NCBI GenBank assembly: GCA_964637115.1
Contig: CAZWVL010000006.1
Location: 1-64,000 of the forward strand
DNA: 64,000 bases
Direction of reading: 5' to 3'
From: an uncultured Methanosarcinales archaeon
GTDB lineage: Archaea; Nanobdellota; Nanobdellia; Woesearchaeales; ARS49
Shown: positions 1 through 64,000 of the stretch, in pieces
Position numbering within the stretch: the stretch's first letter is position 1
Layout of the letters: each line of letters begins with the position of its first letter
Position numbers and translations under genes: made by a program
Notes under the pieces: generated by a model
The model's input: only the letters and a program-made list of their open reading frames with translations
Database searches by the model: none
Told to the model about the DNA's origin: nothing

Positions 1-935
1 GTTGAGGAGCACCCTGCTGGAAAACACCACCCTGACCAATTTGTTGAGGAGCACCAATCTGATACATACCCGGCTGACTCGGACTACCAGAACCCTGACC
101 AATCTGTTGAGGAGCACCCTGCTGGAAAACACCACCCTGACCACCAGCACCAAATGCTTGCTGAGAGGATTGACCCTGCTGACCAGACTGCGGAGGTTGA
201 CCACCACAATCTTTTTCGTCCACTATTTCTCCACGGCAATGTTTAGGAATTGTCTCTCTAAGGTCTTTTCCAGTTCTGGCCGATTCTTCCTGTGCTTTTT
301 GTTCGCACGGAGTAGCGGCTCCTGAAATTACATAAGGCTTTTGCTCGCCTTCTTCGCCGGGTTGATCTTGCGGCGGTTGTTCTCCACCTGCTCCAGCGTC
401 CTGACCATCTTGCCGAGGTTGTTGCCCAGGCAATGCACCCTGACCAATCTGCTGAGGAGCACCCTGCTGGAAAACACCACCCTGACCAATTTGTTGAGGA
501 GCACCAATTTGATACATACCAGGCTGACTCGGACCACCAGAACCCTGACCAATTTGTTGAGGAGCACCAATTTGATACATACCCGGCTGACTTGGAACAC
601 CAGGCTGAGGAACACCAATCTGCTGAGGAGCCTCCTGCTGATACATACCAGGCTGACTCGGAACACCAGGAGCACCCTGACCAATCTGCTGAGGAGCACC
701 CTGCTGATAAGCACTACCCGGCAAATACCCAGTACCAGGACCAGTACCACTCTGGTAAGCACTACCAGGCAACTGATGACCAGGAACCTGACTCGCCTGC
801 TGATACACACTACCCTGAATATTGCCAGTGCCAGGACCAGTACCACTCTGATAAGCACTACCAGGAATATAACCAGTACCAGGACCAGTACCACTCTGAT
901 AAGCACTACCAGACTGAGCACTAGTACCAGTTTTT
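1..935 (-). repeat. Coding tandem repeats (QQGAPQQIGQG, PSQPGMYQ, PGSAYQSGTGPGTG)
   Basis: 4-118 and 454-568 differ at only 4 of about 115 nt; many shorter copies lie between 430 and 935. Confidence 0.9.
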
Positions 936-2377
936 CCACCAGGCTGACCAGCAGCACCACTTTGCGGCATGGATTCAGAGCCAGCAGATTGTGCAAAAGG
1001 ACTCGTTGGAGGTTGTCCAAGAATTCCTCCAGCAGCCGGTATTAATTCGCGACACTTCTGCAAACAACCAAGATCTGCAGAATTACATTTTGAAACGCAA
1101 GACATAACATCTTCCTGACCTGCACACTTTTGCTCAACAAACATTTTGAAATCAGGCAAGACTTTAAGGGCAAGATCGCGGTCGCTCGCACTTTCCTCCT
1201 GTTCTCTCTTGAAATCAAGCGCAGCATCAACACCGTCTTGAACACATTTTGCAGGCCTGGGCATCACACAACATTTCTTCTTTTCAGGCGGAGGACCTCC
1301 GCCAGGTTCTTCCTGACACTCCGGATCGTCGTTTGGCACACATTTCGTTATGAACTTATCCCCAACCGCCCCACCAAAGAAATTTGGACACTTAACTTTG
1401 TAGCAGTCCTGGCTTTCCATACCATCAGTGCAGCCGTCCTTAACGGCAAATTTTTTGGGAGTGAATGGCTGATCCGGAGGCCAATCTGGTGGCTGCTTTT
1501 CCTTACATACGCAACACTCCTTTTTCTTGACTTTGCATTTTGGATCGTTGACATTAAACTCGCCTGCTTCTTTAGGAGGATCGCACGGAGGATTGCTTCC
1601 GCATTCAGTATTCTCCTCAAGAACCTCTACGGTTTCGCCATTAAGCATGCAAACAGTACAGCATCGACGGCCTCCTCCATCTGGTGTTGGCGTTTCACAA
1701 GGATCGCAATAACATTCATAATCAGCATAACCAACCTTTGAAGGATTCGCGCCACAGTTTTGAACTGCCCAATTTTTACATTCATTCTCTGGCGGACCAT
1801 CCAGCAGACCGTTTGCGGTTTTAATGTTTTTGCCATCACAAGTTCGACAGCAACACCCATGACGATGCGGATCGCCACCTACCGTAGGCGGAGGTGGCGG
1901 TGGAGGAGGTGGAGGGGGTGGTGGAGGAGGCGGAGGTGGAGGCGGAGGAATGCCTGGTGTTGGAGTCGAGGTAGGAGTGCCAGTGGGCGTAGAAGTTGGA
2001 GTTGAAGTGGGCGTTGAAGTAGGAGTGCTTGTCGGAGTAGAAGTAGGCGTTGAAGTAGGAGTACTTGTAGGTGGCGGGGGCGGAGGAGGCGGCGGAGGAG
2101 GTGGAGGAGGACTAACTGAAGTAGGAGTAGAAGTAGGAGTTGAAGTAGGCGTTGGAGTTTGCATTAACCCAAACGTTGGCGGACTTGCAACCTGTCCGCT
2201 AACCTGGGCTCCGGTAATTCCAAAAGAAGTTTTGAAGAAACTTGAAACACTCGAGATAAACCTGTACAAAAACCCATCTTCCAATGGAGATGACTGTTCA
2301 GCAGACACGACAGAAATACTGAGAACTAATAAAGTAAACACTATAGCAATTGCTCCTACAGTCTTCTCTTTTTCCAC
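1..2377 (-). CDS. Secreted Thr/Pro-, Cys- and Gly/Gln/Pro-rich repeat surface protein (3'-partial, >792 aa; not in ORF track)
   Basis: Hand translation from GTG at 2377 is open to base 1: MEKEKTVGAIAIVFTLLVLSISVVSA (signal peptide), [22 protein letters not shown] repeats, P14 and P21 runs, CCCRTC/CCTVC/CCVC modules, then QQGAPQQIGQG / PSQPGMYQ repeats. The N-terminus is paralogous to the 2660-aa protein. An alternative GTG is at 2386. Confidence 0.92.
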   Translation of the reverse strand, partial: MEKEKTVGAIAIVFTLLVLSISVVSAEQSSPLEDGFLYRFISSVSSFFKTSFGITGAQVSGQVASPPTFGLMQTPTPTSTPTSTPTSVSPPPPPPPPPPPPPPTSTPTSTPTSTPTSTPTSTPTSTPTSTPTGTPTSTPTPGIPPPPPPPPPPPPPPPPPPPPPTVGGDPHRHGCCCRTCDGKNIKTANGLLDGPPENECKNWAVQNCGANPSKVGYADYECYCDPCETPTPDGGGRRCCTVCMLNGETVEVLEENTECGSNPPCDPPKEAGEFNVNDPKCKVKKKECCVCKEKQPPDWPPDQPFTPKKFAVKDGCTDGMESQDCYKVKCPNFFGGAVGDKFITKCVPNDDPECQEEPGGGPPPEKKKCCVMPRPAKCVQDGVDAALDFKREQEESASDRDLALKVLPDFKMFVEQKCAGQEDVMSCVSKCNSADLGCLQKCRELIPAAGGILGQPPTSPFAQSAGSESMPQSGAAGQPGGKTGTSAQSGSAYQSGTGPGTGYIPGSAYQSGTGPGTGNIQGSVYQQASQVPGHQLPGSAYQSGTGPGTGYLPGSAYQQGAPQQIGQGAPGVPSQPGMYQQEAPQQIGVPQPGVPSQPGMYQIGAPQQIGQGSGGPSQPGMYQIGAPQQIGQGGVFQQGAPQQIGQGALPGQQPRQDGQDAGAGGEQPPQDQPGEEGEQKPYVISGAATPCEQKAQEESARTGKDLRETIPKHCRGEIVDEKDCGGQPPQSGQQGQSSQQAFGAGGQGGVFQQGAPQQIGQGSGSPSQPGMYQIGAPQQIGQGGVFQQGAPQ
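1886..2160 (-). repeat. PTST repeats plus polyproline tracts (P21 at 1886-1948, P14 at about 2069-2110)
   Basis: GGN-triplet runs on the + strand read as CCN Pro codons on the - strand. Confidence 0.9.
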
Positions 2378-2412
2378 TGTACCCACTTGTAGTTCCCTTT
2401 ACTGAAGGACGG

Positions 2413-2424
2413 GCTTTCAGCTAT
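2413..2424 (-). promoter_or_regulatory. 12-bp motif ATAGCTGAAAGC shared upstream of both giant paralogues
   Basis: gctttcagctat at 2413-2424 and at 10566-10577, 36 and 27 nt upstream of the two GTG starts. Confidence 0.5.
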
Positions 2425-2556
2425 AGCACAGCGCTATGCCAAAAAACTGCAAATACTCTCTAAACTACCCCCTCCTTTGAATTACACTGTAAAACCGTCA
2501 TTTGCATTTATAAAGATTCGTCGCCATCACACAGTGAAAGCTAAAGATACAAGAAA

Positions 2557-5500
2557 TTACTTTTTGCGTTTTAGCAATACAAACACGCATCCGATGACAA
2601 CCAGCATTATGAGTGCTGCCAAGGCAAGTTTGCCAAAGACAGGGGCTGGCTGTGGAAGTTGTGCCTCTATTAGTTGTTCTGGAGGCTCAAACTGTGCAGC
2701 TTCCACCGGCCGCTGAATAATGACTTCTCTTGGAGCTGATTGCAGTTCTGCCTTGATGTATTCTACGCGCTCGTTCACGTCTGCTTCGACAATCTCTTCT
2801 GTAGCCATGCGGATTCCTGGTATTGGAACTTCTATTGTTTGCGTCTTTTCGTTGTGCGTGGCTTCCAACGTGAATGAGAAATCAGGCTCAGGGCTTCCTG
2901 TTTCTACAAACCTGAAGAGGAATATTCTTGACTCATTGGTAACGAAGCTTTGCACGCATGTTGCAGCGTTGATCAAGTTGCCTTCATCATCCTCTATGCC
3001 TGCTATCTGGTAGCCTTGCGGCACGTACAAGCACACGTTTACCTGCCAGCTATCCTGACTTTGGAAGATGAACGGGTAGAGCTCTTCTGTGCCTGCCCAT
3101 ACAGTGTATTCTGGGTGGTACACGTTGAGCTGTGATCCGAGGATTACAGTCATTTGACCGCCGAGATACTTTTGCTGCCCGTTCTTTTCGATGACTCTGA
3201 ATACTCTAAGGTTCTTGTCGAGGTAAGTGCTCAACGCTTTGCCGGAAATGTCGATTGCATCGTCATCATCTTCGTCCTCGTCTCCTGGATGATGGAGCTC
3301 GTGCCTCTTGAGGAAGTTTATGAACTTGCCAGTGTAAATCGTGCTGCCCTTGACCGGGTCAACGTACTTCAGAATTGCTAATAGTTTACCTGCAAATAGA
3401 TCGCCGGTGACAGCCATTCCTATTTGGTCTGTTGAACCTTGGCCGATTTTTCCTATGTCCGCGAGGAAGATGTCGTCCAGGAGGTTCTTTGCGGGTCTTG
3501 AGCCGTTGAAGGCTAGCTTGAAGTTGGCATCTTCACGGTTGAATAATTTGATTGTTGCTCCTGTGATCGGCAGGTCGCACATTTTCCGCGCAACACCGTT
3601 ATCATACCCGCAAATGCCTGTTTTCTTGTAATCTACTACGCTTAGTATGGCGTTTGCTTCGTTAGCCAATGGACATCCTTGATGATCTACAGGTCCTTTT
3701 ACTGCCGGACATTGGTCTGGGCTGCTGCTTGGGCAGTCTGTGAATCCTTCGTTCTGTGCTGTCAGCGCATCATTGAGTGCTGAGACTGATGCGCTGAAAG
3801 GTGTGAGCGCCGAGAGGTTTCCTCCCAATACTTGTTCGCCTATCGCCAACAGTTGCCTGACTGTCAGCCCTGCAAATGGACCTGCGTTCATGGCAATCGT
3901 GCCGCCAAGTCCAGGATCTGTGATGCCTGCATCGCTGAAATTTACATTTATGCGTAACGCGAGCACTTGTCCGCCAAGCACTCCTGATTCTGTCGACAAT
4001 GGATTGATGTAACTGTTAGTGAGCACAGCGGGCGTGCTCTTTGCCGGCAGGTAATTCTGCACTGCCAGCGAGGACGTGAACTTCAGTGTTTTATTGCCTC
4101 CTATGGTAAGACCGCTTGGGTATACTGCTGCGAAATTGTTATCGCGCAGGCATCCTGGATTGTTGCCTGAGCATCTTGTTCCCCATCCTCCTTGCGTGAA
4201 CGCGCAAAACTCTGCTTGAGGTGGCGGCGGAGGAGGAGGTGGCGGTGGTGGAGTAGCACCAGGACAGTCGTTGACAAATGTTACCTTGTGGAAGTCTTGC
4301 AAGTCTGTTGGGCACTCCATGCCAGGGCAGCCAGTGAAACCTTCATTCTGCATTGTGAGAGCGTTGTTGAGATCTGAGATTGACGCGCTGAATGTGACTA
4401 ACGCGGTCAAGTTGCCTCCTAACACTTGTTCGCCTATTGCCAACAGTTGCCTGACTGTCAGCCCTGCAAACGGCCCTGCGCTTACTGCGAGCGTGCCGCC
4501 AAGTCCTGTATTGGTAACGCCTGCATCGCTGAAGTCCACGCTGATGCGCAGCGCGAGCACCTGGCCTCCAAACACTCCTGCTTCTGTTGCGATCGGGTTT
4601 GTATAGTTGTTGGCTAATGATGCTGGAGTTCCACCAGCCGGCAGGTAGTTCTGGACTGCCAGTGAGGAAGTGAACTTGAGCTTTCGTAAGCTGCCGATGG
4701 TGATGCCGTTCGGATATACTGCTGCGAAATTGTTATCGCGCAAACATCCTGGATTGTTGCCAGAGCACTCTGATCCCCAGCCTCCTTGCGTGTGCGCGCA
4801 GAAGTTGTTGTTTTTCCCGTTAGAACAGATTTTTATTCCGACTGTTGATGTTGAATTGATGATGTCGTTTGCAACCGTGAACTCATCTTGCTCTGGATTT
4901 CCTGCTTGTGCAATGCCGTCTCCCTGCTGCTCATAGTCAATGTTATTTACAGAAGTTATGTTTGCTGGAGTGTATTCTGCCTTGTAGGTGTACGTGACAA
5001 AGCTGCTTGAGCAGTTTCCGCTCGGGCAGGTAAGCTGCACTCCTTCTTGCAATGTTCCGTCTCCATTTCTGGAGGTTACGAGCACTCCCTGCGGCAGTGT
5101 CTGGAAGTTTGTGGAATCTGTGATAAATGTTCCGTTTGCGAAAGTAAGCGGTATGTGGAACTTGCCGTCCAGCCCAATGAAGATTTCCGTGTTTCCAGCG
5201 AATACTCTTGGCTGCGTGACTCCTGTGACGTTGCTGCTGAATGCCAGGATTTGAATAATTTTTTCCGGTATGCATACCCCAAATGTGTTGGTGAACAGGC
5301 ATTGCACGCTCTCGTTTGAGTCCAGATCTATGACTGCGGTTCTGTTGCTCAGGTTGACTGTTGTTCCATCATCGGGATCACTGCAGTCGATATTTGTGAG
5401 GTTGAAGCCTGCGCCTGCCTGCTCTATAATATTGTAATTGCCCGGCGCGACGCCGGTGAATGTCCTGTTGTTTCTAAGTATTGCACTGCTGTCGTCATCA

Positions 5501-8500
5501 AGAAGGAAAGTGCCAAAGCTTCCAGTGAAATTGAAGTCCTGGGGGTTGTCTGATACCGCGTCCTTGATGATGCTGATGTTGCCTGAGCGCTTGTTGACGA
5601 AAGTGCAGGTGACGTGTTCTCCGGCGTCAAGGTCTATATGCGCCACTTGTTCGGTGACGTTCACTGTTGTTCCTGCATCCGCGTCTATGCAGTTTATGTT
5701 TGTAAGATTCAGCGCCGTTGGAACTCTTTCGCTGACGTTGTATTGTCCTGGAGCCAGGCTGATGTTTTTGTTGTTTGGCAGTGTTGTGCTCGCATCATCG
5801 TCAAGCGCGAAAGTATCAAGCGGCCCGAGGAATATTACTCCTGGCTGGCCATCAGGCACGGTGTCCTTGATTATGGTTATGCTTTGCAGCGGCTGGTTGT
5901 TGAATATGCAGGTGACGTTCTCTCCTATTCCGAGGTCTACTGTTACGTTTCGTTCTGTGAAGTTTACTGTGAATGCCGGGCTGAGGCATCTTAGGTCAGT
6001 GAGGTTAAAGCCTGGAATCGCGTCCTCTTTTATCATGTAAGTGCCTGGTGCAACGAAGAATGATATTTCGTTTGGTATTGTAGTGCCCGCGTCATTGTCC
6101 AGCGAGAAGCTTCCCAGATTTCCAGTATAGGTGAAGATCTGTGGCGTCTTTGGCACGACGTTCTTGATTATGGTTATTTTCTGCTGAGGGATGTTGGTGT
6201 AGGTGCAGGTGATTGCCTCGCCCGCGTCAAGATCCACTATGGCAGTTCCATTTGCTGCGTTTACTGCGGTGCCTGAATCTGGGTCCGAGCAAATTATATT
6301 ATTCAACTGGAATCCTGACACCACCACCTCAACGAAATTGAAAGTGCCTGGCGACAGGCCTGTGAATGTTATGTTCTCTGATAATGTTGGATCAGAATCG
6401 TCATCAAGCGTGAAACTGCCGAGGTCACTTATATAGATGAAGTCCTGCGCTGATTGTGGAACGGTGTCCTTGACGATTGTTATGCTGTTGGCTGGAGCAG
6501 CTGGAACCGTGTTGTTTCTGTTCGTGAATTTGCAGACTATGTCTTCTCCTGGGTCCAGATCTATGGTGGCTTTCCTGGAAGCAAGATTTGTAACGGTGCC
6601 GCTGTCCGGGTCTGTGCAGGTAATGCTCAGCAGGTTGAAGCCAAATGCTGGACGTTCTGCTATGTCATATATTCCTGGATCTTTCTGGAAAGTAACGCTG
6701 TCTGGGAATGCAGGATCGCTGTCATCATCCAATGTGAAGTCTGGACTGAGGTTGCCCGTGAAGTTGAAGTCCTGCGGGCCGTTTGGTATCGTGTCCTTGA
6801 TTATTGTTACAGTTTGCACCTGTTCGTTTGTATACGTGCAGACTATGCTTTCACCGATGTCGAGGTCGATAACGGCAAGTCCGTTTACGGTGTCGACTGC
6901 TGTTCCCCCGTCTGGGTCCAAGCAAGTTATGTCTGTCAGTTCGTAGCCCTTAACATCTGCTTCTTCAACAACATATGTGCCGTCTGTCAAGTTGCTGAAA
7001 GATATGTTTTCTGCCAGTGCAGGGTCTGTGTCGTCGTCAAGCGAGAAGCTGCCGAGATCTCCTGTGTAGTTGAAGTCCTGCGCGCTGTTTGGAACTGTAT
7101 TCTTGATTATCGTTATGTTTGCTGCTGCCACAGCAACTGTGTTATCCTTGTTCGTGTACGTGCAGGTGATTTCCTCACCTCTATCAAGGTCAATGGTTGC
7201 CTCCCTATTGCCTATGTTTACTGTAGTGCCGCCGTCAAGGTCTGTGCAGGTTAGGTTAATCAAACTGTATCCCGCAACTAAGCCTTCCGTTACTGTATAA
7301 GTGCCTGGCACAACCTTGAACTCCGTGAATTCCGGCAGTGTAGGATCTGTGTCGTCGTCAAGCGAGAATGTTCCCAGGCCTCCTGTGAAACTGAAGTCCT
7401 GCGCAGAGTTTGGTCTTGTGTCTTTGATTATGGTTATGGATTGTGTTGGCTCGTTTGTGTACGTGCAGGTGATGCTTTCTCCAGGGTCCAAGTCTATGAC
7501 TGCCGTCTGGGCTACAGCGCTAGTAAGCGTTCCTCCATCCGGATCCAGGCATTCCAAATCAATGAGATTGTATTCTCCCATCAAGTCCTCGCTGACAACG
7601 TATGAGCCTGGTCCGACAGTGAACGTCATTGTGTTTGGCAGCGTTCCATCTGCATCATCATCGAGCTGGAAGTTGCCAAGACCTGTGAAGTTGAAGTCCT
7701 GCGCTGATTGTGGCACGGTGTCCTTGATTATCGTAATGTTTTGGCCGAACGGCGTGTTTGTGTACGTGCAGTTTATGTGCTCGCCTATGTCGAGATCTAT
7801 TGTCGCTGTTCTGGTTCCCAAGCTGACGATTGTGCCAGTATCAGGATCGCTGCATGACAGCCCAGTAAGGTTGTAGCCTGCGAAAAGTCCTTCTGTGACT
7901 GCATAGCTTCCCGGCGGTCTTGGGAATGTTATGTGCCCGCTTTCTGTCAGATTGAAAGTTCCCAGCCCTCCGGTATAGTTGAAAGCTGCAGGGTCGTTTG
8001 ATCCAGTGACTTCCTTGATTATGGTTATGCTTTGGTTCGGTTCGTTTGTGTAGGTGCAGTTTACGTGTTCGCCAGCGTCGAGATCTATAAGCGCTGTCCT
8101 GCTTGAAATGTTTGCAATCGTTCCTCCGTCAGGGTCTTGGCATCTGAGTCTTGTCAGGTTCCAGCCATTAATGTATATTTCTGTCACGTTGAACGTGCCA
8201 GGGCTCAAGCCCACAAAGGTCCTGTTTTCTGGCAGTGCCGGGTCTGCATCGTCGTCAAGCTGGAAGCTGCCGAGGTCTCCCGTATAGTTGAAATCCTGCG
8301 GGCCATCTGGAATGGTTTCCTTGATTATGGTTATGCCTGCTGGAGGCTGCTGGGCTGGCGCTGGCTTGTTTGTGAAGACGCAGATGACGTGCTCACCAGC
8401 GTCAAGGTCAATGAATGCTTCGCCCGCGCCCAACTGAATTTCCGTTTGGCCGTCAGGATCTTGGCAATCTATGTCTACAAGATCAAAGCCAGCTGGCTGC

Positions 8501-10539
8501 TCCTCCCTGACGCTGTATGCGCCGGGCACCCTGAAGAAAGTCTCCAAGGAGGAATGCTCGTTTTCATCATTGCCGTCATCGTCAAGCACAAAACCCTGGC
8601 CATCAAGGAAGTCCGAGTCCAAGTCCCCTGTGAATTCAAAGTCCTGCGAACCGTCAGGGATCAAGTTTTTGATGATTGTGATTTTTGCTGAATCTGCTAT
8701 CGGCTGGTCTGTGAACGTACATTCTATAAGTTCGCCTGGAAGCACCAGCAGTGTAACTTTGTTGTTGCTGATGTCTTCGATGATTCTTGGCGTTCCAACT
8801 CCAAATGCCGTTGGATGGAACACTCCTGCCAATGCCGGCGGGTAGAACGGATCGTCAAAAGGTATGAAAGACGGCAAAAGATTGCCAATTTCGCAGTTAA
8901 TGTCTGTGAGCACCCATCCTGGCGGCACTTCTTCTGTTACTTCAAATGTGCCCGGCAACACCGTTGTTTTTTTGCTGTTTGACAGCGTTCCATCATTATC
9001 GTCGTCGAGCGTGAAGAATGTCAGCGGCCCTGCGAAAGAACCTCCCAAGATCGTTTCGAGGAGAGAGCTGACAATTTCTCCCAGCCCGAGCTCTGGGAAG
9101 GTAGCAACACCTTGTATGAGCACTCCTGGCCCTGATTGTGATTTCCCGACGAATTTAAAATCCTGCGGGTTATCTGGAATGCTGTTCTTGATAATTCTTA
9201 CGTCAGGAAGCCTGATGTTCTCAAAGTCGCACTCCACCACTTCTCCTGGCTGCACGTTGTATGTTGCTACACCTTGCACTGCATCTCCAAAGCTGTCTCC
9301 GTCATCGCAGAATATATGCGTGAGAAGGAACTGGGTTGGAAGCGGAATAAACTCATCGACATGGTAGGGGCTTCCGCTTGGCTTGACAAACCTGCCTGCT
9401 CCCTCGTCGTGCATTAGCTGCTGACCGTTGTCAGCTATCACTCCAGTGCCCGAAACGACATCTGGCGGCAGGATATCTGTGTCAAACTCAAAGATTGCCA
9501 GGATTCCACCCGGATCAGTGCCCTTCGCGGCGATGATTGCACCCTGATCGTCAAAATACTCGCATTCAATGGTCTCGTCTTCCTCAAGATTGAGGTATAC
9601 TTTTGCCGTGTCTGGATAGTCTGCGCCGGGGAATATGGAGTCGGCCACCTTGTCCTCAGTGCATTTAATTTGGAACAACTCCCATCCATCCCAATCATCT
9701 ATTACCTGCGCAGCCCCGTCCAGCGGTCCGAGTTCATCTACATTGTACTCGCCTGGACTGAGCTGAGAGAAAACTTTCTTGTCGGGCTTGATATTGCCGC
9801 CTGCCAATTCGTTTGGGTCGACCTCAAACAAAGTGAAATCGCCTAATTGTTCACTGTGGTACTGGAACTCTGCCAGAGCTTGCGCCAAACCGAATGCCGG
9901 CAAGAGCGGTGCTGAGACCCCATTTTTTTTGATTATAATTGTTCCTGTAGCCGGAGTACCTGTAGGTGTTGCTGTCGGAGTTGCAGTGGACGTCGGAGTG
10001 GCAGTAGGTGTTGAAGTAGGAGTACTCGTCGGAGTTGAAGTGGGTGTTGACGTCGGAGTCCTTGTAGGCGTTGAAGTAGGAGTAGACGTTGGTGTTGAAG
10101 TCGGCGTTGAAGTAGGAGTAGCAGTCGAAGTTGGAGCACTCGTAGGAGTAGAAGTAGGAGTCCTTGTAGGCGTTGAGGTCGGAGTTGAAGTAGGAGCGGC
10201 AGTAGAAGTAGGCGTGCTTGTAGGAGTTGAAGTAGGAGCGGAAGTGGAAGTAGGCGTGCTTGTAGGAGTTGAAGTAGGAGCGGAAGTGGAAGTAGGCGTG
10301 CTTGTAGGAGTTGAGGTAGCAGCAGGAGTAGGAGTTTGCATAAGACCAAATGTTGGAGGTTCAATCACCTGCGCCCCAGTAATTCTAGACGACTGGAAAA
10401 GACCTGCAAACCAACTGAAAAATCTTGAAACAAGCCCGTCATCCAAATGATTTGAAGATTGAGCAGACACAACAGACACACTGAGAACTAACAAAGCGAA
10501 TACAATGGCAATAATCCCCACAATCCTTTCTTTTTCCAC
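2557..10539 (-). CDS. Giant membrane-anchored surface adhesin, 2660 aa (SpaA/prealbumin-like Ig repeats)
   Basis: Signal peptide (VSA-Q), PTST linker, 14 repeats of about 100-110 aa (ITIIKD..P...QDF.FTG.LG.F.LDDD...C.DPD.GT...IDLD.GE...C.YTN), two copies of a TQGGWG domain, C-terminal TM helix followed by KRKK. Confidence 0.93.
3725..4806 (-). repeat. Tandem duplicated domain of about 160 aa (FCAxTQGGWG...[19 protein letters not shown]...GFTxCP)
   Basis: Copies at about 4322-4806 and 3725-4211 are highly similar and separated by a P11 tract. Confidence 0.9.
5285..9950 (-). repeat. 14 tandem Ig-like repeats, each with a Cys pair
   Basis: Counted in the translation: 11 canonical repeats plus 3 divergent N-terminal ones. 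Confidence 0.85.
9955..10335 (-). repeat. PTST/PTSA Thr-Pro-Ser linker (about 125 aa)
   Basis: Direct translation. Confidence 0.92.
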
Positions 10540-10565
10540 TGTACTTTCCTGCTAACAAAGAATAT

Positions 10566-10577
10566 GCTTTCAGCTAT
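10566..10577 (-). promoter_or_regulatory. Second copy of the shared upstream 12-mer
   Basis: Identical to 2413-2424. Confidence 0.5.
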
Positions 10578-10728
10578 TCATTACACAATGCTTCAAACAT
10601 AATCCCTATCAATTTTTATCAACCCACTTTTATCCACAAAACGATATCACAGTTTAAAAATGTTTTGTGTGCTGGAATAGTGAAGAGCACAAAATGTTTA
10701 TAAAACATCATCAAAACTTTTATTTAGA

Positions 10729-12246
10729 ATGAAACTGATACCCATCATATTGCTCATATGCTTTCTTCCTATAGCAAACGCGCACCTTGAAAGCAGCATA
10801 CACCTGACAGATGAAGGCTTCATTCCAACTGAAATTGAGATTGCGCCTGGAACAATGGTTGTATTCGAAAACAAGGGAAAAGAAACCCATTGGCCAGCCT
10901 CCAATATGCACCCAACACACGAAGAATATTCAGAATTTGACCCGAAAATGCCTATAAAGCCAGGCGAACGCTGGGAATTCACATTTGAAAATATAGGAGA
11001 ATGGCAGTTCCACGACCATCTAAACCCGCAGACAACAGGCACGATAATTGTAGGAAAAGAACATACTGCAGGATTCTTTTCTGAACTTAAAGGGTTTTTG
11101 ACGGACCTGTTGAAAATATTTCAAAGGAAAGAAAAAACGCCTGAGATAACAGCACTGCTTGTTCAGCCATCTGATTTTCATACTACGAACCAAATCAATA
11201 CTTCGTGCAGCAAATATGATTTAAAATGCGTCAAGAATTCGTTGAATGAGATAACAATCGAATACGGTCCGCAAAGAGCCTTGCAACATTTAGAAGCCTT
11301 ACAGCAACAGGGAAACGTCAGCTTATCATTGGACGACCATGACCTAGCGCACGCAATTGGAAGAACCACTGCTGAAAAACTAGGCATAACACCAGAATAC
11401 TTTTTCGAGTGCGACACTGATTTTGACTACGGATGCCAGCACGGATTCTTCGAATACGTACTAAGCAATACGAGCACAGGAGAAGGAGCAATCTCACTAA
11501 TCTGCGACCAAATCAACAGCACATATTCAGTGCACTACAAATACAGATGCTATCACGGAGCAGGCCACGGAATAATGATGGCAAAAGCATACGATTTAAA
11601 CGAAACACTTGCAGTCTGCGACGAACTTGAAACACACTTTGCACAAGACGGCTGCTGGCAGGGAGCATTTATGGAAAACACAAACGCAATAATGAGAAAT
11701 CAAGCACGCAAAGGATACGTATCAACAACAGATGCTCTTGTCCCGTGCACACAAATGCAGGAAAAATACCAATACGAATGCTTTTACAACCAAGCACCGT
11801 GGCTTATGAGATTTTTTGATTATGACGTAAGCAATGCATCTCGGGCGTGCCTGCAAGCACCGCAAAACTTCATAGACATATGCGTACAAGGTTTGGGATT
11901 AACGCTTACAAGCCCCAAATGGCACGCGATAGTTATTAAAAACTGGAAACCAGAAGATTTCATTGAAAATTCGTGGGAAATATGCGAACAATTCCCTGAA
12001 AATTACGTTTTTCAGTGCATAAATGGAGCAGTTGACAATATTCTGAATTTTGATCAACTGGACATTACACGGGCAGCAGAATTCTGTTCTATTGTTGAAA
12101 ACAGACTGCAAGAAGGTTGCTATCAAGAAATAGGAAGAAGCGTTTCGTTCCAGGCAACAGATAATTCAACGGTGCGGGAAATATGCAATGGATTGGAAGG
12201 GCCGTTGAATAATAGTTGTTTGAAAGGGGCGAATTTGGTCAAATAA
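10729..12246 (+). CDS. Secreted cupredoxin-like domain fused to a Cys/His-rich helical domain (paralogue 1)
   Basis: Signal ANA-H19; GFIPTEIEIAPG.V.FEN...WPASN.HPTH...FD...PGE.W.FTF...G.W.FHDH (cupredoxin pattern without the Cys ligand); C-terminal HDLAHAIG, CQHGFFE, CYHGAGHG, CWQGAFMEN. Confidence 0.8.
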   Translation: MKLIPIILLICFLPIANAHLESSIHLTDEGFIPTEIEIAPGTMVVFENKGKETHWPASNMHPTHEEYSEFDPKMPIKPGERWEFTFENIGEWQFHDHLNPQTTGTIIVGKEHTAGFFSELKGFLTDLLKIFQRKEKTPEITALLVQPSDFHTTNQINTSCSKYDLKCVKNSLNEITIEYGPQRALQHLEALQQQGNVSLSLDDHDLAHAIGRTTAEKLGITPEYFFECDTDFDYGCQHGFFEYVLSNTSTGEGAISLICDQINSTYSVHYKYRCYHGAGHGIMMAKAYDLNETLAVCDELETHFAQDGCWQGAFMENTNAIMRNQARKGYVSTTDALVPCTQMQEKYQYECFYNQAPWLMRFFDYDVSNASRACLQAPQNFIDICVQGLGLTLTSPKWHAIVIKNWKPEDFIENSWEICEQFPENYVFQCINGAVDNILNFDQLDITRAAEFCSIVENRLQEGCYQEIGRSVSFQATDNSTVREICNGLEGPLNNSCLKGANLVK

Positions 12247-12289
12247 ACTTGTTCTTTTACAATTTCACAAAAGGTTTCATCAGAGACAT

Positions 12290-13189
12290 TTAGCCAAATT
12301 TTTTATAAAACAGCTTAACAAGTTTTTGGGCGTTAGCTTTTTTAGCGGCACGCATAATCTTTTCTCTGACAGACGACTTGACATCAAAAACAGTGGGTGT
12401 CCGATATTCATCCTCCCATCTGGGCTTGCGGGGCTTGTATCTTCCCACGTAGGGGCCGCGCATAATTCTCCTTTCTAGATTGTTCCGCGCCAGCACGACA
12501 TATTTCTGCGTTTGAGAATAATCCGCCCAAGCCATATAACCAGGACAATATTTGTAATACAAAATTCTTCTGGGATGGTCGCTTTTCCATAATTTAGTAC
12601 CATGAATTACCGCTTCGTTGAAAATCACAAGATCGCCAGCATTCAAGACAGGATTATGCACCCACCATTCCTCCAGGTCACCTTTAAGAATTTTGTAATA
12701 GACATCAATTCCTGTAAGAGGAATATTCTGCTTATGGCTTCCAGGAACAAAAATAAGCCCACCGTCTCCTTTCTTCACCGGATGCATTACAAAGCCAAAT
12801 TGAACCTGACCACAATAAGGCCTGTTGCCATACCAAAAGTACTGAAAACCTCCCTGTTCAGCCATCAGACCACCATGCAAATTTTCAATCTTGGCCTTAC
12901 CAATAAATGGGCGTATTTGCTGATATCCGAATGCGTGGTCAAATCGGAACCATTTTCCCATCAGTTGCTCACAAACCGCCAACACGCGCGGATCAGACAA
13001 AAGGTCCATAAATATGAGATCGAGATGGAGAAACTCGAACTTAACAATAAACTCTCCCTCGTGAGCCTTGTCAAGGATAGCGTTAATGTGCCTGACCTGC
13101 TTATTCGTAAGAAAATTTCTAATGATCGTATAGCCACACAAGTCAAACTCGTATAAATTTTTAAGACTTAAACCCTTTGAAAATACCAT
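12290..13189 (-). CDS. PhyH-family Fe(II)/2-oxoglutarate-dependent oxygenase
   Basis: FDLCGYTIIRNFL, GGLIFVPGSHK, AGDLVIFNEAVIHGT, RR..YYKY. Start placed at ATG 13189 (MVFSK) behind a GTGATGG RBS, not at 13342. Confidence 0.82.
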   Translation of the reverse strand: MVFSKGLSLKNLYEFDLCGYTIIRNFLTNKQVRHINAILDKAHEGEFIVKFEFLHLDLIFMDLLSDPRVLAVCEQLMGKWFRFDHAFGYQQIRPFIGKAKIENLHGGLMAEQGGFQYFWYGNRPYCGQVQFGFVMHPVKKGDGGLIFVPGSHKQNIPLTGIDVYYKILKGDLEEWWVHNPVLNAGDLVIFNEAVIHGTKLWKSDHPRRILYYKYCPGYMAWADYSQTQKYVVLARNNLERRIMRGPYVGRYKPRKPRWEDEYRTPTVFDVKSSVREKIMRAAKKANAQKLVKLFYKKFG

Positions 13190-13309
13190 CCCATCACAGA
13201 GGAAAGTTTTCCCTTTTTTAAATCTTGTGCAGACGAGATATTTGCAAAGAGAAATGTTTAAGAAGTGCTGCAAAATCAATAATTCAGTAGAAAAAGGGGC
13301 TACATTTGA

Positions 13310-14758
13310 ATGTGGAATTATAAAAAAATTGGTCGCAAACATGTAATTCTTGCTTCTGTGATGCTGATTAACTTTTTACTAATCCTGTATACGAGCCAAA
13401 TAACACTCCGCAATTTTCAAAATTCTGCGGATGAACACATACAATATTTGACAGCGCAGATGTTCGCGAATGGAAAACTTACTGTTCCCGCACCAAACCA
13501 CAGCGAATTTTTCAAAGCATTTCACCTGATGATTGAAAATGGAAGAGCTTATGGAGTATTTCCTGCGGGATGGCCTCTTTTCTTGTCGATCGGAATGCTG
13601 TTTAATGCGCCATGGTTAGTAAACCCAATATTTGGAACTTTAACTTTATTACTCGTTTTTTTGATTGCCGTAAAACATTTTTCCAAGCGTGTTGCAATTA
13701 TTTCAATTACAATAACTCTTTTCAACCCATTTTTCATTTTCAATTCCGCATCATATTTCACACATCCAACAGCGCTTCTTTTTGTCACATTATTTGTTTA
13801 CTTTTACATGAATTGCCTCGATAACCCCAATAAAAAATCCAATTATTTAATGATGGGCCTGGCAAGTGGATTTGCCTTTCTAGCAAGGCCATTTACCGCA
13901 ACGGTCGTTATAGTGCCACTGGGAGTTTACTTGATTTACTTTTTTATTAAAAGCAAAAACGTGAAAATATTTTTTAAGAATTGTATGATTCCAATCATCG
14001 TTTTTTCGTTTTTCCTGACTTTTTATTTGTGGTACAATGACCATCGCACAGGCTCTCCTTTCCTTGATCCAGAAAAAAAGTTGTACCCTTGCGTAATACC
14101 ATTGTCTTCAAAGTGTCCATTCGGCATATCTAAAGCTTTAGAAATTACAATTTCTAGAATCGAACTGTTGAATTTATGGATGCCAATTGTTATGATTTTT
14201 GTATTTTTTTATATTTTCAAAAGACGAAAGACCACCAAAGAAAAAATTCTTTTGCTCATTCCTGCTTTTCTTATAGGCGGATACTTTGTTGACCTCGTAT
14301 CAGCCGGAAATCAATATGGTCCACGTTTTTGGTACGAATCATTTTCTGCTCTCATTCTTATAACTGCGTTGGGCGTTAATTCTTTTAAAAAAAAGAAAGT
14401 AATTGCTGGAATTATTGCGATTTTCTTGATTTTTAACATTGGCTTTTTTTATTACCAAATTTCAATATATGGACCAATGGTCATCGAAAGGACTGAAATC
14501 TTTGACCTTGCAAAAAAAGGAAATCTTACAAACGCGATTGTCTTTTTGAAAACTGGATCAGGCAACATGAATCCACCTGATTTAATCAGAAATAGCATTT
14601 ATTTCAATCAATCGGTATTATACGTTTATGATCTTGGCGATAAAAATACTGATTTAATTAAAGATTTTCCTGATAGAACGTATTACTATTGGATATTTGA
14701 TTCCAGCACGCAGAAAGGGCTGTTTGTTCCATACACTAATTTTACCGTGAATAACTGA
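13310..14758 (+). CDS. GT-C fold polytopic glycosyltransferase (ArnT/PMT-like)
   Basis: Multiple TM segments, SADE acidic motif in the first loop, GPRFWYE. Confidence 0.78.
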   Translation: MWNYKKIGRKHVILASVMLINFLLILYTSQITLRNFQNSADEHIQYLTAQMFANGKLTVPAPNHSEFFKAFHLMIENGRAYGVFPAGWPLFLSIGMLFNAPWLVNPIFGTLTLLLVFLIAVKHFSKRVAIISITITLFNPFFIFNSASYFTHPTALLFVTLFVYFYMNCLDNPNKKSNYLMMGLASGFAFLARPFTATVVIVPLGVYLIYFFIKSKNVKIFFKNCMIPIIVFSFFLTFYLWYNDHRTGSPFLDPEKKLYPCVIPLSSKCPFGISKALEITISRIELLNLWMPIVMIFVFFYIFKRRKTTKEKILLLIPAFLIGGYFVDLVSAGNQYGPRFWYESFSALILITALGVNSFKKKKVIAGIIAIFLIFNIGFFYYQISIYGPMVIERTEIFDLAKKGNLTNAIVFLKTGSGNMNPPDLIRNSIYFNQSVLYVYDLGDKNTDLIKDFPDRTYYYWIFDSSTQKGLFVPYTNFTVNN

Positions 14759-14813
14759 CAGCGATTAAGAACATAAGCATACAAAATTTTATATAAGGTA
14801 TCCATAGTGTCCT

Positions 14814-15872
14814 TTGAAGGGGGTGGAAAAGGTGAATTGGACAGCTAAACGAGTGCTTGTGACAGGAGGAGCTTCATTCATAGGCTCGCACCTTGTTGAT
14901 TCACTAGTTGCACTTGGAGCAAAAGTAAGAATAGTAGATGACCTGTCAAGCGGCAAACTTCACAACATTCAAACACATTTAGACAAAGGCGTGGTTGAAT
15001 TCAAAAACGCAAATCTGCTTCACCACAATGTTGCCAAAGAAGCAATGAAAGACATTGATATTGTATTCCACCTCGCTGCAAACCACGGCGGAAGAGGATA
15101 TGTTGATTTACACCAAGTTGCGTGTGCAACTAATTTCAGACTGGACAGCCACGTCTTTGAAGAAGCAGCACAATCAAGTGTTGAAAAAGTAGTGTTTGCA
15201 TCCACAGGATGCGTATATCCAAATTACAAACAGCAAGACCTAAGCAAGGAAATTTACCTTAAAGAAGAAGATGTCGGGCCACCATATGACGCAGACAACA
15301 CATACGGATGGGCCAAGTTGATGGCTGAATTGACATTGAAGGCTTACCACAAGGAACATGGACTAAAATCGGCATCGTGCAGATTTTTTACAGTTTATGG
15401 AGAACGAGGAGTTGAAAATCACGCAATCATGACAATGATTGCACGTGCATTTACCAAAAAAGATCCATTCGAAGTGTGGGGTACGGGAGAACAATTGCGC
15501 AACTGGACATACGTCGGAGATATTGTGCGTGGAACGATTCTTGCTGCGGAGAAAATTGATGATTCGAGCGCAGTTAATCTGGGAACAACTGAACGAATAC
15601 GCGTGCTTGATGCGGTAAAAATGATAATTGAACACGTCAAGAACAATTATTATTCTGATTATTCGCCAACAATCAAAACCCTGCCACACATGCCGACTGG
15701 CCCGCTAAATAGAATAGCTGACAACTCACGCTCGAAACAAATACTTGGTAACTGGCAGCAAGTAAGCTTCAAGGAAGGCCTCCACAAGACAATAAAGTGG
15801 TATTTTGCGAACAAGAAACACGAACATGTTGAAGAAATATTTGCAAAGAATAAGATCACTGAAAGAATATGA
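14814..15872 (+). CDS. NAD-dependent nucleotide-sugar epimerase/dehydratase (extended SDR)
   Basis: VLVTGGASFIGSHLVD, FASTGCVYP, YGWAK (YxxxK), GEQLRNWTYVGD. The start may be the GTG about 5-7 codons downstream. Confidence 0.9.
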   Translation: MKGVEKVNWTAKRVLVTGGASFIGSHLVDSLVALGAKVRIVDDLSSGKLHNIQTHLDKGVVEFKNANLLHHNVAKEAMKDIDIVFHLAANHGGRGYVDLHQVACATNFRLDSHVFEEAAQSSVEKVVFASTGCVYPNYKQQDLSKEIYLKEEDVGPPYDADNTYGWAKLMAELTLKAYHKEHGLKSASCRFFTVYGERGVENHAIMTMIARAFTKKDPFEVWGTGEQLRNWTYVGDIVRGTILAAEKIDDSSAVNLGTTERIRVLDAVKMIIEHVKNNYYSDYSPTIKTLPHMPTGPLNRIADNSRSKQILGNWQQVSFKEGLHKTIKWYFANKKHEHVEEIFAKNKITERI

Positions 15873-17338
15873 AAAATACAGATTTGGCCCTTAAGTTCTC
15901 TAAATTGCTCTTGATTGCCACGGCTATTTTCTTTGTCATCGTCTACATTTTTGTGGCTTTATCGCGCATATCATATCCATTTCAGCTTGAAGCAGCTGAA
16001 GGACAATCTCTTGTGCAAGTGCAAAGAATAATTGCTGGTGAACCATATTACGTTAATCCGTCCTTAGAATACATAACTACGGCATATACGCCTTTGTACT
16101 TTTACTTTGCCGCATATATTGCAAAAATTATTGGCGCCACCTTCCTGCCACTTCGTTTATTATCATTCGTGTCATCTCTCGGCTGTCTTATTCTTATTTT
16201 TTTGATTGTAAAACGAGAAACAAAAAACAATTTTCCAGGAATCGTAGCTGCAGGAATGTTTGCTGCTATGTTCAAGATTGGCGGCGCGTGGTATGATATT
16301 GGACGTGTGGACTCACTGTTTCTATTCTTTCTGCTGCTCGGATTGTATTTCTTAAAAACAGGCAACTGGAAATCACAAGTACTTGCCGGAATATTCATTG
16401 CGCTGTCATTCCTGACAAAGCAGACAACTGCTGTCATTTCATTGCCATTAATTCTATACGCCATTATTGCCAACCGGAAACGTTCTGTTTTTTTCATAAG
16501 TTCATATGGAGCACTTGCCGGGGCAGGAACATTGTTAATCTATCTTTTCAATAAAGACTGGTTTTTCTATTACTTTCTTTCGGCCGGGAGGCACGCTGTT
16601 TTGAAGAACAGATTGATTGATTTTTGGACGCAAGACATTTTCATGCTACTGCCTATTGCGTGTGTTCTAATTATATACTATTTTTACAAAAATCGAGGAA
16701 ATCTGCCATCAAACATTTACTTTTTAGCGACAGTTGGGATGATGACAGGAGCATACATCTCAAGGATAGATATCGGCGGGTACAATAACGTATTGTTACC
16801 TGCCTATGCATCCATCGCCATACTTATTGGATTGACAGTCGACTTTATTGAGAAGACCAGCACAAGCATGTCTAAAATAGCTTTGACTTGCCTGCTTTTT
16901 GTTCAGTTTGCTTTGCTCTTGTATTTCCCAGCTAATTTAATACCGACAAAACACGATGCACAAATGGGACATCAGCTTGTTGATATGATATCAAAATTTG
17001 ATGGCGACGTATTCATTCCAAATCATCCCTATATTCTGAGCATGGCTGGCAAGAAAGGTCATGCGTACTCAGGAACCATATTTGACGCGCTAACTTTTAA
17101 AAAAAGGGTATTGGGGGACAAAATCCAAAAAGAAATTGAAGCTGCAATAAGCAATAAGCGATTCAGTGCCATAATATTAGACAATTATTTCATGGGGCTT
17201 GCAATTTTTTTGCCTACGATAGAAAAACATTACACTAAGAAGGGACTGGTGTTCCAGGAACCTGGATTCATGACTGTTACTGGATTGCCAATGCGGCCTC
17301 AAGATATATATGTCCCTGTTAATGCCTCCACAACATGA
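15869..17338 (+). CDS. GT-C fold polytopic glycosyltransferase
   Basis: Multiple TM segments, YPFQLEAAEG, YTPLYFY, GRVDSL, TKQ. Confidence 0.75.
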   Translation: MKNTDLALKFSKLLLIATAIFFVIVYIFVALSRISYPFQLEAAEGQSLVQVQRIIAGEPYYVNPSLEYITTAYTPLYFYFAAYIAKIIGATFLPLRLLSFVSSLGCLILIFLIVKRETKNNFPGIVAAGMFAAMFKIGGAWYDIGRVDSLFLFFLLLGLYFLKTGNWKSQVLAGIFIALSFLTKQTTAVISLPLILYAIIANRKRSVFFISSYGALAGAGTLLIYLFNKDWFFYYFLSAGRHAVLKNRLIDFWTQDIFMLLPIACVLIIYYFYKNRGNLPSNIYFLATVGMMTGAYISRIDIGGYNNVLLPAYASIAILIGLTVDFIEKTSTSMSKIALTCLLFVQFALLLYFPANLIPTKHDAQMGHQLVDMISKFDGDVFIPNHPYILSMAGKKGHAYSGTIFDALTFKKRVLGDKIQKEIEAAISNKRFSAIILDNYFMGLAIFLPTIEKHYTKKGLVFQEPGFMTVTGLPMRPQDIYVPVNASTT

Positions 17339-18126
17339 AGAACCCTCAAGCGAGCATAATAACTGTAGTGCGGAATGGCGAGCATCTGATTGAGCGAACC
17401 ATTAAAAGCATAATAAATCAAACCTTTACTGATTTTGAATACATAATAATCGACGGTGCTTCAACGGACGGCACTGTTAACGTAATAAAAAAATATCAAA
17501 AACACATTTCACACTGGATCAGCGAGCCAGACAAATCGCATTTTGATGCCATGAATAAAGGGCTCAAAATGGCCAAGGGAAAATATGTATGGTATATTCA
17601 TGCAGGAGATGAGATTTGTTATAAAAACACGCTTGAAAGAATATTTTCGCAAAACCAAAATGCCGATGCCTATTATGGAGAAACTGTTTTGACAAACATG
17701 AACGGTGATGAAGTAGATACTTTTAGGCGCAGAGCACCTGAACAACTAAGTTGGAAGAAAATGAACAGGGGAATGGCAGTATGCCATCAGTCTTTCATAA
17801 TAAAAAAGGAACTTGCTCAACAATATGATTACAAAAACTTTCCATATAGCGCTGATCACGATTGGATAATAAAATGCCTTAAGCAATGCAGCAGTGTAGT
17901 AAATACAAAAATGATTTTGTCAAGGTTTCTGGCAGGCGGAATCTCAAAGAAGCATAAAATGGCATCATGGCTAGAACGCTTCAGACTGTTGTCCAAACAT
18001 TTTGGTCTTGCCAGAAGCATCACAAATCATTTCATAATTACTGCAACATATCCAGTACGAATATTCAGGCCATCGCCTGCACAACTGCGCGAGGAACTCA
18101 ATGCCAAAAATAAAATTTTCGATTAA
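17335..18126 (+). CDS. GT2 glycosyltransferase
   Basis: SIITVVRN, IIIDGASTDGT, SEPD...DAMNKG, CHQSF, ADHDW. Confidence 0.92.
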   Translation: MKNPQASIITVVRNGEHLIERTIKSIINQTFTDFEYIIIDGASTDGTVNVIKKYQKHISHWISEPDKSHFDAMNKGLKMAKGKYVWYIHAGDEICYKNTLERIFSQNQNADAYYGETVLTNMNGDEVDTFRRRAPEQLSWKKMNRGMAVCHQSFIIKKELAQQYDYKNFPYSADHDWIIKCLKQCSSVVNTKMILSRFLAGGISKKHKMASWLERFRLLSKHFGLARSITNHFIITATYPVRIFRPSPAQLREELNAKNKIFD

Positions 18127-18973
18127 TATTATCACTTACAACAGGCTGACTGACCTCAAAAAAACACTCAACACGCTTCTTAAACAAATAGACAACACCT
18201 GCGAGATAATAATCACTGATAATTCTACCAACAATAAAACAAAGGAATTTATCAAAAGTCAAAAGATTTCTGCAATCAGATATTTTGAAAACAAAAACAA
18301 CAACATTGCCTTGGCCCGCAATATAGGCATCAGGAAATCCCGCGGGCAGTATATTGTTTCAGTTGACGACGATTGCATTCCACAACAAAATTGGTTCAAA
18401 ATGGTCAAAAAATACTCCAAAGCATCAGATGCCATTGCAGGAAAAGTGGTCATACCGCGCTCTACCTTTCTCGGGAATGCAATTTCCGCACTCGGCTTTC
18501 CTGCAGGCGGAGCTTTGGGATTTGAGAAAATGTGGAAGGTGGACAAGACCGGCACATCTTCACACATTAGTTTATGCAACAGCATAATCAAAAAAAACAT
18601 AATAACAAGAGTTGGAATGTTTGATGAACAATTCAAATATGGTGCGGAGGACACGGAGCTAGCAGCAAGATTGATCAAAAGAGGGTATACGATAAAATAT
18701 GTCCCGCAATTGATTGTGCAGCACAAACCGCGCACAAACTTGAAAGGATTTGTATCGTGGCATATAAACCGAGGAAAAAGCAATTATTACCTAAAACAGA
18801 AAATGGGCAGGTTGGACGAGTATTTCAAGATGCGCGTGCACTCAACGCTTCTCATTCTCAACACATACAAATTCAAAAAAGAAATCATCTTGATTCCATT
18901 TTTACTTGCATTATACGTTGCATCACAACACTACGGCTATCTCAGTGAAAAAATCAGAAACGAATTCAAATAA
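18101..18973 (+). CDS. GT2 glycosyltransferase
   Basis: IIITDNS, ARNIG, VDDDC (DxD), FDEQFKYGAEDTEL. Confidence 0.92.
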   Translation: MPKIKFSINIITYNRLTDLKKTLNTLLKQIDNTCEIIITDNSTNNKTKEFIKSQKISAIRYFENKNNNIALARNIGIRKSRGQYIVSVDDDCIPQQNWFKMVKKYSKASDAIAGKVVIPRSTFLGNAISALGFPAGGALGFEKMWKVDKTGTSSHISLCNSIIKKNIITRVGMFDEQFKYGAEDTELAARLIKRGYTIKYVPQLIVQHKPRTNLKGFVSWHINRGKSNYYLKQKMGRLDEYFKMRVHSTLLILNTYKFKKEIILIPFLLALYVASQHYGYLSEKIRNEFK

Positions 18974-19892
18974 TTCTCCTAATTCTGTACGGTTTTTTGT
19001 TCTGACTGACATAATCCACTCTCACAAGCATGCTGGCAAGAAGACCTAAAATCACGAACTGCAAGCCAACAAGAAGAAGTCCAACTGATAAAAGGGGCAA
19101 GATGCTCTTTGTCAAATACTTAATCTCCAGCAAGCGCAGAATTAGAAGAACAACGCCCAGCAAAACACCAATTATGCACATCATAAAACCAACTGTTCCA
19201 AAAAAATGCAGAGGTCTTGTTTCAAAAGTTGACCACAATTTAACATCAATAAGGTCAAGAAAACCGCGCAAAAGAGTTATTGTGCCGTATTTGCTGCGGC
19301 CGTACATTCTGGGATGGTGATTTATCTGCACTTCACCAATTGAATAACCTTTTTTAAAAAGTATGGCTGGAATGTAACGGTGAAGCTCACCATATAAAGA
19401 CAAATCTTCCACTGCTTCTCTTTTGTAAGCTTTCAGGCCGCAATTGGAATCATGAATGGGTACGCTAAACAATTTTCTTTGCAAGTGGTTGAAAAGCTTG
19501 GAAGCTGCAATCTTGCCAGCCTTATCCCTTCTCTGCCTGCGCCAGCCGGAAACAACATCGTAATTCTTCAGACCTTGAATCAAAAGAGGGATATCTTTTG
19601 GATCGTTTTGCAAATCGCCATCAATAGTGATTATGATATCTCCTTTTGCAAGGTCAAAACCTGCTCTCAAAGCAGCGCTTTTGCCGAAATTGTGAGGAAA
19701 GTCTATTATTCGCACATTTTTTCCACTCTTCTTTACTTTCATCAAATTCGCCAAAGTGCCATCGCGCGAGCCATCATTAACAAAGATAATTTCATAATTG
19801 CCAAGTCCGTGCATCACTGAATTAAGCGCATCATATAGAGGACTAATGTTGGCTTCTTCATTATATACAGGCACCACCACAGAATATTTCAT
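18966..19892 (-). CDS. GT2 polyprenol-phosphate glycosyltransferase (DPM synthase/ArnC-like) with 2 C-terminal TM
   Basis: SVVVPVYNEE, VNDGSRDGT, NFGKSAAL.AG, TIDGDLQNDP, DSNCGLKAY, HRYIP. Start set at ATG 19892 (MKYS). Confidence 0.92.
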   Translation of the reverse strand: MKYSVVVPVYNEEANISPLYDALNSVMHGLGNYEIIFVNDGSRDGTLANLMKVKKSGKNVRIIDFPHNFGKSAALRAGFDLAKGDIIITIDGDLQNDPKDIPLLIQGLKNYDVVSGWRRQRRDKAGKIAASKLFNHLQRKLFSVPIHDSNCGLKAYKREAVEDLSLYGELHRYIPAILFKKGYSIGEVQINHHPRMYGRSKYGTITLLRGFLDLIDVKLWSTFETRPLHFFGTVGFMMCIIGVLLGVVLLILRLLEIKYLTKSILPLLSVGLLLVGLQFVILGLLASMLVRVDYVSQNKKPYRIRRII

Positions 19893-20001
19893 CACTACTT
19901 TCAAGTGCAGAGGCGTATAAAAGCATTTACAGACATTAGTATATGCATTGCCAGATATACTAATCAATAAATTTATTAAAGCGATTTAATGCTGACACGT
20001 C

Positions 20002-21552
20002 ATGAAGTCTGATTTTTTTCACAGACATGAAAGGAAGATCGTCATCTTATTACTGTGCATTTTTGCAGTACAGGTTCTCAATGAAATTTTCACATATTTT
20101 GAAACATACGATGAACGCGGCAACATAAATGCCGGGTATCAATATCTTAAAACAGGCGAAACAAATATAGGCCCTGCAAACCCCATATTGCCACGCATAC
20201 TTAATGCGTTGCCTGGCCTGATTTATTACAACACTAATCCTCCAACTCAATGGGGCGATAACCCCTTTGGGCCGAATTTTAAAACTGTTTTGATAATATC
20301 AAGAATAAAAACACTCATCTTCGGAATAATTTTGGGAATTCTGGTTTACTTGTTGGCAAAAAAGCTTTTTGGAATAGATGCGGCTCTTCTCGCACTCTTT
20401 TTTTACGCCTTTGAGCCCAACATTCTTGCTCATTCCAGTCTAGCAACTACTGATATTTTGATTACATTCTTTATTTTTGTTTCAGTAATTTGTTTCTATA
20501 AATTCCTTCTAGTGCCTTCAATTAAATCAAGTATTATTGCAGGCATCACTCTTGGACTGGCGCTCATATCAAAATTCACAGCAATACTTCTCATTCCTGC
20601 CTTTTTTTTGCTTGCCATTCGTTTTTGCGGGACCAGAAGCAAAAAACAATATTGTGGTCTGTTTGCAATTATCTTAATCTCATCGCTTTTTGTCATCAAT
20701 GTAGCATACCTTTTCAAAGGAACATTCGTGCCTCTTGAAGCGCAAGGATTGCAATCAAATCTGTTTACAAAATTGCCTGAATTTTTGAAAAAAATGCCGG
20801 CTCTTCTGCCAACAAACTATCTACGAGCGCTTGACTATGTCCAGGGACCTCATGCAGATTTCCCTACTGCATATCTATTCGGCAGATATTCTGAAAAAGG
20901 CTTTTGGTATTATTACATTGTGGCGTTTTTTATTAAAACACCCATACCATTGATTTTATGCATCATAATAGGACTGATTTTACTATCTAGAGATAAAAAA
21001 ATAAATGAGTTGCTGATTCTGCTTTCCCCAGTTGTTGTCTTTTTTATTTTCTTCATGTTCTTTAGCCACAAAAACATAGGTTTGCGTTACATCCTGCCAG
21101 TCTACCCTTTCCTGATAATCGTTGCCGGAACAAGCATAAACTGGCTGCGAAAGAAAAAGATTCTTCTGTACTTTTTTTGTGCATCGTACGTTTTATCTGC
21201 ATGGATGATAGCACCAAACCACATTGCCTATTTCAATGAATTCGTGGGAGGCCCTTCAAACGGGTACAAATACCTTATTGACTCCAATCTTGACTGGGGC
21301 CAAGGAGAAATGATGGTCTGGCATTACATGAATAGGGCTGGCGTTCCAGTGATAAAAAATCCCGGGTGCGAATATACTCCAGGCAGAATAGTCGTAGGTG
21401 CAAATTTTTTAGCGGATTTGTTCACAGAAAATAAGCAATGTCATGAATGGCTCAGAAACTTTACTCCAATAACACATGTTGGATATGCTAATTTGGTGTA
21501 TGAGGTGCCAGAAAGGACAAATGAAACAAAAATCAATGCGACAAGCGAATGA
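20002..21552 (+). CDS. GT-C fold polytopic glycosyltransferase (ArnT-like); paralogue of 22743
   Basis: TYDERG, EPNILAHSSLATTD, SKF, GLRYILP, DSNLDWGQ. Confidence 0.82.
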   Translation: MKSDFFHRHERKIVILLLCIFAVQVLNEIFTYFETYDERGNINAGYQYLKTGETNIGPANPILPRILNALPGLIYYNTNPPTQWGDNPFGPNFKTVLIISRIKTLIFGIILGILVYLLAKKLFGIDAALLALFFYAFEPNILAHSSLATTDILITFFIFVSVICFYKFLLVPSIKSSIIAGITLGLALISKFTAILLIPAFFLLAIRFCGTRSKKQYCGLFAIILISSLFVINVAYLFKGTFVPLEAQGLQSNLFTKLPEFLKKMPALLPTNYLRALDYVQGPHADFPTAYLFGRYSEKGFWYYYIVAFFIKTPIPLILCIIIGLILLSRDKKINELLILLSPVVVFFIFFMFFSHKNIGLRYILPVYPFLIIVAGTSINWLRKKKILLYFFCASYVLSAWMIAPNHIAYFNEFVGGPSNGYKYLIDSNLDWGQGEMMVWHYMNRAGVPVIKNPGCEYTPGRIVVGANFLADLFTENKQCHEWLRNFTPITHVGYANLVYEVPERTNETKINATSE

Positions 21553-21795
21553 ATCAACAGAATCTAAAAAGCTGTCCGGGTTTCAGATGGCTATTCTGAT
21601 TGCCATCAGTCATTCATAATCAAAAAGGACTTGGCAGTGACATATGATTACCATAGTTATCCAATTTGCGCAGATTTCAACTGCACCGTCTCCATTTATT
21701 TATCATCGCAACATGCATACCCAGCTATTAAGAAAGTCGCCGGTTCAATTAAGGAAAATGCTGAATGAATTGGCACATAATAAAACACGTAATTT
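21521..21795 (+). pseudogene. Composite deletion scar: 5' end of a 24296-like GT-C fused to fragments of a 17335-like GT2
   Basis: KLSGFQMAILIAI matches the start of 24296. CHQSFIIKKDLAVTYDYHSYPICAD matches CHQSFIIKKELAQQYDYKNFPYSAD of 17335, and SPVQLRKMLN matches SPAQLREELN. The first junction is at the shared TGCCATC (21601-21607). Confidence 0.85.
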
Positions 21796-21823
21796 TTAAA
21801 ATGAAACTCGTTATTCAAGATTT

Positions 21824-22681
21824 ATGGATGTAAGCATAGGAATACTAGCGCACAATGAGGGAAAAAATATTGGGGGGCTTTTGAATTCTTTACTTCATCA
21901 ACGATTGAATAGGGTCGCCATTAAGGAAATTATCGTGATTTCTTCTGGAAGTACCGATGATACAAATCAGATTGTGCACGAATTTCGAAAGATTGACGAT
22001 AGAATAAAATTTATTACGGAAAGGAAACGCAAAGGAAAAGTGTCAGCAATAAACAGATTTTTGCAAACTGCAAAAAACGATATTCTGGTTCAAATAAGCG
22101 GGGATGTTTTGCCTGCACGGGATTCAGTGGAAGAACTTTGTAAACCTCTTGTTGATCCGAGAGTCGGAATTGTAGCATGCCACCCGATTCCTGTTGATAA
22201 GATGTCGAACATATTAGGCATATTAATTAATTTTCGGTGGGAGATGCAACATCAACTAAGCCTTCTGAGCCCAAAAGTTGGAGAAATGATTGCTTTTAGA
22301 AATGAAATAAAAAAAATGCCACTTAATTCGGTTGACGAAGATTATATGGCGTATATGCTATTCAGAAAAGGATTTGTGACTGAGTATGCACCAAATTCGG
22401 TAGTCTACAACAAAGGGCCATCTACAATTTCAGACTTCGTCAAGCAAAGAAGAAGAATTTATTCTGGTTTGACGGAGTTGCACAGAGCCAATGAATTCTG
22501 CACTCCTACACGCCGGTATCGTTTACTTTTGAGAGCGGCGTTAAAAACCATCCCAAAATATGAGAGACATTTCTTTTGCATCATTTTGGCAGTAATTCTA
22601 GAAATGTACAGCAGAATGTTGGGAGTATACGATTTTTACATTAAGAAAGACAAACACATTATTTGGGAAGTCTTAAAATAA
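21824..22681 (+). CDS. GT2 glycosyltransferase
   Basis: IGILAHNEG, SSGSTDDT, RKGKVSAIN, VDEDY, QRRR. Confidence 0.9.
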   Translation: MDVSIGILAHNEGKNIGGLLNSLLHQRLNRVAIKEIIVISSGSTDDTNQIVHEFRKIDDRIKFITERKRKGKVSAINRFLQTAKNDILVQISGDVLPARDSVEELCKPLVDPRVGIVACHPIPVDKMSNILGILINFRWEMQHQLSLLSPKVGEMIAFRNEIKKMPLNSVDEDYMAYMLFRKGFVTEYAPNSVVYNKGPSTISDFVKQRRRIYSGLTELHRANEFCTPTRRYRLLLRAALKTIPKYERHFFCIILAVILEMYSRMLGVYDFYIKKDKHIIWEVLK

Positions 22682-22742
22682 TTCTAATTATTGTTCAAAA
22701 CAATCACAAGTTTATTAAATAAATTTTCAAACTTCTGAACCG

Positions 22743-24299
22743 ATGAAGTTTCTGGAGACGTATTGGAAAGTCACCGCAGTAATTCTTCTATGCGCATTTG
22801 CATTGCAAGTCTTAGGAGAAATTTTTACCTATTCTGAAACGTACGATGAGAGAGGACTCATTAACGTCGGCTACAGATATCTGAGAGATGGTGAATTCAA
22901 TATAAGCATTAATCCGCCTCTAACCAGCGTCCTTAACGCGCTTCCAGGGTTACTATACGATGCACCATCGCCAACAAGATGGTCCAGTGATCCGTTTAAG
23001 GAGAATTTCTTCAATGTGCTGATTTTATCCCGACTTAAAACACTCATTTTTGGAATCTTACTTGGAATTTTTATTCTTATTTTCACCAAGAAACTGTTTG
23101 GAACACGCGCCGGATTGCTGGCCTTATTTTTATTTTCTTTCGAGCCAAACATCATAACTCATTCCAGTCTGGCCACAACAGACCTTTTAACTGCCTTCTT
23201 CGTGTTTACGTCTGCATACTACTTCTACAAATTCATTCAACAGCCAGAACTTAAAACAAGCATTATTGCGGGAATATTCCTCGGATTTGCACTGATATCC
23301 AAGTTTACAGCCATTCTACTAATTCCTGCTTACATTTTGATAATACTGTTATTTTTGACAACGAAAAACAGGCGTAAATACTTCACTTTTTTTGCATTAA
23401 CATTATTTATTTCAGTACTGATAATTAACTCTGCATATTTGTTCAAAGGCACATTTACAACTCTTGGCGCACAAAATGTCAGCTCACCATTGTTCAAAGC
23501 CTTGCCAGATTTTATGCCATTATTTTTACCAGCAAAATATATTGAAGGTCTTGGATTCATACAAAGACCTCATGCAGGCCATGCAACCGCTTATTTCCAC
23601 GGAAGATATTCGGAAACAGGATTCTGGTATTACTATTTGGTCGCCTTCGCGATAAAAACTCCAATACCCTTGATGATTCTGTTCATCCTGGGCGTTATCT
23701 GGCTGGCCAAGAATGGCAAAAGACAATTATATTTTCTGATGATTCCAGTGTTTGCATTCCTGATTTTCTTCATTTTTTACACCCAAAAGAACATAGGCCT
23801 ACGATACGTCCTGCCTATCTATCCATTTTTGATGGTTATTGGAGGTACAAGCATAGAATTTTTCCAGAAGAGGAAAGCATTGCTATTCTGCCTGGGAGCA
23901 TGGTATGTACTTTCTGCCTTTATGATTTCTCCACACAATCTCGCATATTTTAATGAAATTGTTGGCGGACCGAGTAACGGCTACAAATATTTGATTGACT
24001 CAAACATAGACTGGGGACAGGGTAATAATGTGCTTAATACATATCTGCACAGTATTAACACCAGCGTACAAGACAACATTTACAGCTCATACCTGAATGG
24101 CATCAATACAACAATAAAGCCAAACCCTGGCTGCGAGTACACGGAAGGGAAAATAATAATTGGTGTCAATGTGTTATATGATTTGTTCGTCGGCAACAAG
24201 AAATGCCACGAGTGGCTCAGAAATCTAACGCCAACAAGATATATTGGTTATTCTATTTTTGTGTATGATATTCCTGAGAAATCAAATGAAACAACATGA
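22743..24299 (+). CDS. GT-C fold polytopic glycosyltransferase (ArnT-like); paralogue of 20002
   Basis: TYDERG, EPNIITHSSLATTD, SKF, GLRYVLP, DSNIDWGQ. Confidence 0.82.
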   Translation: MKFLETYWKVTAVILLCAFALQVLGEIFTYSETYDERGLINVGYRYLRDGEFNISINPPLTSVLNALPGLLYDAPSPTRWSSDPFKENFFNVLILSRLKTLIFGILLGIFILIFTKKLFGTRAGLLALFLFSFEPNIITHSSLATTDLLTAFFVFTSAYYFYKFIQQPELKTSIIAGIFLGFALISKFTAILLIPAYILIILLFLTTKNRRKYFTFFALTLFISVLIINSAYLFKGTFTTLGAQNVSSPLFKALPDFMPLFLPAKYIEGLGFIQRPHAGHATAYFHGRYSETGFWYYYLVAFAIKTPIPLMILFILGVIWLAKNGKRQLYFLMIPVFAFLIFFIFYTQKNIGLRYVLPIYPFLMVIGGTSIEFFQKRKALLFCLGAWYVLSAFMISPHNLAYFNEIVGGPSNGYKYLIDSNIDWGQGNNVLNTYLHSINTSVQDNIYSSYLNGINTTIKPNPGCEYTEGKIIIGVNVLYDLFVGNKKCHEWLRNLTPTRYIGYSIFVYDIPEKSNETT

Positions 24300-25909
24300 T
24301 TAAACAAACAAATAAATCAACTATGCCTAGTAAGCTGTCCGGTTTTCAGATGGCTATCCTGATTGCCATCTTGCTATTGGGATTTGCAGTCCGTACATAC
24401 AAGCTTGCAGAAATCCCTCCTGGATTTTTTGCCGATGAAGCAGTCACAGGAGTGGATGCGTATGACTTAATAAAATATGGAACAGACCTTTATGGCCGCC
24501 GCATGCCCATTTTCTTTCAAGCGCTTGGCGAGTATAAGAGTGGCATGCAAGCATATCTGACAGTTCCGTTTGTATTGATTTTTGGACTAAATGAGTTTTC
24601 AGTGCGATTTACCTCGGCATTCTTTGGAGTACTCAGCATACTTATGCTGTACACACTAGTGAAGGAATTGTTCAAAGGCAATTCTCAAAATACGTGGATA
24701 GCTATGTTTTCTGCCTTATTTCTAGCAATTTCTCCCTGGCACATTCACTTTAGCCGCATTGGCTGGGATGCATATATGCCGTTCCTATTGCTCACAATGC
24801 TTGGCTTGTATTTCCTTCTTAAAGCTCAAAATTCGCCAAAATTCATTGTCCTTGGCGTGATTTCATTTGCCTTGGGAGTTTACAGTTATTCTCCGTCCAG
24901 AATATTCATACCCTTATTCGGCCTGGGTCTTTTCCTTTATTATTTCAAACTCTTCTTGAGAAATAAAATAATTACAATCATCTGTTTTGTGCTGCTCATC
25001 TTTTTGCTCAGACCGTTTATAGGCTTCCATCTGGGCCCAGAAGGCTGGCTGCGCTGGCATCAGGCAAGCATATTCTCAAATCCTCCGAGCGATCAAAGCG
25101 TATTGCGTTATATATCAACCAATTACCTTAGTCATTTTTCCTTAAGCTTTCTATTCCTTAAAGGTGATATCGACATGCCAGGCCAGTCCGTCATGAGGCA
25201 TTCTGTCCGGGGTATTGGCGAACTATATTTATTCCAATTGCCACTGATTCTTCTCGGCATATGGTTCCTGTGCAAGAAACAATATCGGCCCGTGTTGTTC
25301 ATTCTTGGACTATGGCTTTTATTGTATCCTTTAGGAAGTGCAGTGGCTGCGACCAAAAGCGCACAAGCCACACGCTCTTTCATAGGAGTTATTCCTTTCC
25401 AGATTATTTCTGCAGTTGGACTCATTTTTATCTGGAATTTGGTACCTAAAAGAAAAATGTGGCAGTATGGTGCAGGAGCAACCATTGCATTAATAATTTT
25501 GTTCTCATTCACACATTATCTCAATCTTTACTTTGTGAAATATCCGAATTACTCTGCTGACTTTTGGGGATGGCAATACGGCCCGCGTGAAATAATTACA
25601 TACTTTATGTCTGTTGAGAATCAATATGACGAGCTGCTAATGCCGACAGCTTGGCCGATTATCAAGATTCCTGCTTTCAATGCCCCCGGAATTTTCATAC
25701 CATTCTATACGCAGAATACTGAGAAAGGATGCAAAAAATGCAAATTGGGGTGGGTTGAACAATATAACGCTTCATTGAAGCAGTTATTTGCTGTGGCACC
25801 TTCAGAATTGAATCAGTCAGCATACAACGCAACTTTTACTGTAAATCATACTGTATATTATCCTAACGGATATCCTGCATTCTTAATTGGAGAAATTGTT
25901 AAGTCCTAA
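24296..25909 (+). CDS. GT-C fold glycosyltransferase (GT39/GT83-like)
   Basis: PPGFFADEA, FSVRFTSA, SPWHIHFSR, YSYSPSR, multiple TM segments. Confidence 0.85.
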   Translation: MIKQTNKSTMPSKLSGFQMAILIAILLLGFAVRTYKLAEIPPGFFADEAVTGVDAYDLIKYGTDLYGRRMPIFFQALGEYKSGMQAYLTVPFVLIFGLNEFSVRFTSAFFGVLSILMLYTLVKELFKGNSQNTWIAMFSALFLAISPWHIHFSRIGWDAYMPFLLLTMLGLYFLLKAQNSPKFIVLGVISFALGVYSYSPSRIFIPLFGLGLFLYYFKLFLRNKIITIICFVLLIFLLRPFIGFHLGPEGWLRWHQASIFSNPPSDQSVLRYISTNYLSHFSLSFLFLKGDIDMPGQSVMRHSVRGIGELYLFQLPLILLGIWFLCKKQYRPVLFILGLWLLLYPLGSAVAATKSAQATRSFIGVIPFQIISAVGLIFIWNLVPKRKMWQYGAGATIALIILFSFTHYLNLYFVKYPNYSADFWGWQYGPREIITYFMSVENQYDELLMPTAWPIIKIPAFNAPGIFIPFYTQNTEKGCKKCKLGWVEQYNASLKQLFAVAPSELNQSAYNATFTVNHTVYYPNGYPAFLIGEIVKS

Positions 25910-25968
25910 GAACATATTTGAATCACTATTTCACTTCCACAATCTTTAAATCTCGAACAATATACCTG

Positions 25969-26925
25969 ATGATCATGAAAGCAGTGGTTACAGGGGGAGC
26001 AGGGTTTATCGGAAGCAACCTGGTAGACAAATTGCTCGAACAGGGACACGATGTTACAGTAATAGACAATTTTTCTTCAGGCAAGGAAGAGAATTTGGCA
26101 CAGCATAAGAATAACCCGCGCTTGACTGTTCATAGAAAAGACATAAATGAGAATATTGTGGATGAATTCAAGGATGTTGAAGTTGTATTTCATCTTGCCG
26201 CAATTCCTCTTGTGCAGTTTTCAATTCAGCATCCCAAGGAAACGCATCATAATAACGTGACTGGAACATTGAATGTCCTTGAAAACGCACGTGCTGCAGG
26301 TGTAAAAAGACTGGTTTTTGTTTCATCCGCATCAATTTACGGCGACCAGGAAAAGCTGCCCTTTACTGAGGAGATGCTTCCAAAGCCAATGTCACCTTAT
26401 GCCTCTCACAAGATATCAGGAGAATATTACTGCAAGCTTTTCTATCAACTATATGGCTTTGAAACCGTTTGCTTGCGTTACTTCAACGTCTTTGGGCCTA
26501 GACACGATCCTAATAGCAATTATGCCTGCCTGATACCTCGTTCAATTGTAAGAGTGCTGAACGGCCAGTCAATCACCATTTATGGTGACGGAGAGCAGAC
26601 AAGAGACTTCATCTATGTTGGAGATATTGTTGATGCCACTATCGCGGCAGGATTTACTCCTTCAAAGAATTGTCTTGGGCAATCAATCAACATAGCTTCT
26701 GGCAGGGAAACGAGCGTGAATGAAATAGCCAAAAACATTCTTGCCCTGCAAACTGGAAAAATTGAATATCTCCCTGCAGTTAAAGAACCACGACGCAATG
26801 TCGCAGATGTTACAAAAGCACATCAATTACTTGGCTGGACGCCTCGCATTTCGCTCAAAGAAGGAATCATGCTAACATTCAACTCATTCAAGACATCAGT
26901 ACTTAAACCAGAAACGCGTTCGTAA
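25969..26925 (+). CDS. NAD-dependent epimerase (UDP-hexose/HexNAc 4-epimerase-like SDR)
   Basis: VVTGGAGFIGSNL, FHLAA, SSASIYG, SPYASHK, RYFNVFGPR, GDGEQTRDF. Start ATG 25969 or 25975. Confidence 0.92.
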   Translation: MIMKAVVTGGAGFIGSNLVDKLLEQGHDVTVIDNFSSGKEENLAQHKNNPRLTVHRKDINENIVDEFKDVEVVFHLAAIPLVQFSIQHPKETHHNNVTGTLNVLENARAAGVKRLVFVSSASIYGDQEKLPFTEEMLPKPMSPYASHKISGEYYCKLFYQLYGFETVCLRYFNVFGPRHDPNSNYACLIPRSIVRVLNGQSITIYGDGEQTRDFIYVGDIVDATIAAGFTPSKNCLGQSINIASGRETSVNEIAKNILALQTGKIEYLPAVKEPRRNVADVTKAHQLLGWTPRISLKEGIMLTFNSFKTSVLKPETRS

Positions 26926-27621
26926 TTTCATCAAACTCCATACATAATCAACAATAATTCTGCCAATCTTGACCTTGCTTTCCTTTCTTTCTGCCCACGC
27001 AACAGGAATTTGTGCTATGTTAAACCCGCAGTGCTCTGAAAGCAATATTAGCTCCGTGTCAAAGAACCATTTGTTGTCCTGCACGTGAGGCAAAAGCAAT
27101 TTTACAACAGGTTTTCGGAAGAATTTGAAGCCGCACTGGGCGTCTGTGATGCGAGTTGTAGGGAAAAAAATTCTGATTAGAACGTTATATCCGCGCGACA
27201 ACAGCTCTCTAAAAGGAGACCTCTCAACTTCTGATTGTGCAGTTAATCTGTTTCCGATTGCAACATCAGCTTTCTCGTTTACAATCGCGTTAAGGCACTT
27301 TGGAACTGCATCAAGTTCTGTTGACAAATCAGCATCCATGTAACCAACAATGGAATTTTTGCTTCCTAGCCAGGCTAGCCTGAGTGCTTTTGCCCTGCCT
27401 CTTTCAGGTATGTGCAGGAATTTGATATGCTTGAATCTTTTACTGAGCTTTGTTCCGATTTCAACTGTTCTGTCAGTGGAGCCATTGCTGAAAATTGTTA
27501 TATTCCACGGAATGCCACAATTTTTAGCCATGAAATTATGCAAAATACGCATATTCTTTTCGAGCAGTGCTTCTTCATTCAAGCACGGTATTACAACGGA
27601 AACGCTGTGTTTTGCCCCCAT
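26896..27621 (-). CDS. GT2 dolichol-phosphate glycosyltransferase (Dol-P-Glc/Man synthase-like)
   Basis: SVVIPCLNEE, NGSTDRT, YMDADLS, DAQCGFK, WFFDTELI. Confidence 0.9.
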   Translation of the reverse strand: MGAKHSVSVVIPCLNEEALLEKNMRILHNFMAKNCGIPWNITIFSNGSTDRTVEIGTKLSKRFKHIKFLHIPERGRAKALRLAWLGSKNSIVGYMDADLSTELDAVPKCLNAIVNEKADVAIGNRLTAQSEVERSPFRELLSRGYNVLIRIFFPTTRITDAQCGFKFFRKPVVKLLLPHVQDNKWFFDTELILLSEHCGFNIAQIPVAWAERKESKVKIGRIIVDYVWSLMKLRTRFWFKY

Positions 27622-27646
27622 GATTAAAACCCTTTAATGATGATAT

Positions 27647-28933
27647 TTAAAGTTTTATAGCATCCAATGTTTGTTTTACAATTTCTTTTGCAAATGATAC
27701 AGATTTGTCGATGCTTCGCTCAGGATAGGAGTTGAACATTCCTGCTACAAACAAGTTTGATACGGGCGTGTTTACTGGCACCATGTGCTTTAAAATGCCC
27801 ATATGATAAATAAGTCCTGCTGCCGGAAGTCTGAACACTTTGTGCCATTTGACTTCTTGTTTGCCGAAAATCCTGTCCATGTCTGCAATATAAGCTTCTC
27901 CAACTTCCTTTTCGCTCATCTGCCACACTTTGCTCTGTTTATCGGGATAACTTGCAAGGTATACAAAATGGTCGCCTTCATAATTTGAAGCTGAAACGAA
28001 GTTTGTCTGCTCGATTACTGCACCGAAATGTGCCTTTTCAAGAATGTTCGTCCAATAGTAAGGAGTTAATGGTTTGTTTAAACCAACAAGCACACAGCAG
28101 GCTCCTTGATATTCTAGACTTTCCAGTTTTTTTGAATATTCTTTTGGAAATTTGACAAATTGCAGCAAGATTCGTGGCGGCAGTGTTGAAACCAATGTTT
28201 TTGCCTCAACTTCCATGTTATCGTATTTGACGCGTACAATATTCTTCTCCATTTCTACTTCTTTTACTGTCGCATTTAATTCTACATTACTGCCCTGCTT
28301 TTCGATTGCGTCAACTACAGCACTTGTAAGAACTTGGAATCCACCGTGAATGTAGCCGAGTTTTTCGCCTTTCAAATTTCTATCGCTTCGCAATTTGATG
28401 CGTTCAATCATCCAAGCTGCTGAAATTCTTGCAAGGTCTCCGCCGAACTTTGACTGCAATAAAGGCCGGAAGAATCTTTCATATGTGCTATTGTTGCTAT
28501 ATTTAATCAAAAAATCTTTTGCACTGACATTGTCAAAGTTCGGATAGTCTTTTTCTTGAATAAGCTTGATCTTCAGCATCAAGCGACCAAGCGCGAACTT
28601 GTTCTTCAGTGAAAGCGGCTTGAAAGTTAGCAAATCGTGCGGTTTTGTAAGGCGGTAAAACCTGCCTTCTTCAAAAAAGGCTGTTGTCACGTAATCCCAG
28701 TCTATTGCAACATTGAGCTCTTCACACATTTTAATCGTAAGTTTATCGCGCGGAAACACATGATGGTAAAAATCGTCTACGTAGAAGGATTTAACTTTGG
28801 TTGCGTGCAACGCTCCTCCCGCTTCAGCTGATTTCTCTAGAACTAATACTTTCTTTCCTTTCTTGCCAAATTCATACGCTGCCGCAAGGCCTGCTATACC
28901 TGCCCCCAGTACTACTACATCATAGTGTCGCAT
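27647..28933 (-). CDS. FAD-dependent oxidoreductase (HemY/amine-oxidase superfamily, GT-cluster associated)
   Basis: VVVLGAGIAGLAAA, LEK...GGAL, FYHH.F, YPERSI. Confidence 0.82.
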   Translation of the reverse strand: MRHYDVVVLGAGIAGLAAAYEFGKKGKKVLVLEKSAEAGGALHATKVKSFYVDDFYHHVFPRDKLTIKMCEELNVAIDWDYVTTAFFEEGRFYRLTKPHDLLTFKPLSLKNKFALGRLMLKIKLIQEKDYPNFDNVSAKDFLIKYSNNSTYERFFRPLLQSKFGGDLARISAAWMIERIKLRSDRNLKGEKLGYIHGGFQVLTSAVVDAIEKQGSNVELNATVKEVEMEKNIVRVKYDNMEVEAKTLVSTLPPRILLQFVKFPKEYSKKLESLEYQGACCVLVGLNKPLTPYYWTNILEKAHFGAVIEQTNFVSASNYEGDHFVYLASYPDKQSKVWQMSEKEVGEAYIADMDRIFGKQEVKWHKVFRLPAAGLIYHMGILKHMVPVNTPVSNLFVAGMFNSYPERSIDKSVSFAKEIVKQTLDAIKL

Positions 28934-29067
28934 TCAATAAGGGCGTACATAAGTAGCTTTTTTAAAGTTTGTGTATTGTATGTCGCTTACACTTCAGGTA
29001 CTTTGGGGTGCCGTTGCAAGGATTAACTCTTGTTACTGATGCTATCAATAAACTTAAAAGCATTAGA

Positions 29068-29943
29068 ATGCTCTTATTATACATGAATATTATTCGACGC
29101 GTTATACGATGTGCACACATACCGTTATATGCTGCTAAATTGTTGTGGGAAACATACATTGCTTGGGGTTTTAGAAGATGGTTCGTTTTCTGGTTGTCGC
29201 GCAATGAAAGCATTTCATTGAAAATGAATGATTTGCACTTCTTGGTTCGCGGATCACCAATAACTTACAAGATGACAGACACTTTTGCAATTATGGAATC
29301 GCTCTATCATAATTTGTATAATCGTGAGTTTTTCAACAAAAAGCTTACCATCAATGAAAACGACACAGTTATTGATATTGGTGGTTACATCGGCTCTTTT
29401 GCGATTCCTGCCGCGCAGCACGCAAAAAGTGGCATTGTCTATACTTTTGAGCCTGCGCCAGAAAATTTTGTGCAACTTCAAAAAAACATTAAACTGAATG
29501 GAGTGAAAAATATCAGGGCCTTCAATCTTGGCATAACTGCGCACGACAGCAATATTAGTTTGTTTATGGACAATTTTAATCCAGCATCAAACAATATCTA
29601 CATAAAACGAGGTCGTGCTGTTGAGACGCAGGCATTATCACTTGAAACTGTTTTTAAGAGGCATTATATTCAAAAATGCAATTTTCTGAAAGTGGATTGT
29701 GAAGGTTCGGAATATGAAATTATTATGAATTTAAAGCCACAAATTTTGAAGAAGATTGAAAAAATTGCGTGCGAATACCACTGGCCTTCCTATTACGGAG
29801 TTGATAATCCACAGCATACTCCGCAGAAATTGGTCGCATTTCTCCGTAAAAACAATTTTTATGTCGTAATGAAGCGAGTTAATCCTTATATAGGCATGAT
29901 ATACGCCATTAAAATGTTTAAAAACAGCCATGCGCAAACTTAA
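29068..29943 (+). CDS. FkbM-family methyltransferase
   Basis: VIDIGGYIG.F, YTFEPAPENF, LKVDCEGSEYEI. Start uncertain (29068 or 29083). Confidence 0.9.
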   Translation: MLLLYMNIIRRVIRCAHIPLYAAKLLWETYIAWGFRRWFVFWLSRNESISLKMNDLHFLVRGSPITYKMTDTFAIMESLYHNLYNREFFNKKLTINENDTVIDIGGYIGSFAIPAAQHAKSGIVYTFEPAPENFVQLQKNIKLNGVKNIRAFNLGITAHDSNISLFMDNFNPASNNIYIKRGRAVETQALSLETVFKRHYIQKCNFLKVDCEGSEYEIIMNLKPQILKKIEKIACEYHWPSYYGVDNPQHTPQKLVAFLRKNNFYVVMKRVNPYIGMIYAIKMFKNSHAQT

Positions 29944-29960
29944 TAAAACCCTTCACTTCT

Positions 29961-32012
29961 GTGCAGTCAATGTTCGAGTTTGGTTGGGTGGTATTATGGT
30001 ATATTGGGAGCTTGCTACTAGCACTCATATCTTTCCCTATAGCGTTTTATTTTTGCACGAAGCTGCCTGACAGGGGTTTTTCAATCTGCAGGATAACTGG
30101 CTTTGTGCTGGCAGGATTCATCACTTTCTTCTTGGGCTATCTAAAAGTTCCAGTAAATTTCAGCTGGCCTTTTTCATTATTAGTGCTGGCCGGATGTTCA
30201 TTCTGGATTGCGCGCAAACAATGGGCTGAGTTAAAGGCATTTGTTCATGAAAAAAGAAAGTTTTTGATATGGCTTGAAGTTGTTTTCCTTGTCTCGTTTG
30301 TCGCATTCTGCTTTGTCCGCTCCCTAACTCCAGCAATCAGCGGCGGAGAGAAGTTTATGGACTCGGGCATCTTCAATGCCGCACAAAGAACTGAAAAATT
30401 GCCAGTTTATGATTTCTGGATTTCTGGCGAACCGTTAAGGTATTACTGGTTCGGTCATTTGTTCTTGGGCAGGTTTTCAAAAATGCTCTTCACCCCTCCG
30501 GGATTTGGCTACAATCTCTCAATAGCACTGCTTTTTGCCTTGACTGTGCAGATTATGCTTAGTCTTGGCATTGCTCTTTCAAAGAAATGGTATTGGGCAT
30601 TATTCGGCATTGGCTACATTTCTATATTCGGCAACCTTGCAGGCGCGATACAGATTATTGCCACGCATTGGGAGAAGTTTGACTTTTGGTCGCCAACCAG
30701 AGTTATTGACGGTGCAATAGCAGGAACTATCAACGAGTTTCCATTCTTCACTTTCTTCTTTGCGGACTTGCACGCTCATCTTATTGCGATTCCAATGGTT
30801 TTGGCAATCGTGTATCTGTTCTATCAAATTTATCAGGAAGGAGCTACGAAAAAAAATAGCATCTTGACAACTATTCTTTTGGGCTGCATCCGTGTTACGA
30901 ATGCCTGGGACTGGCCGTCGCTGGTTGCCCTGCTTGGTATTCTCTTGTTTGCGCGCTGGTGGCAAAATGGAAGAAAAGAAGCCCTTTTGAAAAGTGTAGT
31001 CTTCCCATGGATTATCATAACTGGAGTTTCATTCGCTCTCTTTTTCGGATTCCCTCAGCCGCAGCCATTGAGCGTTAAGATAGCAACGCTTCATAGTAAA
31101 ATCAGTGAATGGTTGTTGGTATTCGGAGCATTTTTCTTCATTTTAACAGCATACATTCTCAGTAATTTCAAGTGGGCAGGCTGGGCGCTGCTAATCATGC
31201 TCCTTGTTACAATGTTCGCATTGAAAGTGTGGATTTGGCTATTTTTGTTCATCATATTGCTCATCTTTATTTTATTGTCAACAAAGCCTGACAAAGAATT
31301 ATCTTTCGGAATTCTTCTTGTCATTACAGCGTGCTTTATACTGATCGGAATGGAGCTAATTTACATCCACGACTGGCTTGCAAATTCGTGGCAGAGAATG
31401 AATACGGTTTTCAAGTTCGGCCTGCATTCATGGTATCTTCTGAGCATGGCAGCGCCTGTGCTTTTGGCGGCAGCGTGGAAAAACACAGAACACAAAAAAC
31501 TGGTGTTGAGTTGCCTTTTAGGGCTTCTAGTGCTCGCAGGACTTGTGTATCCTACTGTAATCATTGCCCAGCGCATTAAATGGGCGCCGGAATTCACGCT
31601 CTACGGCTTCAAAGAACTGTACCTGAGGCATCCAGGAGATTATGACGGCGTTATGTGGCTGGCAAGTCATAAAGACAATCCTGTAATCGTGGAAGCTCCT
31701 GGTGATGCTTACAATTACAATGGCAGAATATCCTCATACACTGGCCTGCCGACAGTAAGCGGCTGGCCCGGCCATCTGTTCCAGCACGGCATTCCCTGGG
31801 ATGTTATTTTCAAACGAAGAGAGGACGTGACGAAAATCTATAGCAGCACTAATATTGAAGAAGCAATGCCGCTGTTGAAACATTACAACGTCACGTACGT
31901 GTACGTTGGCGAGGAAGAACGCAGACAATTTAACTCAAGCAGTCTTGAAAAATTCAATGCACTTCCAAAGGCATTTGAGTCAGAAGGTGTGGTGATTTAT
32001 CGTGCCGGATAA
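29961..32012 (+). CDS. DUF2298 / Chlor_Arch_YYY membrane protein (putative GT-C)
   Basis: GGEKFMD, TINEFPFFTFFFADLHAH, NAWDWP, RMNTVFKF, GLPTVSGW.GH. Confidence 0.85.
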   Translation: MQSMFEFGWVVLWYIGSLLLALISFPIAFYFCTKLPDRGFSICRITGFVLAGFITFFLGYLKVPVNFSWPFSLLVLAGCSFWIARKQWAELKAFVHEKRKFLIWLEVVFLVSFVAFCFVRSLTPAISGGEKFMDSGIFNAAQRTEKLPVYDFWISGEPLRYYWFGHLFLGRFSKMLFTPPGFGYNLSIALLFALTVQIMLSLGIALSKKWYWALFGIGYISIFGNLAGAIQIIATHWEKFDFWSPTRVIDGAIAGTINEFPFFTFFFADLHAHLIAIPMVLAIVYLFYQIYQEGATKKNSILTTILLGCIRVTNAWDWPSLVALLGILLFARWWQNGRKEALLKSVVFPWIIITGVSFALFFGFPQPQPLSVKIATLHSKISEWLLVFGAFFFILTAYILSNFKWAGWALLIMLLVTMFALKVWIWLFLFIILLIFILLSTKPDKELSFGILLVITACFILIGMELIYIHDWLANSWQRMNTVFKFGLHSWYLLSMAAPVLLAAAWKNTEHKKLVLSCLLGLLVLAGLVYPTVIIAQRIKWAPEFTLYGFKELYLRHPGDYDGVMWLASHKDNPVIVEAPGDAYNYNGRISSYTGLPTVSGWPGHLFQHGIPWDVIFKRREDVTKIYSSTNIEEAMPLLKHYNVTYVYVGEEERRQFNSSSLEKFNALPKAFESEGVVIYRAG

Positions 32013-33438
32013 AGCAGAGAAATGGACAATCTTCATATTTGTGCTAATACTCTTGCTGGCGACCAGCCTGAGGCTCTATAACCTGCCATTACGCGCAATG
32101 CATCACGATGAAGTCTCAGGCCATCATACTTTTACAAATGACTTGTACACGCACAAGAAATATCATTACGACCCTGTTTATCACGGACCGCTTCTTTACC
32201 ATTTCATGGCATTGTCTTACTACATGTTTGGCATCAATGACATCAGCATCAGATTATCTTCTGCATTATTTGGCATTGCAATCCTGTTTTTGGTCTGGCA
32301 GCTGCGCCGTTGGGTAGGCAATGCAGGAATGCTGCTTATAGCTGCAATAATTGCAGTTTCCCCTGTCAACGTGTACTTTTCACGTTTTGCAATTCACGAT
32401 CCCTTGTTTGCGTTTTTCACTTTAGCAACAGTTTTGTGCATATTGCAGTTTATGAGGACGCCGACCAAGAAATGGGCGTTCATGATAGGAATCGCGCTCG
32501 GATTTGTGTTTACAGTTAAAGAAGCGTCATTTATCTTCGCCGGAATACTTGGTTTTTACGCTGCAATTGAATTGTTCTTTTTTAACAAGGCAACCACCAT
32601 TAAGACCAAGATAAAAACTGGCCTGCAAAAATTATATGATAACGAAAAACAGATTGGAATTGGCATAGTTGGCTTCCTCATTCCATTCAGCGTCTTTTAT
32701 TCATCATTCTTCCGTTTTCCTGGGGAAATACTCAAAGGCTTTACATTGCCTATTACAAAGTGGGTTGAGCTTGCAACAACTTGGAGCGGCCATTTCAAGC
32801 CTGCCTCATATTATTTCCATTTACTCTTCACGTATGAAATAGCAGCTATTGCTATTGGTGTTGTTGGCCTTGTAGTGTGCTGCTTTTATTTCAGAAAAGC
32901 GCCTTACTATCGGCTGATGATTGTCTGGATTGTTTGCAACACCGCAGCTTACTTTTACTTGAAATACAAAATGCCGTGGCTCTCAATGCACATTATGCTG
33001 CCTTTTGCAGTTGCTGCCGGCTTCGGCTTGCAGGCAATTTGGAATGAAAAGTGGAAATATGCAATCGTTGGTATTTGCGTCATTCTTTTGTCGCTTTCAT
33101 TTGCAGGTGCAGTCAAGCAAAGCTTCTATGATTATGATGATCCTTCAAACAAGGAGTTTGCGTATGTGCAGACTAACAGGGATATTTTCAGGATGATATC
33201 AGATGTAGAATCACGAAACAATAAAGAGCACGTCAAGGTTGTTTCGCCTGATTACACCTGGGCGATTTACTGGTATGGCGCGAGAAAAAACATTTCATTT
33301 GGCCATTATAAGGACATACCGAATGATTTAAATGGAAGAGTTATACTTTCAACATTCCAGTTAAATTTGACAGATTACAGGGTAGAAGATTACAATCTGG
33401 GGCATCACGGGATATATCACGGATATTACAGAAAGTGA
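32002..33438 (+). CDS. agl23: TIGR03663-like membrane protein (Agl23-like, GT-C fold)
   Basis: RAMHHDE..., YHYDPVYHGP, YFSRFAIHD, KE, YKMPWL..H, YVQT. Confidence 0.75.
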   Translation: MPDKAEKWTIFIFVLILLLATSLRLYNLPLRAMHHDEVSGHHTFTNDLYTHKKYHYDPVYHGPLLYHFMALSYYMFGINDISIRLSSALFGIAILFLVWQLRRWVGNAGMLLIAAIIAVSPVNVYFSRFAIHDPLFAFFTLATVLCILQFMRTPTKKWAFMIGIALGFVFTVKEASFIFAGILGFYAAIELFFFNKATTIKTKIKTGLQKLYDNEKQIGIGIVGFLIPFSVFYSSFFRFPGEILKGFTLPITKWVELATTWSGHFKPASYYFHLLFTYEIAAIAIGVVGLVVCCFYFRKAPYYRLMIVWIVCNTAAYFYLKYKMPWLSMHIMLPFAVAAGFGLQAIWNEKWKYAIVGICVILLSLSFAGAVKQSFYDYDDPSNKEFAYVQTNRDIFRMISDVESRNNKEHVKVVSPDYTWAIYWYGARKNISFGHYKDIPNDLNGRVILSTFQLNLTDYRVEDYNLGHHGIYHGYYRK

Positions 33439-35231
33439 CTATACAGATGAAAAAGAGAGTGTTAAAGCACATCAGAAAAGACTGGAAGACATATGTACTT
33501 CTTGCGTTGATATTAGCACTGGCAGCTGGGCTGCGATTTACAGGCATTGACTGGGACAGAGGGGCGCAGCTGCATCCAGATGAAAGATTCCTGGCAATGG
33601 TCACAACCGACATAAAATGGCCTGGAAACGTAACAGAATACTTCAGCACAAGCACATCGCCGTTAAATCCTGCAAATAAGGGCAAAACATTCTTTGTTTA
33701 TGGAACATTTCCGGTCTTTTTAACAAAACTGATCGGAGACTTGACAGGCAACGGGCATTATACCGCATACACTTTGATTGGGAGAAGACTTTCCGCAATT
33801 TTTGACATTCTAACTATACTCGCAGTGTTTCTGATTGCAAAGAACCTATTTGACAAAAAAACAGCACTACTAAGCGCTTTCTTCTTGGCAGTTACTGTTG
33901 TCCATATCCAACACTCCCACTTTTCAGTCGTTGACTTGTTCGCCACTTTTTTTGTTGTCCTTTCCTTTTATTTTCTTATCTTATATGTTAAAACCCAGAA
34001 AATAAGATATGCAGCATTGCTTGGAGCAAGTATGGGATTTGGATTAGCATCAAAAATAAACGCGAGTTTATTAGCGCCAATTATTGCCTTAGGACTGCTC
34101 ATTGTTTTCATAAATTTAATTAGGAATAATCTGAAATCGAAACATAAACTCTTCAAAGCAATCTTCCTGTCAGCACGTACTGTGATATTAGCAGGAATCT
34201 TCATCGTCATAATTGCCGGAATTATATTCCGCATTCTACAGCCCTATGCTTTTGCGGGCCCATTGAACTTGTCTTTCTCAGACAGTTTTATTCACAGCAT
34301 GCAGGAAGTGGCAAGATTAACGAGCAAAGAGAGCGGAAGCGGATATGTTCCATCATTCCAATGGATCGATAGGCCAGTATATTTTCTACTTAAGAATCTA
34401 ACACTTTGGGGAATTGGAATACCACTAAGCATAATCTGCTGGCTCGGGTTGCTCTACAGCATTTACCGTCTCATATTTAAGAAAGACTACAGACTGTTTT
34501 TAATGGTAACTTGGGTTGTCTTTATTCTTACATACCAGTCATTGAAATTTGTCAAAACACAAAGATACGTCCTGCCGGCGATTCCATTTCTGATGATCCT
34601 GGGAGCATTTTTTATAGTTTCCATCATACAATCTCATGAAAAATTGAAGAACAAACGCGCACGTTATTTCTGCAATACAATTATAACAATCGTGGTTATC
34701 AGCTGCCTCATCTGGCCCCTTGCATTCATGCAAATATACATTAACACACACCCAAGAATTGCAGCATCAATCTGGATTCATGAAAACATACCAGCAAACA
34801 GCACCAACACAATGGAACCATGGGATGACGCAATCCCATTCTATCTCGACTTCATGCCTCCAAGAAGAGACTACAAAACAATTAGTTTGGAATTATTTGG
34901 CGCTGATGATGACAAGAAAATGACCAAACTAAGCAAGCAGCTAAGTGGTGTTGACTATGTCTTCATCACAAGTGGCAGGAATTACAAAGTCCTTCCAAGA
35001 TTAGGCAATCTGCCATACATCACACGATATTATGAACTGCTGTTCAATGAAGAACTAGGATTCCAGCTTGAAAAGACATTTACAAATTACCCATCCATTT
35101 TTGGAATTGAAATAAATGACGACGAGTCCGAAGAACAGATAACGGTGTATGACCATCCCAAGGTTCTAATATTCAAGAATACCGAAAGACTGAGCAGCGA
35201 AGAAATATTCAACCGAATTACAGGCACATGA
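33435..35231 (+). CDS. GT39-like GT-C glycosyltransferase
   Basis: LHPDERFL.MV, SPLNP, FVYGTFP, QHSHF.VVD, RY.LP, YDHP. Confidence 0.85.
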   Translation: MTIQMKKRVLKHIRKDWKTYVLLALILALAAGLRFTGIDWDRGAQLHPDERFLAMVTTDIKWPGNVTEYFSTSTSPLNPANKGKTFFVYGTFPVFLTKLIGDLTGNGHYTAYTLIGRRLSAIFDILTILAVFLIAKNLFDKKTALLSAFFLAVTVVHIQHSHFSVVDLFATFFVVLSFYFLILYVKTQKIRYAALLGASMGFGLASKINASLLAPIIALGLLIVFINLIRNNLKSKHKLFKAIFLSARTVILAGIFIVIIAGIIFRILQPYAFAGPLNLSFSDSFIHSMQEVARLTSKESGSGYVPSFQWIDRPVYFLLKNLTLWGIGIPLSIICWLGLLYSIYRLIFKKDYRLFLMVTWVVFILTYQSLKFVKTQRYVLPAIPFLMILGAFFIVSIIQSHEKLKNKRARYFCNTIITIVVISCLIWPLAFMQIYINTHPRIAASIWIHENIPANSTNTMEPWDDAIPFYLDFMPPRRDYKTISLELFGADDDKKMTKLSKQLSGVDYVFITSGRNYKVLPRLGNLPYITRYYELLFNEELGFQLEKTFTNYPSIFGIEINDDESEEQITVYDHPKVLIFKNTERLSSEEIFNRITGT

Positions 35232-36052
35232 GAAAGCTTGAGTATTTGCTAAGGAATGAACCAGATATCGCATTTCGTAATCGGGTTAATTTTATCGTCA
35301 AAGAATTGAAATCAAAGTCAACTGACAAAATACTCGAAGTTGGATGCGGCAGAGGATTTATTCTTAATATTTTAAGCGAGCTTTATCCTGCAGAGTTTCA
35401 CGGAGTTGATATCGAGAAAGAGCATCTTGCAATAGCACGGAAGCAGCTCAAGGGCAGAAATGTAAAAATAAGATATGCAAGCGCGTACGGGCTGCCATAC
35501 TCAAACAATACTTTTGATGCCATAGTATTCACCGAGGTGCTTGAGCACTTAGAACATGAAGATAAGGCACTGAGAGAGATTTGGAGAGTTTTGAAGCCAA
35601 ATGGGAAGCTGGTTATGACTGTGCCAAACAAGAAATATCCTTTTTTATGGGATCCAATCAACAAAACACTTGAGACGGTATTCAACACGCACATCAAAAA
35701 AGGGCTGTTCTCGGGCATCTGGGCTTACCATGTGCGTTTATATGGCAAAGAGCAGCTAAAAGATGTTCTGCAGCGCAATAAGTTTCATGTCAAAACACTT
35801 ACTGGCAGCACTTATTTCTGTTTTCCATTTGCACACAACATAGTTTATGATATCGGCAAGACACTGATGGAAAAGAAAGCGCTGCCTGGATTTGTTGTGA
35901 ATTCCACACATAGATTTTCATATAACAAAAAGAAAAGCGCGCTAAACCCAATCAATTGGATTTTAGGCACGTTCGGTGCTATAAACAAGCTCAACAAAGA
36001 CAAAGATTTTAAAACGTCAGTATGTTTGCACGTTACAGCATATAAAAAGTAA
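35228..36052 (+). CDS. Class I SAM-dependent methyltransferase
   Basis: ILEVGCGRG, GVDI, LPY...FD, EVLEHL, RVLKPNG. Confidence 0.9.
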   Translation: MRKLEYLLRNEPDIAFRNRVNFIVKELKSKSTDKILEVGCGRGFILNILSELYPAEFHGVDIEKEHLAIARKQLKGRNVKIRYASAYGLPYSNNTFDAIVFTEVLEHLEHEDKALREIWRVLKPNGKLVMTVPNKKYPFLWDPINKTLETVFNTHIKKGLFSGIWAYHVRLYGKEQLKDVLQRNKFHVKTLTGSTYFCFPFAHNIVYDIGKTLMEKKALPGFVVNSTHRFSYNKKKSALNPINWILGTFGAINKLNKDKDFKTSVCLHVTAYKK

Positions 36053-36061
36053 AGGGATGGC

Positions 36062-37210
36062 ATGAGAATCTTATTTTTGTCGGAATATTTTCACCCACAC
36101 TGGACAGGACTGGCTAAATCAATTCTGAAGACCGCAATAGTATTGCAGCAGAAGGGACATACCTGTGCTGTTCTTACCACCAGGTACGATAAAACGCTTT
36201 CTACTTACGAAGTTTACAAAGAACTGCCTATTTATCGCTGCAGTCCATTATTCAATGTCAGCCGCACAAAATATTCGCTCAGCGTAATATTTAAATTTGC
36301 CAATATGGCAAAAAATTACGATCTTGTTTTCATCAACTGTCCCAACTCAAACGTCCTGCCTTTCACTGCAATTGCTAAACTTTTAGGAAAAAAAGTACTT
36401 ATTTTCCTAAATGGCGACCTCATACTGCCATCAGGGCTTGGCAATAGAATGGTGGAGAAGATTTTTGATGCCTCAATGCTTGCAAGCTGCCGACTGGCTG
36501 ATGTAGTATCCACGTATACAGAGGATTACGCACAGCACTCAAGAATCCTGAGCAAATTCATGCACAAGTTCAAAACACTTCTCTTACCAGTCACCTCTTA
36601 CGAAAAGAAATCAAGCAAGAGGATTGATATCCTAATGAAAAAAATAAGGTCTGAAAAGAAAGCAAAACTGCTTGTTGGCTTTGCCGGCAGATTTGTGGAA
36701 GAAAAAGGGTTTGATATCCTTCTTTCAGCCATTCCGTCGATCATAAAATTGCATCCGGACACCCATTTCGTCTACGCCGGCTCCGAAACCATTGCTTATG
36801 AAAAATTCTTTGAAGAACACAAAGAAAAATGGAATGCTGTTGACTCGCACATTACCAAGACAGGGCTGCTTGAGGGCGAAGCAGAAATGAATGCCTTTTA
36901 CGAGAATCTGGATTTGATAGTATTACCAAGCAGATCGGATTGCTTTCCGAACGTGCAAGTTGAAGCAATCGAGCACGGCGTTCCCATAGTAGTCAGCGAT
37001 ATTCCAGGAGCGAGGTGGCCGGTGAAAGAGAGCGGGTTTGGGAAGATAACTGAGCCTGAAAGCACTGATTCACTATCAGATTCCATCATTTATTGTTTGA
37101 TGAATAAAGAACAGCTTAAAGATAGGCGGAATTCGGCACAAAGGCTGTTGGACGGATCAATATTCTTTGAGCAGTTTCAGAACATTACGAAGGAATTGCA
37201 AATCAAATAG
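36062..37210 (+). CDS. GT4 glycosyltransferase (GT-B)
   Basis: GFAGRFVEEKG, LPSRSDCFPNVQVEAIEHGVPIVVSD. Confidence 0.9.
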   Translation: MRILFLSEYFHPHWTGLAKSILKTAIVLQQKGHTCAVLTTRYDKTLSTYEVYKELPIYRCSPLFNVSRTKYSLSVIFKFANMAKNYDLVFINCPNSNVLPFTAIAKLLGKKVLIFLNGDLILPSGLGNRMVEKIFDASMLASCRLADVVSTYTEDYAQHSRILSKFMHKFKTLLLPVTSYEKKSSKRIDILMKKIRSEKKAKLLVGFAGRFVEEKGFDILLSAIPSIIKLHPDTHFVYAGSETIAYEKFFEEHKEKWNAVDSHITKTGLLEGEAEMNAFYENLDLIVLPSRSDCFPNVQVEAIEHGVPIVVSDIPGARWPVKESGFGKITEPESTDSLSDSIIYCLMNKEQLKDRRNSAQRLLDGSIFFEQFQNITKELQIK

Positions 37211-37262
37211 ATTCGCCCTTAACTAGTTTTTGATAACTTTTTGCGTCAAATAATATGTACTA

Positions 37263-39227
37263 TCAGATACTTGACGGAAGACAATTTGAATTATTCAATA
37301 ACTCGTATGAAACAAACGTCTTTTCGCCTTTTCTATCATTAAAAGACAATAAACTTCCCCCTGGACATTCAGATTGAAGCTTGCTCAATTCTGCTATCCT
37401 ATGATTATGGAAAAATACAAAAATTCTCGGAGAATTGGTGATTGTTGATGGCGGACTTACTCGCCCATCTTGTAAAACATCAAAATAAGAATAATTATGA
37501 GTGGAAAGTATGAGTTTTGACGTCGGATGCGCTATATAGAAATTAGGTGAGTCGTAAAAGAACACAACAGTATTGTTTGGCAGCGACAAAGCGTGTTCAC
37601 TGATTTGGTACGCAAAGCGGGTATTCCAGTCCGTGAAATAATCCCCATTTGCATAATCATGGAAATAAAACCAAAGATTGTAAATTGATAATATGGCAAT
37701 AGCACCAAGCGCAAAAGTGACTAATAATTTTTTCCTAAGATGAAAAATCTTAGCCAGACTAAACATGCCTATGCTAACCCACGCGGCTACGGGAAAAGAA
37801 GTGGACAAAAGCCGCGAAGTGCTTACGCCGACCGTCAACGTGGCGCCTGCAAATACCACACCGATAAACACCATCAGTAAAATCAAATTGCGGGGTTTCC
37901 AGAAATTCACCAAAGAATATAGAAAGCCGATAAGAAATGGAACAAGACTCAGCTTATCCACAAGAGGGATCGGCGCATTATATCCGGGACCGTCTCTGTG
38001 TGAAAAGCCAAAGATTCCGAACGAATCCTTTATCCTGTTGGCGAAGATTACCAAAAAAGGCTTACCACTTGCTTCTTGTTGTTGCCACCATGATGACTTG
38101 AATATCAAATTGGAACTTGACGCCGTCATAAACTCATTTGGATATTTTGCCCAAAATAAGCCAAGTGGAAAAGCTGCAACAATTAAAGCAAGAAGAAACA
38201 GGCCTGAATAAGCGTAATGCTCTTTTAAAAAACCACGTCTCATGATGGAAACAAATGCCAAGAAAAAGAGAACAAAAGGTAGAAGTATTCTGGCACCGAC
38301 GTAAAAATATATGGCCATCCCTGTTGCGAGTCCAAGAAAAATGAAATCACTTTTCTTTCCATGAGCCATTACACGATAGGCAAAGTATAAACCAAGAGTT
38401 ACGATGAGCGGATCTCCAATAACATACATCCCAAATCTGCTGTAATGATGATGGAAATGGTATCCAACTAGATACAAAATTGCTCCGAACGCTATATATT
38501 TATCCCACATTTTCCTGAGGAATACATAGACCACTGGAAGCGTCAATGTTCCCAAAATAACTGATAACAGGCGCTGTGCAAATAGTGGTTCAAAAAAGTG
38601 ATGCGAAATTGCTAACGCATTAAAGTACATTTTTGGATGTCCCTGGATCCCTGACACAAACATGTTTTTTATGGAGTCTGGATTAAAGATCACTTCGTAA
38701 GCAATTGACGCCTCATCGCCAGCGAATGGACTTGGCAGGGTAGCCAAGTGTATAACTCGAATGACAAAAGCGACAATCGTGATCATACCAACGGCAAGAA
38801 TTTCCCAGCGGTGAAGGGAAATGCCCCTGGTTAAGCTATGCCAAAATTCTTTCCCATCTTGAAAATAATTTTTGAGCGCCCACAATGCAACGGACAGCAT
38901 GGCAACGAGCCACATAATAAATGGAACAGCGTAAGACTTCAATGTCGGTCCAACAACACTTAGCATTCCGACAACAATTGAAGTAACAGCCGCACAGGAT
39001 AAAAGGTACCATGCAAAGGAAAGGTTTCGAAAAAAGACAAAGAATTTAATGTTTGAAAACTCTCCTGTCAGACCGATTACAACAAAACAGGGTATAAGCC
39101 AAAGAAAATATGTCCATGCGGGCATGTTAACTACAATGAAACCGTATACCAGTGCCAAGCACACTAAAAGTAATAATACTGACTTATACAATATGGCGGG
39201 CCGCGCAACCAACTTTGACACAGACAT
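37263..39227 (-). CDS. GT-C fold glycosyltransferase; paralogue of 39277
   Basis: PSPFAGDEA, QGHP.MYF, HHHYSRFG, YFYVGAR, multiple TM segments. Confidence 0.82.
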   Translation of the reverse strand: MSVSKLVARPAILYKSVLLLLVCLALVYGFIVVNMPAWTYFLWLIPCFVVIGLTGEFSNIKFFVFFRNLSFAWYLLSCAAVTSIVVGMLSVVGPTLKSYAVPFIMWLVAMLSVALWALKNYFQDGKEFWHSLTRGISLHRWEILAVGMITIVAFVIRVIHLATLPSPFAGDEASIAYEVIFNPDSIKNMFVSGIQGHPKMYFNALAISHHFFEPLFAQRLLSVILGTLTLPVVYVFLRKMWDKYIAFGAILYLVGYHFHHHYSRFGMYVIGDPLIVTLGLYFAYRVMAHGKKSDFIFLGLATGMAIYFYVGARILLPFVLFFLAFVSIMRRGFLKEHYAYSGLFLLALIVAAFPLGLFWAKYPNEFMTASSSNLIFKSSWWQQQEASGKPFLVIFANRIKDSFGIFGFSHRDGPGYNAPIPLVDKLSLVPFLIGFLYSLVNFWKPRNLILLMVFIGVVFAGATLTVGVSTSRLLSTSFPVAAWVSIGMFSLAKIFHLRKKLLVTFALGAIAILSIYNLWFYFHDYANGDYFTDWNTRFAYQISEHALSLPNNTVVFFYDSPNFYIAHPTSKLILSTHNYSYFDVLQDGRVSPPSTITNSPRIFVFFHNHRIAELSKLQSECPGGSLLSFNDRKGEKTFVSYELLNNSNCLPSSI

Positions 39228-39276
39228 AAACAATGCTCAGAATTGCTTATAATATTTGCGGTTGCACCCAAACAAA

Positions 39277-41253
39277 CTAAGATATGACTGCTGGCAAGCA
39301 GTTGCTTCCATTAAGAAGTTCATATGAAGTGAACATAGATTCATTAAATTTATTCCTAAATATGTACACTGCCCCGCCAGGACAATCCTCCAGAAGATTT
39401 TTGAGTTCAGCGTCCCTGTAATTTGAAATAAAGACAAATACGCGTGGCGACAGCCCAGCTGGAGATGGTAGAGTCGTCCGACCTTCTTTATCTACATCAA
39501 AACCAGCATATTGATGCACTTGTATATAAAGAGCTGGATGCCCTATATACATACGGTCTAGGCCGTAAAAAAAGAAACTTGTATTTTTGGGCAAAGTGTT
39601 TATGTACTTTCCAATTTCTCCCGCTGCTTTGGTATTCCAATCACCATAATAATCCCCATTTGAATAAACATGAAAATAAAACCAAAGATTATACGCAACC
39701 AAAATGGAAATGAAACTCAAAACAAACACAAAAGCGTGAACCTTCTTAAAATTAAAGTATTCGGTAATGCGCTTCAATCCAAATGCGATCCAAATGCAAA
39801 TAACAGGTATTGTAGCAAGAAGTCTGTGCGACTCAATGGGCTTGTTTAAAGCGCCTCCGAGAACCACTGACGATACAAAAAGCAGCAACAAAACACAATG
39901 ACGTGTTTCTTTTATGCTTACAATTGATAAAATCAAACCCAGCAAAAAAAGAGCAAGACTGAGCCCATCCACAAGTGGGATTGGAGGATCGTAAAAACTA
40001 ATGCCACCTTCTTTCCTAAATCCAAACAAAAGGAATGCATCCTTAATCCGTTCCAAAATATCCTTAAAAATAGGGATGACACCAGTGTCTTGATCCTTAA
40101 ACGAACCTGCATTGAATACGCTAACAGTATTAAATCTGTTCATAAATTCATTTGGATGCATAAACCAAAAAGTTGCCAGCGGAAGGGCTACGACACAAAA
40201 AACGCAGATGGCCAGAATTAAATTAAGGATGTGCTTTTTCAAAAAAGTTGGATTTTTGAGAATGTAACACAAAAATAGAATGAACAGAACAACGAAAACC
40301 AACCTCGCGCCAGCATAAGCGTACACTGCAAGGCCGCTTATTAAGCCAAGCAGAACAAAATCACTTTTTTCTTGATTGTGAATAACGCGCCATGCGAAAT
40401 AGAGAGCAAGAACCATGATAAGCGGATCACCGATGTTATTCATTCCAAACCTGCTATAATGATTATGCAGATGAAATCCAACCAGGTACAAAGTGGCACC
40501 TACTGCCACTAATTTTCCAAAAAGCCTCCTAACAAAGATGTAGAAAAAAGGCACGGTCAAGGTGCCTATTAAAACAGCAGGCAAACGCGTAGTTAATTCA
40601 GGCCCAAAAAATCTGGCAAAGAAAGATAATAAGAAGAAGTACATAGTCGGATGCCCCTGCAAACCTGAGACGAACATATGTCTTAATGACCCCGCGTTTA
40701 CCGCCTGTGCCTGCATAGCAAAAGCTGCTTCATCGCCTGAGAAAGGCGCAGGCAACGTCGCAACACTTGCAAAGCGAATAATGAACGCTGCCAAAGTCAA
40801 CGCCAAAACAACAAGACATTCCAGCTTATTTTCAGAAATGAAAGAATACCATTTTTTGCCTCTGTTTTGCGAGTTTTGAAAATAACGAATCATAGCATAA
40901 GCAGCCAGAGCTGCTATGCTCGCAACCCAGAGATAAAAAAATGGCCAATAACTTTCAGGCGCAGAACCGAGAACAGTACTTGCAGTAGCTGTAAAGGAAA
41001 CCATTAGTGCACACAGTATAATGTCCCATACGAAGTCCACTTTGTTAATTTGATTTATCATAGAACTGAGTATTTTATTTTGACTCTTTGTGCACACGTA
41101 TGCAATGATCCGCACAAGTAATAAGACATTTATTAAAAGTGAAGGGTAAAAAAATACTGAACCGAGCTTGCGGGCAAACGTTAAACTAAATAGAAGCATG
41201 GCTACAAATAACAGCCCTGACAAAAAAATCTGTGTACTTGACTTATTGGACAT
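39277..41253 (-). CDS. GT-C fold glycosyltransferase; paralogue of 37263
   Basis: PAPFSGDEA, QGHPTMYF, HNHYSRFG, YAYAGAR. Confidence 0.82.
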   Translation of the reverse strand: MSNKSSTQIFLSGLLFVAMLLFSLTFARKLGSVFFYPSLLINVLLLVRIIAYVCTKSQNKILSSMINQINKVDFVWDIILCALMVSFTATASTVLGSAPESYWPFFYLWVASIAALAAYAMIRYFQNSQNRGKKWYSFISENKLECLVVLALTLAAFIIRFASVATLPAPFSGDEAAFAMQAQAVNAGSLRHMFVSGLQGHPTMYFFLLSFFARFFGPELTTRLPAVLIGTLTVPFFYIFVRRLFGKLVAVGATLYLVGFHLHNHYSRFGMNNIGDPLIMVLALYFAWRVIHNQEKSDFVLLGLISGLAVYAYAGARLVFVVLFILFLCYILKNPTFLKKHILNLILAICVFCVVALPLATFWFMHPNEFMNRFNTVSVFNAGSFKDQDTGVIPIFKDILERIKDAFLLFGFRKEGGISFYDPPIPLVDGLSLALFLLGLILSIVSIKETRHCVLLLLFVSSVVLGGALNKPIESHRLLATIPVICIWIAFGLKRITEYFNFKKVHAFVFVLSFISILVAYNLWFYFHVYSNGDYYGDWNTKAAGEIGKYINTLPKNTSFFFYGLDRMYIGHPALYIQVHQYAGFDVDKEGRTTLPSPAGLSPRVFVFISNYRDAELKNLLEDCPGGAVYIFRNKFNESMFTSYELLNGSNCLPAVIS

Positions 41254-41401
41254 TTGACTTTTCTTTAGTTATCCTTTCTGGAATACCCACTTAATCATCA
41301 TCTTGTAAAGGCGCCCAGCCACCCTAAATTCTTACATTATAGATTCTGATAATTATTTAAAAAACCTTTGTATCGTGAGGCACATTTAAACTTCAATCCT
41401 A

Positions 41402-42715
41402 TTAAGGCCATATAAATGAAACCAAGTACTTTCTCACTCTTAAGAAATCTTCTCGAACATTGGAAAGAAAGTTCCTGAATATTCCTGTTGCATTAAAGTA
41501 GAGGAACAAAATCGTGTTTAGAATGGCAATCCATTTCGCTACTTGAATGAATGATGAGTTTTTAACCATAAAACTGATAAACAATTGAACCGCATAAAAA
41601 ACAGAACTGCTTTTTAGATCTCCAAATGACATAATCATCATCAGATTTAACAAAAATGTGAAAGTAATGGCTACATAACAGAAGAGGTATTTTCTCTTGT
41701 CAAAAATTGCAAAGGAAAGAAGTGCAAAAAATGGAAAAAGATATCTCTCATGAATTTCTGTTGGCAGCATGAAAAACGCAAAAGCCACCCCGGCAGCGGC
41801 CAGACTGGCATCGCTTTCATGCTTGCTCTTGATTAACTGGTACATCACAAGAATGCAATAAAGAATGAAGAGTCTGGATCCTATGTACAAGAAACTCATA
41901 CCCCAGATTGAGTCGAAGTCAGACCTTGCCGGTACTCCGGGAGACAGCAAATACCAGGGATTGTAGGCGTTCATTGTGACATGTGCAAATTTACCAACTG
42001 AGCCTTCGATTGTTGCAATAACATTGCTATACACGCCACCGTACAGAAACGGGATGAAAACAATAAAGACGATGAGAGCCGTTGAAAAAATAATGGAGAA
42101 TAGCTTCTTAAAATCAAATTTCTTAATTACAAGTTCTTTAAAGATGACAATCGCCAATATTGGGAAAATTACAATAGCTTGAACTTTGGTCAAAATTCCA
42201 AGCGTGAAAAAAACTGTCGATAATACATAATGCCGGTGCATTAACATTAATAGGCTAAAGAAAATGAAACATGCATAAACCGAATCAATCTGACCCCAAA
42301 TTGCCGTGTTGTATATTACTCCTAAATTAAAGAAATACAATGACATGGCAATGATTGCTTTGTAGAAGCTCGCTTTCTTAAAATGCCAGAAAAGTCCGAT
42401 TCCTATGAGTAAATTGCAAAGCGTGGGCACAATTTTTGAAATATAAATGTAAGAGTGTGAGTTCGCTATTAAATTTCCAAACAATTTGAGATGCAACCAT
42501 GCATTAAATCTCAAAACATACATGTAAAGAGGAGGATAAGTAGGCAGTCTTTGCTTATACAATTCTGCCAGACCTTTTTCTAATGCAGTATTGCCCCATC
42601 CTTCCAACTCCAGCATATCTGAATGATACCGACTGAAGAATAAAGGCAAATTGAACATTAAGAACATAACAACTAATAGACAGAATATTATTGCCTCTTT
42701 TTTTTCAAATTTCAT
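41402..42715 (-). CDS. GT-C fold mannosyltransferase-like protein (GT87/PIG-M-like)
   Basis: SD...W, YPPLYMY, N.A.WGQIDS, K.Q, NAYNPW, HERY. Confidence 0.8.
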   Translation of the reverse strand: MKFEKKEAIIFCLLVVMFLMFNLPLFFSRYHSDMLELEGWGNTALEKGLAELYKQRLPTYPPLYMYVLRFNAWLHLKLFGNLIANSHSYIYISKIVPTLCNLLIGIGLFWHFKKASFYKAIIAMSLYFFNLGVIYNTAIWGQIDSVYACFIFFSLLMLMHRHYVLSTVFFTLGILTKVQAIVIFPILAIVIFKELVIKKFDFKKLFSIIFSTALIVFIVFIPFLYGGVYSNVIATIEGSVGKFAHVTMNAYNPWYLLSPGVPARSDFDSIWGMSFLYIGSRLFILYCILVMYQLIKSKHESDASLAAAGVAFAFFMLPTEIHERYLFPFFALLSFAIFDKRKYLFCYVAITFTFLLNLMMIMSFGDLKSSSVFYAVQLFISFMVKNSSFIQVAKWIAILNTILFLYFNATGIFRNFLSNVREDFLRVRKYLVSFIWP

Positions 42716-42808
42716 GTATTTGCTTGCGATAAAAGGGATATGTTAATAAGCTTTTTCCATCGAAAGAATTTCAAAAGATTTTTAAGGAGAAGACCAGTCG
42801 GGAAAGTC

Positions 42809-44050
42809 ATGTGGAATAAAGAGGAATGGGCAATTTTTATTATTTCTTTCTTCATTATTATGTTATTTACAAAAACGGGTGTTGGGAGTGGAAATGATGC
42901 ATCAAGAATGGGCGCCATACAATCAATTGTTGAGTTCAACACTTTTGCGATTGACAATTCTCAATACAATTACACCAATGACAAGGTTTTTGTAAATGGT
43001 CATTTTTATTCTGACAAGCCGCCACTTTCTTATCTGTTAGGCGTTCCGCCGTATTGGGTTCTGAATAGATTAAATATTGGAACTCAACCTAGGTATTATT
43101 ATTTTGTAACGTTATTTAGTGTCGGCCTTTTTGTAAGCATTATGTTGGTTTACTTCTTCAGATTGCTCGCTTTTTACGGACTTGAGCCCCTTACAAAGAT
43201 TTTCTACGTTGCATCACTGGGCTTTGGAACACTGCTATTCACTTATTCTGTTACTGTAAACAATCATGCAGTTGCTGCAGCGTTTCTGTTTTTGGCTTTT
43301 TATTTTATTTTGAAGGAAAAACACTACATTTTGGCCGGATTTTTGGGTGGCCTGTTATCTTCCATAGACTTAGTTGCTGGAAATATATTTTTAGGTCTCT
43401 TCATCATTCTGCTTTTAATTCGTAGAAGCTTTAAACAACTCCCATTCTTTTTATTAGGTGCAGGTGTCCCTATATTCATTCATTTGTTGCTAAATTGGAT
43501 TATAAGCGGCAGCATAGTACCCATGTCTTTCAGGCCGGAATTATTCAACTATCCAGGTACCCCCTGGACTAGCGGCATACCACTTCGCACACAGGAATTA
43601 TCAGGAATCCAAAATTACACATATGGCATACTATTTGGTGTCGAGGGCGGTTTCCTATCTTACGCGCCAGTCCTATTCTTTTCACTGGCGGGTTTGATAT
43701 ACACTGCAGTGAGAAAGAATAAGCTTCAAAAAGAGAGCATTCTTGTATTCATGGGAACGATTGGCACTTTTCTGTTCTATATATTTAGAACAGACCCGTA
43801 TCATTATGACGGTTGCGCGATAGGATACAGATATGGTGTTGCTCTCATACCTTTGCTATATTTCTTTACGCCTTCATTATTCAAGGTAAAAGACAAGCGG
43901 TTGGCTACTATTCTAGGCGTGTTATTTTTCATCGCTGTTTTAATATCAGCATTCTACTCATTTGAAAACATGACAAAAATCTGGAGTTGTTATTACGGCC
44001 ATTTTGCGCTTTTGGGACCGTTTCACTGCGGCGTGGTGCCAATAGCATAA
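42809..44050 (+). CDS. Polytopic membrane protein, probable GT-C glycosyltransferase
   Basis: NDASRM, YSDKPP, H, G.RY; start set at ATG 42809. Confidence 0.65.
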   Translation: MWNKEEWAIFIISFFIIMLFTKTGVGSGNDASRMGAIQSIVEFNTFAIDNSQYNYTNDKVFVNGHFYSDKPPLSYLLGVPPYWVLNRLNIGTQPRYYYFVTLFSVGLFVSIMLVYFFRLLAFYGLEPLTKIFYVASLGFGTLLFTYSVTVNNHAVAAAFLFLAFYFILKEKHYILAGFLGGLLSSIDLVAGNIFLGLFIILLLIRRSFKQLPFFLLGAGVPIFIHLLLNWIISGSIVPMSFRPELFNYPGTPWTSGIPLRTQELSGIQNYTYGILFGVEGGFLSYAPVLFFSLAGLIYTAVRKNKLQKESILVFMGTIGTFLFYIFRTDPYHYDGCAIGYRYGVALIPLLYFFTPSLFKVKDKRLATILGVLFFIAVLISAFYSFENMTKIWSCYYGHFALLGPFHCGVVPIA

Positions 44051-44105
44051 AATTAAAGCTTGGTGTTGCATTAAACCATTTGTCAGCACACCACAACATC
44101 GTTTT

Positions 44106-45821
44106 TTATTTTATTTTATGAAAAATTAAGAATAGCATGCAAACGAGTGACAGAATCGAAATAATCCCACCTATTGCAAATGTGCGGGGTAAATAATAAA
44201 ACTCTAGTTTCCTATCAGATTCAGTTACATTTGCTGATAACAAACCATTAAAGCTTTCAGCTTGCCCGCCTCTCACCCTCCACCCTTTATCATAATTTTG
44301 ATTAATAACCACTCTATTTGGAACTTGTGTCTCAACATTCACTATCAGTTTGTTTGGAGACCAACAGTCGTATGACGCTTTCCCTTCAAGTTCAAGATAG
44401 ACCTCTCCTTTGTAAGATGGATCTGTGATTGGCTTTGCAAAACTTACAATATTCGGTGTTCCGGCATCAACGTCCACTGTACCAGCATTAGAGAGGAAAT
44501 TCCTATAAACATTGCCATAAGCCGCATAAGAGACTTGCCGGAAATCGACATTCTTTTCAACAGTTAGAGCTTTGTCAGTAAAAGATGCGTGAAATGGTGT
44601 GGAATTAACCAGAAGCAAATCAACAATAACAAAAATTACTATCGCATATATCAAAATTTGCCGAGTTGAATGCTGTGTTTTCTTAAGCAGCCAATCGACT
44701 GCCAACCCGCTTATGATCGCAAGGCAGAACACAAACAAAATTATAAATCTTGAGGGCACCCTAATTGACATGAAAAAAGGCAGTTTATGTAGAATATGCC
44801 ATGGGGACCATGCACCCCAATCGCCAAGCGAAATGAAGAAAGTCATAAACCCAGATAACATTAATGGAAATTGATTTTTCCATAGTAAAAATAAACCAAT
44901 CGCGAACAAAATTAGCGGAATAATTCCTGTATAAGCGCCATATTCCGGCCAACCCCAATGTTGGTCTTCGAAATTTTGCGAATTTCGATTTTGGTTTCTA
45001 TTTAAAAAAATGTGATATAAACCTTTAATTGTTGTCTTATCAGAAGCATCAATAATACGCGGGTTTTCTTGGATGAAATCTAACGCCGGTAGGACTTTTA
45101 CAGCACTTAAAACAAAAGAAAAAATAATAATAAGTGCAAGATATAGGATTGGCAGCATATCTTTCCTTTGAAAAGAATAAACAGCGCTGAACATAACAAG
45201 AAAAAAGAATATTGGAATTAAAGCATGTCCTGTGCCTCCGCCGAGGATAATGAATGCAAAGACTATTCCTGTGAATAATAGATACCTTTTCTGATCAAAT
45301 GATTTCAAAAAAAATAGAAATACAAAGGGCAATAGAAAATAATTTGAGAATACGAAATGGCCTCCTCCAACATGCAATGAAAAGAAACTTGACAGCCCAA
45401 ACACAGAAGCTGCAAATATCCCGGTTGCAAATTCTGTTTTGTAATGTCTCGATACCAAGAACATTCCAACCAATCCTATCCACATCATGAGAAGGAGTTC
45501 AATTTTCAGACCCACTGTGCAGCCAAAAATGAACGGCAGAAAAAAGGTCGGCCTTAAAAAACCAGACTGTGGATGGCCCAACATCGGCCTTCCACCATTA
45601 GAATAAGGATTCCATAATGGGAACTGTCTATGATGCAAAATACTCTCACGGGCGATTTCGTCCATTTGACAATATATACTCCAGTCGCCATACCCTTCAT
45701 TGCGCATACTAAAAAATATGTTAGATGTGAACAGATAAGCAATCACAAGAAGGATGACATAAGGCACGCAAAATTTAATCAATTTGGGGAGAGCACTCAG
45801 AATTTTTTTAAATTTCAGCAT
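44106..45821 (-). CDS. YfhO-like GT-C membrane protein (copy A)
   Basis: GDW, QFPLWNPY..GG.P, GH, R.PSRF, NQNYDKGW, C-terminal TM. Confidence 0.75.
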   Translation of the reverse strand: MLKFKKILSALPKLIKFCVPYVILLVIAYLFTSNIFFSMRNEGYGDWSIYCQMDEIARESILHHRQFPLWNPYSNGGRPMLGHPQSGFLRPTFFLPFIFGCTVGLKIELLLMMWIGLVGMFLVSRHYKTEFATGIFAASVFGLSSFFSLHVGGGHFVFSNYFLLPFVFLFFLKSFDQKRYLLFTGIVFAFIILGGGTGHALIPIFFFLVMFSAVYSFQRKDMLPILYLALIIIFSFVLSAVKVLPALDFIQENPRIIDASDKTTIKGLYHIFLNRNQNRNSQNFEDQHWGWPEYGAYTGIIPLILFAIGLFLLWKNQFPLMLSGFMTFFISLGDWGAWSPWHILHKLPFFMSIRVPSRFIILFVFCLAIISGLAVDWLLKKTQHSTRQILIYAIVIFVIVDLLLVNSTPFHASFTDKALTVEKNVDFRQVSYAAYGNVYRNFLSNAGTVDVDAGTPNIVSFAKPITDPSYKGEVYLELEGKASYDCWSPNKLIVNVETQVPNRVVINQNYDKGWRVRGGQAESFNGLLSANVTESDRKLEFYYLPRTFAIGGIISILSLVCMLFLIFHKIK

Positions 45822-45911
45822 TAAAACAAAGACCTGAATTGATTATTTAAATATTTGGTCATAAAGAAGACAATTAAGTTTAAATATTAAGGTAATGATT
45901 GTTTACTTCTA

Positions 45912-47528
45912 ATGGTTAAGCTGCTTGATTACTTTTTGAGAAGCGATATTCCACTTTTAATTGCCGTTTTTTTAATCATATTTCTTTTAAGATTGCCCTG
46001 GGCAGGACACGTCGTAATTGATTGGGACGAATCTGTGTTTTTTACGGTGGCACAAGATTTAGTACATGGCGGAAGCCTATATCAGACTACCTGGGAAGGC
46101 AAGGGACCACTACTATTCTTCATTCTTGCACCAGTAATAAAAATTTTCGGTGCTAATATTGTTGCGTTGCGCATTTTCACTACATTTTATGTTATTTTGT
46201 CAATGCTTTTCATTTATTTAATAGCCAAAACCATCGTAAAAACAAAAGCAAGCATTCTTGCACCTTTATGCTATGGAATATTTTTTATGAAATTCGGTGG
46301 TCTTTCGTCAAATCGCGAGTTATTCATGATGTTGCCAGTCATAATAGCAACTTTCTTTTTTGTTAAATATGTGGAAGATGAATTTACAGGAAATTGGAAA
46401 CTTTTCTTTTGCGGGCTCTTTTCTGCAGCAGCAGTGCTTACTGTACAAACCGCTTTCTTTAGTGTCGTTATATTTCCCGCTGTTATTGCCTTGCGAAAAT
46501 TGACTTCTAGAAATTATTTATGGAAAAGTTTCGCAAAAGACATTGTGTGGTATTCTGCGGGCGCCATCATGGTGAGTGTTTTTGTCTTATTATATTTCAT
46601 TATCCACAATTCATTATACGATTTTTACTTTGCAGTCTATGGATTCAATCAGAGGTATGTTAGCAGAATACCGATTGAAACTGGGTTGCAGAAATTGTGG
46701 GAATTTTTGAAACTTGAGGGGTTTAGGGATCTTATCACTATTTTTGCCTTAATTGGCGCGGTTATTTGTTGTTCAAGGTCCAAACTTAGGAAATCACAAG
46801 TTATGACGAGCTTCTTGTGTGGATTGCTTTTGCTCTCTTTAATTGGAGTTTTCTGGGCACGAAACATGTACCAACATTATTATCTGCAGATGTCCTTGCC
46901 ATTTTCTTTAATAATCAGTTTTGCAGTTTCGCTTCTACCTTTAAATAGACTGGAATTGAATAAAATCATTTATTCTATCGTCTTAGCTATAATTGCTATA
47001 ATTGCCCCTAATCCACTAATAGTGATTTTTGTGGGAATTTTCATACTGCTAATATTATTGGCCACAGATGAGAATCAGATAAAAACATTTAATTGTGTAG
47101 TATGTATAATGATAATCATGTTAACATACTATAGCACCTCATCAGTTATGAACATTTTAGGCCAACCAAGGAATGAAAATGATGAACTAATCAAAATTTC
47201 CGCACTTGTCGCAAATCAGACCCTTGTTAACGACACCATTTTTGTGTTGGGAGGAGAACCAGTAATATATTTCCTTTCTGATAGACGCCCGGCGGTGAAA
47301 TATCTAGTGTGGTATTTTTACAGAGACCACCTCGCATATATTGGAATGACAATGAACGAAACACTGAATGAGTTCAAGATCAAGAGACCTAAGTATTTTG
47401 TTTATCACATTGAACAGGGGCGAGAAGTTCCAGCTATAGAAGAATTCATGCTCAATAATTATCATCCGGAAGAAAAATATGGGCATTACGTGTTGTATAG
47501 AATAAATAGCACTCGTTTTGAAGTATAG
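45912..47528 (+). CDS. GT-C fold glycosyltransferase (ArnT-like)
   Basis: DWDES, WEGKGP, N.ELF, HYYLQ, multiple TM segments. Confidence 0.8.
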   Translation: MVKLLDYFLRSDIPLLIAVFLIIFLLRLPWAGHVVIDWDESVFFTVAQDLVHGGSLYQTTWEGKGPLLFFILAPVIKIFGANIVALRIFTTFYVILSMLFIYLIAKTIVKTKASILAPLCYGIFFMKFGGLSSNRELFMMLPVIIATFFFVKYVEDEFTGNWKLFFCGLFSAAAVLTVQTAFFSVVIFPAVIALRKLTSRNYLWKSFAKDIVWYSAGAIMVSVFVLLYFIIHNSLYDFYFAVYGFNQRYVSRIPIETGLQKLWEFLKLEGFRDLITIFALIGAVICCSRSKLRKSQVMTSFLCGLLLLSLIGVFWARNMYQHYYLQMSLPFSLIISFAVSLLPLNRLELNKIIYSIVLAIIAIIAPNPLIVIFVGIFILLILLATDENQIKTFNCVVCIMIIMLTYYSTSSVMNILGQPRNENDELIKISALVANQTLVNDTIFVLGGEPVIYFLSDRRPAVKYLVWYFYRDHLAYIGMTMNETLNEFKIKRPKYFVYHIEQGREVPAIEEFMLNNYHPEEKYGHYVLYRINSTRFEV

Positions 47529-47546
47529 CATTTATTCTTGATTATC

Positions 47547-47592
47547 TTATTTCTCAAAAACTGCCAAAAATCCCAGCCAAATTCGCGGTTAT
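47547..47592 (-). pseudogene. Possible very short 3' remnant of a 49464-like methyltransferase
   Basis: Reads ...GFLAVFEK* versus GLIILAIFEK* of 49464; 15 of the last 21 nt match. Short, so weak. Confidence 0.35.
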
Positions 47593-47613
47593 TGCATGCA
47601 AGACTTATAAAAA

Positions 47614-49374
47614 CTATGTTTTCATCTTGAATCCGTCTCTAATATAAAATATAACACATACACTTGTTGATACGAGTGAAATAATTGCGCCTATGATAAA
47701 AGAGCGTGGCAAATAATAAAACTCTACTTTCTTGTCAGATTCGGATACGTTTGTTGATAACAGACCATTAAAGCTCTCAGCTTGCCCGCCCTTAACTCGC
47801 CAACCTTTATCGTAATTTTGGTTGATAATAACCCTATTTAGTTCTTGAGTTTCTACATTAACAATTAGTTTGTTTGGAGACCAGTACTCGTATGATGTAT
47901 TTCCTTCAAGTTCAAGATAGACTTCGCCTTTGTAATTTTCATCATTTAATCCGCGTGCATATGTAGGATGAAACACCGGATCATATGCATCAAGCGTACC
48001 GTTATGGCCAATCAGGTTCATATACATGCTGCTATCCGCTCCACTTCTTCCAACATTATAATCATTTATTTGCTTGAAATCTGTACGGTCCTCAAATTCT
48101 ATCGGCCTGTTAGGGAATGCCTGTGCAAATGTCTTGCTGTCAACGACCAACAATTCCAGTACGGCCAACAGCACCACTATAACACAGATGTATTTTAGGT
48201 GATCCTGCTTTTTGAGAATAAGATTAAGCATCAAGCCTGCAATAATGGCAAGTGCGAACACGAACATAATGACAAACCTAGAAGGTACATGAGTTGACTG
48301 GACAAAAGGCAATTGATGCAGCACATGCCATGGTGTCCAATTGCCAAAATCGCCTATCGAAACTATAAACGTAAAAATGCCTGCGCCAATCAATGCAATT
48401 TCTGACTTAAAAAAGAACACTAAACCGACAACGAAAAAAAGCGCCGGTAGCCAACCCACGTATGCGCCATACTCGTGCCAACCCCATACCTGACCAACAA
48501 AACGATTCATGTCTAAACCCTGTTCTGTGCCAAAAAAGATGTGATACAAACCTAAAGGTCGAGTAAGCTCATTCGACACTTTTAAAATAGGATGTGACAT
48601 TGTGTACACAATTGTAGGAATCAATTTAACTGCGGCAAAACCAAACGCTAGCAGGAATATGAATGCGAGATTTGTCAACGGGCTCACATTGGTTTTTTTA
48701 ATAGCTGAAATAAGTGCATACGTCCCAAGAAAGACGATAAGAGGAATCATGACGTATGCTGAACCTCCTCCTAATATTATGAGCGCCACACAAGCTGCCG
48801 AGAGAATAGCCCACCACAACCTTTCGAATGATTTCAAATAGAATAGAAAAACGTAAGGCAGCATATAGAATGAGAGGAAGATAAAATGACCTTCGGTAAT
48901 GTGCAATGAGAAAAAGCTTGTCAACCCGAAGATACACGCAGACAGTACTCCTGCAAGAGGATGCATTCTATAATGCATGGAAAGCAAGAACATTCCTACC
49001 ATTCCAAATGCAACGGTGATGAAAATCTCAAGCTTTGAGGCAACCACGCAACCAAAGGCAAGGGTAAGAAGAAACAAAGGCCGCAAAAAACCGTTCTGAT
49101 GATTGGCTATAAGCGGTCTTCCGCCACTTGCAAAAGCATTCCAGAGAGGGAACTGGTGATACTCAAGAATTGTCTGGCGAGCCACTTCATTTTGGAAACA
49201 CACGAAGTCCCAATCACCTCCGCCAAAATTATTGATCCGCGACAACGAGGGCACGGTCAGCTTAAGTGACTTCCAGTCGCTCGCGTTGTTCAAGCTTTGT
49301 AAACTTGATAGAAGCGGAATCACAAAAACGAATGCAATCAGAATTATAAGAAACACATACTGCCAATTTTTCAT
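47614..49374 (-). CDS. YfhO-like GT-C membrane protein (copy B)
   Basis: GDWD, QFPLWN...GG.P, GH, PSRF, NQNYDKGW. TTG at 49377 is an alternative start. Confidence 0.75.
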   Translation of the reverse strand: MKNWQYVFLIILIAFVFVIPLLSSLQSLNNASDWKSLKLTVPSLSRINNFGGGDWDFVCFQNEVARQTILEYHQFPLWNAFASGGRPLIANHQNGFLRPLFLLTLAFGCVVASKLEIFITVAFGMVGMFLLSMHYRMHPLAGVLSACIFGLTSFFSLHITEGHFIFLSFYMLPYVFLFYLKSFERLWWAILSAACVALIILGGGSAYVMIPLIVFLGTYALISAIKKTNVSPLTNLAFIFLLAFGFAAVKLIPTIVYTMSHPILKVSNELTRPLGLYHIFFGTEQGLDMNRFVGQVWGWHEYGAYVGWLPALFFVVGLVFFFKSEIALIGAGIFTFIVSIGDFGNWTPWHVLHQLPFVQSTHVPSRFVIMFVFALAIIAGLMLNLILKKQDHLKYICVIVVLLAVLELLVVDSKTFAQAFPNRPIEFEDRTDFKQINDYNVGRSGADSSMYMNLIGHNGTLDAYDPVFHPTYARGLNDENYKGEVYLELEGNTSYEYWSPNKLIVNVETQELNRVIINQNYDKGWRVKGGQAESFNGLLSTNVSESDKKVEFYYLPRSFIIGAIISLVSTSVCVIFYIRDGFKMKT

Positions 49375-49396
49375 CAAGACGTTAGCACCGCTCGAG

Positions 49397-49408
49397 TTAT
49401 ATAAATCT
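49397..49408 (-). promoter_or_regulatory. TATA box TAAGATTTATAT(A) for copy B
   Basis: About 24 nt upstream of the start; same TAAGATTTATA core as at about 51935-51945. Confidence 0.55.
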
Positions 49409-49463
49409 TACTCAAGATGAAAAAATCACGCATATAGAAGGATGTTTCCTTCCATTAATAGAC

Positions 49464-50150
49464 TCATTTTTCAAAAATGGCGAGGATTATCAAACCGAAT
49501 TTGCCCGTTATTTCTTTTTCTAGTTTTACTAGCTTTTTTGCTAATCCATAAGAGATTAAAGCTATGAATGGAGTGAATAGAAATAACGTCTTCATTTCGA
49601 TAAGTTTAAAGCCATTAGTTTCTCCTAATTTCTTGAGACTTGCTAACGTTTGTGGATTAATGTGCTGTTCCTCGTACTTCACAGGACTTATAAACTCCCA
49701 CATGTGCTCTACAATAGGCCACATGCTTCTATAATTGGGTGTTGTGATAATAAGTTTCCCTCCTTTGCGAAGCGCTTTGTAAATGTTTTGCATTATTTTT
49801 GTATCTGGATTCAAGTGCTCAAGCACCTGAGACAAAATAACATAATCTGCTTTTGGAAGTTCACAGTTTTCTATGTCCGAACATATCCATTTTACGTCTG
49901 GCATTATCTTTTTAACATAGTCAATTTGCGATTGCGCTACGTCTATACCAATCTTCTTTGCTCTCTTCTTGTGTTGGAAAAAGAAAGCACCAGGACCACT
50001 CCCCAAATCTAAAACTGTAAGAGCAGGATTTTCAGGTATACGTGCAGAAATCTGGGAAAAATGATACTGATGCCAGAAGCGCTGAAGATTGCCACCTTCG
50101 GTCATAACTTTGAGATAATAGCCTTCAGGAATAGAGTCGTAAATGTCCAT
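49464..50150 (-). CDS. Class I SAM-dependent methyltransferase
   Basis: VLDLGSGPG, GID, QVLEHL, L..GG.LIITTPNY. Confidence 0.9.
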   Translation of the reverse strand: MDIYDSIPEGYYLKVMTEGGNLQRFWHQYHFSQISARIPENPALTVLDLGSGPGAFFFQHKKRAKKIGIDVAQSQIDYVKKIMPDVKWICSDIENCELPKADYVILSQVLEHLNPDTKIMQNIYKALRKGGKLIITTPNYRSMWPIVEHMWEFISPVKYEEQHINPQTLASLKKLGETNGFKLIEMKTLFLFTPFIALISYGLAKKLVKLEKEITGKFGLIILAIFEK

Positions 50151-50173
50151 ATCTGACAGGTCTAAATGATGAT

Positions 50174-51910
50174 TTAAAAACTTTTGGATAGAAAAGGTGG
50201 CATTTTTTCCTTAAAAATCAAGAATGAGATTGTACCCACGACAGACAAAATTGAAATTATGGCACCTTTGACAAACGAGGAAGGCAAATAATAAAATTTT
50301 ATTTTCTTGTCAGATTCAGTAACATGTGCTGATAACAGACCATTAAAGCTTTCAGCCTGACCACCCTTGACTCGCCACCCTCTGTCATAATTTTGGTTGA
50401 TAACCACCCTGTTTGATTTTAAAGTTTCTACGTTAACTATTAGTTTGTTTGGAGACCAGTACTCATATGATGCATTTCCTTCAAGTTCAAGATAGACCTC
50501 TCCTTTGTAAGATGGATCTCCTACTAGAATAGCAAACGCTGGGTGTGGAACAGGATCATAAGCATTTAAAGTGCCATTATTAGAAAGGAAATTGGAATAA
50601 AGCGTGCTATAATAGATTGGGTTATGGGGGTACACGTAATCATAACCTTGACTAAATTCCTTATTACGCTCTATGATGGGAGGAGAGATTTCAAATACAT
50701 TTGTGAATGGTTTTCCATTCACCAAAAACAAATTTGCAACAATTAAAATAACCAACAAAAATAAAAAACGCTTCAATATAATTGATCTTTGAGTTTTTTT
50801 ACACATCCAGCCAAATGCAAGGCCTGCAAAGATAGCTAGACAAAAGACAAAAATAATAATTAGGCGCGATGAAAGACGAACCGAACTAAATATTGGGAGT
50901 GAATGTAGCAGTCTCCAAGGAGACTCGCGTGCAAAATCGCCTATTGATAAAAATAGGAAAATTAAGCCGGTGATTAATATCGCTGGCTCTCTCTTCCAAA
51001 AGAGCAACACTCCAAGTATGAATAACAATAATGGTAATATGCCTGTGTATGCGCCATACTCGTGCCAGTTGTACACTTGTACATCAAAATGGTGTACAAG
51101 CAAATTTTGTTGCGTATTAAGAAAAATATCATACAACGCTTTGAAGTTTATCCTATCAAGGCCTGTTGGCCTATCGTGTTCTGAAAAATATTCAAATGCT
51201 GGCAGAAGTTGAACAGCGCCTAAACCTCCGACTATCAGAAGTACACATGCCAAATGGATAACTGGCTTAATACTTCTTTTCTGAAAAGAATAAAAAAATG
51301 TGAAAACAGAGAGAAATAAGGTTACGTATACAATTACATGAGAAAGTGAACCAAATAAGATAACAACTAACACTGCGGATGTTAAAATTATGTATCTATA
51401 TTGTGCAAAAGATTTTAGAAAGAAAAGAAATGCAAAAGGAAGTAAATAAAAGGAAAAAAAAGGAACCTGCCCCGACGCAATACGAAGTGAGAAATAACTC
51501 GAAAGACCAAAAATCGAGGCGACTACGACTCCGGCGAGTGCTCCAATTCTAAAATGCAATGCAAGGAAGAACATCCCGATTACACCCATTGCAATCATTA
51601 TGAATGCTTCAATTTTCAATCCCATAAGGCAGCCGAATGGCAATGTGAACAAATAAAAGCCCGGCCTGAGAAATTTATTGTGAGAATTAGCGAGCAATGG
51701 CCTTCCGCCATTGGCATAGGAGTTCCATAAAGGAAATTGATGATATTTTAAGATGGTTTCTCTTGGTACTTCGTCAAAAAAGCAATTGACATCCCAATCG
51801 TGAGGTCCCACATTATGGAAATTTTTCAGTAACGGAAAACCAAATGAAAATGATACGACTATCAGAATTAATATAAAATATAGCTGTTTATGCATACGGA
51901 AAATTTGCAC
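50174..51910 (-). CDS. YfhO-like GT-C membrane protein (copy C)
   Basis: HDWD, QFPLWN...GGRP, SSR, NQNYDRGW. Confidence 0.75.
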   Translation of the reverse strand: MQIFRMHKQLYFILILIVVSFSFGFPLLKNFHNVGPHDWDVNCFFDEVPRETILKYHQFPLWNSYANGGRPLLANSHNKFLRPGFYLFTLPFGCLMGLKIEAFIMIAMGVIGMFFLALHFRIGALAGVVVASIFGLSSYFSLRIASGQVPFFSFYLLPFAFLFFLKSFAQYRYIILTSAVLVVILFGSLSHVIVYVTLFLSVFTFFYSFQKRSIKPVIHLACVLLIVGGLGAVQLLPAFEYFSEHDRPTGLDRINFKALYDIFLNTQQNLLVHHFDVQVYNWHEYGAYTGILPLLLFILGVLLFWKREPAILITGLIFLFLSIGDFARESPWRLLHSLPIFSSVRLSSRLIIIFVFCLAIFAGLAFGWMCKKTQRSIILKRFLFLLVILIVANLFLVNGKPFTNVFEISPPIIERNKEFSQGYDYVYPHNPIYYSTLYSNFLSNNGTLNAYDPVPHPAFAILVGDPSYKGEVYLELEGNASYEYWSPNKLIVNVETLKSNRVVINQNYDRGWRVKGGQAESFNGLLSAHVTESDKKIKFYYLPSSFVKGAIISILSVVGTISFLIFKEKMPPFLSKSF

Positions 51911-51981
51911 GCTATGTTAAGAATTTGCCTTATTTATAAATCTTAGTTATAACACTGATAATTATATTTTTACTGAACAGA

Positions 51982-52085
51982 TTTTTCAAGGACCGACAGA
52001 ATTATCAACCAACTGCTCCTGTTATCTTTTCTTCAAATTTTGCTAGCTTTTTTGTTAAACTATAAGAAATCATTGCAAGAAATGA
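51982..52085 (-). pseudogene. 3' remnant of a paralogue of the 49464 methyltransferase, with a 1-nt frameshift
   Basis: SFLAMISYSLTKKLAKFEEKITGAVG / LIILSVLEK versus PFIALISYGLAKKLVKLEKEITGKFGLIILAIFEK; GGT TTG ATA has become GGT TG ATA. Confidence 0.82.
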
Positions 52086-52110
52086 CGAGATCCCAGTAAA
52101 TTTCAAAAGG

Positions 52111-53664
52111 TTACCTTGCTTTCTTACCTTTTCCAGAAATCTCGATTACATCCACACTGTAGAAGATTGTGGGGCTATTGTGACTTCCGAAACCAAGATA
52201 CTTTTCATTGCGAAGTTTTAACAAATTATTCAAACCAAGTTCCTTATATTCGGCTTTCCATTCTGTTAATAGTGTATTATCTAGATATGCCTTTATACCA
52301 TTCTTACGTACCTGAATTAGTGATGCGTATCTTTTCCCATTTTCAAGGCGACCTTTTTTAATCGATGGATTATCGCTTCCATCACCTTTTAATACTGTAA
52401 ACCCAAATAAATTGCCGTCGTCCCCGGCAGACATCTGCCAGTGGAAAGGTTTTCCTGAACGTGATAAACACTGAAAAACATCATGACTTCCTTGTTGTCT
52501 CGCAAATGCTAACCTAAAATCGTACTCTTCAGGCGGCTCGTATGGAATTTCTATTCTCGCCAAGCTAGAACCATCAGAAACTAGTTTGCCTTCTTGCAAT
52601 TTCCATTCTCCGCTGATGACGTCCTTTTTAAGATCAATCATCTTCAACAAATCAACCAGATTTCCTTTGGTTGCTGACTGTTTGACTTCCTTCAACAGTT
52701 CATCAATCTTTTCCTTCTGAATTGCATTTGCGTTTGGAAGGGCAGTGTTGCACCATCTAACAACGCCATCTTCGTACAACCCTTTGTCTGCAAGGTTTTT
52801 CTGCTTCTTGGAAATTTCAAAGTATTTCCCTGCAAGAGCAAACTGCATATCGGACGTTTTGGGGCTCATAACTTCCAAGTTGATGAGAGTTTTCAAATCC
52901 TCGTTATTTCCATTGGCCATTGTTTTCTTGGCATCGTCCCATTTGCCGCATCTCAAGCCCCGATATTGAGCCCAAACATTGCTTGCGTTTGCGTCTTTCT
53001 CATCAACTGACAATTTAAGCTCTGCAGTCTTGACCTTTTCAGCGTCTGCACTCAAATCCATGCTTTTTTGCTTCAATTCCTTTGAAAGCTTTGGCAAACC
53101 CTTAATATCAGAGGATAATTTGGAAACAGAAACGAAATCACCAACACGATAAATCCCTTCGGCCAATTCAAACCCTGACTCGGCAACCGCAGCTGCCTGC
53201 TCTTCACTCGTAACAAACCTGCGTGCAACGTTGAACATTTCGTACTTCAGGTTAAGATCTCTAATTTTGTATGACTCCACGATTTTCGTATCAACAATAC
53301 CAAAAGCTTTTGACAAATCAGTAGCCTCGGCAGCAACGCGCGCTGCTTCCTTGAAATAGGAAAAACGAAGTTTTGAGTCATTCTTAGGATCTTGAGCTTT
53401 TTCTATTAACAAATCAGCAAGCTTGACCTTTTCCCCTTTAACATACGCTTCCCTGTAAGACGCGCTGCCTTTAATCTGAGACTCGTTATAACGCTGAGTG
53501 TTCTCATCAGGAACTTCATCCTTTTGTTTTTGCTCCTGTGCAGGTTTTTGATCCTGACCAGGCTTTGGATCCTGGGCTTCAGAACTAAGTGACGGTACAA
53601 CGACGAGGCCTACGAATGCGAGGCCCCTTAATACATCTTCCAAACTTTTAATGAATCCACCCAT
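52111..53664 (-). CDS. Secreted hypothetical protein: helical N-part plus C-terminal beta-sandwich (DUF1080/lectin-like)
   Basis: N-terminal hydrophobic segment, then VDLLKMID...GEW...ARIEIPYEPPEEYDF...LENGKRY. Start set at ATG 53664 from promoter spacing. Confidence 0.6.
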   Translation of the reverse strand: MGGFIKSLEDVLRGLAFVGLVVVPSLSSEAQDPKPGQDQKPAQEQKQKDEVPDENTQRYNESQIKGSASYREAYVKGEKVKLADLLIEKAQDPKNDSKLRFSYFKEAARVAAEATDLSKAFGIVDTKIVESYKIRDLNLKYEMFNVARRFVTSEEQAAAVAESGFELAEGIYRVGDFVSVSKLSSDIKGLPKLSKELKQKSMDLSADAEKVKTAELKLSVDEKDANASNVWAQYRGLRCGKWDDAKKTMANGNNEDLKTLINLEVMSPKTSDMQFALAGKYFEISKKQKNLADKGLYEDGVVRWCNTALPNANAIQKEKIDELLKEVKQSATKGNLVDLLKMIDLKKDVISGEWKLQEGKLVSDGSSLARIEIPYEPPEEYDFRLAFARQQGSHDVFQCLSRSGKPFHWQMSAGDDGNLFGFTVLKGDGSDNPSIKKGRLENGKRYASLIQVRKNGIKAYLDNTLLTEWKAEYKELGLNNLLKLRNEKYLGFGSHNSPTIFYSVDVIEISGKGKKAR

Positions 53665-53696
53665 TCTCGTCACTGGATAGTGTATATGCACTCACG

Positions 53697-53710
53697 TATA
53701 TAAACCTTTC
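53697..53710 (-). promoter_or_regulatory. Archaeal BRE-TATA promoter GAAAGGTTTATATA
   Basis: Purine-rich BRE followed by TTTATATA, 33 nt upstream of ATG 53664. Confidence 0.7.
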
Positions 53711-53757
53711 TATTGAGAAGTGTATAAGTTCGGGCTAAACGAAAGGAAGCACAAAAC

Positions 53758-53802
53758 GTAACATTTATATAACAGTTGTTATTATTTAATTACAAATGTT
53801 AC
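53758..53802. promoter_or_regulatory. TATA box of the MNT gene within nested inverted repeats (candidate operator)
   Basis: GTAACATTT (53758-66) / AAATGTTAC (53794-802); inner ATAAC-agtt-GTTAT (53769-82); TTTATATA at 53764-71. Confidence 0.55.
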
Positions 53803-54320
53803 AAAATAATAACAAATATAGGGTGCTGAAGCTCTTTTTCGAGCAGCCGACAACAGACTTCCAATTGCGGCAAATCAGCAGGCTTGTGAAGATTGCCCCG
53901 CCTTCAACAAAGAAGTATCTTCAGGAATTGGAGGCAGAAGGACTTGTCGCGAAATCAAAGAAGGGAATCTACCCAAGTTATCGCGCAATACGCGATGCTA
54001 ACTTGTTTAAAGGCCTGAAAAAATGGTCGCTGGCAATCGAGTTTACTAAAAGCGGATTACTAGACCATATTGCGGACAAATGCGGCCCTGATGCCATCAT
54101 CCTATTTGGAAGCGCAAGCCGCGGCGAAGACATCGAGAGCAGCGACATCGACCTTGCCATCCTTGCTGAAGAAACCGAGCTTGATCTTAAAAAATATGAA
54201 AAGCTCATCAGCCGCAAGATTTCCCCGCTGTTTGTCAAAAAATTCAGCGAACTCAGCAACGAACTCAAAAATAATATTTTAAACGGCATCATCCTTTACG
54301 GCTATCTGAAGGTGTTTTAA
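53796..54320 (+). CDS. wHTH-minimal nucleotidyltransferase (MNT) antitoxin-like protein
   Basis: N-terminal ArsR-like HTH; FGSASRGEDIESSDIDL (GS..DxD). Confidence 0.88.
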   Translation: MLQNNNKYRVLKLFFEQPTTDFQLRQISRLVKIAPPSTKKYLQELEAEGLVAKSKKGIYPSYRAIRDANLFKGLKKWSLAIEFTKSGLLDHIADKCGPDAIILFGSASRGEDIESSDIDLAILAEETELDLKKYEKLISRKISPLFVKKFSELSNELKNNILNGIILYGYLKVF

Positions 54321-54730
54321 TGGAAGACCTCATCAAAATGACCCCAAACCCTGAACGAGCAAAGAACCTGCTCGCACAGACTGAAATCAGACTAAAAGAT
54401 GCGAAAAACAAAGATCCTGCAGAGTACGCCACACTCATTATTGAAGCATACTATGAAGTCATCAAGGAACTTCTGACTGCGCTTCTTGCAGCAGATGGCT
54501 ACAAGACGCTAAGCCATACCACGCTCATCGATTATCTCCGCGCGACATACAACAAGCAAATTACTGAACACGAAACCCAAAGTATTGATGAACTCAGGAA
54601 AACCAGAAACCGTATCGCCTACGAAGGATTTGTCATCAAGAAAGATTATCATGACCGCAAGGCACCGATTGCGCTTGAAATCATAACAAAATTGAAAACA
54701 CTAGTAACAAGTAAAATCAAAGAAAAATAA
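54320..54730 (+). CDS. HEPN-domain protein (toxin partner of MNT)
   Basis: AYYE...ELL.A, GYK..SH, LRK.RNRIAYEG (R-x4-Y); its start overlaps the MNT stop. Confidence 0.8.
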   Translation: MEDLIKMTPNPERAKNLLAQTEIRLKDAKNKDPAEYATLIIEAYYEVIKELLTALLAADGYKTLSHTTLIDYLRATYNKQITEHETQSIDELRKTRNRIAYEGFVIKKDYHDRKAPIALEIITKLKTLVTSKIKEK

Positions 54731-54735
54731 AAACT

Positions 54736-55080
54736 CTACCCCAGCCCAATAAACGAAACCCCTGCTATAATGCACACTATGCCGGCCCATTTCAGCCGGT
54801 TCATGCGCTCCTTGAGCATTATGATTGACAAGATGCACACAACTGGGTAAGTAATGGAAACAAGCGGGTAAAGCAGGGAAAGCTCGCCACCGCGCAATGC
54901 AAGAAGATAAATGATTGTTGCAACACCATACAGGAAGATGCCTGCAATCAGGTGCTTGTTCCTCAAAATATGTTTAGGATGAAGCGAGCCATCAGTGCCT
55001 TTCTTCAGCAAGATGGGCCCAAAAGCTCCAACAGCTACAGAAAGCAACGTCAAACCAACAGCCCACCATTCAGTTGCCAT
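54736..55080 (-). CDS. Small 4-TM EamA/SMR (ArnE/ArnF-like) protein
   Basis: About 114 aa, GELSLLYPL.S.TY, E; start set at ATG 55080. Confidence 0.82.
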   Translation of the reverse strand: MATEWWAVGLTLLSVAVGAFGPILLKKGTDGSLHPKHILRNKHLIAGIFLYGVATIIYLLALRGGELSLLYPLVSITYPVVCILSIIMLKERMNRLKWAGIVCIIAGVSFIGLG

Positions 55081-55423
55081 TTTTCCTGCTCCCGAAACCA
55101 ATCAAAGAGATTCCGACAATAATTGCAGCACTGCCAACCCAGCGCATTGGAGATACTTGTTCATTCAGATAAATAATCGCAAGAATGTTCGTCCAAATGT
55201 ACGAAGTGGCAATAATTGGGTACAAAACACTCACTTCGCCATTGCGCATTGCAAGCAAGAACAACATCAAACCAAAACCATAACTTGCAAAACCAACAAA
55301 CAACTGCCAGTTTGTAAAGATTGCCGGCAGAAGGTTTGCGCCAAGCTTGTAGAACAATTGGCCAATTGCAGTAAATACGGTGCAAAAAATCATAATAACA
55401 ATTGCACGCCCTTTTGTCGCCAT
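55070..55423 (-). CDS. Small 4-TM EamA/SMR (ArnE/ArnF-like) protein
   Basis: 117 aa, GEVSVLYPI.A.SYIW, E; overlaps its paralogue. Confidence 0.82.
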   Translation of the reverse strand: MATKGRAIVIMIFCTVFTAIGQLFYKLGANLLPAIFTNWQLFVGFASYGFGLMLFLLAMRNGEVSVLYPIIATSYIWTNILAIIYLNEQVSPMRWVGSAAIIVGISLIGFGSRKNGN

Positions 55424-55543
55424 GCACAGAAGGCGAGATATAAGCTATTTAAAGATAACGATTGTGCGCAAGAAACTATTAGAAACAAACGACTTAACGA
55501 AACACAAAATTTATATATTAGATGTTATATATACTTATATAAT

Positions 55544-55810
55544 ATGGAACAAACAACCATTTTACACAGCCCAACATTAGAATCCGTGATTATGGTAGAA
55601 AAGACAATACAAAAGTACAGCCAAGAATGTGGAAAATATCAATTATGGAAAAAGCTGCCCAAAAAAATGATGTATCAGACTTTCCAAACAATCCTTGCAT
55701 ATTTAGAAGAGTCCGGAAAGATTATGATAGATAAAGATGGTTGCATCATTTGGACCTACAATCCTGAAAGAATCAAAAAGCTGATTTCTAGTGGAGTTAA
55801 AATACGGTGA
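55544..55810 (+). CDS. Small winged-helix protein, probable antitoxin (88 aa)
   Basis: Real start MEQTTILHSPTL at 55544 after a TATA box (the tracked 271-aa ORF is over-extended); GTGA overlap with the next gene. Confidence 0.72.
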   Translation: MEQTTILHSPTLESVIMVEKTIQKYSQECGKYQLWKKLPKKMMYQTFQTILAYLEESGKIMIDKDGCIIWTYNPERIKKLISSGVKIR

Positions 55811-56145
55811 ACAATAAGCCAGTACACGTCACTTTTGGCGAAAAGAAAATTGAGAAAGAATTTGAAGAGTTGAAAGAAGGCAAATTTGAGGACAAGCAAT
55901 TATACAATTTTATTGACAGGGCGATTAAAGATTTGAAATCCAACCCGATGTGTGGAACAAAAATTCCAAAAAATTTGTGGCCACAAGAATATATACAAGA
56001 ATACGAAATTACTAATTTGTGGAAATATGATTTACCCAATGGCTGGAGGTTGATTTATACAATTCAGACAAATGAAGTAATGATTTTGAATGTAATTCTT
56101 GAGTGGTTTAATCATAAGGATTACGAGCGCAAGTTTAAATACTAA
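55807..56145 (+). CDS. RelE/ParE-superfamily toxin-like protein
   Basis: 112 aa; L..NP..G..I, LWKYDLP.GWRLIYTI, H..YE. Confidence 0.75.
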   Translation: MNNKPVHVTFGEKKIEKEFEELKEGKFEDKQLYNFIDRAIKDLKSNPMCGTKIPKNLWPQEYIQEYEITNLWKYDLPNGWRLIYTIQTNEVMILNVILEWFNHKDYERKFKY

Positions 56146-56186
56146 CATAAGAAACCATTAAAAGTAGCTGATTTCTTGCGGCATAT

Positions 56187-57623
56187 ATGAAAGTCATTCT
56201 TGCACTCATCGTCTGCTTATTTGCAGCCATAGCATACGCACACGAAGCAGACAACATAATTCACATCACTGACGTAGGGTTTGTACCGTCAAAACTGGAA
56301 ATAGAACAAGAAATGACGGTAGAGTTTGAAAACATTGGCAAGAATCCGCACTGGCCGGCATCAAACATACACCCAACACACGAGATTTATTCAGAATTTG
56401 ACCCGAAAGACGTCATACAGCCAGGAGAAAGCTGGAGTTTTACTTTTGACAAGGCAGGCGAATGGAGATTCCACGACCACGCTTATCCGGAATTCATAGG
56501 AACAATAATCGTAATTGAGAAGGACAGTTTCCTGAATTCTGTCAAAGGCTTCTTTACAGACATCTTCAAATCGCCGCTAATAACCGCTTTGATTTTCTGG
56601 GACGGTGAAGAAATCAGCCCATACAACGAATCAATTGAAATAACTTCTGAAGACATCTTCCGCAATGACAGCCAGCTTTACTCTTATATCAAAAAGTTCG
56701 GAGTGAAGCAAACAACAGCGTTCCTGCACCAGCTTGAAGGAAAACATGGTGATTGCCATCAGACCGCACACCGGCTGGGCAGATTTGCGTACCAGTTATA
56801 CGCCAATGATGTATTCCAGCAATGCTCGATTGAATGCCACTCAGGATGCTACCATGGCGCCATAGAGTATTATTTCAAAGAATACGGCACAACAGACATA
56901 CCAACAGCCCTGAACACGATATGCGGAAACCAAGAAAACGGGTTTTTCGCACACCAATGCTTCCACGGAATAGGCCACGGGCTAATGGCGTGGACAGACT
57001 ATGAACTGCTAGAAGCATTACAAAAATGCGACTTATTGCAAGATGGCAAAAATTCCTGTTACACAGGAGCCTTCATGGAAAACGTTGTTGCATCACTCGC
57101 AGAAAATAAAAGCACGCACGTAAGCAAATACGTAAATGACGATCCTCAATATCCGTGTTCAATAGTGGAAGACAAGTACAAATGGGACTGCTACTTCTTC
57201 CAAACAGCAAGAATGAAAGAAATATTCAACAATGACTTCAGGAAAGTGGCAGAAGCGTGCGCTGACGCGCCGGAAGCATATCAACGAAACTGTTTTGAAA
57301 GCATGGGAAGAGACATCAGCGGAAATACCATAATGAATGTTGACAAGTCAATAGAACTCTGCCAGTCAGCTCCGCCAAAAGGACCGAGAATCGCCTGCCT
57401 AAAAGGAGCAGTGCAAGACATGTTCTGGGATTCATCAGGACAAGACAAATCACTCAGTTTCTGCAAAAAACTCACAGATTTAAACGAGAAATCCGAATGT
57501 TATAATACAATATTTGAACGAGCGCCGCTTGTAATAAGTTCACAAGAAGAATTGAAAATGTTCTGTGAAAAGGCAGAAGAAAGATATCAAAACTCTTGCT
57601 TAACACAGACACACCTAGAATGA
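56187..57623 (+). CDS. Secreted cupredoxin-like plus Cys/His-rich protein (paralogue 2)
   Basis: Signal AYA-H19; WPASNIHPTH, FHDH; CHQTAHRLG, CYHGAIE, CFHGIGHG, CYTGAFMEN. Confidence 0.8.
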   Translation: MKVILALIVCLFAAIAYAHEADNIIHITDVGFVPSKLEIEQEMTVEFENIGKNPHWPASNIHPTHEIYSEFDPKDVIQPGESWSFTFDKAGEWRFHDHAYPEFIGTIIVIEKDSFLNSVKGFFTDIFKSPLITALIFWDGEEISPYNESIEITSEDIFRNDSQLYSYIKKFGVKQTTAFLHQLEGKHGDCHQTAHRLGRFAYQLYANDVFQQCSIECHSGCYHGAIEYYFKEYGTTDIPTALNTICGNQENGFFAHQCFHGIGHGLMAWTDYELLEALQKCDLLQDGKNSCYTGAFMENVVASLAENKSTHVSKYVNDDPQYPCSIVEDKYKWDCYFFQTARMKEIFNNDFRKVAEACADAPEAYQRNCFESMGRDISGNTIMNVDKSIELCQSAPPKGPRIACLKGAVQDMFWDSSGQDKSLSFCKKLTDLNEKSECYNTIFERAPLVISSQEELKMFCEKAEERYQNSCLTQTHLE

Positions 57624-59347
57624 GAATATCACTTGCATTGCTCATTGGAGGCATACTCTCAGGGATTGTTTCTTCAACACTTTATTATTTGCGTGGTTAT
57701 CATCATGGAATACTGGGCCTTTTTTTAGCCTCACTTTTTCTAACAGGAGCTTACTTTTTCCTGAAAAGAACAAGAAAAAAATCACGATTCAATAAATACG
57801 ATACTGCAGCAGTCGCAATTTTGCTGCTGATATTTGCGCCACTTTATCTTGCGTTTATTTACACCATTCCATGGCAAGTTGGTTCGGATGAAGTAACGAT
57901 TATGATAACAGAAAGGAATACGATCTATAGAGATAATTTCGATCCTTTTGGAATCAGCTCCTACTTCGGGTTTCCCAGTCTAGTATTTCTAACATTTGGG
58001 TGGCTAGGGAAGATCACTGGGGGAATTGACTTGTTGCACATGCGAACAATTCACGCTGTCAGTGGACTGGCAGTCATCCTATTGGGTTATTTCCTGTTCC
58101 GAACAGGCCTGTCAAGACCGCTTTCATTTGTTGGAGCAGTAATCCTAGGCTCAAACCACTCACTCCTTGCAATAAGCAGAATGGCAATGAGAGACAATAC
58201 CGGACTTCTCATCGAAGTTGCTGCCTTAACAGTCTTGTTAATTGGACTTCAACGAAAATGCCAATTTTATACTTTTCTAGGAGGACTCATCGCCGGACTC
58301 TCATTCTACGTCTATTATCCAGGCAGGATAACCATAATCGCGTGGTTTGCGTTCTTGGCAATGACTGCGTTATTTATCCGCAAGACCTCATTTAGAGAAT
58401 TAACCAAACTAGGCATAATAGCGCTTCTTGGATTTGCCATGGTTGCAAACCCAATCATGCTAGCTACAGTGAAGGCGCAAGATTTAGCACTTAAGTTTCA
58501 AAGAGAACAGCTGCTGATTTTTCCTGAAGGCAGAGAATTACTGAAACCGTGGTATGCAACAAATACAACCTATGAAGGGGTCAAAACTAACATGATTTAT
58601 GGACTCACCGCATTTAACAATGAAGTAGACGACCACGGCTGGATTTACTCAAACTACAAGCACGGCTTTGTTGACCCATTAACCGGAATTCTTATCTGGA
58701 TCGGACTGGCAACAATCTTGTTCGAGTTATTCTCTAAGAGAGAATTGCAAAATATTGAACTGTTGTCAGTGGCAGGATTTCTTATTTTATGGTTACTACT
58801 AAGCTTTGTCGTGGGCAAAAGCCCCAATTATACACGCCTTCTCGTGATATTACCTTTTGTTGCAGTACTTGTTACCAAAGCCATAGGCACGATATCAAAT
58901 TTCACCAACGCCAAAATAGGAAAATTGCGCGCGAGCAACGTTTTATTCGCATTATTTGTCATAATCATCTTTTTCTGGAATCTGGGAATATTATCTGATT
59001 ATGTCAAACGCGTATTTTCTGAAGGCAATGACATAGGCGGAACAGCCAGATACATAGAAGAACGAAAAGGCATTGCGAACTATACTTTTTATTTCGCGGA
59101 GAGCGGTCAATACACATACTATGTCTGGGGTATGAAATGGCACGAGTTTTTTGTTGATCCGACACAACAATCAATAATAATTTCACCAGAATCTGCAATT
59201 GAGTCGATAAGACAACTGCCTTTCACTATTTTCACATCTGAAAGCGGCTGGAAATTGTTTGAAAACCAGACGAGAAACCTTTATCCAAATTTAAACATTC
59301 AAAACATTAAAGCGGATGGAAGTTTGCTTGCAATAGAAGTACAGTAG
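57620..59347 (+). CDS. GT-C fold glycosyltransferase (ArnT-like)
   Basis: VGSDE, FGFPSL, SR..MRD, Y.YYPGR; ATG 57620 overlaps the upstream TGA. Confidence 0.8.
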   Translation: MRISLALLIGGILSGIVSSTLYYLRGYHHGILGLFLASLFLTGAYFFLKRTRKKSRFNKYDTAAVAILLLIFAPLYLAFIYTIPWQVGSDEVTIMITERNTIYRDNFDPFGISSYFGFPSLVFLTFGWLGKITGGIDLLHMRTIHAVSGLAVILLGYFLFRTGLSRPLSFVGAVILGSNHSLLAISRMAMRDNTGLLIEVAALTVLLIGLQRKCQFYTFLGGLIAGLSFYVYYPGRITIIAWFAFLAMTALFIRKTSFRELTKLGIIALLGFAMVANPIMLATVKAQDLALKFQREQLLIFPEGRELLKPWYATNTTYEGVKTNMIYGLTAFNNEVDDHGWIYSNYKHGFVDPLTGILIWIGLATILFELFSKRELQNIELLSVAGFLILWLLLSFVVGKSPNYTRLLVILPFVAVLVTKAIGTISNFTNAKIGKLRASNVLFALFVIIIFFWNLGILSDYVKRVFSEGNDIGGTARYIEERKGIANYTFYFAESGQYTYYVWGMKWHEFFVDPTQQSIIISPESAIESIRQLPFTIFTSESGWKLFENQTRNLYPNLNIQNIKADGSLLAIEVQ

Positions 59348-59351
59348 GCGG

Positions 59352-60383
59352 TTACTTGCCGTCAAACTGATATTTCTTGACGAGCTCGGGATCGTAAGCA
59401 ACGATTGCTCCTTCCCATGGCAGGTATTTGAAGCACCAGATTCTTGCCATCGAATCTGAGTTTATTTCCCTGTGTGCTATGCTTCTAAGCTGCGGAGCCT
59501 CTGCCAGATTCTTTTTATGGGAAGCAACTATGTGTTTGAATTCAGAAGAATTCTGCCAGTCACTTGACATTGCCTTTTGATATGCTTCACTTGCCATTCT
59601 TTTCTTTGCAACAATATTTTCTGCTTGTGCGCCAAACCACCTATTTTTCAACACAGCAGTCCAATCATCTTTCATACCAGGGATAACGCCAGTATAGAAA
59701 GCACTTATTTTCGTTTCAAACCTAATACTTGTCCAGACTTCCTTTGCTTTCGTATTGCTAAATTGATCGGATGCTTTCAGCCCAACATTATCAATCAAAT
59801 AACTTTTCCTGTCTTCTGCGGTTTTGTAATTTTCATCTTCAAAGAATTGTTTTGTCGCGATGCCAATGGCTTTAAATCCAGAACCCCACAAGCTGAACTC
59901 AAGATAAGCATCTGCCCCGCTGTGCTGCATGATGTTAACTTTATCAGTTTTCTTGTTTTCTGCGCGGTCAATCAGCTCAGCGACGATGATTCCAAATGCC
60001 CTAACGGTCTCTTCTTTCAGCGTGTTCGGGTTAGAATTATGCGCTTTTGCATAAGCCTCTACGTGCTTTTGGACTTCATCACACAACTCTTTCTCCAATC
60101 GTGAATCGTGGCATCTAAGCTGCTTGTTACCCCAAATCAACGCACCTTTTTGCCTGGTTGACTTAACATCAGCCACATAAACAGCATAAAAACGGGAAAC
60201 AGATTTTTGAACTTCCGGAGATGATTTCAAAGTCTCATCAAGCGCTTTTTGATACGAGGATGGCTTCTTACGTGCCTCTTCCCATAGTTCGTCTTCCTTG
60301 CTCTGCGCATAGGCCAGCTCTTCAAGAACTAACGGAATGGCTGCTGAATACCCCAAGAATGCTCTTCGCGAAACACCCACCAT
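59352..60383 (-). CDS. Hypothetical exported protein with a twin-arginine-like signal
   Basis: MVGVSRRAFLGYSAAIPLVLEELAYA-Q; start ATG 60383 is 25 nt from the TATA box. Confidence 0.65.
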   Translation of the reverse strand: MVGVSRRAFLGYSAAIPLVLEELAYAQSKEDELWEEARKKPSSYQKALDETLKSSPEVQKSVSRFYAVYVADVKSTRQKGALIWGNKQLRCHDSRLEKELCDEVQKHVEAYAKAHNSNPNTLKEETVRAFGIIVAELIDRAENKKTDKVNIMQHSGADAYLEFSLWGSGFKAIGIATKQFFEDENYKTAEDRKSYLIDNVGLKASDQFSNTKAKEVWTSIRFETKISAFYTGVIPGMKDDWTAVLKNRWFGAQAENIVAKKRMASEAYQKAMSSDWQNSSEFKHIVASHKKNLAEAPQLRSIAHREINSDSMARIWCFKYLPWEGAIVAYDPELVKKYQFDGK

Positions 60384-60407
60384 GAAAGGCAATATATATA
60401 CTGGAGA

Positions 60408-60420
60408 ATATAAATCTTTT
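60408..60420 (-). promoter_or_regulatory. BRE-TATA AAAAGATTTATAT
   Basis: 25 nt upstream of ATG 60383. Confidence 0.6.
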
Positions 60421-60426
60421 GCTGCC

Positions 60427-63400
60427 TTACATCTTAAACCGCTTCTTAAGCTTGCTTAATGCTTCATCAAGGCTTGGCAGGGGCTTTGGCTTCCTAAAGT
60501 GCAGTAAAGCAATCATAATCATAATAATAATTAATACGAGCAGGAAGAGCGCGAGCGCCAAGAGGAATCCGCACTTCAAATAGAACATCAACACCATCAG
60601 GAATACAATGGCAACTATTATCATGATGACCATAAAGCCCTTGCCGCGCTCGTGAGTCTTTTCCTTGCGGTAAATGTACATTCCGCTTGCAATGAGCAAG
60701 ATTAGCAATAATGCATTAATCACCCACGGCAGATACAAGCACAAGTTGAATTTCTGCACGACTGTTGCGCAATCCTCTGGACAGGTCTTGGCATCTTCAT
60801 CAATACCGCACACGCCATCGCCACACGAGCACGGATGCGGACGCTCCTTGTCAGGAATCCTCTTGCCAACAACCACGATAACGTCACCAGACCTGCATTT
60901 CCTGTGGGAAATATCAACACTCTGACTATAGCCAAGCAAAGCAGCCATTGGGTCGGCTTCTGACTTCTCCCTGTTAACAACCTTGTAAACAAAGTCTCTA
61001 ACCGGCCATACTCCTGGCAGCTGGTCGTGCGTCACAGGAACAAACAAGACGTTAGGATCACAATACTTGCGCTCAACATACCAAGCCGGATATGCGTCCG
61101 GAACCTGCACGACACCATCGTTTATCGTCGTAAAGAAGTCCTTGAAGAACTTCTCAACCCACGGATACGTTCTTGTACCAATAACAAGACCATACTCTGC
61201 CTGCACGCTTGGAGCACTCTCCTGCTTGCCCTTAACCAATAAATCAACAATTTCAGGATGCATGCTTGGAAGACTGAACAATCCCGAAGGAATTCTCGTG
61301 TTCAACATGTAAGCAAAGAAATTATTCCAGGCGCCAAGCAACGGACTGCCGCCAAACGGAGTGCCAATGTAGACAACCTTCTTGGTGAGAGTTGCAAGAG
61401 CAAGACCATTATCTTTTGAATATCTTAAAGCATCCTGAGCAACAAGACCGCCAAAGGAATACGGAACAAGATAAAGTTCGCTGACTCCATCCTGCAAGAG
61501 CGTGGACGAAGCTTGCTCTGCAAGATCCTTGGCTATGCCAGCCAATGGCTGCGTTGGGGTGTAATAATACGAATACACCTTCGAGCCATCATCAGAAGCC
61601 CTATACTCGTGCACAAACTTGTTAACGCTTACGCGGCTTACTGTCAAGCCCTGAACAAATATGACGGCGGTTGAACCGCCACCATCATACTCCTTAATCA
61701 GCTTGTCAGCAACAGACTGCGGATTGTCAATTGACAATACTGCAAAGAGACCAACATACTTGGAACCCTGCTTGACAAAGTACGCCTCAATTGCATCAGA
61801 CGACAAAGTAGCAACCAGCCTGTTTCCAACATGACGACCATTCAAATCAACCCAAACTTCGCCGCTTCTAATGTAAAGACCAGCAGTGGAATCATCGACA
61901 GGCACGGGAATGCTCAATTCAAGAGTTTCAGGAGATGCAAAATTATCAAGAGTCATGTCAAATGCAGTTACGACCAACATTTCCGGATTGCTTACAGGAA
62001 CAGGGCTTGAAGGATGCTCAACGGTAATGGTCACAGGAAGCAGGATATTATCCATCGTGATTTCCATCGATTGGCCAAGAGTTGTTCCAACGATAAACAA
62101 CGGATTCTCTGGAGTTATCTGGCCAACAATCCTTTCCTGAATCAAACGAGTTTCCAGCTGCTCAACGGTGTAGTCCACGTAATCATAACAGTGCGGCTTG
62201 CACTTGCCCGCACCACGCACATTGTATTCTGTTCTAATTTCTTCAGCAGTAAGCGAACGGTTGAAAATCTGCACTTCATCAATGAGACCATAGAAGTGTT
62301 CGGATTCAGGAGGACCCATGCTTGAAGATCCAATGTACAACGGATCCATAGTTGTTGCAATCAATCCATATGCTGACTGATTCTTCTTTAACACGCCATC
62401 AACATAAATCCTGATCATCTCGCCATCATAAGTTCCAGCAATGAAGTGGAACGGTATTTCAGGCGTTGTCTCGATGGGAACAGGAGTTGTAATCGTGCCA
62501 TCTCTAACACCTGCAAGAGAGAACTTAATGAAACCAGAATCGGCTGAGAGACTATATTGCTGGCCAGACGCGCTCTTCTGAACAACAACACCATTTCTCC
62601 ACTCTTCAGGTTTCACCCAAGCAGATATCGTGATTTCCTCAACAGGATTCAAGTCATACCAGTGCTTGACATAAACATAGTCATCAACACCATCAAGCTT
62701 GAACGCCTTTCCAACGATGCCCCAATCATACGCCAGAGCAATAAGAGTATTGCCTCTAGTACCTAACGACAAGTTTCCGTGATTGAAGCTTTCCAAATCA
62801 TTTGCGTGAGCATCACCAGGCCACCAGCTGATCAAACCGTAAGGAGCTTTCATGCACGTGTCACAATCACCGCCAGCATCAGCACCTTCAGCTGATTTTG
62901 CAAACAACTCATCAGTGGATAGACCTCCACAAACAACACCCTGATCTTCAGATGAGTCAATTGGTGTAGCCGTGTTGCCGCTCAGCAAATACGTTTCGAT
63001 GTCAACATAATTGTTCGGCAAGCCCTGAGTAAACTGCAACGGAGTATCTTCGCAGCACGCAGCGACTTCAACAACCGACAACACTTCTTTACTAGTAACA
63101 GTACCCAAAGCAGTTTCCTGCTCAGTTGTAAGAGTGGTAGTTTCAGTGTATTTTGCAGACGCGCACTGCGAAGTACACATGATTCCGGACTTAACCGGGT
63201 ACGTAATCTCCGGCCGAGGAGGTGGAGGTGGGGGAGGCGGAGGCGGACCTACAGGCGGTGGCGGAGGTGGAGGCGGACCTACAGGCGGAGGTGGGGGAGG
63301 AGGTGGTGGCGTAAATGGCTTGCAGAACTGGCAAGATGACTGCATGCCCGGAACAGATTCATCGCAAGTCTCTCCACAATCAAGCTTGCTATTACCACAG

Positions 63401-64000
63401 CAGTAATTGCAATCTAGACCACAACCAGGAGTACCATCACATATCTCATTCGGACCTTTCTTGCCATCGCCACAAATGCCACACGAACAGTCAGTATTGC
63501 ACGTGCCTACACCTGCGGGCTCGCAGCACTCGCTGGCCTGATTTTGAATTCCATCGCCGCATATCGGGACACGGCACTTGCATTGAAGATTGCACTTGCC
63601 CTGAACATTATTTATCGTGCAAACGCTTCCCGGAGGCTCGCAGTCCTCGCCAGGACCAAGCTCACCATCGCCGCACGTGCAATCTTCAGGACAAATTTCA
63701 AAGTTCTCAGGACCTTCGCACACACCATCGCCACACACATAACACTTGCAAGTAACAGTATTACACTTGTAGCCTGTCGGGCACTCGCTATCACGTTCGC
63801 ACTCTTCAGGCGACTGCTTTATACCATTGCCGCAATACGGCAGCTTCCACTTGCAATCCTGAGAGCAAATGTAGTCTTCCATAATTGAGCCTGGAGGATC
63901 ACACTCCTCACCGTATTCTATCTGGACTTCTCCATCACCACAGAACGGAGTCCTCTGCCTGCAGCCTTCAAAGCAAGTAATTCCATTTGGAGGATCGCAC
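60427..64000 (-). CDS. Giant surface protein (5'-partial): Cys-rich CGDG repeats, polyproline, LamG-like domain, alpha/beta-hydrolase, 2 C-terminal TM
   Basis: The frame stays open from 63882 to 64000 (CDPPNGITCFEGCRQRTPFCGDGEVQIEYGEECDPPG). Myxococcus-type CGDG...EECD repeats; LamG (ITISAWVKP, GTYDG, YVDG, GLIDEVQIFNRSL); hydrolase (PYSFGG, IGTPFGGS, NDGVV, THD). Confidence 0.88.
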   Translation of the reverse strand, partial: CDPPNGITCFEGCRQRTPFCGDGEVQIEYGEECDPPGSIMEDYICSQDCKWKLPYCGNGIKQSPEECERDSECPTGYKCNTVTCKCYVCGDGVCEGPENFEICPEDCTCGDGELGPGEDCEPPGSVCTINNVQGKCNLQCKCRVPICGDGIQNQASECCEPAGVGTCNTDCSCGICGDGKKGPNEICDGTPGCGLDCNYCCGNSKLDCGETCDESVPGMQSSCQFCKPFTPPPPPPPPPVGPPPPPPPPVGPPPPPPPPPPRPEITYPVKSGIMCTSQCASAKYTETTTLTTEQETALGTVTSKEVLSVVEVAACCEDTPLQFTQGLPNNYVDIETYLLSGNTATPIDSSEDQGVVCGGLSTDELFAKSAEGADAGGDCDTCMKAPYGLISWWPGDAHANDLESFNHGNLSLGTRGNTLIALAYDWGIVGKAFKLDGVDDYVYVKHWYDLNPVEEITISAWVKPEEWRNGVVVQKSASGQQYSLSADSGFIKFSLAGVRDGTITTPVPIETTPEIPFHFIAGTYDGEMIRIYVDGVLKKNQSAYGLIATTMDPLYIGSSSMGPPESEHFYGLIDEVQIFNRSLTAEEIRTEYNVRGAGKCKPHCYDYVDYTVEQLETRLIQERIVGQITPENPLFIVGTTLGQSMEITMDNILLPVTITVEHPSSPVPVSNPEMLVVTAFDMTLDNFASPETLELSIPVPVDDSTAGLYIRSGEVWVDLNGRHVGNRLVATLSSDAIEAYFVKQGSKYVGLFAVLSIDNPQSVADKLIKEYDGGGSTAVIFVQGLTVSRVSVNKFVHEYRASDDGSKVYSYYYTPTQPLAGIAKDLAEQASSTLLQDGVSELYLVPYSFGGLVAQDALRYSKDNGLALATLTKKVVYIGTPFGGSPLLGAWNNFFAYMLNTRIPSGLFSLPSMHPEIVDLLVKGKQESAPSVQAEYGLVIGTRTYPWVEKFFKDFFTTINDGVVQVPDAYPAWYVERKYCDPNVLFVPVTHDQLPGVWPVRDFVYKVVNREKSEADPMAALLGYSQSVDISHRKCRSGDVIVVVGKRIPDKERPHPCSCGDGVCGIDEDAKTCPEDCATVVQKFNLCLYLPWVINALLLILLIASGMYIYRKEKTHERGKGFMVIMIIVAIVFLMVLMFYLKCGFLLALALFLLVLIIIMIMIALLHFRKPKPLPSLDEALSKLKKRFKM
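63320..64000 (-). repeat. Myxococcus-type cysteine-rich repeats (DUF4215-like)
   Basis: Recurring CG(D/N)G...E.C(D/E) units. Confidence 0.8.

What the first reader, a model, noticed from the sequence alone, without database searches (positions are those of the whole stretch)
10729..11055. Candidate new histidine-brace copper proteins: His is residue 1 of the mature chain in both paralogues
Both paralogues have an 18-aa signal ending A-x-A followed by His19 (ANA-HL at 10783; AYA-HE at 56241), although the signals are otherwise diverged. An N-terminal His after cleavage is the hallmark of His-brace Cu sites (LPMO, CopC, YcnI; established). The cupredoxin-like domain lacks the type-1 Cys and instead has conserved H-W-P-A-S-N-x-H-P-T-H and F-H-D-H. 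A secreted His-only copper site beside a glycan island could serve Cu handling or oxidative glycan chemistry (inference).
Basis: partly seen in the sequence, partly recalled or inferred. Interest (0 to 1): 0.8.

Follow-up and report, generated by a model that had tools for sequence, protein, structure and literature searches.

The report
Exported histidine-first, non-blue cupredoxin-solenoid protein pair
Two exported proteins of a tiny archaeon start with a histidine once their export signal is removed.

Summary
Genes 10729-12246 and 56187-57623 both read signal peptide, A-x-A, then His19. In related proteins with a cleavable signal, His follows the cleavage site in about 90% (about 85 of 94).

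- The N-terminal domain is a true cupredoxin (VIA Z 14.4) without the blue-copper ligands; Asp96 replaces the Cys.
- Four His are invariant across the family (H61, H64, H95, H97). They align with the H-x-x-H and H-C/D-H ligands that multicopper oxidases use for non-blue copper.
- This cluster is kept in membrane-anchored, lipoprotein and C-terminally placed versions, which cannot have a free N-terminal His.
- By fold topology His19 lies at the opposite pole, about 25 A away. A brace of His19 with HPTH/HDH is therefore unlikely.
- Histidine-first members instead carry a second His or Glu 3-10 residues downstream (His25 here). This suggests a small separate amino-terminal chelate.

The C-terminal domain is a disulfide-stapled alpha-solenoid with five invariant His and no solved relative. 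It is fused or adjacent to the cupredoxin in 53 of 79 loci. The two paralogues are orthologues of a conserved tandem gene pair. The link to glycan genes is not conserved. No metal data exist. The scan earlier noted other, unrelated histidine-first cupredoxins in marine archaea.

The parts
10729..12246 (+). Gene A: exported two-domain protein, 505 aa. It is the orthologue of 'gene 1' of the conserved tandem pair.
   Evidence: ORF. AF2 model of the full protein: pLDDT 89.5, pTM 0.84. Tree: it falls in the clade holding 13 of 15 gene-1 sequences.
10729..10782 (+). Signal peptide of A, 18 aa, ending A-N-A
   Evidence: Read from the sequence. The -3/-1 rule is met. SignalP was not available.
10783..10785 (+). 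His19 of A, the predicted first residue of the mature chain
   Evidence: His occupies +1 in about 90% of cleavable homologues.
10783..11055 (+). Cupredoxin domain of A (res 19-109), non-blue
   Evidence: Pfam PF13473: 29.0 bits for the mature domain against a cut-off of 27. VIA Z 14.4 to 5fc9 and Z 13.3 to plastocyanin. Foldseek.
10801..10803 (+). His25 on strand 1, the candidate partner of His19 in a local N-terminal chelate
   Evidence: Among 50%-identity representatives, His at this column occurs in 43% of histidine-first members and 6% of anchored members. A second His lies within 3-10 residues in 21/30 versus 19/82.
10888..10920 (+). H54-W-P-A-S-N-M-H61-P-T-H64. W55, P56, A57, S58, H61, P62 and H64 are family-invariant; H54 is variable.
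   Evidence: H54 aligns with amicyanin ligand His53. H61-x-x-H64 aligns with 'H-G-t-H' of domain 1 of 9cck.
11008..11019 (+). F94-H95-D96-H97. Both His are invariant. Asp96 sits at the type-1 Cys position.
   Evidence: Alignment to amicyanin H-C-T. Alignment to the multicopper oxidase motifs W-Y-H-P-H, H-D-H and H-C-H in 6vox, 3g5w, 2zwn and 9cck.
11056..11205 (+). Amphipathic helix (res 118-129) followed by a low-confidence linker
   Evidence: AF2 secondary structure, with pLDDT 59-71 for res 111-160. A similar helix follows the domain in short histidine-first members.
11206..12243 (+). Disulfide-stapled alpha-solenoid domain (res 160-505). It has nine conserved Cys pairs and invariant H204, H208, H238, H276 and H280.
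   Evidence: AF2 of this domain alone: pLDDT 93.7, pTM 0.90. No Pfam or NCBIfam hit. Best PDB matches: Foldseek E 3e-3 and VIA Z 7.6, all generic repeat proteins.
56187..57623 (+). Gene B: paralogue, 478 aa. It is the orthologue of 'gene 2' of the tandem pair and is 60% identical to the same-genus orthologue.
56187..56240 (+). Signal peptide of B, ending A-Y-A. An alternative site A-I-A lies two residues earlier.
   Evidence: Read from the sequence.
56241..56243 (+). His19 of B, the predicted mature N-terminus
56241..56513 (+). Cupredoxin domain of B, with H26 on strand 1, H55-H62-H65 at 56349-56381 and F-H96-D-H98 at 56469-56480
   Evidence: Pfam PF13473 at 29.2 bits..
56640..57620 (+). Alpha-solenoid domain of B

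Best explanation
Shown: the domain layout, the fold, the conservation and the gene linkage. Inferred: the cleavage site, the metal, both metal sites and any hand-over of metal.

Genes A and B encode exported two-domain metalloproteins, most probably copper-binding. After Sec export, signal peptidase is predicted to cut at A-x-A|H, so the mature chain begins with His19.

Domain 1 is a cupredoxin that has lost the blue-copper ligand set. Asp96 stands in for Cys, Asn99 for His and Thr for Met. It carries four family-invariant His (H61, H64, H95, H97). They follow the pattern H-x-x-H ... H-(C->D)-H, which multicopper oxidase and NirK domains use to hold their non-blue (type 2/3) copper beside the old type-1 pocket. 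I infer an exposed, His-only, type-2-like copper site there. This is the core site of the whole family.

His19 lies at the opposite pole of the barrel. Its amino group and imidazole, together with His25 on strand 1, are inferred to form a small separate amino-terminal Cu(II) chelate, a minimal histidine brace. In relatives the partner is another His or a Glu 3-10 residues downstream. This chelate would capture metal and hand it on. It exists only in forms whose N-terminus is freed by cleavage.

Domain 2 is a disulfide-stapled alpha-solenoid lined with five invariant His. It is the conserved partner of the cupredoxin, and its function is unknown.

A and B correspond to gene 1 and gene 2 of an ancient tandem pair and probably act together.
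For: - Fold: VIA Z 14.4/13.3/12.8 to 5fc9, plastocyanin and amicyanin over 86-87 residues; Foldseek; Pfam Cupredoxin_1 at 29.0/29.2 bits against a cut-off of 27.
- Loss of the type-1 site: profile alignment puts D96 on amicyanin Cys92, N99 on His95 and T/F on Met98.
- Invariant residues W55 P56 A57 S58 H61 P62 H64 F70 D71 W82 G90 H95 H97.
- Multicopper oxidase motif match: the second half of the domain hits 6vox, 3g5w, 6vow and 2zwn best (E 0.0015-0.008), with H-D-H aligned on H-D-H or H-P-H. Paralogue B aligns 'H-P-t-H ... F-H-D-H' with 'H-G-t-H ... Y-H-C-H' of 9cck. In SLAC the same pattern (H231, H234, H236; H287-C288-H289) binds type 1 plus trinuclear copper (PMC3918160).
- His at +1: 83 (+2 truncated) against about 9 cleavable members; the tail before strand 1 is 4-9 residues, mode 6.
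- A second His within 3-10 residues in 21/30 histidine-first versus 19/82 anchored representatives, Fisher p = 1e-5, not corrected for phylogeny. His at column 25 in 43% versus 6%.
- An N-terminal His is an established chelate (PMC12537917).
- Module linkage: in 79 loci with the solenoid, the cupredoxin is fused in 30 (both orders) and adjacent in 23.
- A/B orthology to the tandem pair.
Against: - No metal-binding data exist for any member.
- Model coordinates could not be read, so no distance was measured. The 25 A figure is an inference from structural alignment ranges plus textbook cupredoxin topology.
- Residues 11-20 of the precursor model have pLDDT 56.
- The His25 partner is present in under half of histidine-first members, and the class comparison is confounded by relatedness.
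- The multicopper oxidase similarity is local and weak. Pfam shows no Cu-oxidase hit, and the first half of the domain finds nothing in the PDB.
- 42 fused N-to-C members are membrane-anchored without His1, so the chelate is dispensable.
- The genome has no heme-copper oxidase and no multicopper oxidase, so no obvious copper client exists.
- In the same phylum the cupredoxin occurs in 27/301 genomes but the solenoid in only 4/301. The domain therefore also works without the solenoid.
Confidence: 0.45

Rival explanations
1. A single histidine-brace site is made of His19 (amine plus imidazole) together with His of HPTH/HDH, like the CuB site of PmoB (N-terminal His plus H-x-H). It would carry out LPMO-like oxidative chemistry on the glycans made by the neighbouring island.
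For: - His at +1 is conserved.
- An H-x-H motif is present.
- From my own knowledge, PmoB combines an N-terminal His with H-x-H in a cupredoxin-like domain.
- The narrow tail length (mode 6) suggests a fixed docking place for His1.
- Both genes lie at the edges of a glycosyltransferase island.
Against: - His19 maps to the pole opposite the HDH turn.
- In A only three residues separate His19 from strand 1.
- HPTH/HDH are kept at 85-100% where no free N-terminus exists.
- There is no LPMO, CopC or YcnI Pfam signal.
- The glycan-gene neighbourhood is not conserved.
Confidence: 0.1
2. The four His of the cupredoxin are half of an interfacial, multicopper-oxidase-like multinuclear copper centre. 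The other half comes from a partner: the five His of the alpha-solenoid (in cis, or from the A/B partner) or a second copy of the domain. The protein would be an oxidase or reductase, and His19 is peripheral.
For: - Motif homology to the trinuclear-cluster ligands of multicopper oxidases, including H-D-H in the type-1-less domain of two-domain oxidases.
- The solenoid has five invariant His.
- The two domains are fused in both orders or encoded side by side in 53/79 loci.
- pTM 0.84 for the full chain despite a floppy linker suggests a defined domain packing.
- Conserved A/B pair.
Against: - Stand-alone cupredoxins occur in genomes where no solenoid was found (27/301 versus 4/301).
- Solenoid genes occur with no cupredoxin nearby in 26/79 loci.
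- The solenoid His lie at equivalent positions of successive repeats, which fits a ligand-binding groove as well as a metal site.
- No coordinates were available to test whether the two His sets face each other.
Confidence: 0.15
3. No copper chemistry. The His cluster binds another metal (Zn, Ni or Fe) or is structural. His at +1 is a lineage habit or processing preference, and the proteins are binding or adhesion modules of the cell surface.
For: - No metal data exist.
- DPANN and Patescibacteria have few copper enzymes, and this genome has none detected.
- The alpha-solenoid fold is typical of binding proteins.
- The N-terminal His families described so far bind Ni as well as Cu (PMC12537917).
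Against: - Four invariant His at positions homologous to copper ligands.
- His at +1 recurs across distant phyla while the signal peptides themselves diverge.
- The genome keeps a CopA-like ATPase with two HMA domains, so copper is handled.
Confidence: 0.2

Closest known systems
Type-1-less cupredoxin domains of two-domain multicopper oxidases (N. europaea BCO 3G5W domain 2; metagenomic mgLAC 2ZWN domain 2) and the multicopper oxidase/NirK-type domain 1 of 9CCK
   Same: Cupredoxin fold. The block P-G-E-x-W/Y ... G-x-W-x-F/I-H-D-H aligns, with an identical H-D-H in 3g5w and 2zwn. An upstream H-x-x-H is also present.
   Different: There is one cupredoxin domain per chain, not two or three. The third His of H-x-x-H-x-H is missing. 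No type-1 site exists anywhere in the protein. Pfam gives no Cu-oxidase hit. The partner is a helical solenoid, and the chain has an N-terminal His.
Cupredoxin_1 (PF13473) non-classical cupredoxins: the EfeO N-terminal domain (7WGU), FtrB (8VUK) and the B. anthracis protein 4HCF
   Same: It is the Pfam family that matches. VIA Z 10.6-12.0. FtrB also lacks the H-H-C set; its predicted Cu(II) ligands are Asp118 and His121 near the C-terminus (PMC11966278).
   Different: The WPAS-x-HPTH and HDH motifs are specific to this family. No iron-permease context was seen. The domain is fused or linked to the solenoid, and cleaved forms start with His.
Histidine-brace and N-terminal-His metalloproteins: LPMOs, CopC, YcnI, PmoB CuB, and the DUF4198, DUF6702 and 'anglerase' families
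   Same: A signal peptide is cut directly before a conserved His. The chain is an extracytoplasmic beta-sandwich. The idea of an N-terminal chelate that captures metal applies here too (PMC12537917).
   Different: The fold family differs. His1 is absent from most of the family. The conserved His cluster lies far from the N-terminus. No metal has been shown to bind.
Histidine-first cupredoxin-like proteins of Marine Group II archaea noted earlier in this scan (e1-2802420, e1-2602224, e1-5000238)
   Same: Degenerate cupredoxins with a predicted N-terminal His, in archaea.
   Different: Those carry an Asp-x-His motif and sit beside propeller or Sco genes. No shared words were found with this protein. 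I did not test those notes.

Membership tests
Histidine-brace copper proteins (LPMO / CopC / YcnI / PmoB CuB) | The mature chain begins with His, because the signal peptide is cut directly before it | tested here: met
   A-N-A|H and A-Y-A|H. The junction is conserved in about 90% of cleavable homologues. This is a prediction only: no SignalP run and no protein data.
Histidine-brace copper proteins (LPMO / CopC / YcnI / PmoB CuB) | A second His lies close enough to complete the T-shaped N3 site with the N-terminal chelate | tested here: inconclusive
   HPTH/HDH map to the opposite pole. His25 is a candidate from class-specific enrichment. Model coordinates could not be read.
Histidine-brace copper proteins (LPMO / CopC / YcnI / PmoB CuB) | His1 is conserved throughout the family | tested here: not met
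   It is absent from 89 anchored and 28 non-N-terminal members that keep the His cluster, and from the DPANN lipoprotein forms.
Histidine-brace copper proteins (LPMO / CopC / YcnI / PmoB CuB) | Sequence membership in an LPMO (AA9-17), CopC (PF04234) or YcnI (PF07987) family | tested here: not met
   Pfam at E up to 1 or 10 gives only PF13473 and PF00127. These folds were not among the listed structural matches, which does not exclude them.
Cupredoxin_1 (PF13473) / cupredoxin fold | HMM score above the gathering threshold, and a Greek-key cupredoxin fold | tested here: met
   29.0 and 29.2 bits for the mature domains, 29.7 for full-length B and 26.9 for full-length A, against a cut-off of 27. 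Z 14.4, rmsd 1.6 A over 86 residues to 5fc9.
Blue (type 1) copper proteins: plastocyanin, amicyanin, azurin | The ligand set His, Cys, His, Met/Gln | tested here: not met
   Asp96 at Cys, Asn99 at His, Thr/Phe at Met. Only H54 matches, and it is variable in the family. NCBIfam plastocyanin scores 18 bits against a cut-off of 88.
Multicopper oxidases / NirK | H-x-x-H(-x-H) and H-C/D-H motifs that bind type 2/3 copper | tested here: inconclusive
   Local alignments to 6vox, 3g5w, 2zwn and 9cck place HPTH and HDH on these motifs, but E is only 1e-3 to 1e-2. The third His is missing.
Multicopper oxidases / NirK | Two or more cupredoxin domains per chain, with a type-1 site feeding the cluster | tested here: not met
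   One cupredoxin domain per chain. No Cys ligand. No Cu-oxidase Pfam hit.

The most novel reading that the evidence does not exclude
The cupredoxin-solenoid module, working as an A/B pair, is a new class of copper enzyme. A type-1-less, multicopper-oxidase-type cupredoxin domain and a His-lined, disulfide-stapled alpha-solenoid would together hold a multinuclear copper centre. In cleaved forms this centre would be fed by an amino-terminal histidine chelate. The module is spread across Patescibacteria, Chloroflexota, Actinomycetota, Nitrospirota and some DPANN archaea.
Probability: 0.12. Interest if true: 0.85.

Novelty: new variant of a known kind. Interest (0 to 1): 0.6.

Why it matters
N-terminal histidines are a rare and reliable sequence flag for extracytoplasmic metal sites. 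Each new family found this way (LPMOs, CopC, YcnI, the 2025 'signal-strapping' families) has revealed new metal biology.

This family is large: 5568 cluster representatives at E <= 1e-3. No paper describing it turned up in my searches, and sources name its members only 'plastocyanin' or 'hypothetical'.

Three features make it worth study.
- It combines a histidine-first cupredoxin with an invariant four-His cluster that looks like the non-blue copper ligands of multicopper oxidases.
- It has a partner domain with no solved relative.
- It is common in ultra-small, host-dependent bacteria and archaea, which have almost no known copper enzymes.

It could show how such cells handle copper at their surface. 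It could also represent a living example of the single-domain stage proposed in multicopper-oxidase evolution. The present case also gives a practical caution: a conserved His at +1 does not by itself show which residues complete the site.

Tried and rejected
- Two home-made cleavage-site predictors picked sites inside the hydrophobic core or after the His. I discarded them for a motif-based classification plus inspection by eye.
Gene neighbourhoods were taken from the search for related loci instead.
- AF2 coordinates are not exposed, so the planned His-His distance measurements could not be made.
- A PDB search with the first half of the domain found nothing.
- Pfam at E up to 10 gave no Cu-oxidase, CopC, YcnI or LPMO family.
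- The ESM Atlas gave only 'hypothetical protein' clusters for the solenoid.
- Foldseek and VIA searches with the solenoid alone gave only generic helical repeats.
- rRNA searches of the genome were empty. The domain of life was settled with ribosomal proteins L31e and L28.
- Literature searches for this family in Patescibacteria or DPANN found nothing relevant. The signal-strapping paper does not mention cupredoxins. Lawton et al. 2009 on 3G5W is not held.
- I considered a copper chaperone for cytochrome oxidase and rejected it: COX1 was not found in a 98% complete genome.
- I considered recent duplication of A and B and rejected it: they belong to two ancient clades.
Full report
WHAT IS THERE. 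The finding's coordinates (10729-11055) cover the signal peptide and first domain of a 505-aa ORF, gene A (10729..12246, +). The paralogue is a 478-aa ORF, gene B (56187..57623, +). The two are 31% identical over their full length and 59% identical in the first domain. Both start with an 18-residue leader: MK, a hydrophobic core, then A-N-A or A-Y-A, followed by His19.

ORGANISM AND SETTING. The 1.27-Mb genome (98% complete) has ribosomal protein L31e and lacks bacterial L28, so it is a small archaeon of DPANN type. The window is a glycosylation island with many PMT_2 GT-C enzymes, GT2 enzymes and an epimerase. Gene A lies between a divergent 2660-aa surface protein and a convergent PhyH-like gene. 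Gene B overlaps a downstream PMT_2 gene by 28 nt. No heme-copper oxidase or multicopper oxidase was found in the genome. There is one CopA-like ATPase with two HMA domains.

FIRST DOMAIN. Pfam assigns it to Cupredoxin_1 (PF13473): 29.0 and 29.2 bits for the mature domains, against a cut-off of 27. The AF2 model of the whole of A is confident (pLDDT 89.5, pTM 0.84). Residues 21-109 superpose on a purple cupredoxin (5fc9, Z 14.4, rmsd 1.6 A over 86 residues), on plastocyanin (Z 13.3) and on amicyanin (Z 12.8) (Foldseek). Profile alignment to amicyanin puts H54 on ligand His53, D96 on Cys92, N99 on His95 and Thr/Phe on Met98. The blue-copper site is therefore gone.

The family is large: 5568 cluster representatives at E <= 1e-3, of which 3030 are at E <= 1e-10. 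Its invariant residues are W55, P56, A57, S58, H61, P62, H64, F70, D71, W82, G90, H95 and H97, with D96 nearly invariant. H54 is variable.

WHAT THE HIS CLUSTER RESEMBLES. A PDB search with the second half of the domain returns multicopper oxidases first (E 0.0015-0.008). The block P-G-E-R-W ... G-E-W-Q-F-H-D-H aligns with domain 1 of 6vox (W-Y-H-P-H) and with domain 2 of the two-domain oxidases 3g5w and 2zwn, which read H-D-H at the same place. Paralogue B aligns 'H-P-t-H ... F-H-D-H' with 'H-G-t-H ... Y-H-C-H' of 9cck. In the small laccase SLAC this pattern is H231 (type 1), H234 and H236 (trinuclear cluster), and H287-C288-H289 (cluster, type 1, cluster) (PMC3918160). So H61-x-x-H64 and H95-D-H97 sit where multicopper oxidase and NirK domains hold their non-blue copper, beside the old type-1 pocket. 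The similarity is local and weak. Pfam sees no Cu-oxidase family, and the first half of the domain finds nothing. I treat it as a good lead, not as membership.

THE N-TERMINAL HIS IN THE FAMILY. I classified 229 members: the 120 best full-length relatives of A plus the best 146 domain representatives.
- 83 have a hydrophobic leader, a small-x-small site and then His, 4-9 residues (mode 6) before strand 1.
- 89 have a membrane anchor or lipobox followed by a linker longer than 15 residues.
- 28 have the domain elsewhere in the chain.
- 25 have a short tail without that motif.
- 4 are truncated.
(All.) By eye, two of the 25 are truncated copies of the first type, and about nine have a cleavable-looking site followed by another residue. 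His is therefore at +1 in about 90% of cleavable forms. This holds across Patescibacteria, Chloroflexota, Actinomycetota and this archaeal genus, while the leaders themselves diverge. That is far beyond chance and argues for a function of the free N-terminal His, which is an established metal chelate (PMC12537917).

WHY IT IS PROBABLY NOT A BRACE WITH HPTH/HDH. First, the four His are kept at 85-100% in forms where a free N-terminal His is impossible. These are forms where the domain follows the solenoid (15 of 83; sequences), tandem arrays, membrane-anchored forms and lipoproteins. They include all stand-alone DPANN copies. Of the fused N-to-C proteins, 80 are histidine-first but 42 are anchored without it.

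Second, topology. The model aligns residue 21 to plastocyanin residue 1 and residue 18 to azurin residue 1. Strand 1 starts at residue 22. In azurin the Cys3-Cys26 end is 2.6 nm from the copper (PMC8154855). HDH is the turn at the Cys position, at the other pole. In A only three residues separate His19 from strand 1. I could not read model coordinates, so this is an inference and not a measurement. Residues 11-20 of the precursor model have low confidence (pLDDT 56).

A LOCAL PARTNER INSTEAD. Histidine-first members differ from anchored ones near the N-terminus. Among 50%-identity representatives, a second His lies 3-10 residues after His1 in 21 of 30, against 19 of 82 anchored members for any His in the equivalent 11 residues (Fisher p = 1e-5). 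His at the exposed strand-1 position (His25 of A, His26 of B) occurs in 43% against 6%. Most of the rest have Glu there, and Glu37 on the neighbouring strand is also enriched. Tails such as H-G-G-E-H-D or H-T-G-T-T-H are common. Some Acidimicrobiia have an internal His-rich segment before the domain. This points to a small amino-terminal chelate at the 'south' pole, separate from the core cluster. Relatedness confounds these counts, so this is a hypothesis.

SECOND DOMAIN AND THE MODULE. Residues 160-505 form 20 helices with nine conserved Cys pairs (repeats of the type C ... C-[YWQ]-x-G) and invariant H204, H208, H238, H276 and H280. Modelled alone it is very confident (pLDDT 93.7, pTM 0.90). 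It has no Pfam or NCBIfam hit. In the PDB it matches only generic solenoids (Foldseek best E 3e-3; VIA best Z 7.6), and the Atlas clusters are unnamed.

A scan of one genome per species found 79 loci with this domain. They come from Patescibacteria, Actinomycetota, Chloroflexota, Nitrospirota, Acidobacteriota, Proteobacteria, Cyanobacteria and a few Woese-/Nanoarchaeota. In 30 the cupredoxin is fused, in either order. In 23 a separate cupredoxin ORF lies next to it. In 26 none is near. The two domains therefore form a conserved module, but not an obligate one. In the window's own phylum the cupredoxin was found in 27 of 301 genomes and the solenoid in 4 of 301 (the 27 include one unpublished genome, G244).

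THE TWO PARALOGUES ARE AN ANCIENT PAIR. In many bacteria two module genes lie head to tail. A quick maximum-likelihood tree splits them into two clades (SH-aLRT 100). WIN_A falls with 13 of 15 first genes. WIN_B, together with its 60%-identical same-genus orthologue, falls with all 15 second genes. The careful tree search did not finish, and two Poriferisodalis first genes fall in the second clade. Here the pair is split by 45 kb of glycosylation genes.

CONTEXT AND FUNCTION. Apart from the module itself, neighbours are lineage-specific: SufBD and a cysteine desulfurase in Actinomycetes, and GT2 in 8 loci. The glycan link is not conserved, and the same-genus orthologue has no co-oriented downstream gene. 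A role in oxidative glycan cleavage has no support beyond position in this one genome.

VERDICT. The proteins are best read as exported, probably copper-binding, non-blue cupredoxin-solenoid proteins with an invariant His-only core site of multicopper-oxidase type. In cleaved forms they carry an accessory amino-terminal His chelate. They are not members of the LPMO, CopC, YcnI or PmoB families. No paper describing the family turned up in my searches, and its members are named only 'plastocyanin' or 'hypothetical'. Earlier notes of this scan describe other histidine-first cupredoxins in Marine Group II archaea, and one note covers the solenoid of this same gene. None covers this family on other DNA.

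Noticed in passing
G000:C1:105106-105489 (locus L008, 378-aa ORF on the minus strand): A third, distant homologue of the alpha-solenoid domain in the same genome. It keeps C-H-x-x-A-H-x-x-G and C-x-H-G but has no cupredoxin domain.
   Followed up: partly
L093-L110 (DPANN relatives) and 62 members of the family set: Anchored and C-terminally placed cupredoxin domains end 0-4 residues after the last strand, and the final residue is Glu in about half (32 of 62). The free C-terminus lies at the same pole as the free N-terminal His of the cleaved forms. This may be a coincidence or an alternative ligand.
   Followed up: partly
L074, L077, L084 (Acidimicrobiia / Poriferisodalis): Fused members carry an internal His-rich segment (H-x-H-E-D-G-x-x-H-T-H-G) directly before the cupredoxin domain, in place of a cleaved N-terminal His.
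   Followed up: no
L006 (G132:C1, 329-aa ORF): A solenoid-only protein whose leader ends T-Y-A followed by His. A predicted N-terminal His can therefore also occur on the partner domain.
   Followed up: no
L023-L029 and other Actinomycete loci: The module lies near SufB/D and a class-V aminotransferase (cysteine desulfurase) in about 10 loci of one lineage.
   Followed up: no
window 57596-57623: Gene B overlaps by 28 nt the start of a 583-aa PMT_2-type GT-C glycosyltransferase gene (57596..59347), which suggests co-transcription. The arrangement is not seen in the same-genus relative.
   Followed up: partly
window 53796-54320 and 55807-56145: A Pol-beta-type nucleotidyltransferase gene and a 112-aa ORF without a Pfam hit lie upstream of gene B. 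They may be toxin-antitoxin-like genes.
   Followed up: no
window 10729-12246 compared with the own phylum: The fused module is rare in the window's phylum (solenoid in 4 of 301 genomes). This hints at transfer between bacteria and this archaeal genus. I did not test it with a rooted tree.
   Followed up: partly

Follow-up and report, generated by a model that had tools for sequence, protein, structure and literature searches.

The window, the whole 64,000-nucleotide stretch analysed here, lies on an 87.7-kb contig of the 1.27-Mb genome of a Woesearchaeota-type archaeon. The low-coordinate side of the contig ends within a giant-protein gene. Positions 13310-59347 form a 46-kb island that encodes 17 predicted membrane sugar-transferases (GT-Cs), two candidate lipid-sugar donor enzymes and one flippase-like pair, and it is flanked by three giant surface proteins. 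Stop and start codons overlap between many of the island genes, an operon-like packing. The G+C content is 39.2% in the island and about 43% in the genome. Toxin-antitoxin modules are also present within the island. In the list, G numbers denote comparison genomes and L numbers comparison loci; in the text, ORFs are named by their lower coordinate.

2-2386, minus: giant surface protein, continuing beyond the window end
2557-10539, minus: giant surface protein, 2660 aa, SpaA-type repeats (Pfam SpaA_4 x11)
13310-14758, plus: GT-C 1, PMT_2 type, motif SADE, 9 hydrophobic blocks (Pfam PMT_2 32.8 bits, over cut-off)
14814-15872, plus: SDR nucleotide-sugar epimerase/dehydratase (Pfam Epimerase 4.9e-48; 86% ortholog in G005)
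15869-17338, plus: GT-C 2, PMT_2 type (Pfam PMT_2 55.8 bits)
17335-18126 and 18101-18973, plus: two soluble GT2 glycosyltransferases (Pfam Glycos_transf_2, 1e-22 and 1e-21; NCBIfam EpsD/WcaE-like, under cut-offs)
18966-19967, minus: candidate polyprenyl-phosphate-sugar synthase, ArnC/GtrB type, 3 C-terminal hydrophobic segments (TM helices)
20002-21552, plus: GT-C 3, PMT/PMT_2/GT22 type (Pfam)
21536-21693, plus: two intergenic gene remnants, or scars (tblastn)
21824-22681, plus: GT2 ending in a single TM helix, perhaps a third membrane GT2 (Pfam)
22743-24299, plus: GT-C 4, PMT/PMT_2 type (Pfam)
24296-25909, plus: GT-C 5, PMT_2 type (Pfam 42.9 bits; 46% ortholog in G001)
25918-26925, plus: SDR epimerase, GalE/TviC-like, conserved core (Pfam 8e-65; NCBIfam; 59-62% orthologs in G009 and G005)
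26896-27621, minus: candidate polyprenyl-phosphate-sugar synthase, resembling the DPMS catalytic domain and lacking TM helices; part of the conserved core
27647-28933, minus: FAD-dependent oxidoreductase adjoining synthase 26896 (Pfam Amino_oxidase; NCBIfam PRK07233, 403 bits, over cut-off; 82% ortholog in G005)
28969-29943, plus: FkbM-family methyltransferase (Pfam; NCBIfam TIGR01444, 101 bits)
29961-32012, plus: GT-C 6 candidate, DUF2298, motif EKFMD (Pfam DUF2298 291.7 bits)
32002-33438, plus: GT-C 7, PMT type (Pfam PMT 58.1 bits; 77% ortholog in G005)
33435-35231, plus: GT-C 8, PMT_2 type (Pfam; 54% ortholog in G005)
35228-36052 and 36062-37210, plus: SAM methyltransferase, then GT4 glycosyltransferase (Pfam)
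37263-39233, minus: GT-C 9, PMT_2 type, extra N-terminal TM helices (Pfam 35.8 bits)
39277-41253, minus: GT-C 10, PMT_2 type, extra N-terminal TM helices (Pfam 49.5 bits)
41402-42715, minus: GT-C 11, GT87/Gpi18-like (Pfam GT87 21.7 bits, whole model covered, under the 25-bit cut-off)
42740-44050, plus: GT-C 12, ALG9/ALG12-like fold without large soluble domain (AlphaFold pLDDT 89.8; Foldseek)
44106-45821, minus: GT-C 13, YfhO-like 'DWD' family
45912-47528, plus: GT-C 14, PMT_2 type (Pfam 47.1 bits; 40% ortholog in G009)
47614-49377, minus: GT-C 15, YfhO-like family
49464-50150, minus: SAM methyltransferase, conserved partner of YfhO-like GT-C (Pfam; pairing also in Woesearchaeota locus L001, 1e-86)
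50174-51910, minus: GT-C 16, YfhO-like family (AlphaFold pLDDT 93.6; Foldseek; D38)
52008-52088, minus: scar, second-copy remnant of methyltransferase 49464 (tblastn 56%/27 aa, 1e-4; DNA self-match)
52111-53691, minus: secreted 526-aa protein, recurrent neighbour of YfhO-like GT-C
54736-55101 and 55070-55423, minus: half-size EamA/DMT pair, ArnE/ArnF-like flippase candidate (Pfam EamA 35.9 and 37 bits, over cut-off)
57596-59347, plus: GT-C 17, PMT_2 type, extra N-terminal TM helices
60427-64000, minus: third giant surface protein, LamG domain (Pfam Laminin_G_3)

The first-pass annotation had recognized 17 polytopic proteins here and assigned them to the GT-C type from an acidic motif in the first external loop. 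Exactly 17 such ORFs are present at the positions given, all intact, 436-683 aa long and with 9-13 hydrophobic blocks each, and every listed motif follows either the first hydrophobic segment or the N-terminal bundle of TM helices. The motif alone is little proof, because an acidic residue is expected by chance in a loop of 40-70 aa. Pfam, profile comparison, the families of homologs, or AlphaFold and Foldseek identify 16 of the 17 as GT-Cs. Gathering scores for PMT_2, PMT or DUF2298 are passed by 11 of the 17. ORF 57596 scores 24.4 bits against PMT_2 by hmmscan (cut-off 26.1) and 28.4 bits in a six-frame genome search, and matches the island's PMT_2 profile with an hhalign probability of 91%. 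Homologs of 41402 carry GT87/ALG3/ALG6 families (PF09594, PF05208, PF03155). Pfam gave no match for 42740 or for the 44106/47614/50174 family, apart from a weak match of 47614 to the YfhO C-terminus. The best Foldseek matches of the 50174 and 42740 models are all GT-C enzymes: PglB/STT3/AglB/AftA/ArnT (5e-6) for the former, and ALG12 (6e-6, TM 0.61), ALG9 and AglB for the latter, whose distant homologs carry PF03901/PF13231. Conservation of the flagged aspartate was examined by alignment in these two families. D38 of the 50174 family, part of its DWD motif, is conserved in 29 of 29 sequences; in the 42740 family D30 is found in 23 of 26, D58 is invariant and D69 occurs in 28 of 29. The DUF2298 protein, 29961, remains a candidate: E130 is invariant and D134 is conserved in 90% or more, and profile comparisons against PMT_2 and the PDB gave no tie to the GT-C fold.

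Two GT2 proteins of the island resemble enzymes that load sugars on a lipid. The product of 18966 has full-length matches to ArnC structures (8e-43), GtrB sll0501 (6e-33) and Pyrococcus furiosus DPMS (2e-19). The top PDB sequence match of 26896 is also P. furiosus DPMS (2.4e-17), and its orthologs (60-71%) are found in G001, G005, G009 and G011. A third GT2, 21824, matches the family 2 glycosyltransferase PDB 6yv7 over its N-terminal 120 aa only. The proposal that few loading enzymes serve the array thus holds for the island itself. The genome, however, encodes four to six further DPMS-like GT2s elsewhere, two of them adjoining other GT-C/AglB genes, so that the set of donors available to the array may be larger than the island's own genes suggest. 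The single ArnE/F-like pair is present as described. Its best NCBIfam matches are ArnF (1.6e-9) and ArnE (2.8e-10), far under the equivalog cut-offs, and the pair could transport some other substrate. It is conserved in G006, G011, G014, L001 and L002.

The three flanking giants all carry the same leader and a (TPTS)n linker. The full ORF of the third is C6:60427-67512 (2361 aa), and its gene borders the island in sister species as well (synteny in G001, G006, G009 and G011). The giants had been proposed as acceptors for their Thr-rich linkers and dozens of sequons. The linkers are in all three, but the sequon wealth is confined to 2557-10539 (50 observed, 27 expected); the other two are sequon-poor. 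Repeats of the (TPTS)n type occur in only 8 ORFs genome-wide, and because 5 of these lie away from the island, its adjacency to possible acceptors is only suggestive.

Comparison between species reveals that the GT-C set is not invariant. At the syntenic locus of sister species the GT-C counts are 0, 3, 4, 6 and at least 4, compared with 17 here, whereas the GT2 synthase, the epimerase, the EamA pair and the giant LamG gene are retained. In 14 congeners, most of the 17 lack a counterpart at the DNA level. A module of methyltransferase, YfhO-like GT-C, 42740-like GT-C, 26896-like GT2 and EamA pair recurs in L001 and L002, which are other Woesearchaeota/Nanoarchaeia loci. In samples of 60 relatives from the order and 150 from the phylum the median number of PMT_2 matches is 4; this genome has 16. 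By this measure the count is not routine, but members of the phylum normally carry several GT-C copies, two of the sampled relatives have 15 and 17 matches (only the latter exceeding this genome), and comparably dense arrays exist in bacteria, as in a Caldilineaceae locus. The enzyme types are already known; what stands out is their number, extreme for the lineage and ranging among sister species from 0 to 17.

From their sequences, these genes probably form a cell-surface glycosylation island of a DPANN archaeon that differs in content from species to species and has the design of a greatly enlarged three-component extracytoplasmic glycosylation system. In streptococci, a GtrB-type synthase and YfhO-type GT-Cs glycosylate the Ser/Thr-rich regions of surface proteins (PMC12041528). 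The closest known case is the Pgf cluster of Streptococcus mutans, in which a synthase, an epimerase, two GT-Cs and the adhesin substrates are encoded together (PMC12041528); the island has 17 GT-Cs in place of two. The scheme that we infer by homology, from the sugars donated and their flipping to the acceptors and the function served, would begin in the cytoplasm, where SDR epimerases/dehydratases and methyltransferases would tailor nucleotide sugars. The GT2s 18966 and 26896 would load single sugars on dolichyl or undecaprenyl-like phosphate, and the EamA pair would flip the loaded lipid outward. On the outer face the 17 GT-Cs, of at least five putative families (PMT/PMT_2, GT87/Gpi18-like, ALG9/12-like, YfhO-like and DUF2298), would pass the sugar to different acceptors or positions. 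In the three giants the (TPTS)n linkers would be the likeliest acceptors; GT-Cs without a large soluble domain may act on glycans or lipid-linked oligosaccharides. Acceptor specificity of each GT-C and a role in host recognition or virus evasion, both suggested by the first-pass annotation, would be further hypotheses.

Alternatively, the 17 GT-Cs could act in sequence on the outer side of the membrane, each contributing one linkage to the same envelope glycan or lipoglycan. The mycobacterial polymers arabinogalactan and lipoarabinomannan are made in this manner, by some 15 GT-Cs with two lipid donors, and the island would then resemble such sequential assembly rather than the decoration of many acceptors. 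The varied GT-C families stand beside cytoplasmic GT2/GT4 enzymes that could make a lipid-linked primer, 42740 and 41402 resemble enzymes working on glycan or glycolipid acceptors, and bacteria have dense mixed arrays (locus L062, at least 7 GT-Cs in 22 kb). A core pathway should, however, be conserved, which the 0-6 GT-Cs of the sister loci and the lack of DNA-level counterparts for most of the 17 in congeners argue against, and among the proteins of the island neither an Emb/Aft-type family nor a DprE-like donor pathway turned up. The island also bears the signs of turnover that the first-pass annotation had pointed out, namely recent paralogs and gene remnants. The paralog groups are 20002/22743 (55% identity), 37263/39277 (42%) and 44106/47614/50174 (46-48%, with 48% for each of the first two against 50174). 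Besides the methyltransferase scar there are two fragments at 21536-21693, one like the N-terminus of GT-C 24296 (tblastn 71%/24 aa, 5e-5) and one like residues 142-180 of GT2 17335 (46%/39 aa, 1e-7). We consider a single polymer unlikely.

The same three paralog groups and three remnants, the lower G+C content and the toxin-antitoxin modules would also fit an accumulation of duplicated or horizontally acquired GT-C genes, many with overlapping or lost activity, in place of a working combinatorial system. All 17 ORFs, however, are full length with family-typical acidic loop residues, nine are singletons from different families, and paralogs of only 42-55% identity have had time enough to be lost from so small a genome if useless; such an origin is very improbable. 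That the island came from another organism, such as a CPR bacterium, through a binning or assembly artefact is barely credible despite its lower G+C content and the bacterial relatives of some GT-C families, since it sits inside a single contig, its high-coordinate border genes have syntenic orthologs in several same-genus genomes, its core genes have 54-86% orthologs in such genomes, and its nearest homologs are named Woesearchaeota/Nanoarchaeota.

The secreted protein 52111 had no match in a Pfam search; a homolog adjoins the YfhO-like GT-C in L002 (1e-56), and one is present in G014.

The interval 13310-59347 (the island) holds exactly 17 intact ORFs for polytopic proteins of 436-683 amino acids, with 9-13 hydrophobic blocks each. 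The first-pass annotation described all 17 as GT-C-like glycosyltransferases. Fold and family evidence, drawn from Pfam, profile comparison, homolog families and predicted structure, indicates that 16 of the 17 are GT-C enzymes; the remaining one, the DUF2298 protein 29961 (genes are named by their start coordinate), is a probable member. The acidic loop motifs listed in that annotation are present in all 17, and the flagged aspartate is conserved in both families that were aligned (the YfhO-like and 42740 families). An acidic residue is expected by chance in a long loop, so the motifs are not what carries the assignment; the fold and family evidence does.

By hmmscan, eleven of the 17 proteins score above the Pfam gathering threshold of PMT_2, PMT or DUF2298. 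Protein 57596 lies on either side of the PMT_2 cut-off of 26.1 bits (24.4 bits by hmmscan, 28.4 bits in a six-frame search); its alignment with a profile built from the PMT_2-type proteins of the island has a probability of 91%. Protein 41402 matches the entire GT87 model at 21.7 bits against a cut-off of 25; its homologs, named Gpi18-like mannosyltransferases, carry the GT87, ALG3 and ALG6/8 families. No curated Pfam GT-C model scores above threshold for 41402, 42740, 44106, 47614 or 50174.

The last three of these form one family (46-48% identity) without a usable Pfam match. Distant homologs of this family carry the YfhO family, and the genome collection contains 233 of its relatives. Sequence-only searches of the PDB with the YfhO-like profile, the 42740-family profile, 29961 and 57596 returned no GT-C, the sole hint being a sub-threshold match to AftD (E 0.8), and a fold comparison was therefore required. 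It covered 50174, standing for the three paralogs, and 42740. The AlphaFold model of 50174, with 30 homologs in the input, has a pLDDT of 93.6, and its best Foldseek matches in the PDB are PglB, STT3, AglB, AftA, ArnT, ALG12, AftD and Pmt4. The model of 42740, which has no Pfam match, has a pLDDT of 89.8 and best matches to ALG12 and ALG9, then to AglB, DPY19, ArnT and EmbC. For both models the top 20-30 PDB matches are all GT-C enzymes. These predicted structures link two unannotated families, the YfhO-like "DWD" family and the ALG9/12-like 42740 family, to the GT-C fold.

Protein 29961 is probably a GT-C on the basis of its architecture, its conserved E/D loop (EKFMD, in which E130 is invariant and D134 near-invariant) and its Pfam family, which we take to be a member of the GT-C clan. 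A profile search with it against solved structures gave no GT-C link, and its comparison with the island PMT_2 profile reached 31-32% probability only. Many DUF2298 relatives (P0182-P0196) lie within proteins of 2000-2700 amino acids, in four to eight matched stretches; such proteins look like giant fusions in which several DUF2298-type membrane domains are joined.

The genome is 1.27 Mb in size and 98% complete, and the window takes up the opening 64 kb of one of its contigs, 87.7 kb long. The closest homologs of its proteins are labelled Woesearchaeota or Nanoarchaeota. The 17 GT-C-type ORFs fill 61% of the 46-kb island and amount to 2.2% of the genome. Overlaps of a few bases are common among island genes (e.g., 15869/17335/18101, 22743/24296 and 29961/32002/33435/35228), which is consistent with real, co-transcribed genes. 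The G+C content of the island is 39.2%, that of the genome about 43%, and that of the giant genes beside the island 48-51%. The tandem paralogs and scars noted earlier were found again as three paralog groups and three gene remnants, one of them a decayed copy of the methyltransferase partnered with a YfhO-like GT-C; they show local duplication and decay inside the island. Pfam scans and a tRNA search detected no integrase-family match and no tRNA gene in the window, and we make no claim that the island is a mobile element.

Genes for donor synthesis, flipping and sugar modification lie among the GT-C genes, and three giant genes flank them.

Donor, flippase-candidate and flanking genes (C6 is the contig that holds the window).
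18966: GT2 with C-terminal TM helices, synthase-like
26896: GT2 catalytic domain without TM helices, synthase-like
21824: GT2 with a membrane anchor
25918: SDR epimerase
27647-28933, minus strand: FAD-dependent oxidoreductase
54736-55101 and 55070-55423: adjacent 4-TM EamA proteins, flippase candidate
2-2386, minus strand: giant protein, body of no named type
2557-10539, minus strand: giant protein, SpaA-type repeats
60427 to C6:67512, minus strand: giant protein, LamG plus Cys-rich body

By homology, both synthase-like proteins are candidate polyprenyl-phosphate glycosyltransferases of the GtrB/ArnC/DPMS type. Protein 18966 aligns over its full length with structures of ArnC (8e-43), GtrB (6e-33) and an archaeal Dol-P-Man synthase, and matches the NCBIfam PgfS model at 6.9e-44 and 150 bits, where the equivalog cut-off is 500 bits. 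The closest solved relative of 26896 is the P. furiosus DPMS (2.4e-17). By sequence, 17335, 18101 (both GT2) and 36062 (a GT4) resemble ordinary transferases of the cytoplasm. The EamA proteins are above the Pfam cut-off; among NCBIfam models they match ArnF and ArnE best, at scores far below the equivalog cut-offs. The other sugar genes encode two SDR epimerases, three methyltransferases and the oxidoreductase. The last scores 403 bits against NCBIfam PRK07233; in the closest sister species, G005, it has stayed next to the epimerase and the DPMS-like GT2, and it might modify a sugar or the lipid carrier. Elsewhere in the genome there are four to six further DPMS-like GT2s, two of which adjoin other GT-C or AglB genes. 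The proposal that few loading enzymes feed many transferases therefore holds for the island, with its two synthase-like GT2s and one flippase-like pair, but not necessarily for the cell.

PMT_2 matches were used as a proxy for GT-C number. This Pfam search was judged a better count than single-sequence phmmer searches of the 17 proteins against the genome's own ORFs, which gave only one extra paralog.

PMT_2 matches per genome.
Focal genome: 16, of which 13 in the window
Same genus (14 genomes): median 3.5, range 1-8
Order-level relatives, genus included (60 genomes): median 4, top values 15, then 11
Phylum level, at least 80% complete (150 genomes): median 4, 90th percentile 7, with 17 in one genome, then 10

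The distribution includes G010 and G023, congeners with two matches each, both of which were also in the DNA searches of the genus; none of the conclusions rests on these two. The earlier suggestion to compare GT-C counts across DPANN has a divided outcome: with 16 matches against a median of 4 the focal genome is at the extreme top, but several copies are routine in the phylum. Dense GT-C arrays also occur in other lineages around YfhO-like family members, including bacterial loci (L062, L060 and L007); the Caldilineaceae locus L062 has at least seven GT-Cs in 22 kb. Those three arrays are bacterial, whereas the island is archaeal and its GT-C complement is strongly species-specific. Our search of the literature on DPANN or CPR found no description of such arrays, and a DPANN protein-family survey does not mention glycosyltransferases.

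Island DNA was searched against 14 congeners, of which G010 had no match. The matches are mainly to the 25918/26896/FAD oxidoreductase block, the EamA pair, toxin-antitoxin genes, a cupredoxin-like gene, gene 59352 and the LamG giant. Those to GT-C genes are few, short and weak, except in G005. Protein-level maps of the fetched loci reveal one syntenic locus beside the LamG giant gene with differing GT-C complements.

GT-C-like genes at the syntenic locus.
G006: 0; the EamA pair directly adjoins the 59352 and giant genes
G011: 3, polytopic
G009: 4, polytopic
G001: 6, polytopic
G005: at least 4, fragmented assembly; orthologs of DUF2298, 32002 and 33435 at 54-77%
Focal genome: 17, polytopic

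Orthologs of the 26896 GT2 have 60-71% identity throughout the sister species. The GT-C repertoire is species-specific, and the core of donor and flippase-candidate genes is conserved. Other Woesearchaeota/Nanoarchaeia contigs (L001 and L002) have a recurrent unit of a methyltransferase, a YfhO-like GT-C, a 42740-like GT-C, a 26896-like GT2 and an EamA pair. The linkage of GT-C genes to a synthase and a flippase candidate, seen for 17 GT-C genes here, is the same in these contigs and in sister species.

On its gene content and by analogy, the island is best read as an expanded three-component system for extracytoplasmic glycosylation, in which the donor/flippase core is conserved and the GT-C repertoire differs from species to species. 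The three-component scheme has been reviewed (PMC8035078) and extended (PMC11127046). Of the systems described, the Pgf cluster of S. mutans comes closest: one locus encodes its synthase, its epimerase, a pair of YfhO-type GT-Cs and the Ser/Thr-rich adhesins that are their substrates; the GtrB/PgtC2 pathway of S. pyogenes and S. pneumoniae is similar and acts on Ser/Thr-rich regions (PMC12041528). The likeness to Pgf lies in a GT2 of the polyprenyl-phosphate-sugar synthase type, an epimerase and YfhO-type GT-Cs encoded with Ser/Thr-rich surface proteins, and in sugar transfer that here too would take place outside the membrane; three of the island's GT-Cs are YfhO-like, and three proteins with (TPTS)n linkers flank it. 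The island differs in being archaeal, in having 17 GT-Cs of at least five families rather than two, in its added ArnE/F-like pair, and in a synthase (18966) far below the PgfS cut-off.

The logic of synthase, small flippase and GT-C transferase is also that of GtrA/GtrB/GtrC (Shigella and Salmonella phages), ArnC/ArnE-F/ArnT and CsbB/GtcA/YfhO. Gtr systems combine a conserved, interchangeable synthase and flippase with a GT-C that is specific to the serotype, a pattern mirrored by the conserved core and variable GT-C set of the island. To our knowledge, archaea lack LPS and teichoic acid. Known three-component systems have one GT-C per synthase and flippase, whereas the island has 17:2:1. The component enzyme types and the logic of the system are already known. 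New are the archaeal setting, this ratio of transferases to synthases to flippase candidate within one island, and a conserved core with a variable GT-C set beside giant linker-bearing surface proteins. Beyond gene content, we infer how the system works.

In the main rival explanation, for which mycobacteria are the model, the GT-Cs would act one after another as an assembly line that builds a single polymer. Few lipid-phosphate donors feed about 15-20 GT-Cs in the mycobacterial set (Emb, Aft, Mpt, PimE) and in the eukaryotic ER set (ALG, PIG, PMT, STT3), and the fold matches to AftA, AftB, AftD, EmbC, ALG9, ALG12 and Pmt4 agree with these sets. The similarity to AftA, AftB and EmbC is at the level of fold only, and Pfam scans of all island proteins detected no Emb/Aft-type domain. 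The mycobacterial and ER sets are conserved and dispersed and have defined products; the island is one 46-kb cluster that differs among congeners. An assembly line is disfavored because the GT-C set is not conserved in sister species. An N-glycosylation locus is rejected, since Pfam finds no STT3 family match in the island and the genome's only two, the AglB/STT3 homologs, are encoded elsewhere (C2:23597-24754 and C5:38943-40058).

If the island is an expanded three-component system, the giant proteins are candidate acceptors. All three begin with a nearly identical leader peptide, after which comes a (TPTS)n linker that includes a poly-Pro stretch; this looks like a common export or anchoring module, and their bodies differ. 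Repeats of the (TPTS)n type occur in only eight ORFs genome-wide; three further proteins with them lie in tandem at C3:99341-104691. The dozens of sequons ascribed to the giants are borne out for 2557-10539 (50 N-glycosylation sequons, 27 expected), but the other two are sequon-poor. By analogy with the streptococcal Pgf and GtrB/PgtC2 pathways, the PMT_2 and YfhO-like GT-Cs would most plausibly act on the (TPTS)n linkers. The ALG9/12-like and GT87-like members, without a large soluble domain, would more likely extend glycans.

These suggestions can be combined in a fuller proposal. The island would be archaeal protein O-glycosylation machinery, in which lipid-phosphate-sugar-dependent PMT_2/YfhO-like GT-Cs attach sugars to giant adhesin-like proteins at their (TPTS)n linkers. 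The conserved donor/flippase core would serve rapidly exchanged, species-specific GT-Cs that set the surface glycotype, and this glycotype would matter when an episymbiont attaches to its host or avoids viruses. Taken as a whole, we offer this proposal tentatively and consider it rather unlikely; a role in host recognition or virus evasion is speculation. According to reviews, archaeal O-glycosylation depends on enzymes that are unidentified (PMC6098224, 2018; PMC8241124, 2021). In the locus, candidate O-glycosyltransferases lie next to synthases for their donors, to the putative flippase and to three proteins whose linkers are of the textbook O-glycosylation kind, which makes a concrete, testable candidate set for this process. 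The commitment of 2.2% of a 1.27-Mb genome to GT-C genes, with an enzyme set that changes while the donor core is kept, argues that the surface sugar coat is a main variable interface of such host-dependent cells.

Several other genes border or interrupt the island.

Neighboring and interrupting genes.
10729-12246, plus strand: cupredoxin-like secreted protein
12290-13342, minus strand: PhyH-family (Fe/2-oxoglutarate dioxygenase-like) gene
52111-53691, minus strand: secreted 526-aa protein without a Pfam family
53796-54730, plus strand: nucleotidyltransferase/HEPN pair
55545-56145, plus strand: ParE/YoeB-like toxin, with a small ORF upstream
56187-57623, plus strand: cupredoxin-like secreted protein

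The two cupredoxin-like proteins, which bracket the island, are Cys-rich paralogs (31% identity) with the cupredoxin-like domain at the N-terminus; 56187 overlaps the start of the GT-C gene 57596 and has a 60% ortholog in sister species G014. The PhyH-family gene runs opposite to the first GT-C gene and overlaps its start. The nucleotidyltransferase/HEPN pair, 93% identical in G014, and the ParE/YoeB-like toxin are toxin-antitoxin-like modules that interrupt the island on either side of the EamA pair; G006 and G011 lack such modules at this place, and there the EamA genes directly adjoin the next conserved gene. The 52111 protein adjoins a YfhO-like GT-C both here and in the Nanoarchaeia contig (L002:3986-5578), and is also present in G014. 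Its protein-atlas lead is to Planctomycetota DUF1581/3-keto-disaccharide-hydrolase-like proteins, and its role may be that of an accessory factor or of a substrate.
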